Assembly (NCBI RefSeq): GCF_036588685.1
Contig: NC_086386.1
Location: forward strand, 60,698,001-60,762,000
Direction of reading: 5' to 3'
DNA: 64,000 bases
Source: Mytilus trossulus
Taxonomy: Eukaryota
Shown one piece after another: positions 1-64,000 of this stretch (within the stretch, counting starts at the first letter, position 1; every line of letters starts with the position of its first letter). The notes under the pieces were generated by a model. The model ran no database searches and was not told where the DNA came from. It saw nothing but the letters and a program-made list of their open reading frames with translations. The translations under genes were made by a program, and so were the position numbers.

Positions 1-526
1 ATTGTTGGGTGCGGTTTAATTCTAATATATATACACGTAAATGCCTATATTTATATAAGCAGTATACTGGAAAAGAGATTCAAATTCATGGGTAAACAAG
101 CGCATACATTTTTTTTATTATTGAATAGATCGATATTACATATGTATTCCATCACCTGGAGGAGTATACAGATTTATATTTAAGCACCTGATGAAAATAA
201 CTGGTTGCTTGAATGTTCTGCAAAATATTACTTTCTCGTCATATTCGTAGTATACATTATTAAAAAAGCGACAAAATATTGTCTCAATACATAAGGAAAT
301 AAAGTGTTAAAAATAGCATACACACGTGAACATAAATTGTGACTGCTATGAAATTGGATATGAAATTGACACAGAAGTGACCACCTCTGAACATAAAATT
401 TTGACAATGGATATTTATGATTTTTATAAAACAGGTAATTGAAAAATAATCATAACTTATATAAAATCTGTTATTTTTTATGAAATTTCGTCACCTACAT
501 CTAATTAAAACATTTTACAAATATAC

Positions 527-3113
527 CTGAATATACCAATTCTGTATTATTATTTGAACAATGATTTCTTCCCCATCTTATATATGTTGTTCCAATGCCT
601 AAAATCAGAAATGTATTACAAATGCAAATTCAGAAATAAAGTGAATAGAGCCTATGTTTTGTCTACAATTTTCAAGGAGACATTTATGAAGTAAGAATAC
701 CATAATACATTATAAATATCGTGTGGAGTTAACACAAAGATTAACTATTCATGTTATCGTGTAACCACATTACACGTTGACTTAAAAATCTGATGAGGAA
801 TTATTGAAAGCATAACAAAAACATAGAGTATGAGGAAAACTTTTTATCAAATTTATAATTTTCTTCTATGTTGTTAGTATTACAGTCGTAGGCCATAATA
901 TTTGTAAATTGAACAATTTGACTCCTTGAAATATTTGAGATGACATAATTTTTCAAATGTTTTGCTATTTTTGTTGTAGGGAATTAAATAGCCATACAGA
1001 CCAGCGGGGTTTGGTGCAGTTTTTTTCATAAAAAAAAACACAAAAAATATGCTAGAGAACAAACGGCAATATCTCTTACCAATCCGTATAGACTCAGCGG
1101 TGAAGACAACATATGGAAATATTTCTTTGATTCACTCAAACTGTATCTATAATATTAACCCTTACGTATCTAGCTTCAGATGCCGATTCAGGATTTTGAT
1201 TAAAAAGGGGCACAAAGACAGAGTCATGAGTTAAACTTTATGTCTTAACAATATATTTAGCTCTTTAAATCGCGTTGTGTATATATGAAAGAGGAAGGAA
1301 ATACAGTGGCAGAGTCAAACTTATAGACGGAAAATAAACTGACAACGCAATGGCTAAAAATAAAAAGATAAACAAACAATTGCAAATAATAGTACAGAAG
1401 ACACAACATCGAACACTGAAGACTAAGCAACACGAACCCCACCAAAAACTTTGGGTGTTCTCAGGTGCTCCGGAAAGGTAAGCAGATCTTGCTCCACATG
1501 TGGCACCCGTTGTGTTTCTTGTGTTATTACAAATCCGGTAAATAGTCTAATTCGGTTGGTCACATTCATTAAAAGGGAAAGGGTATTGTAGTTGTAGGAA
1601 CATATTCGATATCATCTGTGAAACGATTATTCCATAGCGGTCGACCAACTCGTGATTGCGTCCTTATAATTTACGAAGGGATGATTTCAACTTCACCATT
1701 TGGAACTCTTGCTTCCTTGTGAGTAGCAATTCTCTATCAAGGAAATCATAATAGAAAATGCAAGCACGGGAATATCGTATCAATTGGGAGATATATACTC
1801 CGTCTGCAGGTGCTGCTGGAATGTTGCTACATAGAAATGGAAATTTCATAATTGTGAAGCTGAAATCATCTCTTTTGTCGTAAGATTTATTTTCAACCAG
1901 CCCTCATTGTAAATTTCTAGATGTATGTCAAGACTTCAGACAGACTTAGCTGTATCTGTAGCATCCTTTATCTCAAGTTCGATTGGATAGATTCGTTCAA
2001 CTTAGTCACCAAATTTTGTATTATTTAGTAAGAGAACATCATCTATATCGCAAAACGTAAAGTATACGGATATTGCTAACTTCTTATATTTCTGTATGAA
2101 GTCAACATCATTATAATAAAGAAACAAGTCGGCAAGAAGAAAGGCACAACTAATTTCCATTGGAATTCCGACAGTCTGTTGAAAAACACGTCCTCCAAAC
2201 GTAACAAAAATGTGTTCAATAAAGAAACTAAGCATCTTGATAATGTCAGTTTCAGAGAATTTTTGGTTTGAAACAGAGAAATTCTTTACAAAGTAGTATG
2301 TATCCCTCCCCAAGACAAAATACTTGTTTCTACGTTCGCAATTCTTTTTAATGAAACAAAGTTATACCAACTCTTTCAATTTGTCTTTAAGTTTGGAATG
2401 AAGAATATTTGTGTAGAGTGTAGAAAATTTAAATGTTTTAAGACTATTGCAAAATGAGAGAGTCTTAGATTGTTTGTACTCTAAAAGATCTTTGGTATTT
2501 TTTAGTATCAACATCTGATTCCCGACATGTATTATTGAAACTTTCGTTAAGCCGTCTATTTATATTTTGAAATATACAAATAAAATACACCTGAAATCCC
2601 TTGTGAGTAAAAGAGAGAAAGCTTTAAAAAAGCAATTACGATAATTTACTCAATGACATGGTTAAAGTTTTAATCTGGCTCTGCATGTTTCTGGTATTCA
2701 CTCTAAATATAAAACAATATGATCATTTAGCAAATTTGTTTTTATAGAATACAGCAATCAAGAACGAATATGATATTTGACTTACTGTGAAAAATGCTAT
2801 ATGAGTTCTGCAACAGTTTGATAGTCTGTTCCTGTTTTAAAATTAACTCATCGTGTTGCTGGATTGATATGTTCTGTTGATGGATTAATGTCTGATGTTG
2901 TTGATTGAGTTTTTCTTGATTCTGAATTGTTAAAGCTTGTTGTTGGTTCTCAGTAGAGAGCTGTTTCACTGTTGCATTCAATATAGCAACAATACTTTCC
3001 ACTCGACTCAACCGATTAATCAGCACATCTGGGTCATTTAGCAGTAACCTCTTGTCTTCTGTGGTGACCAGATTTACCTTAAAATAAAGAAAATATATTA
3101 ACAACAAAATCAT
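527..3113 (-). CDS. Paralog A (partial; exon 3 lies before the window): secreted coiled-coil + short-chain collagen C4-like domain protein. Exons 2786-3113 and 527-598
   Basis: ATG at 3113 gives MILLLIYFLYFKVNLVTTEDKRLLLNDPD and a Gln-rich coil; donor CAC A|gtaagt at 2785. The 72-nt exon 2 (IGTTYIRWGRNHCSNNNTELVYSG) has AG/GT boundaries and is homologous to the other copies. Confidence 0.85.
1288..2520 (-). mobile_element. Degenerate Penelope-like (Naiad-type) retroelement: RT fragment + 3' UTR (family 1)
   Basis: Remnants FVTFGGRVFQQTVGIPM..ADLFLYY..IDDVL and FPFLCSNIPAAPA.GVYISQLIRYSRAC; many frameshifts; lies in intron 1 of paralog A. Confidence 0.8.
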
Positions 3114-3149
3114 GGTTAGAAGAATGTTATTACCTATGAAGACATAAAG

Positions 3150-3200
3150 TGACACAGTTTGTATCTTATCATTCACGATTTAGAAAAGGTCACAAATGGT
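3150..3200 (-). promoter_or_regulatory. Conserved upstream module of the array genes (TGACCT-like motif + GATAAG); copy at paralog A
   Basis: GATAAG (plus-strand cttatc) at 3165, 9942, 15552, 31405, 39188, 53397 and 59848; same 52-nt offset from the ATG in A, C, D, F and G. Confidence 0.55.
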
Positions 3201-4837
3201 CTCAGGTTTACATAATAGATATCACGTTTTTAAATCGAGATTTGTAAATATGATAGTTGTTTCATCGTTTGGCTAAATTTTGATATTTTGGTCAACAAAT
3301 TACTGTCTTACATAATAAAAATAAGCAAAAGAAAAAAAGCACTTCGTTATCCAGAAATTTTGCATACAAGATTTAAACAAATTTAAAATGGAATGATACA
3401 GATAATTTGTAAAAAAACCTATTATGTCAAAAACGAAGTCATGTTTTCGAGAAAAACACATGATTGGATACGCCAAATCGCCTGGGTTTAATTTAGTGTT
3501 TGAGTTTCAATGTTCCCATTCTTAATAAAATTCTTTTAATGGGAAAAATCTGTCCTAAATTGAAAAAAGTGTATGATAAAAAGACAACACAATATTATAC
3601 TTAGATTTACCCATCTAATTCATATTCATATTTGAATAAGCAATACATACTTCCGCACGTTGATGGTGTCTGTGCACTCCACTTTTGCTTCTTAAAATAT
3701 ATTAATCGAGAAAAAAAAAATTAAGATGCATTAAAATATAAATAAGGCCTTAACATGCAATAGCAAGAAATAGTTTACCATCAACTTGTTTATTGGAGTT
3801 GCAATGTATTATAAGAATGCATTCGATCGGTCAACTCTCATTTGAATAGGAAAGACTCGTCAATCTAAAACATGTCTTAATTTTGGTGCAATACACACAT
3901 CCTTTATGTCGGTAGGTGATCGTTACATATTTTGATCGTTTTCGGCAGTTGTTTTGAAAATTTCACAAAATCTCGACTTAGTATTTTGTTAAACAGAACG
4001 TGCATGCTCTTTTTGTTCCAAGACTGTGAACATATGTTCACGAAAATGACTGTTTAGCTGAGTGCCAATTCGCATTGCCATACGACCTGTCACGATAGTT
4101 GTTAGATATTGTAAAATGTCTAATCGTATATTTATTCGTATGTAAAAGTAAAGCTTATTTCTAAGGTTTTAGTTCAGAATACGTAAACTATTGTTTAACA
4201 GTTTGATTTAGAAAACAAATACTGACATAGCAAGTTAATACATTGATTATCTTATTACTAACACAATTCTATATTATTATTCTTATATTCTTATATATAT
4301 ATTATAAAATATATAAAATGACATTGTTACAAACTTGATTTTGAACAGAATAAAATATTCAAAAAATCAACCTGTGACGTCATTTTTACATGTTCGTTTG
4401 AAATACCTGGTTACCATGCCCAAATGTCCTATTATATTATTTGTTAGTGTATTTCTCTGTGCTGAATGTTCTTGCATTTATTTGTACTGTATTCTTGCAT
4501 GTAATGGTGTCATTTTAGTGTATATTTTACAATGCCATAAAAGTGCGAAGTTTGGTTATGCTCAAAACCAGATTAAACTCACTATTTGTTCTTAAACTGT
4601 CCTGTATCAAAACCGGAAAATGGCAGTTGTTATCTTATAGGTCATTGCTGTTTGTGAGTGTGTTGCATTGTCGTTTGATTCTTGGTAACTTCAGTATTTC
4701 TGTTGTTTCGTTATTTTTCTCTTATAGTTGATGTGTTTCCCTCGGTTTTTGTTTGTAACACGGATTTGTTTTAGTTTCAATCGATCTATGACTTTCGCAC
4801 AGTGGTAAACTTCTGTTGCCTTTATTTCTGTGTAGTA

Positions 4838-5435
4838 AAAGAAGAGGGACGAAAGATACCAAAGGGACAGTCAAACTCATAAATCCAAAACAAACTAACA
4901 ACGCCATGGCTAAAAATAAAAAAAAAGAAAAACAGACAAACATTAGAACACATGACACAACATAGAAAAATAAAGAATAAACAACACGAACCCCACCAGA
5001 AACTAAACGTGATCTCAGGGTAAGCAGATCCTGCTCCACATGTGGCACCCGTAGTGTTGCTTATGTGAAAACAAATCCGGTAAATAGTCTAATTCGGTAG
5101 GTCACATTCCTGAAAAGGAAGTGGATTGTAGTTACGACGTAAGGAGCATATCCGATATCATTTGTGAAACGGTTATTCCATAACGGTCAACCAAACTCGT
5201 GATTGCGTCCGTAAAATTTACGAAGGGATGATTTCAACTTCACCATTTGGAACTCATGGTCCTTGTGAGTAGCAATCCTCTATCAAGAAAATCATGATAG
5301 AAAATGCAAGCATGGGTATATCGTATCAATTGGAAGATATATACCCGGTATGCAGGTGCTGCTGGAATGTTGCTACTTAGAAATGGAAAGTTCACAATTT
5401 AAAAGCTGAAATCATCTCTTTTGTCGTAAAGTTTT
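4838..5435 (-). mobile_element. 5'-truncated copy of Penelope-like family 1
   Basis: Collinear with about 1290-1880 and 41289-41850. Confidence 0.75.
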
Positions 5436-7199
5436 GTAGTAAGAGTGATAAAATACACAATTTTGGAACATTACTGTAGCGTAAACCACAGAAAAAGGAA
5501 CAGAACTTTTCTCTAAAACAGCATAAGTCTGGCACCATTCAACGATAACAGAAGTTCTATGATAAGTGTTTTGCAAAAGAAGACACAGCATGTGAAACAG
5601 AAAATAAAACATAAAACACTTTTTAAACCGTGTGTGTTCAAAATGTGTGGTTTGTTTTTAGAATATCGTGATTTAGAAACGCTTCAATTCAAAAAGGTTG
5701 AATGGCAAAGATATGTACGTATCAGCTGTGGACGTACACATCTATATAAAAAGTCATACAATCTAGGATACAGTATTGAACAGTGATTCTAACAATTGAA
5801 AAAAAGCATGGTAATCGGTGAAACAAAACCGAGGATAATAACATAAGACTAAACAATGGTGTCAGACTGTAGCGAAACATAACAACTAGACTTTAAGCGC
5901 ATTACTTATATTTATCATGTATTGTGCTTGACGAATGAAAGTTGAACTTTAATAAATTCAGAGTGTTTATTGCAGTCAAATTCCAGTTATGTAAAACTAC
6001 TTTTTTAAATGTTCCAGTCTAGAATCCACAACCCACATACTGTTCATATACAAAAATTAACATTATAAACAACTCCATGTTCTACGTCACTAATCTGCAA
6101 GTTTAAAACTTGAATGTGAAAATGTGTAACACAAATAAAGTTTCAAATTGCAACAATGTCAATAATCAGCGAATGTCGTCAATAATTCGAACACTTTTGT
6201 CATAAAAATTAAAATATTATGTTTTTTTCTATTACTGTTGAGATAAGTTGTTATGTTAAATTACATTACTTTACTCCAAGCGATCTATTATTGTTGACCA
6301 TGCGAAATTTATTTCCGCGTACTGGTAATCAGTTTGCGATAATTTTTTTTAAACTTTCTATAAATATTATTACGTGGGCCTCAAAGATAAAATAATTAAA
6401 ACTGATATATTTCAAATAAAAAATTAATGCAATTAATGTGAGTTTTTCTGCTTTTTGAATCAAAAACTATATACGAAACTGATTGCAGAATGACGAAAAC
6501 AACTGTTACTTACTGAAGCTCGCATTACACCTGTTTTTTAATTCTGCTGAAATTTGATTACTCTAAACAGTTATTATCTATGTATATATCGTATCTATTG
6601 AATTTGTCTGTATGTGAAAAGTAAAATAACAAAAATAACAAATTCCGACGAAAATTCAAAACGGAGAGTCCGAAAAACATGTTTTTTTCAGTGTTCTACT
6701 TTCTAATCACTCATATGTTGTAAATGTGAAATTAATGTATACGATGAAATACACGTTTTTTTTTAGAAAATTCACCTTAAATGTTAGTAATTTTTTCTAG
6801 TGTTGGTCAGATAAAATCGTCTCTCATTTGTGATACATCACTTAATATGTTGTGATATGTTGTGATATTCATGGCCGATATACATCATCTCTTTAATCTT
6901 ACTGAATATGCATAAAATATTTGCCACTGGACATTATGCTTTCAATATTCAATCAATCAACTCTTATATATAATGATTTTTTTTTTACTTAAGACCATTA
7001 ACAACTTGTCATATTGAATTCGGGCTCGTCTATAAAAAAAAAGTGTACATGTGTGTGCGTGTGTTAATCTGTTTATGATCATGACGAATGAATGTAGCAT
7101 ATAAGACCAGTGCGTTATTCGACATTCCTTAAGCTAGCAGTCAATTTTATATTCAGACGTTACAAATAGTAAGATTGTTGGTGGTATGAAAAAACTTAT

Positions 7200-7268
7200 A
7201 TTTAATTTAATTTAATTTAATTTAATTTAATTTTACTTTATTTTATTTAATTTAATTTAATTTAATAT
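7200..7268. repeat. (ATTTA)n microsatellite
   Basis: Tandem tttaa pentamers. Confidence 0.9.
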
Positions 7269-7743
7269 AATTATACGGAAGTGTAAGTGATTCCTTCTCA
7301 ACATGTGACACCTGGTTTTTTTCTAAGCAAGTAAAAGTTTACTCGGGCAAATTTTATTGGAACATAAAGATATCTAAGCTTTAATGGTCAGGTTCAACAG
7401 TTTTAGATCGAATTGTTATTTTTAGTACATGTTGATAAACAGACTGGCACTCAAGAGTTCTAAGGATTTTCTACTGATAAAATCTGTATCTTAAGATACC
7501 GGAAATCTCGTCGAATCTACTTGGTCAGCTAATGTCACAATTTATAAATTAACTTCATAGTTGCTTTTATATTTTCTCAAGCGTAGGGGAAGAATGGGTA
7601 ATGAAAGTATAGATTTACCTAAGTTCGAAGTGCGACAAGTTTTAACGACAGGTAAGGTTCATTTTGCTATGCATTCAGAGTCATGGAAACTATAGTCATA
7701 CACATATCTCATACCTTATTTTATTTTATTGTCATTTATTATA

Positions 7744-9908
7744 TTACTTAGAACAAACTACACATGTCAGCGGATAATTGTTAATGTACGGTGGACATTT
7801 CAAAGATCCGCATACAGTAACAACGTCATAAAACAGTTTACCATAATGTTGAGCCGCACCTCCAATAACGTATTCTGGGTTTATATCAATGCATTCGTAA
7901 GTCGAAGCAGCGGCATTTTAATAACCTCCTGACGATAAATATCCATAATACTCTCTCTTCCATCCGCTGTAACATCTATCTTTTCCAGGAATCATTATCA
8001 CAGAAGTAGCTCGAGTCGTTCTACATAGTGCACATGGAACATCTTGACCATCAGCATAAGAGGAAAAAAAGTTATTATCGAATTCTCCACCATATATTTG
8101 AGCACTATTTGTACCTCTAGTTTTTAAATAATTTGGATCTGGTGGTAAACACACACTCTCAGATGCCGAGCCCGATACACCATAGTAACCCCCACCAGCA
8201 TATCCTGTAAAAAAGTATCTCGATATACATTCCAGTTGATGCATATCACATGTATTAACATATACGTATGGCACCAAATCAGTCATGCATGTAAGTCACA
8301 AAAAAATTAAAGTTTCCTGTCAGTGCAGCTAACGAGATAAGATTTTCAATCTATACGAAACTGCTGGTATATAATTATTTCTAATTGTGTACAGTGAAAA
8401 ACAGTTAAAACACAAAAAAGATTGACAAAGCAAATAAATAGCGCAGCCTGTAGTAGTTTAGAGTTGTGGCTATCAAAATAAAGGTACCAACAGGCAGTAT
8501 TATATTTGGAAAATCTTTTTACAATAGTGGTTGTAGTTTATAGATTTAGTTCATAAGTGTTTTCTCGTTTCTTTTTCTTTTATGTATATACAGTTGGTTA
8601 TCATGTTTAACTGGATTTACACTAGTCTTTTTTTTTTTTTGGGGGGGGGGGGGGTCCTTCATAGCTTGCTGATCGGCGTGAGTCAAGGCTCCGTGTTGAA
8701 GGCGGTTCTTTGACCTATAATTGATTTCATTTACAAATTGTGACTTGGTTGAACAGTTCTTTCATTGGCACTCATACCACATCTTCTGTCAACTGGTTAG
8801 TTATACGATAAGGGAAATTCAATTTTAAGAAACTTGAAATGAATAATATGTTAAATAAAATTAACTTCTTTACCTGAGTAAACCAATTCTGTATTATTTT
8901 TTGGACACTGCTTTCTTCCCCATCTAATATAAGTTGTTCCAAATTCTGAAATCAATGCAATGTTTGCTTGCTGATTATGGTAAATTTTTAATTAAAATAT
9001 TTTTGGAGAAAAAGTTAAAGTTCGAATTTGATTAACAACTTTTAAAAAAAATCTATTTCGGTCATATTTTACGAGATTTACAATAGAGCTAAGAAATATT
9101 TTGAAAAATAAATGTTAAGAAATTGTGTTTGAGTTCATAATAAACATTAGATATATTAAGTTTTAAATGACACTTAAGTTTGCAGAAAAATATATACAAA
9201 ATATTGTAAACACTCGATGTGGCAAATTATCGCAAATCATGTCAACTAAAACACGCTTGACATATCCTAAGCCTTTAATAATATGCATCGGAAAATATGT
9301 ATTACGAAAATATTTGACTTTGGCTTATTATATTTCATATCATATGTTTTGAAGTTTTAAAATAACGTCAGCAACAACAACAAAAAAGAATGCCTTGCTA
9401 TCTTTCTAAAACGTTTCACATAATTAATCCTGCGATGGATTTAATTTTTTTCTTCGAAGAAAAATGACACAAGAGTCTTACCTTGAGAACTGCTAAATGA
9501 CCCTTGTAATTGTTTGATTGTCTGCTCGTGTTGTTGGATCAATGTTTTTTTATGCTGGTTTGATGTCTGTTCTTGATAGATTGATATTTGTTGTTGATTG
9601 ATTAATGACTGTTGTTGTTGCGTTAACGTCTTCTGTTGTTGAATTGATGTCTGATGTTCAAGGATTGATGTCTGTTGTTGCTGAATTGTTTTCTCTTGCT
9701 GTTGAATAGTCAATCCCTGTTGTTGATTTTCAGTAGATAACTGTTTTACAGTAGCATTTAATATTGCAACAATATTTTCTACTCGGTTCAAACGATCAAT
9801 TAGTATGTCTTGGTCATTAATCAAAAACCTCTTCTCTTCCAAAGTGACCATGTTTACCTTAAAACAGAGGAAATAATATAAGCAGACAAATCTACTTAGA
9901 TGCACCAT
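7744..9908 (-). pseudogene. Paralog B, single premature stop. Exons 9482-9908 (or 9953), 8874-8945, 7744-8204
   Basis: Canonical GT-AG sites, both introns phase 1. Exon 3 is full length (461 nt) but has an in-frame TAA at 7918-7920 (SGGY*NAAASTYECID...CVVCSK*). The ATG used by the other copies is AGA (9893); upstream ATGs exist at 9908 and 9953. Confidence 0.85.
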
Positions 9909-11914
9909 GTTTGCTATTATATAATTCAACATAAACTGGTTCTTATCATTCATAAGTTATAAAAGGTCACAAAGTGTCTCACAATGTTATCATGTGTACG
10001 CCAACATGTACGTTAAAGAATCCCGATATGTATATGTTGGTCTTGTGCTGTTAGCTTTTCTTTAGTCGGGTTGTTGTCTCATTTTCCGTTTTCATTCTCT
10101 GAATATATGACTTATAATTACCAGATTCTAAATATTTCGTGAATTGTTGATGCTGCCAAAACAAGGAGGAAACGACATTCGGAATGTGTCTTACCCCTTG
10201 TTTTGGCAACACCTTTCATATCCAAATCCAAAAAAAAAATCATTTTTTTTAAATGATGTCATAGGTACCCCTTTCCTTTTAAAAATGTCTAAATCAAAGT
10301 TTTAATTTTGGGTACTACATGGTCTATGTATGATTTACGGGCGTTTTCTTTCGGAAATCTGAAGGTATATGAACAGATGTGAGAGGTTTTGTCAATGATA
10401 CAGATAGTAAATGTATACATATTCATGACATGTTACTTTAAAATTATAAAACAAAATTGTACTCTCAATCTCTTTCCCACTTGTTTTTATGGCGATGTCC
10501 CTTGCCACCATCTCACTGCATTTGTATACTCTTAATCATAACGAATTCGCTGTACCCATGTCTGAATTGATGTTATTGGGATTTAACATGTTTAATGAAG
10601 GTAATCTATGTATTAACCAAAAATCATTTAGTCACGGATTTCGTTTTCACATATTTCTTAAAAATCTAAACTAAATTCTTCCATATATGCAACGAGTTTG
10701 TTGAAAACTATGACTTAACCAGTAGAAAAAATAAATTTGTAACGCGATGAGCTGTCTAAATCCATCTACAATACGTTGTTTATAAGCCTCAAATTAACAT
10801 ACGATCTGGGTAAACTCATCGATACAAATTGGTGGTCTTCGGCTGTTGTCTGCGTTATCGTCAGTTTGTTGTCTCTTTGATACATTCCCCCATACCCATT
10901 CTCAATTTTACATTATCGTATTTCTATATCGTAAACGACAAGTTGAAAAAGTGATATATGTTTTAAAACGTTATTCCAAAAGAGCAGATTTGTTTCAACC
11001 TATCTCATAACACTAAATTGAATTGGCTTTTTTAATTAAATATTATTTTAATATTTCAATTTATATTGATAGCATTTTTTCAAATGTTTTTTTTTTCATT
11101 TTAAAACCAAAAAAAGACAACAAAAAAAATTATTTATTACCTGACAACACCGCACAGATATTTAGGAATCGAATAACTAAAAAGAAATCATTATTGCCAC
11201 AATATAAAAGTCTGAACAAAATCACATATGATATAAATTTAAAAATCAAAACATTCAGATCCTGTCCGACATGTGCCATCCGTCGTGTTATACGTACAAA
11301 CCGAGTGATAAGTCTAATTCTACATGCCAAATTCGTTGAAAAGGAGAACGGAATTTTGTTAACGGCATTGTTACGTCGTCATCTTTGAAACAGAAATTTT
11401 AAAAATAGTCAACTACGTTGTAGCTTGGGATGGCGTCGTTTATTTTAATTTTTTTGAAGGGATGACTTGCATCTTAAGTACTTGGAGCTTGTTATTATAA
11501 AATTATGAAACACGAAGCCTGTATTATCGTAACACATGGGAGATATATACTCTATAATTATTGACTTTAGATTTTAACGACTCTGACTGATCAAGTGATA
11601 ATTCAAACAAAACGTACTATTTCGCAGCTCTCGGTTCACATTTGTTGATTAACATTTCATAAGACTGATCAGGTAAATGAAATTATTATTTACCTTGTGT
11701 TAATTTATAATATTGAGAATGATATTTGAATAGCGTAAAAACCATGTATACCAGCTTTCCACTGAAGTAAAAAAATATTCTAAAAGAAATAATCAGTCAT
11801 ACTTTGCATTATTAAAATTGTTGTTTACGCTACATGTTTATTTCTTTGGGATACTTACTATATGGTATATTTTGACAATAGTGAACAAAAAGGTGAAACA
11901 TGCTACACACAGGA

Positions 11915-13095
11915 ACAAGTGATCACATTCGTGAGTTTCTTAATTGACAACATATTTGTTGAATATTGAAGTAGAATTTTCAACAAATTGGTGGCATTCC
12001 TATTGGAACGAACTGTTTACATTTCCTTGCCGACTTCTTCTTATTTGCATATAGGTATGAGTTTCTTCAAACACTTGGAAAAAAGGTGGATTGAAATGTT
12101 ATGTCATTTTATTTCACATTTAGAAAAGTTGATGATGTTCTTGCCATTAATAATCTGAACTTTTCTGATTGTTTTCGGATAACATATTTCCAATTTCTAA
12201 AACTAAAAAACACGTTGCCCGCCTCATTTTTAAACTTAAATCTAGAATTAGAAAATACACGCTCATCTCAGTGCCTGAATATATGACAAACGAGACTATT
12301 TCAATTTTGAAACTTTTCAATTTCCCAAAACTAAGTACATAATATCAACTTCACCTGCATATTGGATATACATGTTCGAACTTATTCGGAATTTAGCTGC
12401 TATTCATAATTTGTAAAACATCACCAATATTTGAGCAAAAGGTAAAGAGCCAGGGGTTTGTCAAAGAACATTTAGTCCTTTTTTTAAAACAAAAAGTCAT
12501 CGAAAGGTTCCAAGACCTTGTTGACCCGATGGTCTTGAAGAATAGAGTCTGATAACTGACGTTGTTAATCATCATTATAACGTGTTGAAATATTTCCTGT
12601 GAAAAGTATTTCAACTGTTTATTCAATATTCGGTGATAATAATTTGACGGGGCTCTGTAATTCACCCGGTCATTAGGTTATTTTGCTATGGTATTTTTGA
12701 GATTATTGTCTTTTTTCTTACGAGCTTTCTTTATATGCCAGTGTGTGTCTCGTTGTCTCAAATTTGTTTGTTTGTATAGTAATTGAGATCATATCACAAC
12801 GTTCACTGCTGTACCCATATTGAGACATTTTTACGTCATTTTTATGTCATTGTTTTGATCACACATTATTGTCAATATAATGGAATGTTATGCGACTGTC
12901 ACACAAGTAAGAGGTTTATCTAGTTATAAAACGAGGTGCAAACCCCAATTGTATCTTACGAAAATACATGTACCAAGTCATGAATATGACTATTGTTATC
13001 CGATAGCTTTGTTGTCTTTTAACCTTTGATTTTGCCATTTAAAAAGAGACTTTTCGTTTTTAATTTACCTTGGAGCATTTTTTTTATTTCACTTT
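11915..13095 (+). mobile_element. Degenerate Penelope-like RT fragment + 3' UTR (family 2)
   Basis: FLIDNIFV..QQIGGIPIGTNC..LADFFLFAY..FRKVDDVL; the C-terminal part matches 36016-36150. Confidence 0.75.
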
Positions 13096-13332
13096 CTAAG
13101 GATGGTTTTTAGAAATGAATCGTCATAATCATTAGTCATATGCCTCAACAATTGTTTCCAAAAAAACCAGATATTAAAACCTTTTATTCCGGTATTCAAA
13201 CGGAAAACACATGGAAGGTTCGTATACTGTAATGAGACTACCTTTATCGGCTATAATTGTCAAGACGTGATTTAAAGCATTCATTTAACTAACGAGTAAA
13301 TATATATTTTATTATTCCTTTCTTGTCATCTA

Positions 13333-15500
13333 TCACTTAGAACAGACTACGCATGTTAGTGGATAATTGTCAATGTACGGTGGACATTTCAATGATCCAC
13401 ATCTGGAAAGAACTTCATAAAACAATTTACCAAGATGCTGATCAACACCCCCAATGATATATTCTGGGTTGAGCTCAACACATACGTAAGCCGTAGCTGC
13501 TGCATGAACATGATTCCCGGACGCTAAATATCCATGATATTCTATCTTCCAGCCCTTGTAACATGTATTTTTTCCGGGAATCATTACAACAGATGTGGCA
13601 CGTTCTGCTCAACAGAGAGTCTTCATCGTTAGCATTGGAGGCAAAAAAGTTCGAGTCAAATTCTGCACCGAACATACGACTATATTCTCCCCCACTAGTT
13701 TTTACATAATTTGGATCTGGTGGTAGACATACATATTCAGCAGCTGCGCCTGGATCAGTATAGTGACTCCCACCTGCAAAGCCTGTAATAGTTATGTAAC
13801 ATCAGTATGGAAAAATAATAAATGCATACTTAGTAATCGGGAAATAATCCACATAATATTTTAAAACAATGAACAGTAGTTTATGTGAAATACTCGTATA
13901 CTAGTATAATAAATGAAGGAAACATTAATCTTATACTTGAAGTAATAGGCAATGGGATGATATATTTTCTAATTGAAATGTGTAAAATTGAAAACACAAT
14001 GATGCTAAAATATCACAGATTTAAAACTACCAACTACGAGTATCAAAACTCTGCATTTGATATATTAAACCTATATGAAAAAGTAAAACCACTAAAATAG
14101 TTATCAAATTAAGATACCAGGATTATAATTTAGTACGCCAGACGCGCGTTTCGTCTACATAAGACTCATCAGTGACGCTCATATCAAAATATTTATAAAG
14201 CCAAACATGAACAAAGTTGAAGAGCATTGATGATCCAAAATTTCCAAAAGTTGTGCCAAATACGGCTAAGGAAATACTGAACTAAGAGGAAAATCAAATC
14301 GGAAAGTCCATAATCAAATGGCAAAATCAAATAACAAAAAACATCAAAAACGAATGGACAAGAACTGTCATATTCCTGACTTGGTATAGGCATTTTCAAA
14401 TGTATAACATGGTGGATTAAACATGGTGTTAAAGCGCTAACCCTCTCGCTTTGATGACAGTCACATCGAATACCGTTTTATTTAAAATGATGCCTGAACT
14501 AAACAGACATAATAAATAAAATAGTCAAAATATGGGAACAGCAGTCATCATCGTGTTACAATTATAAAAGGAACAATTTAACAGAACACAAAAACATCTA
14601 TCTACAAAGTGTAACATATTTACCGGAATATATCAATTCTGTATTATTATTTGGACACTGCTTTCTTCCCCATCTAATATAAGTTGTTCCGATACCTGAA
14701 ATAAAGTAGATAATGATTGGTGTATTTCAAATAGACCATAGACACATGTTATGTTGATTGATTGGTTGCTTATTCAGACATGAAACCTTAAAACAATGCT
14801 ATGTTAAATACCATGTTTATGATACAATGGCATTTACGACACAATGGTTTCTTCAGTTAAAAGCACACTGAAGTACTCAAGTTGTAATAATTGTTTTACA
14901 GGTGAACTGAACAAGAAAGGCAAGAGATTGTTATATCTTCACATCAGCCAGATCAATTAGTCACACTCACACGAGTTAACAAAATATGCAGTTATACGTT
15001 GTTTGCTTGACTTTACGATTGTGTTTGGATCTTTTGTAAATTCTCTTCTTTATGAAAAAAGTCTTACTTGGAATGGTGTTAAATGAGCTTTGCAAAAGTT
15101 TAATTGTCTGCTCCTGTTGTTGATTTATTATCTGTTGTTGTTGATTTATTGTTTGGTGTTGTTGGATGGTGTTCTGTTGTTGTTGCATTAATGCCTGTTG
15201 TTGTTGAAGTGTTGCCTGTTGCTGTTGAATTGATGCGTTTTGTTGTGTAATCCATGCCTGTTGCTGAAGTGTTGATGTCTGATGTTGCTGAATGATTTTC
15301 TCTGGCTGTTGATTAGTTAACATCTGCTGTTGGTTTTCGATGAAGAACTGTTTTACTGTGGCATTCATTATTGCAACGATATTTTCAATTCGGTTCAAAC
15401 GATTAACGAGTACATCTGGATCATTAAGCAATAGCCTCTTCTCTTCTGAGGTGACCAGATTAACACTAAAACAAAAGAAATATATTAACCAAATGATCAT
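13333..15500 (-). pseudogene. Paralog C, frameshifted. Exons 15068-15500, 14624-14695, 13333-13782
   Basis: Exons 1 and 2 are intact. Exon 3 is 450 nt versus 461: an 11-nt deletion near 13620 removes the VPC codons, and TGA replaces the Arg codon at 13609-13611 in the ancestral frame. Confidence 0.87.
14135..14178 (-). ncRNA. Minimal type-I hammerhead ribozyme (retrozyme repeat, family 1)
   Basis: GCGUCA-CUGAUGA-GUCU(UAUGU)AGAC-GAAA-C(GCGC)G-UC-UGGCGU: complete catalytic core, stems I and II paired, palindromic loop 3, GUC cleavage triplet. Confidence 0.88.
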
Positions 15501-16067
15501 GCTTAAACTTAACTCATGTGCTTTGAAGAAACGATTTGACACAAATTGTTTCTTATCAATCTAAAGTTAAGTAAGGTGACATAGACAAAGATAGCAACAA
15601 GTTTACATGCATAAGCTAACTGGTGCATTTGAACATAACAATCTGGATATGACAATTTTTAAGAGGACGTCTTGTTTTCGACATACTCCTACATTTCCCA
15701 TAATAGTGTAACCGACCAGAAATTTTTTAAGGCAAGGATTTTTTTAAATTGTGCATATCGACTAATTTATAAAACAAATAAACAAACGAAATAATCGGAA
15801 GCGTAAATATATAATATTGTAAGCCACCCGAGAGCATCCTGTCCTATACTCGGTAGTTTACTTTAATAACACTTAAATACAATATGTGACTCCTGTAGCA
15901 ACCATACATTAGCATTAAACTACCTAAATTACTTGTCAGGTATGGTCTTCAGGTTGTTTAATATGTATTTATTGAGCGATCCCTTGTATTCGAATGTTAC
16001 TGAGCTAATGTTTGTTCCTAACGGCTTTCCATAGTTTTTATGTTTGAACGAGCGTCTTCCAGCATCT

Positions 16068-18603
16068 GGAATAGGATCCCAGTCAGGGCAACCAGTCCGG
16101 TACCCACGAATATAGTTCTTAACAAAAATATATAACTTTTGTTATAAATTGTGTAGTGTTATTATTTCTCTAGTTCTGTAACTGAATGTATATTTATTTG
16201 AAAGGGTAGGCTTTTTAGTTTGAATTTCTGTAAAAATTTGGATTGATTTAAATGTAATCTGGCGTCAGTACATAGAGTAAATTGCCTAAATTCTAGCCTT
16301 TATTCTTTCCCGGAAGTAGACAGACTGACCCTGTTGTCAATAAAAACAAAATTTTGCAACGGAATGCCGGTCATGAGGCACTGAGATTGTACTAAGACAC
16401 TTCAAAATGAATGCCTAACATGAACCAAAAGTCCCAAGGTGGCTATCAAAATTATTTATTGAGCAGGACCCTGTGTATTTACTATGATTTTCAATGCGTA
16501 TCAATGGGGCAATTAATTTGGTCCCCGTTCCTGTCAGAGAGCATGTTTTGAACACTTCAATCTGCAATTGTAAGCTCATTTTTGAAGTTTCATGGATGAA
16601 ATTTGGCTACAGGCTTCCAATTCAATAAGGAAAACAATGGTGTAATTATTTTTGAAATTTGAATTAAACTTTTTAAATCAGATTAAAATTTAAATTTATG
16701 AAATTTAAAAAAGTTTGTTTTTCAATTTAAAGTTTAAAAAAGGGTCACAGAAAGGTCATTTTGTCTGTATTATGTATTCCTACACTTGTAAGTTAAAATG
16801 GAGGGATTTTTGAAAAAATATCAGCAAACGGTATTGGAAAGAGCCACAGGGAAAGAAATAATAAATGTGTTATATGGGATAAGGGGACAGTGAAAGATGG
16901 AAAATATGGGCTTATTTCTTTCTAGTATCTTATTTCTTGGACCTGAAAAAAGAAAAGAATCCCATAGTTTCAGTTTTAGGTCTTTTAATAAGTTTTTGAT
17001 AAATTGTGGCTATTAAATAAATCATTTAAGTGCCACGGTTTAGCTATGAAAGTTGTGTGCGAATCCAGCTCAAATTTATTTAGAGCCGCATCACACACAT
17101 AACCACATATTATTGTGTAAACTCAGAAACACTTGCCAGGGGCTCTCCAATTTTACATTTTTTGGAAGATATTTAAGGTGTAGGGCTATAATATCGCTTA
17201 TTAAAGCAATTTAAACTGAAGTGTACAACAACTTTAGACTCCCTTTTAAAGATTTTGATGGTCCTTTAAAGGACCGTTAATTTTATCTGTATCTATTTCA
17301 GCAGTAGATGAAGCGAGCTATATCTTCCTTGGTTTTGGAACTTTTGAACATCAGCTTCTGGTTAAGGAAACACTTAGTGCTCTTTTAATAGTTTCACTGT
17401 TTGAATTTCATTTTCATTAATGCTTCTTTCTTAAGTTTCATTTTTAAAAGTTACTGCATTATTAACCTGTCTTTGTTATCTATATTCAGGTTGGTGAACT
17501 TGGACTAAAGTACATGAATCTCAGCCACCGACAGTTTCAGTGTCCATGAGAACACACATATGAACTAGTGGGACATTTAAACCATTTAAAAGTACAACAA
17601 CGCACAGTAGCATTAAGCGGTCAGGAAGATCAAGGATTTCCCTCCACATCTGTTAGACTATAGGAGGTGCTGTTTGACTGGTTTTAGCTACAAGTGAGAA
17701 ATTCTCTGCATCTAGCCTCTTATGTTGTATTTTAAATGAATTAAGCAGACTATTTGAAGACTTTGCTTCATATTGTATACCCTTGTTATGGGGTCTGCTT
17801 GTTTTGCATATGTAATTCTTTAAAACGGAAGATTTTTTTATTTTTAATTGAAAATAATAATATTATTAATTTATTTCTAAACAAATTTTGGTTTCAACTA
17901 AATTTCCATACACAGAATGAATTTATCTACCTTATGCAATTTACAGAATGTACATATCTCTTGAAATAAAAAAAGTTTTGATGATTTTTAGCATATTTTC
18001 TTCATGAATTTAAGATTTTCTCCGATCAATTTTCTGGTATTTGAGATGTTATAGATAATGATCTATAATTCTGTAACTGTTTGATCAATTTTTTTGAAAA
18101 GTGCAGTTTTAAGTCAGGGGAAAAAAATAAAGACTGACAGGAATATGATCCCAGTTAGGGCAACCAGTCCGGTACCCACGAATGTAGTTCTTAAAAACAA
18201 TATATAACTTTTGATATAAATTGTTTAGTGTTATTTTTTCACTAGTTCTGTAACTGAATGTAGATTTATTTGAAAAGGTAGGCTTTCTAGTTTGAATTTC
18301 TGTAAAAATTTGGATTGATTTAAATGTAATCTGGCGTCAGTACATAGAGTAAATTGCCTAAATTCTAGCCTTTATTCTTTCCCGGAAGTAGACAGACTGA
18401 CCCTGTTGTCAATAAAAACAAAATTTTGCAACGGAATACCGATCATGAGGCACTGAGATTGTACTTAGACACTTCAAAATGAATGCCTAACATGAACCAA
18501 AAGTCCCAAGGTGGCTATCAAAATTATTTATTGAGCAGGACCCTGTGTATTTACTATGATTTTCAATGCGTTCCAATGGGGCAATTAATTTGGTCCCCGT
18601 TCC
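16068..18603. mobile_element. Non-coding element with two 464-bp direct terminal repeats (16068-16531, 18140-18603), flanked by an ATCT duplication
   Basis: Near-identical repeats begin GGAA and end GTTCC; ATCT at 16064-16067 and 18604-18607; the core begins TGTCAG and ends CTGACA. Confidence 0.7.
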
Positions 18604-19801
18604 ATCTATTGTTTTCATCAGTGTAAATTCATGTTCTTTTTATATGTATCATAGTTCAATAAAACAAAGTTATCTTTCCAATGTTAACAGTTTTTATTTG
18701 CTCACTGTTTAAAGTATGTAACATTATAACATCGTAAAACAATATAAATACACAGTTGCGTTCAAGTGTACTGAATCATAAATCCTTAAATACATATTTG
18801 TGGTGTCCGACGTGGTGGGAGATAGCTTACTGTACAAAAGACGGCTAATAACATATCATTAAACTTCATAATGTTATCCTTATTCTCACCTAAAGGTTAT
18901 TGTTACTTTATTTGTTTTCCAAGGTTTGAACTTGCCGCCAGCAAAACTTTGGGCTATCTGCCATTGCTGAGTGCTCGCGCGTTTATATACTAAATTGTAA
19001 TTGTCACGTGACATACTAATCCAATGGAAACTTGTCCTTTCCGGGAAACCGGAACTATAAAAAATTCAGATAATGAAAAACATAATATACATATCATCTT
19101 AAGTTGTCCGAACCTTGTCCTTATACATTAAATATCAAAACAAAGCTATAGCATCTAAAATATCGACAAAGAAGCTTGAAATAAACAATCGGACACCACT
19201 GCGCGCGCATTGATTTAGCAGACGATCTGCGTTATTACAGAGTACGTAAATAACATACAACATAGTTCATTTCAACCATCTAAATATTTACAATATATTT
19301 GTGTCCGTCAGGGTATACTTATTAAAAATCTTATCTGTGGTATTAAAAATACAATATTAGATCAAATGTCCAGGGAACGAATTGGTACATAAAGATATCA
19401 AAACACATGTTTCGGTCCCCACACAATGGCAGACGACAAAGTCTCCTTAAATAAACAATTGCAGTTGAAGTATTTTCCTATGTATATCAGGCATATTAGA
19501 CGTTTAAATATGAATATTTGGTTACAAGAAATGCTCCTTAAATCCGGAATAACATGATATAAAGCATGTAGAAGGTAAGCCATGAGTAATTGTGGTAGAG
19601 TGGAATTTAGCATATTTTTGTAAATGTAAATTTGTATATATTGATTAAATATATTGGAATAAAATTTTTGTCATACTATTGATATTATTAGTTACAAATT
19701 GAATGGTATTTAATTTGTCTAGTCTGATTACTGTTAAACTGACCAGTGTACCTGTTTGTCTATGTTACCTTGATTTCTATTTTTAGAATCTTAATTAAGG
19801 C

Positions 19802-20300
19802 TATCGTCGCTGTTATGCAAAAACCTCGTATCTAAGGTTTTCATAATTTTACACCAGGCAATAAAAACTGATTTTTTTTTATCGATTATTTAGAATTAAA
19901 TATTTATGTTCCAATGTATGCAAAAATATCTGATCTTCTAACCAATCAATTACCAAGGCGAGCAAAAATTTCTGCACCTATATTGTATTTTCAAAGCTAT
20001 TCATTATTTCTAAGCTATACATATTATATTAGACAAAAAATTGACAATACTGTACCTGTTATAATCTCAGCTGCTAGTGCCATCTTTTTTTTCTTTTGAG
20101 ATATGATATTTTCGCACAACAAAATGTCTCACCAATCCGACTACACTTTTTTCGTCACTTGTCAGAATTCGGGTTAATGATTGGTTAGAAGATCAGATAT
20201 TTTCGCATTCAGTGGAACATACATATTTAATTCTTAATAATCGATAAAAAGATTTCCGCAAAAAATTGAGATACGAGGTTTTTGCATAACAGCGACGCTA
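19802..20300. mobile_element. MITE with long terminal inverted repeats
   Basis: cgtcgctgttatgcaaaaacctcgtatct and atctgatcttctaaccaatca are both mirrored at the right end. Confidence 0.75.
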
Positions 20301-22009
20301 TATTGCTTATGGATAGTGATTTTGGTCACATGTTCTTTTTGGAGGGAAAATTCTATTGTTCTGGACACTCTTATTTCAACTGTCATAGTGAGAAGATAGA
20401 TTTCACAATTTTGGAGTGTGCAAATGGTCTTATATGAATTATTGTATAGTTATTGCTGAATCTTTTGGGAATTCATATTACTACTTTACAGGTCAGTTGT
20501 ATATACTTTTCTCACATTAATTTAATAGTCCTATAGTTTTTAACAGAGTATGCAAGATTTGGTTAGATTGATTGGATTGAATGGAGAAATGAATCTGTAG
20601 TATGAATATGACCTTTATGAATGATAAATACAATTAATTAACCATAACATGCTTTAAATCATTAAAGATTGATAAATGATTAAAATATTAAATAATTACT
20701 AAATAATAGATTATAATAGAGCATGGGAGTGCAATTATATTAAATAGAAAGAAAGCGTTTTCTTGTGTATATATAAGAAGTAAATTAAATAGTTAAATAT
20801 TCATTTTAAACCTTTATTATGTTTTAGTATCTAAGGGAACAGATTTTCTTATTTTTGGTATGTGTTCATATTATAGATATGGAACACAGTAGTTATAAAT
20901 TTATATTTATCTTCAGGTTTATATTTGATGTACATGTAGCCAATACACATATGAAGTCTTGTGACCTTCAAACTAGCACTTGAGGTAAGCAAAGAGTTGT
21001 ATTATGTTGTTTTATCATTTGGTTAGTTATTTGCTTATTTTGCTTACTTTGCGTTGCTGAGTTGCTGCATGTAGATATTTTAATGTTTTACCGTTTTGCT
21101 TAGTTTATTACTATTTATGGAATTCATGTAGAATATATTATTTACATGGTAACAGAATATTTATTGCAATTAAGTTTATGAGATGCATAAACTAATACAT
21201 GTAAGACGCAAGTTTATGTTGAGTCTTTGAGATAGAATTATAGATGTGAAAGGGAATATTATTTTATTTAGGATGTTATACAGTGCAATGTACTTGTTCA
21301 TAAACATGTCAGAGTTATCTATCTTTGCACCTGTATTTATAGTATTTTATAATTATGTTTTGTAGGGTCTTTATACGAGACAACCGTTTACTAAGACCTT
21401 TAATAAAGAATCCATAATACTACAACCGAGTCTTTATGATGCCCATTTCCACCCGATTTCATAATTACATACATTCCCTGCCGTAACACTTGTACAACAA
21501 AATGTAAACAAATGAAAAATTCATTTCACTTCCAGTGTTTTACACATTAAAAATTTGATAAACTTGATAATTGTCAACATCATCTTGAACCTATATACAA
21601 ACATGAACTAGAAATTCATATCATAGCTGATGAAATGCTTCCCCCCTTTATATTTGGTAAACAAAAATGAAACTTTGGCCTGTGAAATCCATACAAAAAA
21701 AAATAGTAAATTAATGCCATATCTTTAGTTTTCTGTAATTAGTTGATACTTCAGTTTCTTTATGTTAACTCTTTCATATACATTTGATAAAATTTACTGT
21801 TTGCAATAGCATGAATTGTTCTATATAATAAGAATGTTCTTAACCCGGGGCATAAAAACAATGCCGTATTTGGCGAACCTTTTCAACTTTTGATCTTCAG
21901 TGCTGTACAACTTTGTACTTTTTTCACTTTCGATCTTTTATATTTGGGCGTCACTGTTGATTTTTGTGAGGACAAGGCGCGTTTTTGGCGTATTGAATTT
22001 TAAACCTGA

Positions 22010-22548
22010 TGCTTTTTGTTATCTATTAATCATGGTTTTATTTGTCTAATATGTTTTCCTATTTATTTGTATTGTAGTCCTGTAATATTATGTTGTCATC
22101 TCAATGTTATATTTAACTATGCCATTAAAGTGCGAGGTTTGGCATGCCACAAAACCAGGTTCAACCCACCACTTTTATTCCCCTTTAAAAGTGTCCTGTA
22201 CCAAGTCAGGAAGATGGCCATTGTTATATTATTGTTCGTTTATGTGTGTGTTGCATTTTAACGTTGAGTCGTTTGTGTTTTCTCTTATTTTTGAGATATT
22301 GAGATAAGACGTGGCACGGTACTTGTCTATCCCAAATTCATGTATTTGGTTTTCATGTTATATTTGTTATTCTGGTAGTGTTTTGTCTGTTGCTTGGTCC
22401 GTTTCTGTGTGTGTTACGTTTCGGTGTTATGTCGTTGTTCTCCTCTTATATTTAATGCGTTTCCCTCGGTTTAGTTTGTTATCCCGATTTTGTTTTTTGT
22501 CCATGGATTTATGAGTTTTGAACAGCGGTATACTACTGTTGCCTTTAT
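22010..22548 (+). repeat. Interspersed repeat family ending in the hairpin AACAGCGGTATACTACTGTTGCCTTTATTT
   Basis: Same terminal motif near 4800-4828, 31893-31923, 52661-52690 and 54131-54160; shared internal aaaccagg..acc / tgtaccaagtcaggaa blocks. Confidence 0.65.
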
Positions 22549-23689
22549 TTTTTGATTAAAAAATTGTTTTACTTGCTCGTGCGAGCCAAGTTACTATGCG
22601 TAAGAACACAACCGTTATGTTTAAAAGAATAATATTTCCTTTTTCTGAATTTATAATATCATAACAAGTACTTCCAATGCCTTACAATATTATAAGAATA
22701 TAATCGAGACCTTTACAATTTCATTTGAAACCATTATGAAATTTCAACTTTACTTTACAAAACGTAAAATGTTTTAATTACTCATTGAATATTTTTTCTC
22801 TAAGAAATAAATTCGTTAATATGTGCCATTGATCCTGATACAATGATTGAAATCATTTACGATATATTGCTGAAAGTCTTGTACAACAGAAGAAATGATA
22901 CTACTATTAAAGAACTAGTCAATCATTTGTTGCACGAAATCTTATCAGCATACCTCTTTATCATGCTCTTATTCTACATACAGTCAAACCTACTTGAACG
23001 GTTATCTCGTTTCAGATGTCACCTGCTTCTAAAAGTCACTTCAAACTCACTCAAACGTTATCTCAAACCAGCGGTCACTAGTCTAACTAGTCAACCATTT
23101 GTTGCACGAAATCTTCATTTCGATTTTTTACCGCGTTATTTTTTTATCTTTAACTACTGAAAATTATACATCTGTTTAGCATCGAAGACAAAATAAAGAA
23201 ACGAAACCAGTTTGCAACTGCGATTCCGTGTGATTTCAATGAACTGTTTTTTAATTTGATCTATACATTGATGGAAGTTGCAACACTAACAAACGAAGTT
23301 TATATAAGGATCTGGATGGTCTTCTCTATTCTTTTATTATTTAACTCAATATTCTCTATTCTTTATTTGTTTGTCCAGTTCTCTCCATTCTCTCTATTCT
23401 TAATATTTTAGCACCCCAATATCACACTTCCTTGTTCTTTTATCCCAGTTTTCTCTATTTTCTTTTTTGTCGATTTATCTGTACAGTTGGCCTATTGTTT
23501 TCTATTTTGTAAAGACTATCCATACCCTCTTATATAGTTTGAAGTTTAACGGAAGGCGAAAGTCGACGTGAAGACATATCAACCTCCCATATATCTTTTA
23601 CTGACTTCGAGACGACAATTTGTTATCCTTAAGGTGTCGTTTATATTGAGAAAAAGACAATGGAGAAAATTTATAGTATAATTTAATCT

Positions 23690-23932
23690 GACCATTGTTA
23701 GGATTCATGACGACAATCAGGTATTGTAATGACATAACATTACTGCGGCCAGTTTTTATTGGTGGAGAAATCCGGTAAGCCCGGAGAAAACTACCGACCT
23801 TCGACAGGAAAACTGACAATCCTAGTCAATTAAGAATGGAGTTGAGTGCCCACCAGCAGAACTCACAACATCAGTGTTGACTGGCTAGTTACTATAGAAG
23901 TAACTACTTAGACCACTCGGGCACCAAGGACC
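23690..23932 (-). mobile_element. tRNA-derived SINE with a V-domain-like core
   Basis: Head GGTGCCCGAGTGGTCTAAG (A-box-like), followed by GGTCGGTAGTTTTCTCCGGGCTTACCGGATTTCTCCACCAATAAAA, which resembles the V-SINE central domain. Confidence 0.6.
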
Positions 23933-24019
23933 AAGTTATACGAGAATAATGCAATCAACACGTTATACATTGCATCCGAAATCGATTTTCAGAAAACGAC
24001 ATCTGTAACAAACACACAT

Positions 24020-26420
24020 TTTTAGCTACTTCTTTACAAGCAGAACCAAATACAATGAAGTCCCAACTATGTACTGGCTTCCGAAGCTACACTAAAAAAA
24101 TCCTTACAAATATAGATTGATTTCAACATTAAGCCAGTGTTTCACTTCTTAATTGTCTATCCTACTTACTAGTACACTTGGTACAATAAAAAACCTGATA
24201 ATAAATTGTTCAAATAAGGCCTTTGAAAATAGTGGAATTAATTACTTTTGGAGTGTCAAAAATTCGTTGGAAGTACTTGATAAATTGCATGCATATATTG
24301 GTGATTTTGAATCTGTTCAAAGTTTTGATTTCCTAACCTTTATACTACTTTGTCTCATATTCTTAGTAAGAAAAAAATCACATCCCTAATTAAATGGGCA
24401 TTTAAAAAGTCAGAATGCGAGTACATATGGTCAAACTCTTTTAAGTCATTATAAGTAGCAATAAACAAAAGAACTAGGTCAATTGGTAATGCTTTGATAC
24501 TATATATGCGCTTGAATTTTTACTTGATAATATCTTTGTTCGCTTTGGAGATTCCGTATATCGTCAAGTTATTGGAATTCCAATGGGAACTTACTGTGCA
24601 CCACTTATTGCGGACCTGTTTTTGTATTGTTATGAGTTACAATTTATGACTAAAATTAGCAAAGACCCATCGAAACAACATTTTATACAAAAAATTAACA
24701 ATACTTTTAGATATTTGGATGATAAATTGGCTCTCAATAATGACGACTTCAGTATGTATACTAAAGAAATTTATTCTGTTGAACTTACTTTGAATAAAGC
24801 TAGTACTAACAATGAACACTGCCCTTTCCTCGATCTTGATATCTATATCATTAACGGGAAGCTTAATACAAAAAAATATGATAAAAGAGATGATTTTTCA
24901 TTTCCTATCGTTAGTTATCCATTTTTAGATGGTGACGTTCCCTTGTCACCATCTTATGGTGTTTATGTGTCTCAACTTGTACGATTCGCTCGTGTATGTA
25001 ACAACGTATTGGATTTTAGCGAGATAAATTTATGTATTACTGAAAAATTATTACACCAGGGTTTTCGATATCACACACTTGTCAAAACATTTACTAAATT
25101 TTATCATCGGTATAAGGAAATAATTCGTAAATATAACTCAACATGCAGACATCTTATACGTTCAGGTATATCACATTCAATCTTTTATGGTAATATTCTT
25201 CACAAATCACAAAAATGACAGTATTCACCTCAAAAGCTTACAAAACCTTTAAACAGACTTAAGAAGGGATATAGTTACGATACTGTTGCCAGGTCATTAA
25301 AGATTGCAAATGTTGGCTTTAATATTGATTCACTCATAGGGTCTTTGCATCGGAACTAAACACATTTATTTGAAAAACAGTTGTTGGCATGACACGGGTT
25401 ATGTTCTTCTCATATATTCTATGATATAGATATAGGAAGATGTGGTGTGAGTGCCAATGAGACAACTCTCCATCCAAATAACAATTTAAAAATTAAACCA
25501 TTATAGGTTAAAGTACGGCCTTCAACACGGAGCCTTGCCTCACACCGAACAACAAGCTATAAAGGGCCCCAAAATTACTAGTGTAAAACCATTCAAACGG
25601 GAAAACCAACGGTCTAATCTATATAAACAAAACGAGAAACGAGAAACACGTATATATTACATAAACAAACGACAACTACTGTACATCAGATTCCTGACTT
25701 AGGACAGGTGCAAACATTTGCAGCGGGATTAAACGTTTTAATGGGCCCAAACCTTCTCCCTTTTTCTGAAACAATAGCATAACATCACAACATAGAAAAA
25801 CATACGATAAAAAACAATTGGCAGACTTAACTCAATCAAAAAACGTATGATTATGATACTTAACCCCTCACGGTAGGGATTGTACCTGATATTCATATGA
25901 TGAAGACATAATCTTTCAATCAGTTTATTTGAGTTTTGGAGCTGGCATGTCAGTTAACTGCTAGTAGTCTGTTGTTATTCATGTATTATTGTCATTTTAT
26001 TTATTTTCTTTGTTACATTTTCTGACATCGGACTCGGACTTCTCTTGAACTGAATTGTAATGTGCGTATTGTTATGCGTTTACTTTTCTAGATTGGTTAG
26101 AGGTATAGGGGAGGGTTGAGATCTCATAAACATGTTTAACTCCGCCGCAATTTTGCTCCTGTCCCAAGTCAGGAGCCTCTGGCCTTTGTTAGTCTTTTAT
26201 GATTTTTAATTTTAGTTTCTTGTGTATAATTCGGAATTTAGTATGACGTCCATCATCACTGTACTAGTATACATATTTTTAAGGGGCCAGCTGAAGGACA
26301 CCTACGGGTGCGGGAGTTTCTTGCTACATTAAAGACCCATTGGTGGCCTTCGGCTGTTGTCTGCTCTTTGGTCGGGTTGTTGTCGCTTTGACACATTCCC
26401 CATTTCCTTTCTCAATTTTA
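24020..26420 (+). mobile_element. Penelope-like (Naiad-type) retroelement family 3, 5'-truncated, RT pseudo-ORF (longest piece 24583-25218)
   Basis: PTMYWLPKLH, VQSFDF, long insertion-in-fingers, GIPMGTYCAPLIADLFLY, FRYLDD, FLDL, YDKRDDF; no endonuclease after the thumb; the 3' UTR is interrupted by an opposite-strand repeat at about 25426-25850. Confidence 0.82.
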
Positions 26421-27688
26421 TCAATGGAACAAACGAAGCACACAAAAATCAAACAATTAAAGGGATACAATTCTAAATTGTCAGTTATCATTTCTGAGAG
26501 ATGGCCTCACAAATATTTTTGAATAACGATTTGAGTCATTGCTTATTATGAGCAAGATGCCCAGTGGTAGATAATTCATGCGCGTACAGTATAAGAGCCT
26601 GCACTTCTATACGTTATTGTTGTTTATTTCAATTTCTTTACGGTAGCCTTTTTAGCATTTCGGAATCCTTTCTAATACAAAAGGGAGTTTAATAATTCCA
26701 GTTTCCTTAGTTTTCATTATATACATCAACAATTTATTCCATAATCCTATATGTTTCATGTTTTATATTCAGTTTATTATTATCTCAAAGTTTTTAAATC
26801 CTATTACAACACGGAATTCAACATGAAAACAAAAAAAAACAGAATATAAACGACATGTTGCTCGACCAGGGGGACATAGATTCTCTATGTATACGAATCC
26901 TTCACCATTCATTTAACTCCGCCGCAATTTTGCTCCTGTCCCAAGTCAGGAGCCTCTGGCCTTTGTTAGTCTTTTATGATTTTTAATTTTAGTTTCTTGT
27001 GTATAATTCGGAATTTAGTATGACGTCCATCATCACTGTACTAGTATACATATTTTTAAGGGGCCAGCTGAAGGACACCTACGGGTGCGGGAGTTTCTTG
27101 CTACATTAAAGACCCATTGGTGGCCTTCGGCTGTTGTCTGCTCTTTGGTCGGGTTGTTGTCGCTTTGACACATTCCCCATTTCCTTTCTCAATTTTATCA
27201 ATGGAACAAACGAAGCACACAAAAATCAAACAATTAAAGGGATACAATTCTAAATTGTCAGTTATCATTTCTGAGAGATGGCCTCACAAATATTTTTGAA
27301 TAACGATTTGAGTCATTGCTTATTATGAGCAAGATGCCCAGTGGTAGATAATTCATGCGAGTACAGTATAAGAGCCTGCACTTCTATACGTTATTGTTGT
27401 TTATTTCAATTTCTTTACGGTAGCCTTTTTAGCATTTCGGAATCCTTTCTAATACAAAAGGGAGTTTAATAATTCCAGTTTCCTTAGTTTTCATTATATA
27501 CATCAACAATTTATTCCATAATCCTATATGTTTCATGTTTTATATTCAGTTTATTATTATCTCAAAGTTTTTAAATCCTATTACAACACGGAATTCAACA
27601 TGAAAACAAAAAAAAACAGAATATAAACGACATGTTGCTCGACCAGGGGGACATAGATTCTCTATGTATACGAATCCTTCACCATTCA
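26135..27688. repeat. Recent tandem duplication, 2 x 777 bp
   Basis: 26135-26911 matches 26912-27688; I found one mismatch (26583 C vs 27360 A). Confidence 0.92.
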
Positions 27689-27764
27689 CTGGAGCACAAC
27701 AAAATATATATGTATATTAAAGCATCTGAAACAATAATTAGTACCATTTACATGTTTTATTGTT

Positions 27765-30700
27765 TTACTTAGAACAGACTACACAGGTCAATGGATAATT
27801 GTTAATATACGGTGGACATTTCAAAGATCCACATTTTGTGAGGACATCAAAGAAAAGTTTACCGTAATGAAAATCCACGCCTCCCATAACATATTCTGGT
27901 TTGATGTCTACGCAAACATAAGCAGAAGCAACATTGTGACCATAATATCCCGATGCCAAGTATCCATGATATTCCAACGTCCATCCTCTATAGCAAGTAT
28001 TCTTACCGGGAATCATTATCACAGATGTGGCTTGATTCGTTCTACATAAGGCACACGGGACGTCCTCGCCATTAGCATTCGAAGCAAAAAAGTTGGAGTT
28101 AAATTCTGCACCGTACATATGACCATTATCTGCTCCACCACTAGTTTTTACATAATTTGGATCTGGTGGCAAACATACATATTCAGCAGCAGAGCCTGAC
28201 TCGCCATAATAGCCACCACCTGCAAAGCCTGTGGAAAAAATATGTACCCTATTTACAAAATAGCACATGCTTTGGACATATGTTTCTAAAGCTATTTTCT
28301 ATGAAACGCTCCCCATAAATGTCTGTGAACCTTGAAAAAACGTGTCCAGTCATTTATCAATGAGAGTTCGAAAATTGTAAACCAATTGACAAATACATAC
28401 CCTCATAGATAACATCGTATTAGTCGAACTATTCAAATTGAAGACGATTTGACCATAACACCAACTCTTAAAATTTGAGTCTTGAAATAGGAATTTTAAA
28501 ATACTGTTTTAGAACAAGCACAACAGGACTAACTTGGCAAAAACATACAATTAGTCACTAGAAATAATCAACAACAAATTGTCTCCACAATTTGGCTAGT
28601 AGAAAGTTAATATGGCAGTTGTTGTCCATTCGTTTTTGATGTTTTTTGTCATTTAAGTTCAGTATTTTTCTGATTTTACTTTTTAGATAACAAAATTACC
28701 GAACTCCGAGAAAAATTTAAAACGGAAAGTCATTTATCAAATGACAAAATAGAAAGCTTATACACACCAAACGAATGGATATAGTCAACAACAATGCATA
28801 ATTCAAGAGTCATATTTCATGTATTTGTAAACATTGTCTTTAATTTGTTAGGATTTGATTCAAACAAATATGATAACTTTCTAACCTGAGTAAACTAATT
28901 CTGTGTTATTATTTGGACACTGCTTTCGTCCCCATCTAATATAAGTTGTTCCAAAATCTGAAATATATATATATTGGCATACTTTATCTTTACAATATTG
29001 AAAGTTCTTTTAATGCCATATGGCAACAGTTTTGATACGTTTCATGCAAACGGCACAAAAAACACTGCAAACAAGGAAAGGAACTTGAACTTTAAACACA
29101 TGGAGATATCAAACAAAATTTGTTTGTATGAATGATGATTGCAGCTGCTATACGTTATCAATATTTTAAGGTAGATCGGGTGTCTTTTTTCGCCAGCCTT
29201 TTTGAAATATTTTAAGAATACTTTTAATTATACCAAGTAGTATTTAATATGAAATATAGATGTTTTAAATATGAAATATAAACATTATTAAATTTAATGA
29301 TTAAACTTTCAAAACATCTGGTGTCATTACGTGCATTATAAGTATATAGAAAACAATCCCTTTCAAATCATGGGCAGATAATTAAAACGATTTTAAAAGA
29401 ACAAAGTGCATCCATATACACACAACTGGGTTATTATGCTGTCTTTAGCTGTGGTATGGGCTTTGGTCATTTTAAAGGTCTTACGGTGACCTATAGCTAA
29501 TGTTGTTAAGTTGTTAAGTTGTGTGTCATTTGGTCTCGTTTGGTGAGATTTCTCGTCGAAAATCATAACACATCATCGTTTTTTTTTTTATTTCTACATC
29601 ATATTGATATTTTTTTTCTGTGTTTTACATTAAGAATTGTCTGATTATCAGTCGTTATACATCTCCTTTTTTATACAACTAGTTCAATCCTTACTTTAAA
29701 TTTCACCAGAAAAATTACAATTAAATGCATAAAATAATAAATACACTCATTACAGACACCAGGCTTTAACTTTTGTAGGTCAGATGAATTATTTGGTTTT
29801 AAACGACTCAGCAATGACAATCCAATCTATTAAATCTTAAACGGTAACAAAATGTACAAAGTCGGAGGGCATTGATAATCCAGAATGTCGAAAGAGTTTG
29901 CCAAATACAGTTAAGGGAATATGTCTCTTTTGTAGAAAAGCATTATAAATTCGAAAAATAAAACTTTTGTGAAGAGTTTATTTAGAGTAAAGACCAATTC
30001 TATGATAATGCAAGAGGACACAGTTGTGCGAAATACTAGGCTGGTATCACCCTCGGGAAGGAAACCTTAACTAGCATTTGTATAGATAAATTATTTACAT
30101 ATAAACTCATCATATATACCTGGCTAAAATTGTGTTCGCCAGACGCGTGGTTTGTCTACAAAAGACTCGGAGAACTCAAACATTGTCAAAGTTCCGAAAA
30201 CTTGCTAAATAAAGCTAAGGTAATCTATTCAAGAATCTTTTAAAAAAAATAGATGGTAATCAGGATGCTAGCAATGACAAGACATTAACTTCTTGCTTCA
30301 AAATTTTGATATTGAATTTAACGAGAAAATAAAATCATTTACAGAATTGAATTAAAATTATATAGAGAAAGGTGGCAGATAATCTCAACATAGATACCAG
30401 GATTGCAATTGTGTATGCACGGCGAACTCGTGAATACATGTTCCAAAGGCTTTTGTTCAATTCAGGTAAGGTCTAAAAAATCCCTATTATGGATGAAATG
30501 TTTATGAGCTGAAGATGAACCTAGATAAACACACACATGATGAGTTCACTGTCGAAATAATCAATTACTAGAAATATCAGTCAATTTGAAAAAATCACCT
30601 TCAAATGTATATAATGTTGGTTCAGTTTATATGAGCCTTCTCTGTCTACATTTCAATATTTGCTCCCTAAAAGACTGATGCAATATTGTGTAAAGACCTA

Positions 30701-31353
30701 AAAATATTTTTCATGCCAAATTTGAATTATTAAACTATAATCTGTTTGCTAACACAATACAGTCAGATAGTGTTATTTACAAACATAAATCCAGTGTTAG
30801 ATAATCAAACATATATCATTATTAGTCAATACAGTTATTGTGTTTTACATGATTAAATTGATGAGTTTTGATTTAAGAACTTATGTAAATCAGGGTACAA
30901 ATTTATTCTATATTTAAACTCCAACTGAAACTCCAACTTTGACATTTTCACATTTCATTCTTTTTATAATCATGTGTGTGTGTGAGTATTCTGGAGGGGT
31001 CAATATAAAAACAGAACGATGGACAAATCTAGTATCTTACAAAGAGTAAATAAGAAACAACATATGTTACTAAGTAATCAAGTCTTACGTTGATAGTTTC
31101 TAATAGTATCCTGTAACTGTCTTATTGTATGTTCCTGTTGCTGGTTTGAAATTTGCTGTTGCTGAATAGTTATTGACTGTTGTTTGTTCTCAGTTGATAG
31201 CTGCTGCACTGTACTATTAAGTACCGCCAGGACACTTTCAAGTCGATTCAATCGATTAACAAGTACATCTGGGTCATTTAGCAGTAACCTTTTTTCTTCT
31301 GTGGTGACCAGATAAACCTTAAAACAAAGAAAATATATTAACCACACCATCAT
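27765..31353 (-). CDS. Paralog D, intact: secreted coiled-coil + short-chain collagen C4-like domain protein, 266 aa. join(31089-31353, 28886-28957, 27765-28228)
   Basis: MMVWLIYFLCFKVYLVTTEEKR...; exons 265+72+464 nt in frame with GT-AG sites; ends CGSLKCPPYINNYPLTCVVCSK*; AATAAA just after the stop. Confidence 0.9.
29750..30420 (-). repeat. Degenerate tandem retrozyme units with inactivated hammerhead cores
   Basis: HHR-like remnants at about 29777-29820 and 30136-30170, ~360 nt apart; flanks resemble 14100-14275. Confidence 0.55.
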
Positions 31354-33505
31354 ACTTTAATATCTCTCTTATGCTATGACGAAACGATTTGACACATATT
31401 TGGTCTTATCAATCTGGTTAAATGATAAGGTCGGAAAGGGTATCAAAAGTTGTGCATACATACATGTATGGCAAGCGGTGTATAAGTGTTTGAAAATAAC
31501 AATGTGTATATGACTAATTTTTAAAAAGATAACTTGTATTGGACTTACGCCTTCATTGTGTGTAAACGGCTGTAATATGTGTAGACAAACGTCAGTTGGT
31601 TTATTTGTAAATTAAAGAAAAGAATTGCAAGCCTAAATATATATCAACGGAGCTTAACAATTTAAAATCGATCATTCAACCACCGTCCCGTCAAAAAAAT
31701 ACATTTTAGGTGTTTTTTTACATGTTGCCGTTTAAACAGATTTAGAGCGCGGCTTTATGAAATATTTCCGTCATACCCTAACTTTTCAGTGTTTATGTTG
31801 TTCCGTTTTGTTTCCTCAAAAAGGTTATGTGTTTCCCAAACTTTTTTGGTTTGTGACGCGGATGTGATTCAATTGAATCGATTTATAGTTATTGAACAGC
31901 GGTATTCTACTATTGCCTTTTTTATACCCTAAGTTTGTGTGACTGTCCAAATGCCTGATGCATAATGTTAAGACAGTGCGACAGTAACCACATATCTACA
32001 TAACCTAGTTACCATTAAACTATAAGTGAATTCATGAATATGCAAAGCATGATACTGATTTCAGTGCTGAAAAATCGTACCTCGTATTATCGAAATATAG
32101 CATACCTATGTTTACTAAAACAAAACGTTCTGAACATAAAATGCATAGAATCGTTAAACAAAATCAATTCCTTTATGAATCTCACTTGAAAAGTACAAAA
32201 TCAGGTGCGATAATTGTGTTGAATACTTTGTACACATAAAACATTATGTAGCCAAAAGACCAGCTGTTCAACTGTAACATATGCAAGGAAAGTTCCGTAA
32301 AGTCGATAACTAAACCAGCACGATAAGATTCCTTTCAGCAACAAATTGATGTCTATAAATCAACTGTTTACTTAACTTTTGCTTATTCGAAATATTATCG
32401 GATTGAAGCAATGAAAAAAAGAGGGTCTCTATTTGTGAATTGTCATTGATTTGAGCAACATTATAGCAGCAACTGAATATGATGTGCATACCTCCAAATT
32501 GATCTAAAATTCAAGAACTTGCGTGTTTTATCAAGATTTACTCAAAAAGGGGTTGCTGATTACAATGAAGCTTTTGCACAACGGGTTCCTATTGCTCAGC
32601 TTAAGTCTTATCTTAATTTTTTTAAAGCAATAACATGGAACAATCAAAAAAACATAAAAAGAAATTGCATGAGATCGCTATCTAATTTTATGTTCAATTT
32701 TCTATCGGGCTATCTTACAGTTGGTAGTATTTGTTATGTCATCTTTATGTCTAATTAGACGATGTTTTGACAAAAATGCACACGAAATGCTGTTACAAAT
32801 TATCGAATCCATGCTTTGTTAATTGTTCATTTTAGACTTTTTGTATTTCATATATCAAACATGAGTCGCATCGGTGAAAATGACTTTCACAGTTTTTGAC
32901 CCTTTAATACAGTGAAGACCCTTCTTTCAATTGAATACAACAAAAGAGCGGAACATTTGCTTTACATTTCAAACTTTTAATGACTCCCTGCATAATTAAA
33001 TCGACATATTTACCTCGAATCTTTACTCTTCTTTAAAGTTGTTGTTTATTTGAATTACAACCGTTTCTTAGTATTTGAGAAGTATCAGACATACTTTTTT
33101 CCTTGTTCGTATTTATTTAATATGTTTATATGTATGCTACTTTCGAAATCATTTTTCACCCCCCTTTGGAATCCTATTTAAAAAAAATAATCTTTCTATA
33201 GATCAACATGCAACATGGGTGGACCCAGTCATTTTCAAAAGTGGGATTCCAAACCCAGGATAAAAGATGGGGTTTCCACCATATGTCCCAATCCAAATGC
33301 ATTGACGTAAAAAAAATAAAGGTTTTCCACGCCCGGAACACTACCCTGGATCTGCCATTGAACAACTAAATATTGGGGAAAAACTGAATAAGAATGATAT
33401 AGTGTTCGTCCGTAGGAACAGAAGTTTCGTCGACTATAGCCATTAACTCGATCAACAATTCATGCATAAGGAAATTTGAACCAATATTTGAAATCTTTTA
33501 TTTCA

Positions 33506-33844
33506 TTACGTAGAACAGACTACACATGTCAATGGATAGTTGTTAATGTACGGTGGACATTTCAGAGATCCACATCTGGTATCCATGATATTCAACCTTC
33601 CAACCACTGTAACAAGTTTTTTTTCCAGGAATCATTTTAACAGATGTAGCCCGATCAGTTATACATAGAGCACAAGGGACGTCCTCAGCATCGGAATTGG
33701 AGGCATAGAAGTTCGTGTAAAATTCAGCACCGTTCATACGACCCCCGTCTGGCCTTCTAGTCTTTTCATAATTGGGATCTGGTGGTAAACATACATATTC
33801 AGCAGCCGAGCCTGTTTCTCTATAATAGCCGCAACCTGCATAGC
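33506..33844 (-). pseudogene. Orphan duplicated exon 3 (E') with a 122-nt internal deletion
   Basis: AG acceptor, then YAGCGYYRETGSAAEYVCLPPDP...EYHGY fused out of frame to RCGSLKCPPY...CVVCST*; part of a ~0.9-kb local duplication with 34870-35810. Confidence 0.85.
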
Positions 33845-35915
33845 CTGTGATAAAACTAAACATAATGTAAAAGTATTCAAAGTAACACGAAGATGTACAC
33901 ATAAATATCTAAAGCTTGTTTTTTGTGTCCTTTTCCTTAATATTGTTCGTAACACAAATATACTTTCACGTATTATTTCAAGAATATCCAAGATGATCAT
34001 TCCCAAACTAGGTATTTCAGACATATCTTTGAAATGATTCATTAATATTTTCGTTTAGAGTTTTCTTCGGCGTTTATTTTTTTTTTTACTTTTTTACTTT
34101 TATATTTTACTTAGCGTATCGAAAAACAGTTTGAATGCATAAAGCATTCTAAAACTTGTGGCGTACTAAATGATAAGCCTCGTACCTTTGATAACTATAT
34201 AAACCACTTGGTCGATGCAACTGCTGGTGGACGTTCTGTTTTTCGAAAAACCAAAGATTTTCTTATCCCAAGACTATCTTACCGTTTTGTAATGTTTCGT
34301 GGCATTTTATTCCTGTAAGACCCAAACATGCAGTTAAAAGAAAAAAATATATACTTTATGTTCTGTTCGTGTATCTAACTTTGGTTTGGTAAATTATAAA
34401 TTACTTATTTAAATATCAGGTAAAAAAAACTCGCATTAATTGCTTGGACAAATGAAATATCAACTTGGACAAAATGGCTACCGCTTGAAAAACGACTGTG
34501 TAGAGATGGTTTTATAGAATCTACAAGTTTTGAACTCTCGAACAATGAGGCAAATGTTTGTTCTTTCGGTATATGTTATAATTATCTCACATTTTTTAGA
34601 TATGTTTAGCTATGTCTACTTATAAAACTACCGTTCAGCCGTTAAGTCAACGACAAACGTCATTTGACATTTTTCTTATTCCAGCTTAATATGTAGCCAC
34701 CTAGTCAAACGAAATTCGACTAAAGAACGGCTTAAATTTAACCAAGAACTGACAAACTTCGTTGTTTCTGTCAAGTTTCGGGAGATGAGAGAAAAAGAAA
34801 TAGGATCACTATACATAAGAGATAAAACAGTTGTTCAAAAATGTAACGTTGAACATCCGATTTTTTCACAAGTTTCGTCAACTATAGCCATTAACTTGAT
34901 CAAAAGTATATGTATAAGGAATTCTGAACCAATATTTGATATCTTTTATTTTATTACTTAGAACAGACTACACATGTCAATGGATAATTGTTAATGTACG
35001 GTGGACATTTTAGAGATCCACATCTGGTAAGAACTGGATAAAAAAGTTTTCCGTAATGCCGATCCACGCCTCCTATAATATATTCTGGGTTTATGTCAAC
35101 ACAAACGTAAGCAGAAGCAACATTATGAGTATGATCTCCTGAGGCCAAGTATCCATGATATTACACCTTCCAACCACTGTAACAAGTATTTTTACCGGGA
35201 AACATTATCACAGATGCATGAATTGTTCTACAAAGAACACTAGGGACGTCCACATCATCGAACTGGATGCATAGAAGTTCGTGTAAAATTCTGCACCGTA
35301 CATACGACCCCCGTCTGGTCCACTGGTCTTTTCATAACTTGGATCTGGTGGTTAACATGCATATTCAGCAGCCGAGCCTGTTCCCCCATTATGGCGCCAC
35401 CTGCATAGCCTGTGATAAAAATAAACATAATGTTTTCAAAATTACACGAAAACGTAAACATCAAAATCTAAAGCATGTTTTCTGTGTCCTTTTCCCTAAT
35501 ATTGTTCTGACATAACTATACTCTCTCGTGCTATTTCAAGAATATACAAAATGATATTTCCCAAACAAGGTATTTCAGACATATCTTTGGAATGATTCAT
35601 TAATATTTTCGTTTTGAATTTTCTTCGGCGTTCAGTATTTTTGTGATTTTACTTTTTTACTTTCTTAAATTTAACTTAGCGTATCGAAAAACAATTTCAA
35701 TGCATAAAGCATTCTAAAACTTGTGGTGAACTAAATTATATAAACCACTGGGTCGATGCCACTGCCGATCGACGTTCTGTTTTTCGAAAAACTAAGGATT
35801 TTCTTATCCAAGGAATAGGTTACCTTAGCCGTATTTGGCACAATCTTTTGAAATTTTGGTTCCTAAATGCTTTTTAACTTCGAAATTGTATGGCTTTATA
35901 AATATTTTGACATGA

Positions 35916-35959
35916 GCGTCACTGATGAGTCTTATGTAGACGAAACGCGCGTCTGGTGT
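35916..35959 (+). ncRNA. Minimal type-I hammerhead ribozyme (family 1) in a retrozyme array (about 35720-36015, resuming 37620-37790)
   Basis: GCGUCA-CUGAUGA-GUCU(UAUGU)AGAC-GAAA-C(GCGC)G-UC-UGGUGU. Confidence 0.88.
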
Positions 35960-36015
35960 ACTAAATTATAATCCCGGTACTTTTGATAACTATATACACC
36001 ACTGGGTGGATTCCA

Positions 36016-37619
36016 AAGTTGATGAACCAGGGGTATGTCAAAGAACGTCTCGTCCTTTTTCTAAAAAAGTTCATCGGAAGGTACCAAGACCTTGTTGATA
36101 AATATTCCGTATCAACTTCTCAAATAATACACGATGGTCTTGATGTATAGATTCTGCGTACTGATGTTGTGTATCATCTTAACAACATGTTTTATTGTTC
36201 TTTTATTTGTTTTTGTTCTATTATTAAGATTACTTTTACTGTTGAATGGTTTTATGTGATATCCGTTTGACGTGGCTCGGTACTTATACATCTCTTCAAT
36301 GTGTTTGTATTGGCTTTCATTTTTTGGTGATTTGTTTTGTATATGTTACTCTTTGTATTTCTTTTGTGCTTATAACGTGACTCTGTACTTTAAAAGATCC
36401 CGTCAGTATGATATTTGTCTATAATATGTCATTATGATATATTTCTATTATGAATTACTTTATACGTTGAACCACAAACGTCAAAATCAATCAATGGCGT
36501 AGTGGAATTGACAATTTTTGGATTCTCATAAATTCTATGTATAACTTTTGAACTAGTTTGAATCTCGGTCTATTTCTGTAATTTATTCTTACATACTTTT
36601 GATTTTTTAACTCTGTATGCGTACATTGCCTAGGAAAAAAAAATTAAAAAAATTTAAAATTGTTTGTATGCACATTGAACATCAAATTTATGTGACGTAT
36701 ATAATTTTTCTAACGTCAGACACTCAAATCAATCCATGTGTTCTTAGACAGTAGATGTTATTGTGTCCTGTTAAATTGTTCCCTTTAAAAAGTTTTGGAT
36801 TCTCATATATTCTATGTATAATTTTTGGACTAGTTTGAATCTCGGTCTATTTCTGTAATTTATTCTTACATACTTTTGATTTTTTAACCCTGTATGCGTA
36901 CATTGCCTATGTAAATTTTAAAATTGTTTGTATGCACATTGAACGACAAATTTATGTGACGTATATAATTTTTCTGACGTCGGACACTCAAGTAGATCCA
37001 TGTGTTCGTGGATAGGTTTTTGTGTCCTGTTAAATTGTTCCTTTTAAAAGTTTTGGATTCTCATAAATTCTATGTATAACTTTTGGACTAGTTTGATTTC
37101 TGTAATTTATTCTTACATACTTTTGATTTTTTAACCCTGTCTGCGCTCATTGCCTATGTAAAATTTAAAATTGTTTATAATCCAGGTACTTTGGATAACT
37201 ATTGTATGCACATTGAACGACAAATTTATGTGACGTATATAATTTTTCTGACGTCAGACACTCAAATCAATCCATGTGTTCGTAGATAGTAGATGTTGTT
37301 GTGTCCTGTTAAATTGTTATACGATGATGACTGATGTTCCCATATTTTGACTATTTTATTGATTGTGACTGTTTATTTAACGCATCATGTAAATGTAACG
37401 GAATTTGATGAGACTGTTATTAAAGTGAGAGGGTTAGCGCTATAGAACCAGGTTTAATCCACCATTTTCTACATTTGAAAATGCCTGTACCAAGTCAGGA
37501 ATATGACAGTTCTTGTCCATTCGTTTTTGATGCGTTTTGTTTTTTGATTTTGCCATGTGATTATGGACTTTCCAAATTGATTTTCCTCTGAGTTCAGTAT
37601 TTTTGTGATTTTACTTTTT
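36016..37619 (+). mobile_element. 5'-truncated Penelope-like family 2 element inserted in the retrozyme array; internal ~270-bp tandem repeats at about 36515-37320
   Basis: KLMNQGYVKERLVLFLKKFIGRYQDLVDKYSVSTSQIIHDGLDV* (36016-36150), then a long UTR; TTCCA on both sides. Confidence 0.72.
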
Positions 37620-40600
37620 TTCCACTGCTAGTGGACGTTTCGTCCCCGATGGTATCACCTGCCAAGTAGTCAGTACTTCGGTGTTGACATAAATATCAAT
37701 GTTGTGGTCATTTTTATAATTTTCCTGTTTACAAAACTTTGAATTTTTCAAAAAATTAAGGATTTTCTTATCCCAGGAAAAGATAAACTTAGTTATAAAA
37801 GTCTCTAGAAAGTGTATAACTGTTTTACATTGTACATTGAATTACTGTAAAAAAAAAAACACTAATAAAAATACATGTATACGTGCACTTTGATTAGGTC
37901 GATTTTTTTCGACGCGACTAGCATACATCAAAATTTATTTCGGATGGGGTTATTATAGGAGTAAATAATGTCCCAAAATAAAAAAACTAGAGAAAAATAT
38001 GCAACGATCAGTATCTGTGTATTAGGGAATGTTGAAATAATGAGACTGTGAAAATAAGTTATACAGAAACGCAGATCACCAAATCATACCATTATACACA
38101 GGATATTCGTTCTTCCCCATCGAATATGCCAAGACCTGATACATATTATGTTTTACGTTTTTATTTTAAATATAACAAAATTGAGATTCATGGCAAGGAG
38201 GGTCATATCTCAGTTTCTGAACAAGTCGGTGGTCTCCAATAGGATTTAATGGCAGAAGTAATGTTAAAGATCACGTGGATGTAACCTAATAATGTGCATG
38301 AAATGAAATCGCACATCAGTACTGTTAATGCCAATGTAAAAACGCTTTAAGACGTTTATTCTACCTTGGAGTTAGTTTAAGAGAGAACTGGACACGAGCA
38401 ATTGAAGCTAACATTAGCAAAATACTAGTGCGTGGTTAATTCAACATTTAGAGTATTTTTACATTAAGTTTAATCCATAGCGGCGTTCGGTCACAAGTTG
38501 TCTTATTTTTTATATTCAAATACGGCGATTTGTTATACTTTTTAATACATTGGCTGATGACTTTTTTTTATGAAATTAATGTAGAAAATGTAAGGAACTA
38601 TATGTTTTTGCTATGCATTCACAATTTGTTTTGATCCGACGTAATCGACTTCTTGACAACGCCCATTGTTGTATGACGTCAGAGAGTGAAATTACCACGT
38701 TTATTTCACATGTGAAATTATCGGTTTTTTTTAATTGGGAAATCAATGTAATTTATTGCAACCAATGTAATAAAAGAAAAATATCTATGTAGATGTGTGC
38801 ATTTATTTTAATTATTCAGTATTTACGAATCAGGCTAAGTGACAAATTGATCATTTAACGACTAGTCAAGCAAACGTGAGAAAATATAAATTGTATTATA
38901 ACAATAAATAATCTTACGTTGAGAATTGTTGGTAGCATTTCGCAACTGCTTAATTGTATGTTCCTGTTGATTGATTGATGTCTGCTGTTGTTGAATCGTT
39001 AAGGATTGTTGCTGCACTGTACTGACTTTTAAGTCGATTCAATCGATTCACTAGTACATCCGGATCATTGAACAATAACCTCTTTTCTTCAGTGAGGACT
39101 GTGTGTACCTTAAAAGAAAGAAAATAAATGAACCAAACAATTATTTCGAATATCTGTGACGGAACAAAAGTCACACGACTTAAATTCCTTATCGTATAGG
39201 CTCAAAAGGTTAGGAAAGGTCTAACGTTTATATGACATGGAAAACGGCACGATTCATCATGTCGATGTGTATATGACTTTTTATAAGTGCCCACATGACA
39301 GTTTCAACCTACCTAAAATTTATGTTGAATTGCGTAAAGAAGTAAAAAAAAATGCAAAGTTTGATAAACAGATTATCTTCCTATCTGCATGAATAGCAAA
39401 AATGTAACATGGTTAATGTTGTTTGAATAAAACATGTTTCTGCTGTTGTTTTTTTCTATGGTCGGGTTGTTGTCTCTTTGACACATTCCCCATTTCCATT
39501 CTCAATTTTATTGTCAAATCATATTCTTTGGCTTTTATATCACAAGTTATACAAGACACAGTAGACCTCAAGTACTGTGGAGAAAGCTACCTTTAGCAAA
39601 GTCGATATTTTGTATGGAAAACCCCAAAAATTAATCTCACAAAAAATGTCAGATACATATTGCTTAAACAAATCACCTCACATATAGTACCATCATAACA
39701 TATTCATAGAAGGTACACAATAGCATTATCATGAAACATAATTATAATAAAAAAAAAACCATGCCGGTCGAGGTTTTGAATGAGAAACCAGAAATATCAC
39801 TCATATCAAAAGGTAAAGCAGAAAGTGCACAATGGCATTAAGAATTTGAGAACAGTTTGTTTGAAAACTATTCACTAGCTCGAGAGGATAGCGAGTTTTA
39901 GCGTCAATAATCATTATATGAAAGAGAACATTCAATGTTTTGCATGCGAAACCCCAGGAATCATTCTGGTCAAAAGTGAAATAGGACGTTCACAACAGCA
40001 TAACGTCAAGACGAATCATTATGTTAAAGTCTGATTGGAATCCATTCACTTGATAAGGATAAATTGTGGATGGGGTGTAAGAATAGTAATATGAATCGAT
40101 TTGGGTTCTTGTGAGCCTCTAGTAAACCTAGCTATCCCAATCAATTTATACATCACGATGGTAACTTCCTGATATTCCTACATTTCATAAATTCATATTC
40201 CTTCTATTCTACAAACAAAGAACAATAGATGTATCAGATGATTTGTTGTTTTAGCAATTTAGATTTGATTGAAATACAGGTAAGTACAGGTAATCTGGAA
40301 ATGATTATTTCAATGAATATTTCTTTAAAAAAGGTTTTTAAAAGGTAATAAACCCTAAATATGACTTTTATGTTAATTTTTTATAAATATCTTGTTGGGG
40401 ATATTATATTTGCCGGTAAACTCTATTTATTTTGACTATGCTCTAATTAAATGGTGTTGATGCTAGAATAAATGCTACAAAATTATAAAGTTGTGAAAAG
40501 AGAGAAAAAAAAAAGAAAAAAAGTCTGTATGTTAATTTGGATTTTTTTAACCCATCCATACAACTCGCCGATATTTCTTTACTCAATTGAAACCTAGAGG

Positions 40601-41288
40601 AAAGAGTTGTTGTGTAAAATTTACAGAGGGGCTTGACATTGATATCCCTGCCCTACTTCGTACACCATCACATATATCTACGTTAACATTACTACATCCA
40701 TAGGCCATTCAAACTTCCTTTGCCTTACAAGAACGGCCAGACACTCTAGCCTTGCATTCTGACCACAACTACTAGTAATTATTATTCGAAAGGTCCCGTT
40801 TGTCGAAAATCGATTCAGGACCAATTCCTATTGTAGTGCTTAAATGTTTTTGGTCCATAAATAGTGTTTACATTATTGTGCTTCTTACTTTTGTTCATGA
40901 ACATGATACAATGAATAAATGCAACAATGCAGAATTCTGTATGTATTGTCTATCAGTTATAAAAGAAGAAACAAACACAAATTTACAGTTAAAAAAAAAG
41001 ACAAAAATGCATATTTCTTTTGATAATTTACAACAATTTATATTGTTATAACACTGAAATTGTTCATAAATTGAAAACTAAAAGGATATTTCCTTTACAT
41101 GTATTCTGAAGTAAATTAGCTTCATGTTTTAACAACTTAATCCGTCTTAATCCCTTTTTCTACAGACATTCCTCCTATTCCTATATGGATTTATACATTT
41201 TACATACCAGATTATCAAATGTAGGAATAGCAGGAATAGCCTCTCACGATTCACCACGATAGACCAATAACACATAAAAAGGTGTGTC

Positions 41289-41850
41289 AAAAAGAGGGAC
41301 GAAAGATACCAGAGGGACAGTCAAACTCATTAATCGGAAATAAACTGGCATTGCAATGGCTAAAATTAAAATAAAAAGACAACAAGACAAACAATAGTAC
41401 ACATGACACAACATAGAAAACTAAGGAATAAGCAACACGAACCCCACCAAAAACTGGGGGTGATCTCAGGTGCTCCTGAAGGGTAAGCAGACCCTGCTCC
41501 ATATGTGGCACCCGTCGTGTTGCTCATGTCAAATCCGGTAAATAGTATAATTCGGTGGGTCACATTCATGAGAGGGAATGGGATTGTAGTTACGACGAAA
41601 GGATCATATCCGATATCATCTGTGAAAAGGTTATTCCATAACGGTCAACCAACTTGTGATGGCGTCCGTAAAATTTACGAAGGGATAATTTCAACTTCAC
41701 CATTTGAAACTCTTGGTTTAATAGCGTCATTGTGAGCAGCAACCCTCTATCAAGAAAATTATGCTAGGAAATACAAGAACAGAAATATCGTATCAATTGG
41801 GAGATATATACCCCGTATGCAGGTGATGCTGGAATAGTGCTACTTAGAAA
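41289..41850 (-). mobile_element. 5'-truncated copy of Penelope-like family 1
   Basis: Collinear with 1290-1840 and 4838-5380. Confidence 0.75.
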
Positions 41851-42637
41851 TATACGCGAGCTGTGTTTTTTTATACATCGTGCATCCACAGAAATCAAAA
41901 CAGAATACCACATTTTTATTTATCATCAACCTTTCTCATTATAACATGTTAAGAAAACTTCAAATATCAGTACTCAAGTCTGACAGAAAAGAATGCCAAA
42001 AAGCAAACTACTTAGTATTAGAAATGGAAATGAAAAAGTTAAACATTGCACATATTCGAAATGAAATGAGACTATGTACATGTACCTGAACAAAAATCAT
42101 CTTGTATGCTGTCGGGAATTTAGCGTGAATATATACATGTTAACGTTGCTACTTGACTTATGAATATTATGACGTTACTCTATAGCAATGGCTAGACGTT
42201 AGAATAAACACGATCTATACACAACGCATTTTATCTACTTTACACAACATTTATGGTGCCGTGACTGTCGGAAACAATGGAATCGAAGTTAAAAGCAGTA
42301 CGTAGAGGACACAGAGGACAAGTTACAAAGTTATTCAAGAAATTTGATGAGATTGAGAAGAATTCGGACTTAGACAAAGACGATGTGAAACTAATTTCGG
42401 ATGCAGTTGAACAGAAACAGAGGACTATCGTGGATTTGAATGAAAAGATACTGGATTTAATGTCGGAGGAGGATGTAGAAGAGGAAATTCAAGAGTCTGA
42501 TGAGTATATGTTTAATTTAGAGTCCAAACTTCGGAAAATTAGAAAAATATATTCTAATTCTATTTCTCAAAATGTCGCATCAACGTCTCTAGATCCAAAT
42601 GCAAATAGTTTTCTACCATCTTACCCCACAAATTTAT

Positions 42638-45600
42638 TAGGCGAGTGATATAAGAGCCAAATTTACATTTTTAATGCACCTACCTAACACACGGCTAAAT
42701 TATATATCACTGGAAAGCTAAGAATGTGTACTTTCTAAATATCCCGGTCGTCAAAAGAAATTATGGTGCATTTTTTTTTAAATCGAGGTCAAAGGTCATG
42801 GGTGCAATTTCATTTCAAGGATACTTCCCGTAGAAAAATCGAGTCGAAACATATGCAAAAACGAAACAATTTTATAGGAATGCTGTATTACTGTTGGAAA
42901 AATATATTTCTATCATAGTATTAATTAATTTTGGTTGATTTTAACGGTAACGCATGTAATGTAACGTTTTCTCTCGGAGTCTTTGAAAATCAACCATAAA
43001 GTCACACAAATGTATCTGTAGTCGCCCTTGCATTATCTAAATCTTTTAATACCTCCATATCATTTGATTGTACGTATTAACAAACATATATCTGTAAATT
43101 TGATGTAAATAATCAGAAACAAAATATTTGAAACAAGGGGAAAATATAACATATGACGTATTTTTAATTGTTTAGAAAAGTCCAATGATGAGCTGTACAA
43201 TAAAATTGAGGAAGCGTTTGGTCTACTCTTAATATGAAAACCTGCCAACCGCTTTACGATCAGACAACCGTAGGGCAGATTTTGTTTTATTATTGTAGTG
43301 CAATATGTTGAGTCTGGATCATACCGCAATTTCATTTACATCACTGAATCAGATATGATAAGAGTACTAACTAACATTACTAAAGTGAGCAAAGGGCTTC
43401 TAGTATATTTATATCAACCAATTAATATAATACATCACAAGGAAAATATTATCACTCATTGTACGTCAAACTGTGTTTGATTTTACTTTAGTCGGCCGCC
43501 GTGTATCTTGAGATATCATATTAATCAAACAACATTTAATTTAAGAAGTTTGTACTTTTTTTTAAATAACGCTAGTGATGACGTTCGGCTACTTTGGCAA
43601 TAAGTATTACTTTTTTATATCTTGTTTCAACGCTTTAAAAGGGAGGACAAGAATATTCTAATATTGAACCTTTTATTTGGCTTTCTTATGTTAAACTCCC
43701 GTTAGCGTATAACCTAAATGGTCGAAACGTCGGACCAATGAGATGTTGGACAATTTAGGTGTCGGAATATGGCGATATCGGAATATTATAGCTTCATCTT
43801 AACTTGTAATCTCATCATTCTTATCGGTCAACATATCCATACAAAGACAACTTCATTTGCATGTGGATATATCAGTACAGCAGGGGTTTAGCTCAAAGAG
43901 GACACAAGATCTACTATATACAGATTGAATTAAAAATTGGGAATGGACACGAGGGATTTGTCAAAGAGACACCAACCCGTTCAAAAAGCAGGTAACAGCT
44001 GAAGACCACCAATGGGTCATCAATGCAGCAAGAAAGTCCGAAACCCGGAAGCGTTCTTCAGCTGGCCTCTAAACAAAAATGTACCAGTTTGAAATGATAA
44101 TGGACGTCATAAGCTTCGAAATATATTATAGAAATTCATATAAAAAATCATACAAAACTAAGAAAGGCCAGAGGCTCCTGACTTGGAACCGGCGCAAAAC
44201 TGCGGCAGGGTTAAACATGTTTTTGGAAATCTCAACCCTCCCCCTATACCTATACCAATGCATGAACAGATCAAATCTTGTAGATAGTAGGATGACATGA
44301 TACCGGACCGATGTTACCTTTTAGCAAACCAAAGTCATACAGAGACTTATTGTTTCTGTAGTTTGGTCGACATTGTCTTGGATAAAATTTTGACTCCAAG
44401 AAGAAAACTAATGCCATGTAGAATGTATGCCCCATTTTCTAATCTCCTGGTCAGTCAAACTGGTTAACAGTTATCAAAGGTGTGTCCATAAAAACGGTGC
44501 ATTTGTAATGATAAAACTAAATCAAAAAGAGTAAAACAAATATTTATAGATAACATACATTTTACTAAAGCCATCTAAGAACTTTGTCAATAGGAATATC
44601 GTATGCTTTATTAACTGTCGCAGATGCACCACCATCAAAAAGACAATACCGCAATGTTTTTAAAGCAGGTGGCATATAAATTTCAATTGAATAATCCAGT
44701 GAAATGTTTTTAGATAATGGATATTCATCTGATTGAATAACAACTTTACCCTATATCTGCTTCCGTAAAATACTAGTAGCTGCATAAAGTGCTTGCAGCC
44801 AGTTTCGCAGTCACTGCTCAGATCTTTATAATTGACAGACTGTATATCGCAGTCATTTTAGACGGGTAATTTTATGTCATTACGGCATAGGACAAAATTA
44901 TAGAGCTACTGTATACAATATTGGATGTACCTTTGCCTTGTTGAGGCTGTATATATGTAACTATAAAATTGACCATATGTTTTTAGTTTTTGTTGAATCT
45001 GCAGTTTTCTCGGCGGCGATCCTCGGGCAGAAACTAAGCCCGGTTAACTGATCAAGTAATTAAAAAATAGCTCTTGACTTTCTGATTTCAAATTTTGTAG
45101 CAAACATTTAGCGATGCAAGCTCGATAGTAAAAAGATTTAATAGTAAAATTGTCATGAGTTATTTTTTAAATCAGATCATTGTAGGAGATATATGTAGTA
45201 ACACACAATACAGCTTGAGTTTGCTCCTCAGATGATACCTTACGAAGTTGTTTTATAACATAAACGGTACCAATTTTCCTGCACCAGATGCGCATTTCGA
45301 CAATACATGTCTCTTCAGTGATGCTCGTGGCCAAAGTATTTGATATCCAAAGCTTATATAAAAGGTGAAGAGCTATAATCCAAAAGGTCTAACAGTATAG
45401 CCAAATCTGTGAAAGGAGTCAGAGCTTTGCATGAGGGAGATACATTCCTTACTTTATAAAAATTTCTAACATTGTGTAAGAGAAAATTTTAATAACACAA
45501 AAAAATCCGTATTTTCATGGCAGTACCGAAGTACTGGCTACTGGTACTTACTTATAGGCTTTATACATTTGCAAAATATACAAACAGAAAATCAGAATGA

Positions 45601-46590
45601 GTTGTAGATCTACTTGCCCTCGTTGATATATGAGAAGAGACTGGTCGGTAGAATTTGTAGTTTCTATGTAGTAAATACATGACAGACTATGGATCTGTGT
45701 CAATCAATTGATAGTTTTTTTTTTGCTTTTTAACTAGGAAGGGTTTCATTGTGAACTGGACTGTGAAAATTTGACACAACTCGGAAGATTTTTTACAATT
45801 TTCCGATACGATTCCTGTTTTAGAAAGGGGTGAATTCTACAGAACTCAAAAACGATGTTTTACTTTGATTTTATCTTAATTTCGGACAATTTTATATCTA
45901 TTTAGGCTACACTGAAGTTAAAGATCGAAAAAGAACCGTTTAAATATGAATTATCGTACTCTAATAGCACTATTAAGTACACGGAAATCGACTAATTTAT
46001 TCAGTAAAAAACGATAACGAAATAGATAAGGGATTCCGGAAACTATAGTGATTTTCCCCAACATCATAAAATTACAGAAATTCGTGATTTTAAGAAATGA
46101 AAGGATAAAGTCTTGATCTTGAATGAAAAAAACGATAACTGATGAGTAATTTGGTGTGTTCTAAAACGGATAGAGTGCAAACGCATTTAATAAAAATTTA
46201 ATTGTAGATCCGAAAAGGTCAGGATTATGAAAATTTTCGTACAAAATGTCAAATATTTAGAAGGAATGCAAAAGCATGCGGACTTACAGGTGTAAATATT
46301 GTTATTCATTATCTTAAGAATCGAATTCATTTAATTATTCTGTCTAAAAGAAGAGATACGACTAATTTGCTTTGCTTGAACAATATGTCGTAATTTTATA
46401 ATTTAAATTTCAACTAATTTCTGAAATAAACGTCATTTTTACAAAAACTGCACCGTACGATTTTGTGACGACCGGGCAAAAATCAAAGTTAAATCATTTT
46501 TCTTTCATTTAAAAAAGAAATTAGCCGTGTGTTAGGTGGGTGCATTAAAGTCCTTAACTAGACGTCTTTTTCAAATATTACACTCGCCTA
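42638..46590 (-). mobile_element. Academ-like DNA transposon, degenerate, nested in BEL gag
   Basis: Termini TAGGCGAGTG...CACTCGCCTA with imperfect sub-terminal inverted repeats (ttaatgcacc.acctaacacacggctaa); TAT 3-bp TSD; minus-strand remnants ALYAATSILRKQI, DEYPLSKNIS and FIQDNVDQTTET at about 44340-44800. Confidence 0.7.
45281..45324 (-). ncRNA. Minimal type-I hammerhead ribozyme (family 2)
   Basis: GCAUCA-CUGAAGA-GACA(UGUAU)UGUC-GAAA-U(GCGC)A-UC-UGGUGC; AUC triplet; stems fully paired. Confidence 0.88.
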
Positions 46591-47018
46591 TATCGCTTAC
46601 CAATGCCAATGTTATACGCAGCAATGAAACTGAAATTAATGTTCAGCCAACCAATTTTGATAACTTCCGCTCCATGCAAAATACCCATCGTGACTTGCAG
46701 TCTACAAATAACTTGTACAACCAAGGCTTTTAATCGGTATCAAATAGCAGTCAAAACCACAGATTACCTAAACTTGATTTACCGCACTTTGATGGGGAAA
46801 TTTTACAATGGCAAACCTTTTGGGATTCCTATGAATCAACTATTCATTTCAACAGTACTTTGACTGAGGTACAGAAATTTAGTTACTTGAAGGCCCAACT
46901 CCATGGCCATGCCGCCCAAACTATTGAAGGTTTCGCACTCACAAATGCCAATTACACCACTGCCGTTAATTTGCTCAAAGAGCGTTTTGGATAGCCTCAC
47001 AAGATTATTCATGCCTAC

Positions 47019-48578
47019 ATGAAAGCTTTAATGGATCTTCTTTCACCGTCAAATGATTTGAACAGCCTAAGAAGGTACGAAGACCACCTAGAAACGTACG
47101 TAAGAGGTCTTGAATGTTTGGGTCAAACACAAGAAATGTATGGCGCGCTATTAGTACCTATAATTATTAGTAAACTACCAGTTGAAACGAGAAAAAGTAT
47201 TGCCCGTGAATATGATAGCGATCATATAACTCTTAACAACCTCAGAAAAGCCATCACGAAAGAAGCGAGAATTCTTGAAGCAGGGCAATTTACCGATCGC
47301 GACAGTTTACATACTACCGCAACATTTCTAACCGAAGCTCGTTATAAAACACAGCGAAATTTCAATACAAACAATCCACGTTTTAATGACAAAAAACGTC
47401 CATGCATCTACTGCACTGGTATACATTTTCCGGGAGATTGCACGATAAGTTCTGACGTGAATGAAAGACTGAACATCGTAAAGCAAAAGAAAAAATGTTT
47501 CAACTGTCTAGGAAACCACGGTGTTTCCGAGTGTAAATCACGTAACCGATGTAAGAAATGCAACAAGAAACATCACACCAGTATTTGCGGGGAACAAGCT
47601 ACAGATGGAAAAGAACAGGAGAGCAAGGAGAAATCAACCGTTGTAGGTTTGGTAAGAACAGAAGAACCAGAAACCGCAGTAATGTATACCTCACAACACA
47701 CAAGCGTTTTATTGAAAACAGCTATCGCACCAATAGCATACGGGAAACGGATCACAGAAGCTAGTATTTTATTTGACGAAGGTGCCAAACGGTCATTCAT
47801 TACTCAGAGCATAGCAGACAAATTACAGATAAGACCAAGCGGAAGGGACACAATTGAACTGTCAGCTTTTGGAGACAAGGAGAATAATATACGCCATTTG
47901 GATACAGCAACCGTTCAACTACACACTGACAAAGGTGAGATTGTAAGCATTAATGCATTGCTTGTTCCAGATATTGCAGTCCCACTTCAAAACCAGACGA
48001 AATACTTTACACGCAATTTGCCATACTTGAAAGATTTAAAGCTCGCACATCTGGCAAATAACGCTGATAGCTTTGAAATTACACTCTTGATAGGAGCCGA
48101 TTACTATTGGGATATAGTTCAAGATCACGTGATAAGAGGGAATGGACCTACAGCCGTAGCATCAAAACTTGGTTACTTGTTATCTGGACCGGTAATAAGA
48201 AACGGAGAGAAATCCTTGACTTCATCAGTTCTTCTGAATGTTACTTCACACCATGCAGAGGAAAGCGAGATCGATAATTTGTGGAATCTAGAATCGTTAG
48301 GAATACGTTTACCACAAGACGATGAGGAGAGTTTTGTAAAGACTTATCAACAAGACTGTATCAAATTTGAAAACGAACGTTATTCTGCCAAGTTGCCATG
48401 GAAACTGGATCATCCGGATCGCCCTATACTGTACCCGCTCGAAATCCAAACCAACGTTAACAATTTAGATGACAAAAATGATGATACTTCAACAGAGAGA
48501 TTGACACGAGTTCTACCAAATCGAGAGACATCTGTCCGAGCTCGAGAGAACATAAAGAAATGGACTAACCAAAAGTGA
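47019..48578 (+). pseudogene. BEL/Pao gag-protease ORF remnant (5' gag pieces at 42277-42637 and 46594-47018)
   Basis: CIYCTGIHFPGDC, CFNCLGNHGVSEC, CKKCNKKHHTSIC; protease; YSAKLPWK joined directly to the C-terminal LYPLE motif; stops upstream. Confidence 0.85.
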
Positions 48579-48990
48579 ACTAATAGCTGACAATTTTATT
48601 TGAATAGACTTCGTTCAAAGTGAAAAATTAATAAGTGAATTATTTGAATTTGTTTTAGAAAGACAATTAATTATTTAATTTTCTGTAATATCTATTCGAT
48701 TGACATTTAAAGTAATTAATAATTTCATATTTTAACTTTTGCCGGCCCCGAGAATGTCGGGAATTTAGCGCGAATATATACATGTTAACGTTGCTACTTG
48801 ACTTATGTATATTATGACGTTACTCTATAGCAATGGCTAGACGTTAGAATAAACACGATCTATACACAACGCATTTTATCTACTTTACACAACATATGCA
48901 TATGTCATCCTTGTTTTCCAATACAATAATTGCACTCAATAGATTATGATAATAACATAAAAATTATTATGTTGTATATATCATATTTTA

Positions 48991-51900
48991 TTATTTTGAA
49001 CAAACGACGCATGTTAGTGGGTAATTGTTAATGTATGGTGGACATTTCAGAGATCCGCATTTCGTTACAACGTTATATAAGAGTTTACCAAGATGTTGAT
49101 CAACACCTCCGATAATATACTCTGGCTGTATGTCAACACAAACGTAAGCAGTAGCAGATGCATCCCCATAATATCCAGAAGCTAAATATCCATGAAATTC
49201 CATCTTCCAGCCACTGTAACATGTATTCTTTCCAGGAATCATTATAACAGACGTAGCTTGAGTCGTTCTACAGAGAGCACAAGGGACATCCTCATCGTCA
49301 GCATTGGAAGCAAAAAAGTTGGAGTTAAATTCTGCACCGTACATTCGTCCATGATCTGATCCACTGGTCTTTTCATAATTTGGATCAGGTGGTAAACAAA
49401 CGTATTCAGAAGCGCTGCCTGATTCACTATACTGGCCACCACCAGCATAACCTGTGAAGTAAAATTGACCATGCATTCTCTTAACAAAACTTTTTGTTTT
49501 AAATACTAAGGCTTGTCTACCTAAGGAATATATTTCATTTGCTGCATTTGACAAAACCTTGACTGAATTTTGGTCCTCAATGCTCTTCAACTTCGTATTT
49601 TATTGCCATTTTAACTTTCTCGGAGGGAATTGGGCATCACTGATGAGTCTTTTGCAAACGAAACGCGCGTCTGGCTTTAAATACATAATTCAACCGTGGT
49701 ATTTATGATGAGTTAATACACAAAACGTTGTTTGAATAAAAGTTTCGATAAATATAAAAAGATTTTCTCATTTTTAGGCTTCCTTTACGTGAAAGCATAA
49801 AACCAGCATATATGTTCAAACGGTGTCAAACGGCTGCTATAATACAATTTCTTAAAATTTACAATGAAAAACTGATACAACTGTTATAATCACAATGTTT
49901 TTTTCTTGATCGATAACACTTATTCTCGTTGCGCGGTTAAAACAGTTAATATTATGTACATAATATAGTACTTTGAAAACAGCAGTGTTGTGATATAAAG
50001 ACTGCGAAATGTCAATTGTTTTGTTTTGAACGAACGTTGAAGTCAAAAATACATACTGTATCAATGCATATATATATATATATATACAACTCGTCTAAAC
50101 ATCAACCCAACAATGTTAAATCTGTAAATTTGCTTTCGCAAATTTTTGGTTCTTCCCTCGGCGGGATTCGAACCCATGCTACTGTGATATCGTGACGCCA
50201 AATCGCCTGCACTGCAGCCGTCCCGCTAGACCACACAACCACTTGGGCTCTCAAAAAAAAGAGCTTTCGCTGGCCGTGTGTTACCTTGCCACGTCAGTTT
50301 TAATCTAGCGGCGTACTACAGTACATGATATATAAGGCATGCAGATGTTAATGTTACAGATCAGCTAAATTATCTATAGTAAAGGATCCTAGAGTTGTAC
50401 TCAGACGTACTTATATATATATACATTATGTACACAGCCATGTATCACCATCATTGATGGCGATCCGATGGATACATCTGTTGTAGAGTTGTCACTGACT
50501 CAGACGTACTTATATATATATATATATGTATGGGAATTAAGATCCATTATGTTACATCTTGTGATCAATTTGATTCGGCAATCTCCAATGGCAGTCAGCA
50601 GGGTTAAAGAACATCAGTTGTTAGAACTGTTAGTCAAATGCGTTTTGTTTAAATATACTTTTTCACTTTTTTTGGTCTTTTGGAAAATGTTATTTGTGCT
50701 GTTTATAGACCCTTCTTCAACGAAATTTGTTTACATGCACACGTATAAAAATTGCGGTTTTTATCCAACGCAATCATAGCCTAGGTTTGAACGTAGTTTT
50801 CAATTTAGACTCGTATATATGAGAATAATATACAGTTAACTACTACAAATAGATACAGAAACAGTCTTGACCAAGGGCCGAAAGGAAAAGTCGAATCAGT
50901 ATCCTCTTTTAGTGCACATCATTTTTCGCAAAGATATTTTCGCAAAGATATTTTCGCAAATAAAGTGTTATAGCTATACTAAAAGATATATAAATATATT
51001 CCATTAAAAATGATAGCATTTTCAGAATAAAGCGCCACCTGATTCATACAACAACTCAACTCAATTATCACAAAACTTTTTTAGAGTCTATTGTCGTGCT
51101 ACAATCTAAGCTTTATAAATCAGTGTACATTGGTCTACTCGAAGTATTAAATCAGCCTTAGCAAGAAAGTGGTCAAAATATTTCTGAAACTGTAACCGAA
51201 ATCAAAAATCTTTAAAAATAATAAATGTCAATCTTAATGCACCAGCTCCAGATGCGAATTTCAGTTATTAATGTCACGATAGTGATACATGTATTTGCGG
51301 ACAAAATAAATGATAGACCAATGCTTTGAACAAATATTCCTTGCATATTTTATGACGTGTTTTTAAAATAAAAATATCTGTTCATCTCCGCTTTTTGATG
51401 ATTGTTCTAGCTAGATATACGTACGGACATAATTCAAGCATTAATAATATATGATACATCTAATCAATCATATTTTTCTACCTGAATAAACTAATTCTGT
51501 ACGATTACTTGGGCACTGCTTTCTTCCCCATCTGATATAAGTTGCGCCAAAATCTGAAATCGACATGATGATGTTTGTTGTTTAGTTGAGGTTCTGTCAA
51601 CATACTTATACATTGCAAATTAGTTTTATTTTGTATGAAAAAAAGTTATAACGTGATTCTCGGAGATAAATATTGTCTGAAGTACTTTGTTCTGATGGTT
51701 CTACAAGTTTTACAATTGCATATACCTCAGACCTTTAGGTGCGAGATAATATATATAAAGTGTTCAGAGGTCAAATGTTTTTCACCATTTGAGATAACGC
51801 AATACATAAACAAATTTCTTATTTCTACTGAAGATAGTTCTTGTCTGCATTAAATTAAATGTTTGCATAAAATTCAGAATTTCTGTTAATTTCTGTATAT

Positions 51901-53345
51901 CATGCAATTATTATGAAGTTAATTTATGATTTACATTTTTTGGAAATTCACTGCTTAAATACAGATATGAAATTTTGCACGATAAATTATTTGGCTACAA
52001 AAGGAAAAATACACGAAGTTTCAAGTTTCAATCTTAACTACAATCCCCTTCCCTTTCATGAATTCGACATACCGAATTAGACTATTTACCGGATTTGTAA
52101 TCACATAAGCAACACGACGGGTGCCGCATGTGGAGCAGGATATGCTTACCCTTCCGGAGCACCTGCGATCACCCCTAGTTTTTGGTGGGGTTCGTGTTGT
52201 TTATTCTTTAGTTTTCTATGTTGTGTCATGTGTACTATTGTTTTTCTGTTTGTCTTTTTCATTTTTAGCCATGGCGTTGTCAGTTTGTTTTAGATTTATT
52301 AGTTTGACTGTCCCTTTGGTATCTTTCGTCCCTCTTTTCAATACATAATGATAACTCAGTTTATTTCTAACTATACGTAATGGGATTTGATCATTGTTTA
52401 AGGTCGTACGGTGACCTATATTTGTTCATTTCTGTGTCATTTGGTCTCTTGTGCAGATTTGTCTCATTGGCAATCATACCAATCTTCATTTTTATGTATA
52501 ATGTTTAATAAATTCATTTTTAAGCGATAAAGTTATGCAAATATTTTCACTTTTTTTCTTCAAAATAACCATAATGAACTGACCAAATTTAGACTTTAAC
52601 TTTGACTTTTAATTAAATTCGGGCCTCACATACGTTTCAAAAATTATTTTTTTAATTTTTGAACAGCAGTATACTACTGTTGCCTTTATTTATATGAAAT
52701 ATTAAGGGACATTTTTTGCTTGAAGACTGTATTATGATCAATCGAAGATTTGAATAAACAGAGCACATGCGTATGATATAACTTCTCAAGTTTCTTAATT
52801 TAAGTATGTTTCTACACAGATATCGTTATCCTTAATGAAAATGACCTTTTATGATTACTATATTATATAGTTTGTCAATTTGTTTTTGTAATGATAAGGC
52901 AATGATAATTTTTATTTCAATGTTCAAAGAAAAAATGCAAGAAAAATAATCGAAAACTATTCTATTTCTTAAAATATTCACTTAATAGATTATGTTCAGA
53001 ATTTTTATGATATATATTTTATGACTTCAGAGTCTTACTTTGAGTGCTGCTTACTGATCCTTGTACTTGTTTAATAGTCTTCTCGAATTGGTTGATCAAT
53101 GCCTGTTGTTGTTGGATTGAAGTCTGTTGTTGCTGAATAATTTTCTCTTGCTGCTGATTTGTTACTGTCTGTTGTTGGTTTTCAGTAGTTAACTGTTTAA
53201 CTGTAGCATTAAGTATCGCCACGATATTTTCAACTCGGTTCAGCCGATTAACCAATACATCTGGATCATTGAGCAGTATTCTCTTTTCTTCTGTGCTGAC
53301 CAGATAAACCTTAAAACAAAGAAAATATATTAACCACAATATCAT
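48991..53345 (-). CDS. Paralog F, intact: secreted coiled-coil + short-chain collagen C4-like domain protein, 279 aa. join(53039-53345, 51482-51553, 48991-49451)
   Basis: MILWLIYFLCFKVYLVSTEEKR...; exons 307+72+461 nt in frame, canonical splice sites, no stops. Confidence 0.9.
49634..49677 (+). ncRNA. Hammerhead ribozyme family 1; core intact, stems partly mispaired
   Basis: GCAUCA-CUGAUGA-GUCU(UUUGC)AAAC-GAAA-C(GCGC)G-UC-UGGCUU; in intron 2 of paralog F, antisense to the gene. Confidence 0.7.
50087..50510 (-). mobile_element. Repeat containing a tRNA(Leu/Ser-like)-derived segment, embedded in (TA)n
   Basis: The minus strand of 50153-50248 has A-box-like TGGTTGTGTGGTCTAG and B-box GGTTCGAATCCC; (TA)n tracts on both sides. 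Confidence 0.6.
52037..52340 (+). mobile_element. 3' end of Penelope-like family 1
   Basis: Reverse complement of 4838-5130; in intron 1 of paralog F. Confidence 0.7.
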
Positions 53346-56304
53346 TTTGAACTGTCTCTCATGTGCTATACAGAAACGATATGACACAAATGGTTTCTTA
53401 TCAATCTAATTGTAGAAAAGGTGACAAAGTGTATCACAATCGGAATACAAATGCCAGCTGGTACATTTGCAAATACAGATTTGTATAAGAATATTTTGAA
53501 AGGACAACTTCCATTTAACCAATTCTTATATTTTCCATAATGGTGTAAACGACTTCAATTTTGGAAAGGAAAATTAATTTCATTTAATTGATATCTTGAA
53601 TTATTTTCGAAAGCGTGAATATGTGATAAATACGTATCTTATCGTGATATTTACAAATAATACAACCACAACTAAACACAAGAAGTTTACATACAACTAT
53701 ATATACAAAACGTAAAACGAAAAACGTAACAATTTATCACAACATATAGAATCATAGAGTAGTGGATTAATAAATGCGTCCGTTATACCCATAGCCTTTG
53801 CTGACCTGTAACTGTCTAAATGGACGATCCAAAATTGTTAAGCGCACTGTTTTTGATATCCAGCGTTGTATGTCAGTGATGGAATGTTAATTGTTGTTCT
53901 GCTGTTTGCATGATGTGTTTTAACGACATTTTTAACATTGTCATAACGCGGGAGGTCTGGTTAGCCATAAACCAGGTTGACCCGAACATTTGTTTTCTAA
54001 TAATGTCTTGTACCAAGTCAGGAAAATATGCATTTGTTATCACATAGTTCGTTTCTAGGTGTGTTAGTGTTTGCCCTCGGTTTTGGTTTGTTACCCTGGT
54101 TTGTTTTTTCTTAGTCGATTTAAGACGTTTGAACAACGGTATACTACTGTTGCCTTCATTTCAATATTTTATCAATTTGGAGAAATGTATCATACGTGCA
54201 GGAGCTACTTGAATATAAATGGAAAGACTACAATTAAAAAGATTAAATCATCTAAGTTTGTCGTTTTGAAAAACGGTAAGCTACTGTTGCTTATATTTCA
54301 AAATTCTATCAATTTGAAGAAATGTATTCAATATGCAGCAGCTACTTGAGTATAAATGGAAAGACTACAATTAAAAAGATGAAATCATCTTTGTCGTAAA
54401 GTTATATTTGTATGTTCACATCCAAACCTTATTGTCAGTTTCTTGGTGTACGTCATTGTATTAGACTAACTAATTTGTATATGTGGTATCCCTTATTTCA
54501 ACTACGACGTAGTTGTGACTTTGACCCTGAAAATTTAAAAACAATCGCTGTGATAATGTATTGAACATGTATTTGATTAAATCATGTGTCAAAATGTATA
54601 GTTGTTTCACTTCAAACTTTTTTCACATATTGGTCCATATTGGTGTGAAATTTCGTAAAACTTAAATTTTGCAGTATTTATGGCAGGTTTCTAAACAAAT
54701 AACAATGGCGCAACTCTCCTAGAAATTCATGCACTCAGTAAAATCCAAAGATTAGGAAAGGGATTGATTTATTATTACATATATAACTGTTGTTTTCCAT
54801 TCGTAAGATATGCTTTTGATTTCACGAAAGAAATCTGTTTTGAGTTTCCCTTGAAGTTCGGTATATTTGTAATTTTACTTTTAGTTCAGTATACGTTATA
54901 GTTATAATTAGGCTCCAAAATTAGAGCTAAAGGTAAAACGTCACTTCTGCAGTATTTATGTCTATCTCTTTTCCATTGTTCTTAAACTAAAATTTCAAGT
55001 GTCTGGAACGAATCTAATTTGCGGAATTAGTAATTAACAAAAATGGGTTTATATGATTACACTCAGCAAATAATGGGTCTTAGCAAATTTTGTTTTATTT
55101 TTACTGGATTTAAAAAAAATTATATTCCAAATAGAAAAGGAATGCAACCACACAGTCATCTATTTCACTAGATGACCCCAGATATGTTCCTATTGCCGCA
55201 TTTTACATTCTTTCTCTTATTCTTCGGTGATTGTGATATAACCGGATGACAGTGATTATTGAATGCTAACATCCTTTAGCAACACTACGAATATATATAT
55301 ATATATACCACGTGTGGAGCTAGGTCAGCTTATCCTTCCAGATCAGCTGCTATCACTCGACTTTTGTTGTGATTTGTGATTTGTGTTACTTACTTTTTAT
55401 TTAATTTTTGTTTGTTTTAAGACTAGTGTACTATACAAATGATAAAACAACTTTTCCACATTAGTCTGTAATTGACAAGAGATAATCTTTATTCCATAAA
55501 ACATGAGTACTACAAAACAAAATAGATATAAATACATGACCAACAACACGATCAATACTAACATTTGTGAGTTGTGGTTACAAGTTGAAGTTCTGTGGAA
55601 TATTCTTCAATTAAGAACATTATAAAACTATACATTTGTTGTTCGTTTTTATATGTAATATGTGTAAGGGTGATGTGCCACGATGTAAAAAACCCTACAA
55701 AATGTATGCTTTTGCTTTTGTCAAATACAACAAAATAGTGACAAATTATGTTCAAAACACTCACATTCAAGTAAGACACTAGTTTCACTGACCAACCAAA
55801 CTCCTTAGATGTTTAACCCCGCTACATTCTATATGTATATGCCTGTCCCAAGTCAAGAATCTGTAAGTCAGTGGTTGTCGTTTGTTGGTGTGTTACACAT
55901 TTGTTTTTGGTCAGTTTTTGTACATAAATACGGCCGTTAGTTTTCTCGTTTGCATTGTTTAATATTTGCCTTTCGGTGCCTTTTAAAGCTGTTCATGCGG
56001 TATGGGCTTTGTTCATTGTTGAAGCCCGAACATTGACATATATTTAATCAATTATGTGTCGTTTGGTGAATTGAAATTGTGGAGAGTTGTCTCAGTAGCA
56101 ATCTAATATGAGGTTGTTGTTTACATGAATTTAAACATTCTTTCTTGTTTGAAGGACGTATTTTTCATCAAACAATCTGCATGTTTTCTTGTCGGATTGT
56201 TATTGTATTCATATAAAGTACAGTTAATACAGGAACTTCAAAAAGAAATTGGCAGATTTCTTTAACTTTCCAATATATTGATTTTCTCTAACTAAATATT
56301 TCAA

Positions 56305-56810
56305 CATTTTCGGCTATGTTGGACGCATCTATTCCATCGAACTTGAGATAAAGGATAAAACAGATACAGTTTAGTCTGTCTCATATATTGAATTACATCT
56401 AGAAATTGAAAATGAGAGCGGTTGAAAACAAAGCTTTACGGCAAACGACTTGATTATAGCCTCCTAATAGTGAACTTTCTATTTCTATGTAGCAAAATGC
56501 CAGCGGTGCCAGGAGTAGATATCTCCTACGATTCTGTCTCCTGTTCCCAAATGTGATATACCGTCTAAGACTTATAACCAGGGTTGTACTAACACTAGTA
56601 ACTTACCATTTGTCACATGTGGAGCAGGATCTGCTTATTCTTCCGGTGCAACTGAGATCATACTCTGTTTTAATGGGGTACGTGTTGCTCAAACTGTAGT
56701 TTTCTTTATCATGTTTCTTTATGGTCTTTTTTTCAATTTAGTCCTGGTGTGGGCAGTTTATTTTCGACTTATGATGAGTGAATGTTCCTCTGCTTGTCTT
56801 TTGGCGTTTG
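56305..56810 (+). mobile_element. Old, degenerate Penelope-like family 1 fragment
   Basis: IYSIELEIKD.TDT / LHLEI / VNF.FLCS remnants and a catgtggagcaggatctgctta UTR block. Confidence 0.55.
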
Positions 56811-57200
56811 CGAATGCTGAAGTGTGTATAGGCATTCCAATTTTCATTGTTAGCATTTTTATCTCAACTATTTATTACATAAACGTACATATATGGGTCA
56901 TGTTTGAGTTTTCTGTGTAGTTGAGTTGAAGGAGTAAGATGTTTGTCTTTTATTGGCTTTTTTCTGACAATGTTTTTGTCTTTTTATTAGACTCTAAATG
57001 TAGTCCTTTTCCCTTTTGATGTTATAACTCCATGTAGCAACGACCAATTCAAAATGTCAGTGACTAAAGTATAAGAATGTTGTTGGCTCTTTTTATATAG
57101 AAATACAAGTGTTTTTGACTATCGATTCCTGCAAATCCGACAACTTATTTGAGCATTTATATTAAAAACACGAATCTGTATTTTGATATCTTTTATTTTA

Positions 57201-59796
57201 TTACTTAGAACAGACTACACATGTCAATGGATAATCGTTGATGTACGGTGGACATTTCAAAGATCCGCATTTGGAAAGAACTTCATAAAAAAGTTTACCA
57301 TAATGTTGATCAACGCCTCCCATAATGTATTCAGGTTGTATGTCAACGCAGACGAAAGCAGAAGCAACGTTTTCAACGTGATGACCAGAGGCTAAGTATC
57401 CGTGATATTCCTCTTTCCATCCACTGTAACATGTATTCTTCCCAGGAATCATGATCACAGATGAAGCACGAAGAGTTCTACAAAGAGCACATGGGACGTC
57501 CTGGTTATCAGAATTGGAAGCAAAAAAGTTTGAGTCAAATTCTCCACCGAACATACGACCATAATCTGACCCACTAGTCTTTACATAATTTGGATCTGGT
57601 GGTAAGCATACATATTCAGCAGGCGAGCCTGGATCGCTATATTGACCACCACCTGCAAAACCTGTGATTAAAAAAAAGAATAAGTGATAATTAAATATGT
57701 TATGTTTATATGTATACTATGCTGTTTTGTATCGTAGATTGATTATACTTTCACACGTGTAAATTCAAGTAAAATAAGATTTTTCTTATCAAATATGATC
57801 AAAGATAAACAGCATAGTATTATCATTTCATCTACATGATACTAGATAAATCAGTGGGTCTCTAATGAAAGTAGTTTACAAGTAAAATCAATAGTGAAGT
57901 TACAGAGCATTGTTAACAATTCAACAGGATAGAACACAAACCCGACACATTAAATCAGGGACGTATATATATTTTAAGTCCTTGCATTAAATATACCGAA
58001 AGATTAAAAACTCTACGATATGAGCAAGGAAATTATGATTGGCACATTACTTAGGAAGCTCTGCGCTACAACAGTAACAAGCTAATGTGGCCACAGTTTT
58101 TGCATTGTTAACAATTCAAAAGGATAGAACACAAACCCGACACATTAAATATACCGAAAGATTAAAAACTCTAAGATATGAGCAAGGAAATTATGATTGG
58201 CACATTACTTAGGAAGCACGGATAAAATATCTGCGCTACAACAGTAACAAGCTAATGTGGCCACAGTTTTTGTTGAATGCTGTCGTTCAAGTAACAACAA
58301 AGATCAGAAACATCACTGCTAAGTTGTATTGAGCAAGGAATTGTATAGTTATACTATTCCTCGTATTGACACACAAAGACATACGTAAGGGTCTGGATTG
58401 GGATTACATATACAGATCTCGTGCGCTTTAAATAGTAAAATTCAAAAGAAAATAAGGGGGTTTTAATTTATAGAATAGAGAATAATGGGCAAGTGAAATT
58501 AAAGAATACTGGAATAATGACCGCGATAAACACGCTCAAATATATAAAGTAGTATTATCTAAAGTATTGATAGTGAAACCGATGAGGCTTACCTTACAAT
58601 CATATCTGAATATTGAGGTCTTGAAACAGAAATTCATAATTCAATCTAACATAAGCACGAAGGGGAATAGCAAGACAAAGATATACACTTGTCACTAGAA
58701 ATCTTCAATGACAGAATACCCGTTCAGCTGTTAGGATTGAAGATTAGACAAGAGATCTCGTTGGAGTTATTTGATTCTGATTTTAATTAATTTTGTATCA
58801 TAAATTTAAATCACATTCTTACCTGAGTAGACTAATTCTGTGCTGTTAATTGGACATTGCTTTCTTCCCCATCTAATATACGTTGTTCCAATGCCTGGAA
58901 TATTTATTTTTAATTCGGACATATTGTAAGCACATAAACAATTATGGAATTCTGCAATTCAACATGAGTTTAGTGTAAAATACACAAATTCGCTAAATAA
59001 ACGAAAATCCAAACAACTCGTTGTTATAGTGAAATTATGAATTACCAAAGACAAAGTTTTAATATAAGACGTGTATCAAGGTTTAAATCCCAATTATATC
59101 GACTGAAGAGAAACGTTAAATGCCTTTTCTATTGTAATATGCATGACATCACATTACAAAGGGCTCAGTGATGTTCAAAAGATAAAATGGAGAAGTAGTG
59201 TATATAATATCATTATATCTAAATAGTTCTGCAGTGTATTTCTTTTTAATTTTAACTTGATTAATATCGTAATACACGGGTTAAAATTTAAGCTTGTTTT
59301 TATGGAGCAACAGATGAAGACATAAGGGCATCTTTTCAAATTAACAATGTATGAACAATATTCCTTAACTGATACAATTTTCAATATCTTTCACTTTTGA
59401 AATCTCGAATTATTAGCTAAAGACGGTACCTTGCCATCTTAAAAAGAGAAGATAAAAACCATATCTTTTTGTCTGTTAGAGTTGTGATTTCTTTTATAAT
59501 CTAGTTGTCAAATAAAGCGGATTTTTAATAAATAGTAAGTTAAAAGTATGAATTATAAACATAAAAGTCTTACTTTGAGTAGTACTAACATAATCGTGTA
59601 ACTGTTTAATAGTCTTTTCCTGTTTCTGAATTGTGATTGACTGCTGTTGTACTGTGTTATTGAGTACCGCCACGACACTTTCTAGTCGGTTTAACCGATT
59701 TACCAGTACATCTGGGTCATTCAGCAATAACCTCTTGTCTTCTGTGGTGACCAGATAAACCTTAATAAAAAGAAAATATATTAACCATGCAATCAT
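57201..59796 (-). CDS. Paralog G, intact: secreted coiled-coil + short-chain collagen C4-like domain protein, 251 aa. join(59574-59796, 58823-58894, 57201-57661)
   Basis: MIAWLIYFLFIKVYLVTTEDKR...; exons 223+72+461 nt in frame, canonical splice sites. Confidence 0.9.
57907..58272. repeat. Tandem duplication of about 195 bp with indels, intron 2 of paralog G
   Basis: gcattgttaacaattcaa.aggatagaacacaaacccgacacattaaat ... gctaatgtggccacagtttttg occurs twice. Confidence 0.85.
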
Positions 59797-61356
59797 TGTA
59801 AGACGTCTATTATCAGCTATGAGGAAATAGAGTGACACAAATTCATCCTTATCATTCTAGAGATAGAAAAGGTCATAAAGGATATCAGAAGGTTTAGCTT
59901 TAATGGTATACAAATGTCTTACTATTTCGATGTGCATATGACATATTTATAGAAAAGTGTAGTTTTGCTCTAATTATGTTGACGAATTGTATAAACGACT
60001 GATTCAATATCCTCTGTCTATAAATAACTCCGGCCATAATGTTAGACTAGTAGGTAGTATCTAGCGCATAGAAATTCAAATATTGAGGTGCAAAATGTGA
60101 CTAAACTAGTAATTTTTTTATCGTCCATTCTACTACTAAACAAGATATTAAGTCATATTCGGTCTGGTTGGAATGTTAAACATATTTTTCTGGTTATTTA
60201 AAAACTTAAAATGTTTATTCTTACAATCGAAAAGAGTAGCATGATACAGATAAAATTATGTGGTATGAGCGTTAATGAGACAACTCTCCATCGAAGTCAC
60301 AATTTGTAAGAGTAAACCATTATAAGTCAAAGTACGATCTGCAAAACTGAGCCTTTGTTCACAGCAAAAAGCAAGCTTTAAAGGGACACTAAAAGAGAAT
60401 AGTGTTAAACCATTCGAACGGGAATACCAACGATATAATGGAGAGGTGGGTGGGAGAAAGTGTTTTTTGAATTTTGTTTGACAAAATTCAGCTTTAAAGA
60501 CAGAATTTTTATTTTCAACATAGAATAAAATGTTAATTGTCGCGACAAATTCGAAACTTTGAATCCATTTTAGCGGCCTCACATGCAGATCAACAAAGAA
60601 TCGAACAGAAATCAACCGTTTTGATGGTTTTAGATGTTCCATGTCGGTTTTAGATGTTCCATACTGAAACTTAGACACTTTCAAGTCTTTGATAGTTTAT
60701 AATGATAACTAGGTGTGTTGTTAATCAATTGATGCCAAATGACTGGCAATATTTTGAAATGTCCTTTTAATGATTCCCTTTGACTCAACCAACTTAATGA
60801 AGATTACTATCATTTTACTGTTGTTCACTCAAGATCTTTTGTGTTAATGTCCGAATTTATTTTGTACGTTGCTGTATTAAAACTTCTTTGAATTATAACA
60901 ACAAATAATAGAGTGCCGGAGAGAACGGTTTTATATTGATCAGCATTTTTCAAATGACGTTGAGTCCGGCAACTATGAGTCGCCGTATGACCCTTAACAA
61001 TGATCAAAATCCATACCGTAAATCCAGTTTAAGGGGAAAATAATACAAATGAAAACACCAACCAAAAAATGTCCCATTAAGGATTTAAAGTTGATTGGAC
61101 TTCAACTTTACTAAAAACTACCTTGACCAAAAACGTTAACCTGAAGCAGGACAGACGGACGGGCGAAAGAACGGACGCAGAGACTGAACAAAATAACACC
61201 ACTAGGCGGGGCATAAAAACAAAACATATATAACAGACGTCAGACATCAACCAAAGACAATAAAAATTACTAGCTCCTGACTTGGAACAGGCACGTGCAT
61301 ATATCACTATAGAATCTGGCGAGAATCACTGTTTACGGATCGATCAAAATTGTTAA

Positions 61357-61571
61357 GGGACGACATCAAAAGATAAAAAAAAATTTAAATCAAATAGTTT
61401 GGGGTGGGGGTTAACATTGCTGCAAGTTTTATTAATCTAAAATCGATTTTACATATATCCCTATTGGTCAATAATTTTTTTCCAAATTAAGTTAAGAAGG
61501 GGTGTGTGAGGTCAGTGAAAAAACTAAATGAATTAAGTTTGTTATCCTTCATTGAACTTTTGATGTGACCC
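61357..61571. mobile_element. Small MITE, possibly Kolobok-type
   Basis: ttaa|GGGACGACATCAAAAG ... CTTTTGATGTGACCC|ctaa imperfect terminal inverted repeats. Confidence 0.45.
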
Positions 61572-62543
61572 CTAAGGGGTTAAGGTCTAAAAAAAAGTTG
61601 GACGTCTATGATTATTTCTGTATTTATCCACGTTTAATTTATTAAGAACTTTAAACTGAGGTTGAATTCTGCTGAAATTAATAAAACTACTAAGCGAGTT
61701 CTAATGCGGCATGTGACAGATGCGCTCTGTAATTGACTAAGATTGTCAGTACTTCTATAATATATATATATAGTATTACATCATAATTCTAATAACAGAT
61801 GCCATCAGAGAAATATTAAGACGCAATGTATTACGAAGTTCCATTGCAAAGATACAATCCTGAAAATTATTTCATTGATATTTTTGTAGTTGGTCTTTTA
61901 ACGTTACTTGTATCTTAGATTGTCGAAATTCAAATGCAATTCAGTTATGTTTGCATAGTTTTTAAGTTTCAGTGAATATATTGGTGTATGCCACTGCATA
62001 TCGCGATATGATAACAATGTCGTCAATGAGAGACAGGACCTCTGGCGTTGTTGGGATTTATAATCGTATGCATATTGTCAAAATAAAAAACAAAGTTAGC
62101 ATCAAATACTGTACCGAAACGATTAGAGGAAAAGATTTGTTCGGTAGCGTCATGGAGAATATGGTTCAAGATTGTTTATGTCCCCATCGTAAGCAACGGG
62201 TGGGTCATAAAGTGTGACCATTGACCGTGCCCCTTTTCGTCTTTCCATTCAATATTCGCGTTCACACTCTCGCTTTATTTTTCCTCATCCAAATCTAAGA
62301 ACCACAACACGCAGAAAAAGAAATCAGTTTTTTAATTAGGAAAATGGAAAGCCTCAGTGCGGGCATTCGTGTTCTTAGACACATGTTTCTTTTATGACAC
62401 TTTTCTTTTTTTGCATTCGAGAGATTTGAGATGAAGTCTTTTCTTGCTAAAGTTTAGTTCTTTCCATTCGCTTGTGCAGGGGAGTGTTGAGATAAATAAG
62501 TAACACAAAAAACATAAATTTGGTTTTTTTCTTAAATTTATGT

Positions 62544-63748
62544 TTACTTAGAACAAACTACGCAAGTCAGAGGATAGTTGTTCTTATATGGTGGACACTT
62601 CAAAGAACCGCATTTGGTAAGAACTTCAAAAAAGAGTTTACCAAGATTTTGATTTACGCCTCCTATAACATACTCTGGCTTTATATCAACGCAAACATAA
62701 GTTGTAGCAGCTTCATTACCATAATGTCCTGATGACAAATATCCATGATATTCTACCTTCCAGCCACTGTAACACGTGTTCTTTCCTGGAATCATTATAG
62801 CTGTGTTAGCATGATTTGTGCGACAGAGAGCACAAGGGACGTCTTCACCTACAGCATCAGAAGCATAAAAATTGGTGTAAAATTCTGCGCCGTACATTCG
62901 GCCATGATCCCCACCACTAGTTTTAACATAGTTTGGGTCTGGTGGTAGACAAACGTATTCGACAGTCGCTCCTGTTTCGATGTGCTGACCCCCACCTGCA
63001 TACCCTAAAGTTACACAAAACATTGCATACTACTAATGGTATTCAAATACATGTTGCACATGGGTTATATAAACATAAAAAGATGTTTTAAATTGTTGTG
63101 TGATTTATTTTTTTTAAACAGCTAGATTTCAAATGTACGACTCATTGTCTCTGTTGATTGATTTTTTTGCTTTACATTTTCGTTATTTCTGTGTGTATCG
63201 TGTGCTGTTTATTGGTTATTATAACGGTTATTCAATTTTTGTAAATTGGAATAACTTGTGTTTCACGATTCTTTTGAACACTTAGCAATACTACCTTATC
63301 TTTGAACTACTATTAATTGAAAACAAGACTTAAAATTAAGCATTTAACCAACAGTTATAAGTTTGGTCGCATTAAATCAAATTAATCCGTTTCTTTAAAT
63401 TTTCCTGAACAGAACAATGTAACTTTAAACTAAACTGATCAAAATATTTTTTAGCATTTGGTAGCTATACAATAAAACTTGGAAAAGACTATCTTAGTTT
63501 GATTAACTTATGTCTCATCCCTTTTGCCTATTTAAGCAAATAAAATATGTTTAAACTAAACAAAAAACCTATAGTCCACCTTGCAATGTATATGCATTTT
63601 TAAAAGAGGACAAGCACAAGGTATATTTCAATTGGTTAAACTTGAGGTGAAATTGCATATCAAATCTATAGTATACCTGAGTACACAAGCTCTGTATTAT
63701 TATTTGGGCACTGTTTTCTTCCCCATATAATGTAAGTTGCTCCAGAAT
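62544..63748 (-). CDS. Paralog H (partial; exon 1 lies beyond the window). Exons 63677-63748, 62544-63004
   Basis: 72-nt exon 2 (SGATYIIWGRKQCPNNNTELVYSG) and an uninterrupted 461-nt exon 3 ending CVVCSK*. Confidence 0.87.
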
Positions 63749-64000
63749 CTGTTAAAAACACATTTATTATAAACAGAGTTTCCAATACCCATGTAGGCAC
63801 AGAAAATTATACACTAAAATGAAATATCCTCGTATATATATTCCGTCTACATTAAGAATTTAGAAGCTTCATCGCAAAGAAATATCTAGGAGATGGCATT
63901 TGGTATGATTGCCAATAAAACGTATGAATTAACTGGTCGAAAATCTACATCTCACTCTATTAAAAATATAAGTCGATGGCATATATGTAACGATTGCCAA

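Follow-up and report, generated by a model that had tools for sequence, protein, structure and literature searches.

Among the criteria that PMC5395295 gives for spongin short-chain collagens are an NC1 head with ten cysteines, of which seven are shared with collagen IV and three are specific, and the lack of an HSQ motif. The mussel proteins described here resemble the spongins in NC1 fold, in their ten cysteines and in having no HSQ motif, but carry a heptad coiled coil where the spongins have a short Gly-X-Y domain before NC1. Bivalve C1q-like proteins of type II, as far as they are described in PMC6835236, share with the mussel family a signal peptide, a coil in place of collagen, an oligomerising globular head and an organisation in tandem arrays; their head is C1q whereas the mussel head is of NC1 type.

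Coil length classes that differ by whole heptads, as found here, are documented in bacterial chemoreceptors (36H, 40H and so on; PMC5907407). Chemoreceptors are however antiparallel hairpins with ancient symmetric indels, whereas the mussel stalk is modelled as a parallel trimer and varies as a minisatellite between recent paralogues and alleles. The WbdD ruler is, like the mussel model, a three-stranded parallel coil with a head at one end, according to PMC5082667. WbdD and ROCK2 are membrane-anchored with a length-dependent output, and the length of ROCK2 is conserved, whereas the mussel stalk is labile and has no evident anchor. The trimeric coils of SadB, SadA and GCN4-pIQI contain Gln or Asn at core positions, as does the mussel stalk (compare the examples given in PMC3953254). 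The mussel stalk differs from these three in being eukaryotic and secreted and in its long runs of Gln at d with Ile or Asn at a. An N-at-d motif is known from autotransporters. No account of this stalk was found in the literature searched, from which subscription journals were mostly absent, and collagen-free members may already appear in a 2006 study by Aouacheria. Both length classes by heptads and the exchange of collagen for a coil are known from elsewhere, and the mussel finding, although real, is largely expected; the family is a natural example of the rule that coil length changes by heptads.

A tandem array of collagen-less NC1 relatives

The window, i.e. the whole 64-kb stretch of Mytilus trossulus contig NC_086386.1 that was analysed, contains a tandem array lying throughout on the minus strand, with seven copies (A to G) that include exon 1 and an eighth copy, H (Table 1). 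The array genes are annotated 'short-chain collagen C4-like' and belong to the Mytilus tandem family; the database protein P0013 (M. trossulus LOC134696631) is a 100% match to copy G. The only copies in the window that are both complete and intact are D, F and G. B, C and E are broken by the TAA in exon 3, the 11-nt deletion and a frameshift, respectively, and the stop site of B is open in P0002 and P0009 of M. galloprovincialis. No exon 2 of copy E was found in the window, where two broken exon-3 remnants of this copy are present. The indels in the dead copies are of arbitrary sizes (17, 11, 1, 1, 3 and 122 nt), and the stalk of C has a Pro at one d (core) position.

Table 1 Exons and repeat arrays of the gene copies in the window.
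Copy	Feature	Position	Strand	Length	Remarks
A	exon 1	2786..3113	-	328 nt (109 codons+1)	signal peptide, KRLLLNDPD cap, stalk
A	exon 2	527..598	-	72 nt	exon 3 outside window
B	exon 1	9482..9893	-	412 nt (137 codons+1)	counted from homologous position
B	exon 2	8874..8945	-	72 nt
B	exon 3 (head)	7744..8204	-		in-frame TAA at 7918-7920
B	period-21 array	9556-9707			Tandem Repeats Finder
C	exon 1	15068..15500	-	433 nt (144 codons+1)	longest stalk of the window
C	exon 2	14624..14695	-
C	exon 3	13333..13782	-		11-nt deletion, causing a frameshift
C	period-21/42 array	15115-15266			Tandem Repeats Finder
D	exon 1	31089..31353	-	265 nt (88 codons+1)	gene intact
D	exon 2	28886..28957	-
D	exon 3	27765..28228	-		intact
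E	exon 1	38918..39144	-	227 nt	pseudogene; ATA at start position; 17-nt deletion in coil
E	exon-3 remnant 1	34954..35409	-		1-, 1- and 3-nt deletions, stops
E	exon-3 remnant 2	33506..33844	-		122-nt deletion; local duplicate
F	exon 1	53039..53345	-	307 nt (102 codons+1)	gene intact
F	exon 2	51482..51553	-
F	exon 3	48991..49451	-		intact
G	exon 1	59574..59796	-	223 nt (74 codons+1)	shortest stalk of the window; gene intact
G	exon 2	58823..58894	-
G	exon 3	57201..57661	-		intact
H	exon 2	63677..63748	-		exon 1 outside window
H	exon 3	62544..63004	-		intact

The sequence of the gene product is that of a secreted protein in which a signal peptide, the KRLLLNDPD cap and the heptad stalk are followed by a head with a predicted NC1-type fold of the spongin/collagen-IV kind. 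The head was modelled (P0086) with a pLDDT of 94. Foldseek placed collagen IV NC1 first (E 3.7e-5), and all matches listed down to E 0.036 were collagen IV NC1. VIA returned two of 48,161 chains at Z of at least 2, both NC1 (rmsd 4.1, 145 aligned), with a Z of 7.4 that lies below the tool's comfort line of 8. Pfam detected no family on three heads, and its coil matches on exon 1 and P0013 were all below threshold; a PDB sequence search with P0013 returned nothing and the profile search only weak Mediator coil matches. P0013 has ten cysteines, counted irrespective of their alignment with those of spongins, and no HSQ motif, and its longest G-X-Y run is two triplets; the window stalks are without such a repeat. 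The hallmarks of collagen IV, a long collagenous domain and the HSQ motif, are thus missing from P0013, and the C1q globular domain that characterizes bivalve C1q-like type II proteins was not found, with no Pfam family on the three heads searched and a fold that matches NC1. Database names and Atlas clusters are consistent with a spongin/NC1-related assignment. The proteins are collagen-less NC1 relatives, and the annotation 'collagen' is misleading because a heptad coiled coil takes the place of a Gly-X-Y domain. This corrects the annotation of the bivalve 'short-chain collagen C4-like' proteins, which lack collagen and repeat the coil-for-collagen swap of bivalve C1q proteins.

A three-copy model was obtained for P0009, the M. 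galloprovincialis counterpart of copy B, with a score of 0.90 (best control 0.00). Runs agreed in at least 96% of contacts with pLDDT of at least 87, and unbroken 3-4 spaced contacts extended from residue 36 to 134. The three copies were imposed and the score mark was calibrated on two-copy jobs, in which 21 of 30 solved pairs (animals 7/16) and 0 of 23 monomers attained it; the score may also reflect likeness to solved NC1 trimers. The most likely assembly, as modelled, is a parallel coiled coil of three chains, which would take the role that the collagen triple helix has in spongins.

Heptad steps in stalk length

Counted from the homologous start position up to the phase-1 GTAAG donor, exon 1 has 74 codons in G, 81 in E (17-nt gap counted), 88 in D, 102 in F, 109 in A, 137 in B and 144 in C. 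The statement of the initial annotation that all seven lengths are 4 mod 7 was confirmed by this re-measurement (7/7 in class 4). The nominal chance of seven independent in-frame lengths agreeing is (1/7)^6 = 8.5e-6, but these copies are related to each other. The gap in E was placed by a local alignment with D that made no use of the total length, giving a restored length of 81+1, and the first unit of the M. edulis model P0004, which has a similar stalk, shows the 81-codon length in frame. The homologous start codon is ATG in five of the seven copies, AGA in B and ATA in E. The likely ATG of B, at 9908, lies five codons upstream of the homologous position, and consequently the length rule holds for the coil and not for the true exon length. 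Besides the homologous donor, copy F has another, non-homologous GTAAG that lies 16 nt upstream of it. A reading of the T-rich 'signal peptide' as a splice acceptor (TTTTAAG/GT) was rejected as the main one because in C the AG is shifted by one base while the frame is kept, because five of the seven copies have an ATG there and because full-length named models begin at the same ATG position. Gln-rich units had been described as gained or lost whole; whole 21-nt units do come and go, but the heptad that G and E have lost relative to the other copies is not Gln-rich.

Most of the 37 stalk heptads from six window copies have Ile (21) or Asn (12) at position a and Gln (26) or His (6) at position d. 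The stalk sequences contain a continuous a/d heptad stripe, the a position of which is in phase with the canonical Leu/Val heptads that flank the Gln-rich segment on both sides. With the single length class mod 7 and the continuous trimer model, this in-phase stripe supports the proposal that coil register is preserved. Tandem Repeats Finder detected period-21 arrays in three of the seven exon-1 copies (A, B and C) and none in exon 1 of D, E, F and G. Of 370 codon pairs at the same heptad position 209 (56.5%) were identical, whereas permutation gave 49.0 +/- 2.1% (p = 0.002). Common DNA descent and variable number of tandem 21-nt units were both observed, the count varying within the B lineage. 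The arrays and the codon-identity test back unit-wise gain and loss, in agreement with the slippage of a coding minisatellite put forward at the outset.

For the close family 60 starts were collected, of which 23 had no end anchor. All 37 stalks with both anchors belonged to one class mod 7, with 11 lengths from 36 to 106, and none showed a net gain or loss of one residue. Many of the database rows represent alleles or fused gene models and are therefore not independent. Three long unnamed matches without the family motif (P0028, P0058 and P0059) were left out. In other subfamilies (43 sequences, hand-set anchors) 16 of 20 length-class steps were multiples of 7 and those breaking the rule were 3/4-residue discontinuities; the binomial p of 8e-11 is nominal only, because the anchors were set by hand and the steps are not independent. 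In 13 of 14 long stalks, whose unit sequences are unrelated, the best repeat period was divisible by 7. The repeat units differ between related subfamilies, and almost every one has a period of 7 or 14. The sole 8-residue unit seen is in P0021, a truncated model, and P0055 has expanded units containing prolines. Exact heptads, as first claimed, are thus found in the window and the close family but not throughout the wider family, where a unit of 8 residues and at least two discontinuities of 3/4 residues occur. Among distant relatives the distance to the WG motif of exon 2 takes every value mod 7, since the linker that follows the coil is variable, and consequently coil-end anchors were used instead. 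The second unit of P0001, 4 residues off by the WG measure (different predicted acceptor), is in register by the coil anchor. In practical terms the array offers Gln-at-d stalks of 11 different lengths, with which the stability of trimers with a polar core could be measured.

Proposed selection on register and on heptad number

We think it probable that unit slippage supplies the variation, that selection keeps the register and that heptad number is loosely constrained. The DNA of the stalk consists of a degenerate minisatellite with 21-nt units, whose misalignment would lead to whole units being added or removed. Non-heptad changes would also arise and break the a/d stripe between two fixed ends, and purifying selection would for this reason remove most of them. 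Heptad number would vary in a birth-and-death gene array, with predicted stalks of about 6 to 16 nm, and quantisation would be a structural constraint on register and not a selected measuring function. The one-class lengths and the subfamily periods argue for the filtering by selection suggested initially, as far as register is concerned.

The initial annotation had also proposed a molecular ruler. Selection of the heptad number of each paralogue, for head reach or against mixed-length co-assembly, appears unlikely to us. Lengths are kept across species in several cases (36 for G-type stalks in M. trossulus, M. edulis and M. galloprovincialis rows, 50 for D in two, 106 for C in two, 57 for P0012/P0022), but these are mostly short stalks with few units to slip. 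The coil is conserved at both ends and long stalks with intact heads exist (P0009 and P0082). Length is however labile between heads that are 93% identical, with a difference of one heptad in the B lineage (92 vs 99) and the H lineage (36 vs 43). Out of five well-supported head clades with at least two measured stalks, three (C, D and P0012/P0022) showed the same length and two (B and H) the one-heptad difference; P0023, a fused model pairing a G stalk with a D head, was set aside in this tree. C-type stalks occur at 85, 99 and 106, and in one subfamily the stalks have 9, 23 and 79 residues, the longest containing prolines. Inspection revealed no hydrophobic stretch apart from the signal peptide, with no membrane or other anchor evident at the mature N-terminus, although the conserved LLLNDPD cap could dock to something. 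The lability, the lack of an evident anchor and the broken state of the two longest window copies, one of which has a proline in the core, speak against a ruler. A code for both self-sorting and reach, in which the repeat would drive a length series under selection in an NC1 family devoid of collagen, seems quite unlikely. Under such a code the LLLNDPD cap and the NC1 head would fix the trimer register, so that co-expressed paralogues of unequal length would be unable to zip. Slippage would then give rise to further trimers that assemble separately and display their heads at about 6 to 16 nm, gill mucus or matrix being possible sites. The family would gain greater importance only if length controls assembly partners or reach.

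Selection on register would be unneeded if a 21-nt repeat mutated only unit-wise, which we regard as quite unlikely to be the whole explanation. The longest exact matches are indeed at offsets 21 and 42 (15 and 13 nt), and a neutral slippage model gives a heptad share of 0.79-0.99 with steep match-length weighting, but down to 0.04 with shallower weighting; because the outcome depends on the weighting, selection is not proven inside the close family. Copies B and C, although broken, still have exact heptads, and the proline-containing expansions of P0055 also fit neutral slippage. There are 21 exact matches of at least 8 nt at offsets 3, 18, 24, 39 and 45, compared with 15 at offsets 21 and 42, and mutational opportunity thus exists at offsets other than the heptad. 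CAA runs in particular provide 8-nt matches at offset 3, yet none of the 37 stalks has a net change of one residue, and the 8-residue unit sits in a truncated model. Neutral slippage also leaves unexplained why G and E lost a heptad that is not part of the repeat and why the unrelated subfamily units nearly all have a period of 7 or 14. The earlier remark that slippage alone could explain the pattern is therefore compatible with the close family but becomes less likely with the periods found elsewhere. Live and dead alleles could separate mutation bias from selection. Finally, it is scarcely credible that the Gln-rich segment should be a low-complexity linker, disordered or polyQ-like, in which period 7 is merely the size of the DNA unit: 32 of 37 heptads have a polar residue (Gln or His) at d and polar cores lower coil stability in the cases treated in PMC3953254, but the a position stays in phase with the flanking Leu/Val heptads, the trimer model is continuous across the segment and relatives with unrelated, less Gln-rich units share the same period.

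Exon-1 lengths and the heptad rule

The array comprises eight tandem minus-strand copies (A-H) of a three-coding-exon gene, and exon 1, which encodes the signal peptide, cap and stalk, lies inside the window for seven of them. Each exon 1 was measured up to its phase-1 donor, beginning at the homologous start position. As counted in the initial annotation, all seven lengths are 4 mod 7 in codons when the gap in E is restored; for independent copies the nominal probability would be 8.5e-6. The homologous start position reads AGA in B and ATA in E and the likely ATG of B is five codons upstream, indicating that the heptad rule is a property of the coil. Three copies (D, F and G) are intact, and two (A and H) extend past the window edge. 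The broken ones are E, B (stop codon) and C (exon 3 lacks 11 nt). C-lineage heads look damaged at differing sites between assemblies (the window copy, P0002 and P0093), which suggests repeated independent loss.

Features of the gene array and other elements in the window
Feature	Position	Strand	Description
G exon 1		minus	223 nt = 74 codons + 1 base
D exon 1		minus	265 nt = 88 codons + 1 base
F exon 1		minus	307 nt = 102 codons + 1 base
A exon 1		minus	328 nt = 109 codons + 1 base
B exon 1		minus	412 nt = 137 codons + 1 base
C exon 1		minus	433 nt = 144 codons + 1 base
E exon 1		minus	227 nt; 81 codons with 17-nt gap relative to D (local alignment)
Stop codon in B	7918-7920
C-lineage head	13333-13782
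Acceptor-like tract (example)	3077-3090	minus	T-rich, AAG/GT end
LTR retrotransposon gag-protease region	42265-48578	plus	decayed; DUF1759, DUF1758; between F exon 3 and E exon 1; presumably BEL/Pao-like
Reverse-transcriptase-like fragments	24490-25218	plus	GIPMG motif; presumably Penelope-like
	2002-2361	minus	as preceding
Dispersed repeat	1288-1883, 4839-5429, 41289-41851, 52032-52338		300-600 bp, 81-87% identity
Head-to-tail duplication	26135-26911 / 26912-27688		777 bp, one difference
Duplicate	16068-16531 / 18140-18603		464 bp, 96% identity
Tandem repeat	36513-37318		~277 bp, 83% identity

Stalk starts were anchored in 114 cases, 60 of them close to the window copies. The end anchor was present in 37 of those 60, comprising 6 stalks from the window and 31 from the database, of which some are nearly identical to window copies. 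A single class mod 7 covers all 37, over 11 lengths from 36 to 106. The other 23 close stalks lack the end anchor; 12 were measured by other anchors and 11 are outside the count, including P0021, a truncated model with an 8-residue unit. A wider survey took in 43 sequences, two of them also in the close set, grouped by hand into 11 subfamilies. Their repeat units vary (QQQGTTI, QQQDSKx, VHQLSST, RQNQEIx and several 14-mers, among others), yet 13 of 14 long stalks have a multiple of 7 as their best period. Sixteen of the 20 length-class steps are multiples of 7, and the four others (3, 4, 24 and 24) require at least two events. These four are 3/4-residue discontinuities of the kind that coiled coils accommodate through local deformation (PMC5082667). 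The exact quantisation claimed initially therefore holds among the measured close stalks but not throughout the subfamilies or in P0021. One unnamed relative, P0055, carries some ten VHQLSST units, of which two contain proline; its closest relatives have two units or none.

Stalk architecture and predicted trimer

The signal peptide is followed by a KRLLLNDPD cap, two canonical heptads (Leu at d), the Gln-rich units and a closing heptad. Across 37 middle heptads from six copies, position a is mostly Ile (21) or Asn (12) and position d Gln (26) or His (6). With an assumed rise of 0.1485 nm per residue, predicted stalks range from 6.1 nm in G to 16.5 nm in C. P0009 corresponds to B in M. galloprovincialis and is intact; modelled with three copies imposed, it scored 0.90 (best control, 0.00), with at least 96% contact agreement between runs, pLDDT of at least 87 and contacts at 3-4 residue spacing unbroken over residues 36-134. 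The score mark is passed by 21/30 solved pairs (animals, 7/16) and 0/23 monomers. Because calibration used two-copy jobs, three copies were imposed and the predictor may be reproducing solved NC1 trimers, the model supports, and does not show, a stalk trimer.

The cap (exon 1 codons 19-29, all window copies) is conserved across members from Mytilus, scallop and oyster (P0029-P0081) while the stalk diverges; within it, KR may serve as a convertase site and LLLNDP may cap the trimer. In every exon 1 an acceptor-like tract occupies codons 10-13, inside the signal peptide, and many database models join the upstream gene there. The resulting stalk-head-stalk-head fusions (P0001-P0004, P0008, P0022 and P0023) are probably annotation artefacts.

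Slippage, register and stalk length

Period-21 arrays in A, B and C and an excess of identical codons at equivalent positions (209/370 pairs against 49% expected, p = 0.002; codon-context bias may contribute) indicate that the stalk units are DNA duplicates, bearing out the coding minisatellite first proposed. The same DNA offers non-heptad slips, with 21 matches of at least 8 nt at offsets 3, 18, 24, 39 and 45 against 15 at offsets 21 and 42. The most probable source of the heptad lengths is slippage plus selection on register.

The initial annotation had gone further, to a molecular ruler, for which we found no positive evidence; a ruler or length code is unlikely. A head tree of 28 rows, with most deeper forks unsupported, contained five well-supported clades with at least two measured stalks (P0023, a mis-paired fused model, was left out). 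Equal lengths within three of them (C, D and P0012/P0022) would suit a ruler, as would the constant length of 36 for G in three species, although G has no units to slip. Intact heads also accompany long stalks elsewhere (P0009, P0082), so length is not merely decay. However, stalks differ by one heptad in the B (92/99) and H (36/43) clades at 93% head identity, and C-type lengths vary, including 85 and 99. Unlike the rulers WbdD and ROCK2, which combine a membrane anchor with length-dependent output (PMC5082667), the mussel genes have neither in evidence.

Slippage alone, about as unlikely, has some probability within the close family, where offsets 21 and 42 hold the longest matches and heptad shares under a neutral model range from 0.04 to 0.99; exact heptads are also retained in broken B and C. 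Against it, unrelated 7- and 14-residue units arose repeatedly, G and E lost a heptad that is not a repeat, and dead copies carry arbitrary indels, which favour a selective filter on register acting with slippage. That the stalk is not a coil is highly improbable.

Head domain, related systems and other elements

Copy G has a 100% match in a named M. trossulus protein (P0013). Among named relatives, those retrieved with exon 1 all come from Mytilus; the head retrieves bivalve proteins, many of them labelled 'short-chain collagen C4-like', with which the Atlas is consistent. A Pfam search of the head returned no family. The head model (P0086, pLDDT 94) matched collagen IV NC1 domains (Foldseek E 3.7e-5; VIA, Z 7.4, rmsd 4.1, 145 aligned, with just two chains reaching Z of at least 2). 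P0013 has ten head cysteines, and neither an HSQ motif nor a collagen repeat was found in it. By the description in PMC5395295, the modelled head is of spongin-type NC1; spongins are defined by a collagenous domain, whereas the mussel proteins have none. The names of P0001 ('TBC1 domain family member 5 homolog A-like') and P0008 ('myb-like protein K') are probably driven by Gln-rich composition. Gill-enriched transcripts of M. galloprovincialis include one annotated 'short-chain collagen C4-like', which may not be a window gene (PMC4581086); the family name and its context appear in PMC5867623, PMC6626399, PMC11270918 and PMC13093298.

The heptad feature is real and was correctly counted, in a collagen-free family, NC1-type by its modelled head, with a minisatellite-coded coiled coil. 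Heptad length classes like those of the mussel stalk are established in bacterial chemoreceptors (PMC5907407), and a coiled coil likewise replaces the collagen tail in bivalve C1q proteins, a tandemly expanded secreted family (PMC6835236). Trimers with polar core layers are also known (PMC3953254). A literature search, with subscription papers partly outside its scope, gave no account of the mussel stalk or of a coil-for-collagen swap in NC1-type proteins.

Among the other elements, the GIPMG-containing fragments matched nothing in Pfam. The 777-bp duplication is either very recent or an assembly artefact.

What the first reader, a model, noticed from the sequence alone, without database searches (positions are those of the whole stretch)
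527..63748. Tandem array of collagen-free 'short-chain collagen C4-like' secreted proteins: candidate uncharacterised recognition family
Seen: eight same-strand paralogs with identical exon plan (signal peptide, coiled coil, 10-Cys head) and no Gly-X-Y repeat. Three of the six complete copies are disabled. Established: bivalve C1qDC, FReD and C-type lectin families use the same coiled-coil stalk + globular head design and expand in tandem. Inference: this is an analogous oligomeric lectin/pattern-recognition (or matrix-binding) family built on a spongin/NC1-related head, which automatic pipelines would label as collagen.
Basis: partly seen in the sequence, partly recalled or inferred. Interest (0 to 1): 0.85.

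Follow-up and report, generated by a model that had tools for sequence, protein, structure and literature searches.

The report
Collagen-less spongin-NC1 coiled-coil gene array
A mussel chromosome carries an old tandem array of genes for secreted proteins in which a heptad coiled coil replaces the collagen helix in front of a collagen-IV-related head, so "short-chain collagen C4-like" is a misnomer and their function is still unknown.

Summary
On the minus strand there are nine loci, ten counting flanks. Each has the same three-exon plan: exon 1 is a signal peptide plus a Q-rich heptad stalk, exon 2 is 72 nt with Cys 1, and exon 3 holds Cys 2-10.

- **Intact:** D, F, G and H. A is open but has lost an invariant Cys.
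- **Disabled:** B (in-frame TAA), C (11-bp deletion), E (frameshifts and stops) and E' (exon 3 only, 122-bp deletion).
- **No collagen:** no reading frame holds four consecutive Gly-X-Y triplets.
- **Transcribed:** spliced contigs from four runs in three studies join G's three exons directly and also cover H. RefSeq's Mytilus trossulus LOC134696631 matches G exactly.

The head is the spongin-type NC1 domain. A head profile hits Gly-X-Y short-chain collagens of amphioxus and sea anemones at about 1e-46 to 1e-51, with all ten Cys invariant. Foldseek's top hits are all collagen IV NC1. Pfam has no model for it.

A homotrimer is predicted (0.88 against a best control of 0.43). Stalk lengths in the array differ only by whole heptads. 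The genome holds at least 151 head exons. The paralogues are old (dS 0.7-2.1) and under purifying selection (dN/dS about 0.14).

A recognition or lectin role remains untested inference.

The parts
2786..3113 (-). Copy A exon 1: signal peptide plus a heptad stalk of 89 aa from the KR anchor to the exon end.
527..598 (-). Copy A exon 2 (72 nt, AG/GT flanks; CP changed to CS). Exon 3 lies 185-643 bp left of the window (L001 5357-5815). It is an open frame, but the invariant CALC motif reads CALY.
9482..9953 (-). Copy B exon 1. The likely start codon is at 9908, with an upstream in-frame ATG at 9953. The stalk is 117 aa and contains a 21-nt tandem repeat at 9556-9688.
8874..8945 (-). Copy B exon 2.
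7744..8204 (-). Copy B exon 3, disabled by an in-frame TAA (GGY*NAAAS; the ORF stops at 7918). The M. galloprovincialis partner P0021 is intact.
15068..15500 (-). Copy C exon 1. The stalk is 124 aa, the longest in the array, with 21-nt repeats at 15115-15266.
14624..14695 (-). Copy C exon 2.
13333..13782 (-). Copy C exon 3, disabled by an 11-bp deletion that removes the VPC codons and shifts the frame.
31089..31353 (-). Copy D exon 1 (stalk 68 aa).
28886..28957 (-). Copy D exon 2.
27765..28228 (-). Copy D exon 3, intact; 98% identical to the head in M. edulis P0001.
33512..33844 (-). Fragment E': exon 3 only, with a 122-bp internal deletion and a frameshift.
34954..35410 (-). Copy E exon 3: two 1-bp deletions, one 3-bp deletion, in-frame stops and a degenerate acceptor.
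38022..39150 (-). Copy E remnants of exon 1 (39025-39150) and exon 2 (around 38114-38122), both degenerate.
53039..53345 (-). Copy F exon 1 (stalk 82 aa).
51482..51553 (-). Copy F exon 2.
48991..49451 (-). Copy F exon 3, intact; 93% identical to M. coruscus P0002.
59574..59862 (-). Copy G exon 1. The ATG is at 59796, the stalk is 54 aa (the shortest), and RNA contigs reach 59862 as 5' UTR.
58823..58894 (-). Copy G exon 2. RNA contigs from four runs join it to exons 1 and 3.
57177..57661 (-). Copy G exon 3 with a short 3' UTR, intact. The three exon translations occur verbatim in RefSeq M. trossulus LOC134696631 (P0008, 251 aa).
63677..63748 (-). Copy H exon 2. Exon 1 lies just right of the window, at L002 147-418, which equals window 64147-64418.
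62537..63004 (-). Copy H exon 3 with 3' UTR, intact and transcribed. Contigs cover 62537-63006 and carry a T-run loose end at 62537, which is a poly(A) tail on the minus strand.

Best explanation
The window holds most of an old, birth-and-death tandem array in Mytilus trossulus (chromosome-scale contig C14). Its genes encode secreted 'lollipop' proteins that are collagen-less derivatives of the spongin short-chain collagen family.

**Shown**
- Each gene has three exons.
- Exon 1 gives a cleavable-looking signal peptide and a Q-rich heptad stalk.
- Exons 2 and 3 give a roughly 175-aa, 10-Cys head that is homologous to the NC1 domain of Gly-X-Y-bearing short-chain collagens and resembles the collagen IV NC1 fold.
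- The mRNA contains no collagen exon.
- Copies differ in stalk length only by whole heptads.

**Predicted**
- Three chains zip into a parallel coiled coil, and the three heads close into a ring as in the NC1 trimer. The coiled coil therefore does the trimerising job that the collagen helix does in true spongins.

**Inferred**
- The trimeric head is the working end, a multivalent extracellular binding module.
- I lean to a soluble or mucosal recognition role (about 0.4) over a matrix-assembly role (about 0.3).

The confidence given (0.6) is for the whole statement. The identity and architecture part alone I put at about 0.85.
For: - **Gene models and lesions:**
- **Transcription and splicing:** contigs from four runs in three studies join 59862-59573 | 58893-58821 | 57659-57177, with GT..AG introns of 679 and 1161 nt. 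H's exon 3 is covered and has a poly(A)-type end.
- **Independent annotation:** the RefSeq protein P0008 contains G's three exon translations exactly.
- **No collagen:** no Gly-X-Y run in the window, and no Pfam Collagen hit in mollusc members, whereas amphioxus and Nematostella relatives do hit it.
- **Head homology:** the profile finds 3538 cluster representatives. Eight of the top 150 carry 8-31 Gly-X-Y triplets and are named short-chain collagen C4. All ten Cys are invariant across Mytilus, scallop, oyster, gastropod, amphioxus and anemone proteins. This matches the published count of 7 + 3 Cys for spongin NC1 (PMC5395295).
- **Fold:** the AF2 model has pLDDT 87.8, with a helix at 28-119 and a beta head at 128-300. 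The Foldseek hits with E <= 1e-3 are all collagen IV NC1 (best E 4e-4, prob 0.98). VIA-align gives Z 7.1 at rmsd 4.7 A over 151 residues.
- **Trimer:** ipSAE 0.88 against a best control of 0.43, with heptad-spaced contacts at 28-125 and head-to-head-neighbour contacts. The runs agree in at least 97% of contacts and pLDDT is at least 89. The mark was reached by 21 of 30 solved homo-pairs and 0 of 23 solved single chains, and the calibration used two copies, not three.
- **Heptad register:** 21-nt repeats lie in exon 1. Anchor-to-exon-end lengths are 54, 61, 68, 82, 89, 117 and 124 aa, all congruent to 5 mod 7.
- **Family size:** at least 151 head-exon matches in this genome, in many clusters.
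- **Age and selection:** dS is 0.7-2.1 and mean dN/dS is 0.14. B, D, F, G and H each pair with one protein of another Mytilus record with starred support.
Against: - No binding, localisation or oligomer measurement exists. The trimer is a model score, only the trimer was tried, and resemblance to solved NC1 trimers could help it pass from memory.
- The fold match is moderate: Z about 7, low TM because the long helix is included, and no Pfam C4 or PDB sequence hit.
- Strong purifying selection and single partners in other species are not what a rapidly diversifying receptor repertoire would show.
- Sites that vary among paralogues are not enriched at the predicted interface.
- The runs used are only guessed to be RNA and are coded, so tissue and condition are unknown.
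Confidence: 0.6

Rival explanations
1. Matrix or secreted-material role. The trimers are structural building blocks, for example of gill or mantle extracellular matrix, mucus or another secreted structure. They would join end to end through NC1 head-to-head contacts as collagen IV and spongin do, with the stalk acting as a spacer of set length.
For: - The head belongs to a family whose known members are matrix collagens (PMC5395295).
- Purifying selection is strong (dN/dS 0.14) and most copies have a single partner in another species.
- Stalk length varies in discrete heptads, as expected of a ruler.
Against: - At least 151 head exons with many pseudogenes is unusual for structural matrix genes.
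- Spongin NC1 lacks the collagen IV domain-swap region and HSQ motif (PMC5395295).
- Nematostella spongin-like genes are expressed mainly in neuroglandular cells, not with the fibrillar collagens (PMC12549020).
- Head-to-head assembly was not tested here.
Confidence: 0.3
2. These are ordinary short-chain collagens whose Gly-X-Y exon was missed, so the 'collagen' annotation is right.
For: Database names read 'short-chain collagen C4-like'.
Against: - There are 0 Gly-X-Y runs of four or more triplets in all six frames of the 64 kb window.
- Spliced contigs join exon 1 directly to exon 2 and exon 3.
- The RefSeq model has the same three exons.
- None of the 120 closest homologues has a run of six or more triplets, and mollusc members have no Pfam Collagen hit.
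Confidence: 0.02
3. The array is mostly a decaying relic. The expressed copies are leftovers without a current function.
For: Five of ten loci are disabled and A has lost an invariant Cys.
Against: - Open copies show dN/dS of 0.07-0.24 at dS near 1.
- B, D, F, G and H each have a close counterpart in another Mytilus record.
- G and H are spliced and expressed in several samples.
- The stalks keep heptad register.
Confidence: 0.05

Closest known systems
Spongin short-chain collagens / SSCC-related proteins (Ephydatia 'short-chain collagen C4'; Aouacheria et al. 2006; Fidler et al. 2017, PMC5395295)
   Same: The C-terminal head is the same. The profile gives E of about 1e-46 to 1e-51 to Gly-X-Y-bearing amphioxus and anemone members, identity is 35-38%, all ten Cys are invariant, and the head starts at the same boundary right after the stalk.
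   Different: There is no collagen triple-helix region at all. A heptad coiled coil of 54-124 aa sits in its place. By definition these proteins are not collagens. The collagen-less form is found in mussels, scallops, oysters, clams, a freshwater mussel and a gastropod.
Collagen IV NC1 domain (Pfam C4, PF01413; e.g. PDB 1LI1, 1M3D, 5NAX, 8TYS)
   Same: It gives the best structural matches (Foldseek E 4e-4, prob 0.98; VIA Z 7.1). The head splits into two subdomains that each align to an NC1 subdomain, and a ring-like trimer is predicted.
   Different: There is no sequence-level hit to Pfam C4 or to PDB NC1 chains. It has 10 Cys rather than 12 and is shorter, at about 175 aa against about 225. 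The literature reports that spongin NC1 lacks the HSQ motif and the domain-swap region.
Bivalve C1q-domain, fibrinogen-related and collectin-type proteins (signal peptide + coiled-coil neck + trimeric globular head)
   Same: The overall design is the same, the genes are massively expanded in tandem, and pseudogenes are present. That many mussel C1q proteins also carry a coiled coil where vertebrate C1q has collagen is from my own knowledge and was not checked here.
   Different: The head fold is unrelated, with no C1q, FReD or C-type lectin Pfam hit. No ligand is known. This is an analogy of design, not membership.

Membership tests
Spongin short-chain collagen (SSCC) family | C-terminal NC1-type domain with the spongin pattern of ten conserved cysteines | tested here: met
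   The head profile hits collagen-bearing 'short-chain collagen C4' proteins at 1e-46 to 1e-51. C137, C166, C205, C208, C225, C252, C279, C284, C295 and C298 are invariant in alignment A3. The published count is 7 + 3 Cys.
Spongin short-chain collagen (SSCC) family | Short collagenous (Gly-X-Y) domain N-terminal to NC1 | tested here: not met
   There are 0 Gly-X-Y runs of four or more triplets in six frames of the window. The spliced mRNA of G has only three exons. Mollusc members have no Pfam Collagen hit, whereas amphioxus and Nematostella members do.
Spongin short-chain collagen (SSCC) family | Secreted (N-terminal signal peptide) | tested here: inconclusive
   A 17-18-residue hydrophobic N-terminus precedes a polar block in every copy, and AF2 models a separate helix at 2-13. 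No dedicated signal-peptide predictor was available.
Collagen IV NC1 (Pfam C4, PF01413) | Match to the C4 profile or to NC1 sequences | tested here: not met
   No Pfam hit even at E <= 10. Neither phmmer nor hmmsearch against PDB sequences finds an NC1 chain.
Collagen IV NC1 (Pfam C4, PF01413) | NC1 fold made of two related beta subdomains | tested here: met
   Foldseek's hits with E <= 1e-3 are all NC1 chains (best E 4e-4, prob 0.98). VIA gives Z 7.1, 6.4 and 5.6 over 147-156 residues. Sub-alignments place 127-212 and 214-300 on single NC1 subdomains. The strength is moderate.
Collagen IV NC1 (Pfam C4, PF01413) | Trimer cap, then head-to-head hexamer stabilised by chloride and a sulfilimine bond | tested here: inconclusive
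   A homotrimer is predicted (0.88 against control 0.43). The hexamer, chloride sites and crosslink residues were not tested.
Coiled-coil plus globular-head recognition proteins of bivalves (C1qDC, FReD, collectin-like) | C1q, fibrinogen-related or C-type lectin head domain | tested here: not met
   No such Pfam domain is present. Only the overall design is shared.
Coiled-coil plus globular-head recognition proteins of bivalves (C1qDC, FReD, collectin-like) | Binding of glycans or microbes; induction on challenge | not testable with these tools
The only indirect hint is a gill-specific 'Short-chain collagen C4' transcript in M. galloprovincialis (PMC4581086).

The most novel reading that the evidence does not exclude
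The spongin-NC1 head has been recruited in molluscs as a fourth large family of soluble trimeric recognition proteins, beside C1qDC, FReD and C-type lectins. Co-expressed neighbours would form homo- and heterotrimers. NC1 would select the chains as it does in collagen IV, and stalks set in whole heptads would place the heads at different reaches. The result would be a combinatorial repertoire.
Probability: 0.2. Interest if true: 0.8.

Novelty: new variant of a known kind. Interest (0 to 1): 0.5.

Why it matters
The role of spongin-related NC1 proteins outside sponges is, from my memory of the 2006 paper that defined them (not held in the library here), an open question.

This locus shows three things. 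In mussels, and in other molluscs, the family has dropped the collagen helix for a coiled coil. It has expanded to well over a hundred loci. It is transcribed and kept under purifying selection.

The finding has practical consequences:
- It corrects a widespread annotation, because 'short-chain collagen C4-like' is counted as collagen or ECM in bivalve transcriptome studies.
- It points to a domain that has no Pfam model.
- It offers small, secreted, easily expressed trimers for testing what an NC1-type head binds.

It also gives a second example of exchanging a collagen stalk for a coiled-coil stalk in front of a trimeric head. The exact whole-heptad length series within one array is a clean natural illustration of register constraint.

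Tried and rejected
- **Pfam on the head and on full-length relatives:** nothing for the head.
- **PDB sequence searches with one sequence and with a profile:** no NC1 hit, only weak coiled-coil noise.
- **Head-only AF2 model from alignment A2:** pLDDT 51, so it was unusable and not searched.
- **pdb_via_wide on the full model:** the list was filled by long helices and says nothing about the head.
- **Paralogue-variable sites against the predicted trimer interface:** no enrichment (odds ratio 1.5, p = 0.38).
- **Three other head clusters of the same genome** (C6, C9, C5; 8-10 kb upstream fetched): no Gly-X-Y run there either. I did not find a collagen-bearing member in this genome, but I sampled only three clusters.
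- **Rfam on the whole window:** no family.
- **The search of earlier findings by place and by words:** nothing.
- **Aouacheria et al. 2006:** not held in the library.
- **Joined spliced models:** none was sent to any search tool. Exons were used by reference, and full-length database proteins (P0009, P0008) stood in for the joined proteins.
- **Oligomer states:** only the trimer was tested. Dimer, tetramer, heterotrimer and head-to-head hexamer were not.


Full report
**Where and what**

The window is G000 contig C14:60698001-60762000 of a 1.30-Gb genome. It has 32% G+C and no N runs. The RefSeq protein P0008 (M. trossulus LOC134696631, 'uncharacterized protein', 251 aa) contains the translations of copy G's three exons verbatim. 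The organism is therefore M. trossulus.

**Checking the observation**

ORF listing, tblastn and motif scans show that every copy is on the minus strand.

- *Exon 1* encodes a 17-18-residue hydrophobic start, a conserved block (..EEKRLLLNDPDVLVNRLNR..NAT..), and then a Q-rich region. It ends at a phase-1 donor G|GTAAG.
- *Exon 2* is exactly 72 nt with AG/GT flanks in all seven copies that have it. It encodes ..GTTYIRWGRKQCPNNNTELVYS with Cys 1 and an N-x-T site.
- *Exon 3* starts after an AG acceptor, again in phase 1. It encodes the remaining nine Cys and ends in CVVCSK-stop.

From high to low coordinate the loci are H, G, F, E, E', D, C, B and A. A's exon 3 and H's exon 1 lie 185-643 bp and 147-418 bp outside the window. 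One more decayed copy lies about 24 kb to the left.

Status of the copies:

| Copy | State |
|---|---|
| D, F, G, H | Open reading frames |
| A | Open, but the invariant CALC motif reads CALY and CP reads CS |
| B | In-frame TAA |
| C | 11-bp deletion with frameshift |
| E | Two 1-bp deletions, one 3-bp deletion, and stops |
| E' | Exon 3 only, with a 122-bp deletion |

No frame of the window holds even four consecutive Gly-X-Y triplets.

**Transcription and gene model**

One run search found 24 runs holding 6-12% of the sampled words, which is about the size of the exons. Laying four of them, from three studies, gave contigs of 406-867 nt. These contigs join 59862-59573, 58893-58821 and 57659-57177. 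The skipped parts are 679 and 1161 nt with CT..AC ends on the plus strand, which is GT..AG on the gene's strand.

That is exactly the three-exon model of G, with nothing inserted between stalk and head. H's exon 3 (62537-63006) is also covered. It continues through 175 unplaced letters (consistent with H's exon 2 and the end of its exon 1, neither of which lay in the stretch searched) into a paralogue-like exon 1, and it carries a T-run loose end at 62537, a poly(A) tail on the minus strand.

The runs are only guessed to be RNA, but spliced and tailed contigs can hardly be anything else. The run ids are coded, so tissue is unknown. Contig depth cannot rank expression.

**What the head is**

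Pfam has no model for it, even at E <= 10. PDB sequence searches find no NC1 chain.

Close homologues come from Mytilus, scallops, oysters and clams. They share the architecture, and many are named 'short-chain collagen C4-like'.

A head-only profile (A2) was run against 1.84 billion cluster representatives. It found 3538 hits at E <= 1e-3 and 732 at E <= 1e-30.

Among the top 150, eight carry 8-31 Gly-X-Y triplets directly in front of the head. They are amphioxus, Nematostella and Actinia proteins named short-chain collagen C4, and they hit Pfam Collagen. A search started from one of them adds collagen-bearing members from Lingula, Amphiura, Ptychodera and Exaiptasia. The oyster hits in that list have no collagen domain.

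In a joint alignment all ten Cys, the RWG motif and 34 columns in all are invariant. The Gly-X-Y region of the collagens ends where the Q-rich stalk of the mussel proteins ends. Fidler et al. count seven Cys shared with collagen IV plus three that are spongin-specific (PMC5395295), which is the same total of ten.

Structure agrees. The AF2 model of the M. galloprovincialis homologue most similar to A (P0009, pLDDT 87.8) has one helix at 28-119 and a beta head at 128-300. The Foldseek hits with E <= 1e-3 are all collagen IV NC1 chains, with best E 4e-4 and prob 0.98. The second look gives Z of 7.1, 6.4 and 5.6 with rmsd 4.7-4.9 A over 147-156 residues. Residues 127-212 and 214-300 each align to a single NC1 subdomain.

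The structural match is moderate. The decisive link is the sequence homology to true short-chain collagens.

**The stalk**

Tandem Repeats Finder reports 21-nt repeats, that is one heptad each, inside exon 1 of B and C. Measured from the conserved KR anchor to the exon end, the seven copies have 54 (G), 61 (H), 68 (D), 82 (F), 89 (A), 117 (B) and 124 (C) residues. All are 5 mod 7, so they differ by 1, 1, 2, 1, 4 and 1 heptads.

Repeat slippage explains how the lengths change. That no copy is out of register argues that register matters.

A three-copy prediction of residues 26-300 of P0009 scored 0.88 against 0.43 for the best of three controls. Contacts are heptad-spaced at 28-125, and loop 167-188 of one head packs on 219-224 and 273-294 of the next. 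The runs agree in at least 97% of contacts and pLDDT is at least 89. The mark was reached by 21 of 30 solved homo-pairs and 0 of 23 solved single chains.

There are caveats. The calibration used two copies, solved NC1 trimers may help the model from memory, and no other stoichiometry was tried.

**Evolution**

This genome has at least 151 head-exon matches. That is a lower bound, since only 150 of 259 candidates were scored. They lie in many clusters on C1, C5-C10, C12-C14 and other contigs.

Within the array, exon-3 dS is 0.69-2.1 and dN/dS is 0.07-0.24, with a mean of 0.14. In a tree with heads from other Mytilus records, the pairings with starred support are as follows:

| Window copy | Partner |
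|---|---|
| D | M. edulis P0001 (98% identity) |
| F | M. coruscus P0002 (93%) |
| B | M. galloprovincialis P0021 (94%, intact) |
| H | M. galloprovincialis P0010 |
| G | M. trossulus P0008 (its own RefSeq model, so not a cross-species pairing) |

A's nearest row is P0009 at 89%, without support. The duplications therefore predate the Mytilus species, and B's stop is a recent, lineage- or haplotype-specific event.

The collagen-less form also occurs in Ostrea, Crassostrea, Sinanodonta, Mercenaria and the gastropod Babylonia. Amphioxus has further variants without a collagen domain. One of them combines a Pfam F5/8 type C domain with a match to this head profile (P0242). The head therefore behaves as a mobile module.

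**How it most likely works**

*Shown:* a secretory-type N-terminus, N-x-T sites, a heptad stalk, a spongin-type NC1 head, and splicing without a collagen exon.

*Predicted:* a parallel three-stranded coiled coil about 8-19 nm long, carrying a closed ring of three two-lobed heads. The coiled coil substitutes for the collagen helix as the trimerising rod.

*Inferred:* the head is a multivalent extracellular binding surface.

Three points favour a recognition role. The family's size and pseudogene turnover fit it. A 'Short-chain collagen C4' transcript is among the top gill-specific messages in M. galloprovincialis, beside C1q, perlucin, apextrin and fucolectin (PMC4581086; that transcript cannot be tied to this array). 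Nematostella spongin-like genes are expressed in neuroglandular cells (PMC12549020).

Three points favour a matrix role. The family is ancestrally a matrix family, selection is purifying and most copies have single partners in other species, and the stalk series looks like a ruler.

I put recognition at about 0.4, a matrix or secreted-material role at about 0.3, and the rest open.

**Comparison and novelty**

The proteins fail the defining collagen feature of spongin short-chain collagens but carry their NC1 head. They resemble collagen IV NC1 in fold but not in profile. They share only their design with C1qDC- or FReD-type proteins.

I found no paper describing the collagen-less coiled-coil form. 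Twelve papers in the library mention 'short-chain collagen C4', all as an annotation label. The 2006 paper that defined the family is not held, so prior mention there cannot be excluded.

Verdict: a real, transcribed, mis-named family, and a new variant of a known kind. Interest is moderate.

**Procedural notes**

Noticed in passing
window 47019-48578 (+), also 42277-42648 (+): A 519-aa ORF carries Pfam DUF1759 and DUF1758 (putative peptidase) and weak aspartyl-protease hits. I read it, from memory, as the Gag-protease part of a BEL/Pao-type LTR retrotransposon. It lies between copies E and F. The 123-aa coiled-coil ORF upstream may or may not belong to it.
   Followed up: partly
window 24583-25218 (+) and 2002-2313 (-): Two ORFs share a ..APL(I/L)ADLFLY.. 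motif and have no Pfam hit. They are probably fragments of one repeat family, possibly reverse-transcriptase-like. One sits in the C-D spacer and the other in A's second intron.
   Followed up: partly
window 60135-60333 and 60931-61328 (G-H spacer): Contig depth here is in the hundreds to thousands in all four runs, against about 5-30 on the gene exons, and many loose ends are present. Most likely these are transcribed or high-copy repeats. Rfam gives no hit.
   Followed up: partly
window 54128-54390: A 137-bp tandem repeat with 1.9 copies at 87% identity lies in the F-G spacer.
   Followed up: no
P0242 (amphioxus hybrid record, 403 aa): A protein with precomputed Pfam F5/8 type C (PF00754) and PF22633 whose residues 242-403 match the head profile. 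It suggests the head is shuffled onto N-terminal modules other than collagen or coiled coil. The sequence itself was not inspected.
   Followed up: no
G000 C5:63.63-63.86 Mb, C6:32.37-32.56 Mb, C9:6.99-7.06 and 9.60-9.71 Mb (L003-L005): Further clusters where only profile positions of about 80-164 match in one piece. In these subfamilies the head is split into more exons. No Gly-X-Y run was seen within 8-10 kb in the three loci sampled.
   Followed up: partly
P0001 (M. edulis, 267 aa): This annotated protein fuses a frame of the E/E'-like pseudogene remnant to a D-like gene. It looks like a chimeric gene model, and it suggests that M. edulis has the same pseudogene-next-to-D arrangement.
   Followed up: partly

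Follow-up and report, generated by a model that had tools for sequence, protein, structure and literature searches.

Four self-cutting RNA motifs (hammerhead ribozymes) in a 64,000-nt stretch of the Mytilus trossulus genome (the window, meaning the whole stretch analysed) are real, but they are single, truncated copies of a known mussel retrozyme. They are very probably dispersed, mostly 5′-truncated retrocopies of a Mytilus non-LTR retrozyme, the RNA presumably being copied by a Penelope-like element (PLE) reverse transcriptase from about 40 nt past the ribozyme junction; the match to the published Mytilus families is drawn from host, length and anatomy, not from sequence identity. Several motifs in 64 kb are expected, because a mussel genome has about 5000 such ribozymes (PMC7229834). 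Here, we report a known element with one modest mechanistic lead.

Pattern scans confirmed the four intact cores listed in a first-pass annotation, at 14135-14178 (−), 35916-35959 (+), 45281-45324 (−) and 49634-49677 (+). A structure descriptor gave three strict matches in the window (the fourth was added by a relaxed core pattern); 100 Markov-simulated control windows gave a mean of 0.02 descriptor matches, none of them with stem I ≥6 and stem II ≥4. The Rfam model RF00163 (Hammerhead_1), proposed earlier as a check, matched three of the four cores (33.0, 31.1 and 23.6 bits), none of which reached the gathering score of 34 bits, with no match listed at E ≤1 for the 45.3-kb core (subfamily B). 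A model built from the four cores retrieved three further decayed motifs at 21948-21991 (+), 30136-30173 (−) and 51245-51288 (−), the last a weak match. Pattern scans elsewhere located two loci in metagenome contigs (L001 and L002, with the full unit in neither), none in viral contigs and none in genome contigs. Near 37630-37660, the opposite strand offered a candidate for another hammerhead, which was rejected as a GAAAC-GUC look-alike without CUGANGA, missed by both scans. Features are collected in Table 1.

Table 1. Retrozyme copies and neighbouring elements in the window
Feature	Position	Strand	Details
Subfamily A1 copy (14k)	14097..14274	−	5′-truncated to roughly half a unit; all 12 pairs kept in hammerhead 14178-14135; cut predicted at 14141|14140, with ~40 nt of tail beyond; sits within the final ~25 nt of repeat X, a Naiad-type 3′ UTR
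Repeat X, Naiad-type 3′ UTR piece	14272..14608	−	Lies upstream of the 14k copy and continues beyond it, with its last ~22 nt at 14099-14078
Decayed subfamily C	21815..22027	+	Broken hammerhead 21948-21991; tail adjoins X-related repeat 22030-22550
Decayed A2-type array, >1 unit	29849..30230	−	Hammerhead remnant 30173-30136 without the CUGAUGA 5′ part
Duplicate of 5′ part of the 35.7k array	34159..34283	+	Starts exactly at the cleavage-site base; no hammerhead; accounted for by segmental duplication 33579-34283 / 35149-35824
Subfamily A1 array, left part	35724..36015	+	First base is the cleavage-site equivalent; internal deletions; holds hammerhead 35916-35959 (cut 35953|35954), tail and first ~60 nt of a second unit
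Naiad-type Penelope-like insertion	36016..37620	+	5′-truncated; splits the A1 array; last 44 reverse transcriptase codons, followed by a 3′ UTR containing three tandem units of ~270 bp plus the X end; junctions show a 3-4 bp duplication
Tail-only A1 insertion, 27 nt	37175..37202	+	In the third tandem unit of X; no target duplication; filled/empty site comparison, with X tandem units 1 and 2 empty
Subfamily A1 array, right part	37622..37792	+	Covers the unit from about +60 to +230; contains a UUCG hairpin, also present in subfamily B, and a segment complementary to the hammerhead core
Subfamily B copy (45k)	45250..45550	−	5′-truncated; hammerhead 45324-45281, AUC cleavage triplet, 12/12 pairs; in a 3.95-kb inverted-repeat element, itself nested in an LTR retrotransposon
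Subfamily A2 copy (49.6k)	49489..49710	+	Hammerhead 49634-49677; intronic, antisense
Decayed hammerhead remnant, probably subfamily B	51245..51288	−	Weak (E 0.32)

All four cores show type I pairing (three motifs with 12/12 pairs and one with 9/12). With 6 bp in helix I, 4 bp in helix II and 2 bp in helix III, the last closed by a palindromic GCGC tetraloop, the motifs resemble canonical metazoan type I (RF00163), and the A1 motif agrees with the Rfam consensus across helix II, core and helix III; unlike the canonical set, the two best scores fall just under 34 bits and subfamily B is missed. The earlier label "minimal type-I" stands for its second half; "minimal" does not, since helix III and loop 3 are present. 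Minimal hammerheads lack both and have a longer helix II, a shorter helix I and an extra stem II 5′ nucleotide, whereas in the "canonical" metazoan type helices I, II and III measure 6, 4 and 1-2 bp and the loop is palindromic (PMC4209133).

Two families separated by compensatory changes in stems I, II and III had been described, and the contrast between the 14k and 45k motifs is real. They differ at 12 of 44 positions; eight of the differences form four both-sided pair changes (stem I, G-C/A-U; stem II, U-A/A-U twice; stem III, C-G/U-A), one converts G-U to G-C, and three are unpaired. Slid-register controls gave at most one both-sided pair against the four observed, and under randomisation nine substitutions in paired positions preserved all 12 pairs in 15 of 200,000 trials. 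Both families keep the palindromic GCGC loop, as claimed, and with it an 8-nt helix III palindrome. The covariation is one inherited contrast between families, not many independent events, and reflects selection on the source families, not function at the window loci. Two families is an undercount, as the window holds at least four subfamilies (A1, A2, B and C): A2 comprises the 49.6k and 30.1k copies (49.6k versus the main subfamily, 76-79%), and the 21.9k copy is a fourth, decayed type (C). The weaker stems attributed to the 49.6k copy correspond to three broken pairs around an intact core. The 35916-35959 core has one stem I pair as G-U, where nearly all family reads have G-C, and the 14k core, identical over its 44 nt to the L001 motif, is the best preserved copy.

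Three window pieces tile into a unit of ~355 nt. From RNA run X21, 538 reads continue past 36015 (agreement, 0.99) into sequence seen at 37626 onward, and 721 enter before 35780 from sequence seen near 37715-37743. With this tiling, and with reads bridging both gaps, the unit closes head to tail, in agreement with the first-pass reading of a Mytilus non-LTR retrozyme family whose unit measures about 350 nt; such retrozymes are recognised by short units of about 170-400 nt arranged head to tail (PMC7229834), an arrangement found here at family level. Family RNA in X21 is sense-biased and junction-spanning, and circles and uncleaved tandem transcripts look alike in reads. If the usual library orientation is assumed, minus-strand first mates exceed plus-strand ones 4- to 5-fold over 35777-35900 in X21, with strands balanced (364 versus 397) at the neighbouring X end; the bias is absent from X24. 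No pile-up of read ends at the cut site was found in the reads, and reads leaving the unit at 35993 into mixed flanks numbered 394 in X21 (agreement, 0.41) and 372 in X24 (agreement, 0.48).

The closest known system is that of the Mytilus galloprovincialis non-LTR retrozymes, whose units measure 350-390 bp and for which a construct of 353 nt is described (Cervera and de la Pena 2020, PMC7229834). The family reported here is alike in its mussel host, type I hammerhead, unit length, several ribozyme families, abundant unit RNA and ribozyme-blocking segment. Unlike the published elements, the window copies are single, truncated and not tandem, and at least four subfamilies stand against the two published; neither the shared 3′ terminus 40 nt after the cleavage site nor the nesting with Naiad 3′ UTRs appears in the parts of that paper available to us.

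It had also been proposed that such motifs cleave as dimers and yield small circular RNAs. That the window loci themselves are active retrozymes, cleaving as dimers and giving circles of 350-400 nt, is very unlikely. An active non-LTR retrozyme consists of at least two consecutive units, each with a complete hammerhead (10.64898/2026.07.22.740005); although two arrays of more than one unit are present in the window, Tandem Repeats Finder detected no tandem array at any ribozyme, and a second ribozyme is absent from every locus in the window. These loci therefore cannot release a circle and class as offspring, like the dispersed solo monomers of vertebrates that Li, Clavereau and Pollet (2026; same source) treat as non-transposing offspring. 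Pairing between two copies through the 8-nt helix III palindromes (duplexes of −13.3 and −10.5 kcal/mol) and the sense-biased expression in X21 would suit dimer cleavage, but only 24 of 6021 reads (X21) and 20 of 3732 (X24) are ≥99% alike to the 35.6-36.5k stretch. Dimer dependence has been demonstrated for amphibian and PLE-minimal motifs, whereas most invertebrate type I hammerheads are reported to cleave as monomers (PMC7761336), so the dimer claim was not sustained.

Cleavage of the window copies is unproven, because the hammerhead fold is not the minimum-energy fold of any copy and helix III has probability 0.0; folding z-scores (−0.67 to +1.31) are likewise unsupportive. The core forms a duplex of −18.8 kcal/mol with the complementary unit segment, in line with a remark in PMC7229834 that some predicted mussel circles do not leave the ribozyme free. 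For a genomic repeat cloned from mussel, the same paper gives a cleavage rate of about 0.1/min.

Another reading concerns the 14k copy, which lies in intron 2 of a short-chain-collagen-C4-like gene (best exon matches, Mytilus proteins at 77-84% identity; zero Pfam matches at E ≤0.1 for host exons and for reverse transcriptase fragments). Its sense orientation, the GT and AG bounding the intron and the fully intact pairing could mean that the ribozyme is retained because it cuts the pre-mRNA, tuning this paralogue. We consider this highly improbable: identity with the L001 family copy means that intactness can reflect youth, paralogues that have an annotated exon 2 lack the motif in the corresponding intron, the local context disfavours the fold, and published cleavage is slow.

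Insertion anatomy supports the retrocopy reading. A1 3′ ends fall at +39 to +41 past the cleavage site in four of five independent insertions (14k, 37175, L001 and L002, the last two being short metagenome contigs of which L001 looks chimeric), the exception being the 35.7-37.8k array. The 5′ ends are variable. One insertion begins at the cleavage-site base, which is no more than suggestive of self-cleavage. That these copies share a 3′ end 40 nt after the cleavage position implies a template that spans the junction, and therefore a circle or an uncleaved multimer; the sequence pattern suggests that reverse transcription may start inside such RNA, possibly by Naiad.

The retrozyme would be a ~355-nt non-coding unit that carries a single canonical type I hammerhead. 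Transcripts of source arrays located elsewhere in the genome would be cleaved by the ribozyme, and ligation would close the products into circles; cutting and circle formation are demonstrated in the literature for M. galloprovincialis (PMC7229834), not for the window loci. A Penelope-like reverse transcriptase/endonuclease would then nick AT-rich DNA and begin copying within the RNA, ~40 nt 3′ of the cleavage/ligation junction; in most cases copying would end early. Copies made in this way would share their 3′ end, differ at their 5′ ends, carry a single ribozyme each and show little target duplication or none; the window copies would be decaying and unable to release a circle.

Features of this anatomy also belong to PLEs themselves. 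The Anolis (lizard) Poseidon PLE initiates internally and has a 30-40 bp tail (PMC11167929), and the window copies resemble its pseudo-LTR (pLTR)/tail in that they are 5′-truncated, have a fixed 3′ end beyond the hammerhead, sit in AT-rich targets and in the ends of repeats, and may derive from an uncleaved RNA template (PMC11167929, PMC8557442). The motifs could thus be pLTR stumps of an autonomous hammerhead-bearing PLE (Poseidon, Neptune, Nematis or Hydra type) and not products of a non-coding circle. Missing target duplication is a further PLE trait, hammerhead-bearing PLEs are also present in mussels (PMC7229834), retrozymes are derived from pLTRs according to 10.64898/2026.07.22.740005, and an X-related repeat directly follows the decayed C copy. 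We regard this origin as improbable. Unlike a PLE pLTR, the ribozyme unit is followed by no reverse transcriptase/endonuclease reading frame; past the tail, the hammerhead recurs within about 355 nt in window DNA and RNA reads, closing a non-coding loop, and the ribozymes are canonical, not of the PLE-minimal type. The reverse transcriptase at 36016 is a C-terminal fragment flanked by its own short duplication, and every reverse transcriptase fragment that tblastn recovered with Naiad-type queries is related to a single clade, Naiads being reported to lack canonical hammerheads in the sources available to us.

Retrocopying of a non-coding retrozyme thus remains the preferred account, and the neighbouring elements point to a candidate enzyme. 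Naiad hallmarks are DKA replacing DKG, a CxC motif, a KR-rich block and a C-terminal reverse transcriptase (PMC8557442). Among 120 relatives of the 24.5k reverse transcriptase fragment (not the window's own fragments), 34 have DKA and four DKG, and one such relative (P0116) has the CxC motif and KR-rich block. A1 copies and the Naiad-type 3′ UTR nest reciprocally, and Naiad is therefore a concrete helper candidate. The three A1 insertion events in the window are all in contact with a single Naiad 3′ UTR family; random placement brought three events within 70 bp of it in 13 of 200,000 trials, a figure for a family picked post hoc and with two of the three events sharing one nest. In X16 contigs, 13 of the 15 joints listed, with 311 more beyond that listing, go from the X end into the unit, the shorter side mostly being <30 T-rich letters, and these joints are a lead only. 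A 3′ motif common to retrozyme tails and Naiad ends was rejected: a GGTATCTT-like word is absent from X ends and present at unrelated sites, as well as near the end of one other Naiad-type family.

We tentatively propose, as a possibility that we would not yet favour, that hammerhead-less Naiads mobilise mussel retrozyme circles, with reverse transcription starting a fixed 40 nt past the ligation junction and the two elements targeting each other's 3′ ends. PLEs are likewise proposed as helpers in 10.64898/2026.07.22.740005, which differs in covering vertebrates, insects and a coral, in arguing from phylogeny instead of junctions, and in naming no mollusc helper in its available parts. No paper linking Naiad to mussel retrozymes was found in the literature, and subscription papers or supplements may hold one.

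What is informative about these otherwise ordinary motifs is how they are inserted: the shared 3′ end, 40 nt past the cut, yields a prediction for the site at which reverse transcription begins. Animal retrozymes are described as carrying no motif that points to a helper element, so that the helper was not deducible (PMC7761336); if true, the Naiad reading would name that helper and give a testable initiation site.

All four hammerhead motifs that the first-pass annotation had placed in the window were found at their positions (table), and the Rfam search matched three of these to model RF00163, each scoring below its gathering score of 34; the 45.3k motif was absent from the match list for the window. 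A descriptor scan recovered the 14k, 35.9k, and 45.3k motifs, whose stems measure 6, 4, and 2-3 bp; the 49.6k motif was recovered in addition by relaxing the core pattern. Simulated control windows (n = 100) gave a mean of 0.02 descriptor hits and no full-stem hits. At 49.6k, where weaker stems had been noted, 3 pairs out of 12 are broken. The active hammerhead fold was not favoured in any copy by a folding program that ignores magnesium and tertiary contacts. A covariance model built from the four motifs located three decayed relatives, the third being a weak match.

Between the 14k and 45k motifs, 12 of 44 positions are different: four pairs changed on both sides, one pair goes from G-U to G-C, and three changes are unpaired. 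When nine changes were placed at random in paired positions, all pairs were retained in 15 of 200,000 trials, and a slid-register control yielded at most one both-sided pair versus four in the true register. The compensatory covariation claimed at first pass holds for four both-sided changes, but it is a single contrast between two lineages. Copies were grouped into subfamilies A1 (14k and the 35.7-37.8k array), A2 (49.6k, 30.1k), B (45k), and C (21.9k) and compared over the ribozyme and the ~100 nt preceding it. Likeness is 88% between the two A1 copies; relative to these, it is 76-79% for 49.6k, 67-70% for B, and 66-69% for C.

Coordinates of ribozyme motifs, retrozyme unit pieces, A1 insertions, and reverse-transcriptase fragments
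Feature	Position	Strand	Remark
Hammerhead motif 14k	14135-14178	-	RF00163 match, 33.0 bits
Hammerhead motif 35.9k	35916-35959	+	RF00163 match, 31.1 bits
Hammerhead motif 45.3k	45281-45324	-	
Hammerhead motif 49.6k	49634-49677	+	RF00163 match at 49637-49674, 23.6 bits
Decayed relative	21948-21991		
Decayed relative	30136-30173		
Decayed relative, third	51245-51288		
Unit piece 1	34159 onward		starts at first base after cut
Unit piece 2	37624-37743		
Unit piece 3	35780-35953		
A1 insertion ending at +39 to +41	14k		
A1 insertion ending at +39 to +41	37175-37202		27 nt
A1 insertion ending at +39 to +41	L001		metagenome contig locus
A1 insertion ending at +39 to +41	L002		metagenome contig locus
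Naiad-type RT fragment	24057-25356	+	largest; ~90% identical to protein P0002
Naiad-type RT fragment	1631-2655	-	
Naiad-type RT fragment	11796-12586	+	

The retrozyme unit is ~355 nt, the sum of three overlapping window pieces that tile one unit, and no ribozyme was found within a tandem array in the window. Four public runs, whose species may differ from that of the window, were aligned to 35560-36460 at 85% likeness, and their reads confirmed the order of the pieces. In RNA run X21, 538 reads extend beyond 36015 into sequence at 37626+ (agreement, 0.99) and 721 come in before 35780 from sequence near 37715-37743, demonstrating unit closure and RNA from the family. Minus first mates over 35777-35900 exceeded plus 4-5 fold in X21, with the end of repeat X balanced (364 versus 397); assuming the usual library orientation, this bias would mark the ribozyme strand. 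Reads of another run, X24, had no strand bias. Reads cross the cleavage site with no pile-up of read ends listed there, a pattern that fits circles, uncleaved multimers, or fragmentation equally. Only 24 of 6,021 (X21) and 20 of 3,732 (X24) aligned reads were at least 99% alike to 35560-36460, so the 35.6-36.5k locus is not the main source. A second subfamily in the reads has the same core with different flanks. Within the middle unit piece, one segment is complementary to the core of the ribozyme (-18.8 kcal/mol), and a UUCG hairpin there is shared with subfamily B.

Insertions show a polarity: unit sequence stops 39-41 nt past the predicted cleavage site in four of five independent A1 insertions, and reads pass from the unit into mixed flanks at 35993 (394 in X21, 372 in X24). 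For the 27-nt insertion, two sister tandem units serve as empty sites, with no target duplication. The exception is the A1 array (35724-36015 plus 37622-37792; ~1.65 units, with deletions): its first base is that of the cleavage site, as its duplicate at 34159 shows most clearly, and it ends mid-unit. A 1.6-kb Naiad-type insertion, with a duplication of 3-4 bp, interrupts it. Another array, decayed but longer than one unit, occupies 29849-30230. Over 16-18 nt, 44467-44484 (-) matches the end of the A1 tail and is possibly another tail-only insertion. L001, a low-coverage marine metagenome contig, has a mussel-type retrozyme end at 1-222 and sequence bacterial-looking by eye at 223-1124, probably a chimeric assembly, not transfer.

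Reverse-transcriptase fragments are numerous in the window's introns and spacers. Among 120 relatives of the largest, 34 have DKA and 4 DKG, and one relative (P0116) has a CxC motif and a KR block; DKA, CxC, and KR are described as Naiad diagnostics (PMC8557442). Repeat X is read as a putative Naiad-type 3' UTR because it follows a reverse-transcriptase C-terminus on the same strand twice (~11800-13095 and 36016-37620), and several repeat families of the window appear to be such 3' UTRs. Three ~270-bp tandem units at 36513-37318, within a Naiad-type 3' UTR, were too long or diverged to be reported by the tandem finder. The 14k copy is inserted within the final 25 nt of an X end, and all three A1 events adjoin X and share its strand, an outcome reached by 13 of 200,000 random placements (15 of 200,000 with T-rich targets); this co-location is only suggestive, because the test was post hoc, the window has about five repeat-end families of this kind, and two events share one nest.

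Three-exon genes are clustered on the minus strand of the window (GC content, 29-37%), with ~eight short-chain-collagen-C4-like paralogues (coiled-coil, short, and C-terminal exons); in that at ~39150-34900 no second exon was detectable and the last exon is partly duplicated. One host exon has its best relatives among Mytilus proteins, at 77-84% identity; several of these carry the name short-chain collagen C4-like. An LTR retrotransposon at 42110-48895, presumably BEL/Pao, lies ~70-100 bp past the final coding exon of a host gene; it has 141-bp LTRs (42110-42250, 48755-48895; 98.6% alike), DUF1759/DUF1758 domains, and an interrupted first ORF, and is internally shortened. Nested inside it is a 3.95-kb element (42638-46590), which we take to be Academ-like; its terminal inverted repeats start TAG, and it has a TAT duplication of 3 bp. 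The subfamily B ribozyme and further repeat pieces lie within this element, which may have moved them. A near-perfect (99.9%) 777-bp tandem duplication (26135-27688) is either very recent or an assembly artefact. We also noted a 464-bp direct repeat (16068-16531/18140-18603, 96%) and a sub-threshold Rfam Histone3 stem-loop match at 17236-17280 (-) (22.1 bits; E, 0.13), probably chance.

This kind of element is already known, and probably the family too: compared by host, unit length, and anatomy, the window's elements are very probably the Mytilus retrozymes of PMC7229834, for which two ribozyme families, ~5000 copies, and lengths of 350-390 bp are described. The first-pass observation is confirmed, its interpretation only in part, since the motifs called minimal are canonical by the criteria of PMC4209133, and the accessible literature text reports no dimer dependence for mussel cleavage. 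For the M. galloprovincialis retrozyme, cleavage at ~0.1/min and abundant circles are reported (PMC7229834).

A cDNA with 40 nt beyond the cut would not come from a cleaved linear monomer; the template is therefore presumably a circle or multimer. For a lizard Penelope-like element (PLE), the reported features are internal initiation, ATT cutting, a tail of 30-40 bp, and copying of uncleaved RNA (PMC11167929). A Penelope-like enzyme would copy the mussel circle or multimer from an internal start, and early termination would leave single-ribozyme stumps. PLEs have already been proposed as retrozyme helpers (10.64898/2026.07.22.740005; PMC7761336); our literature search found no paper in which Naiad was named for mussel retrozymes or the +40 end was described, and we regard Naiad as a tentative, rather doubtful candidate for that role. 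Active retrozymes are defined by two ribozymes (10.64898/2026.07.22.740005), whereas the window loci have one each and correspond to that paper's solo offspring; with one ribozyme per locus, no monomer could be excised from them. The 14k copy is in sense orientation within an intron and could, at most, slowly cut that pre-mRNA.
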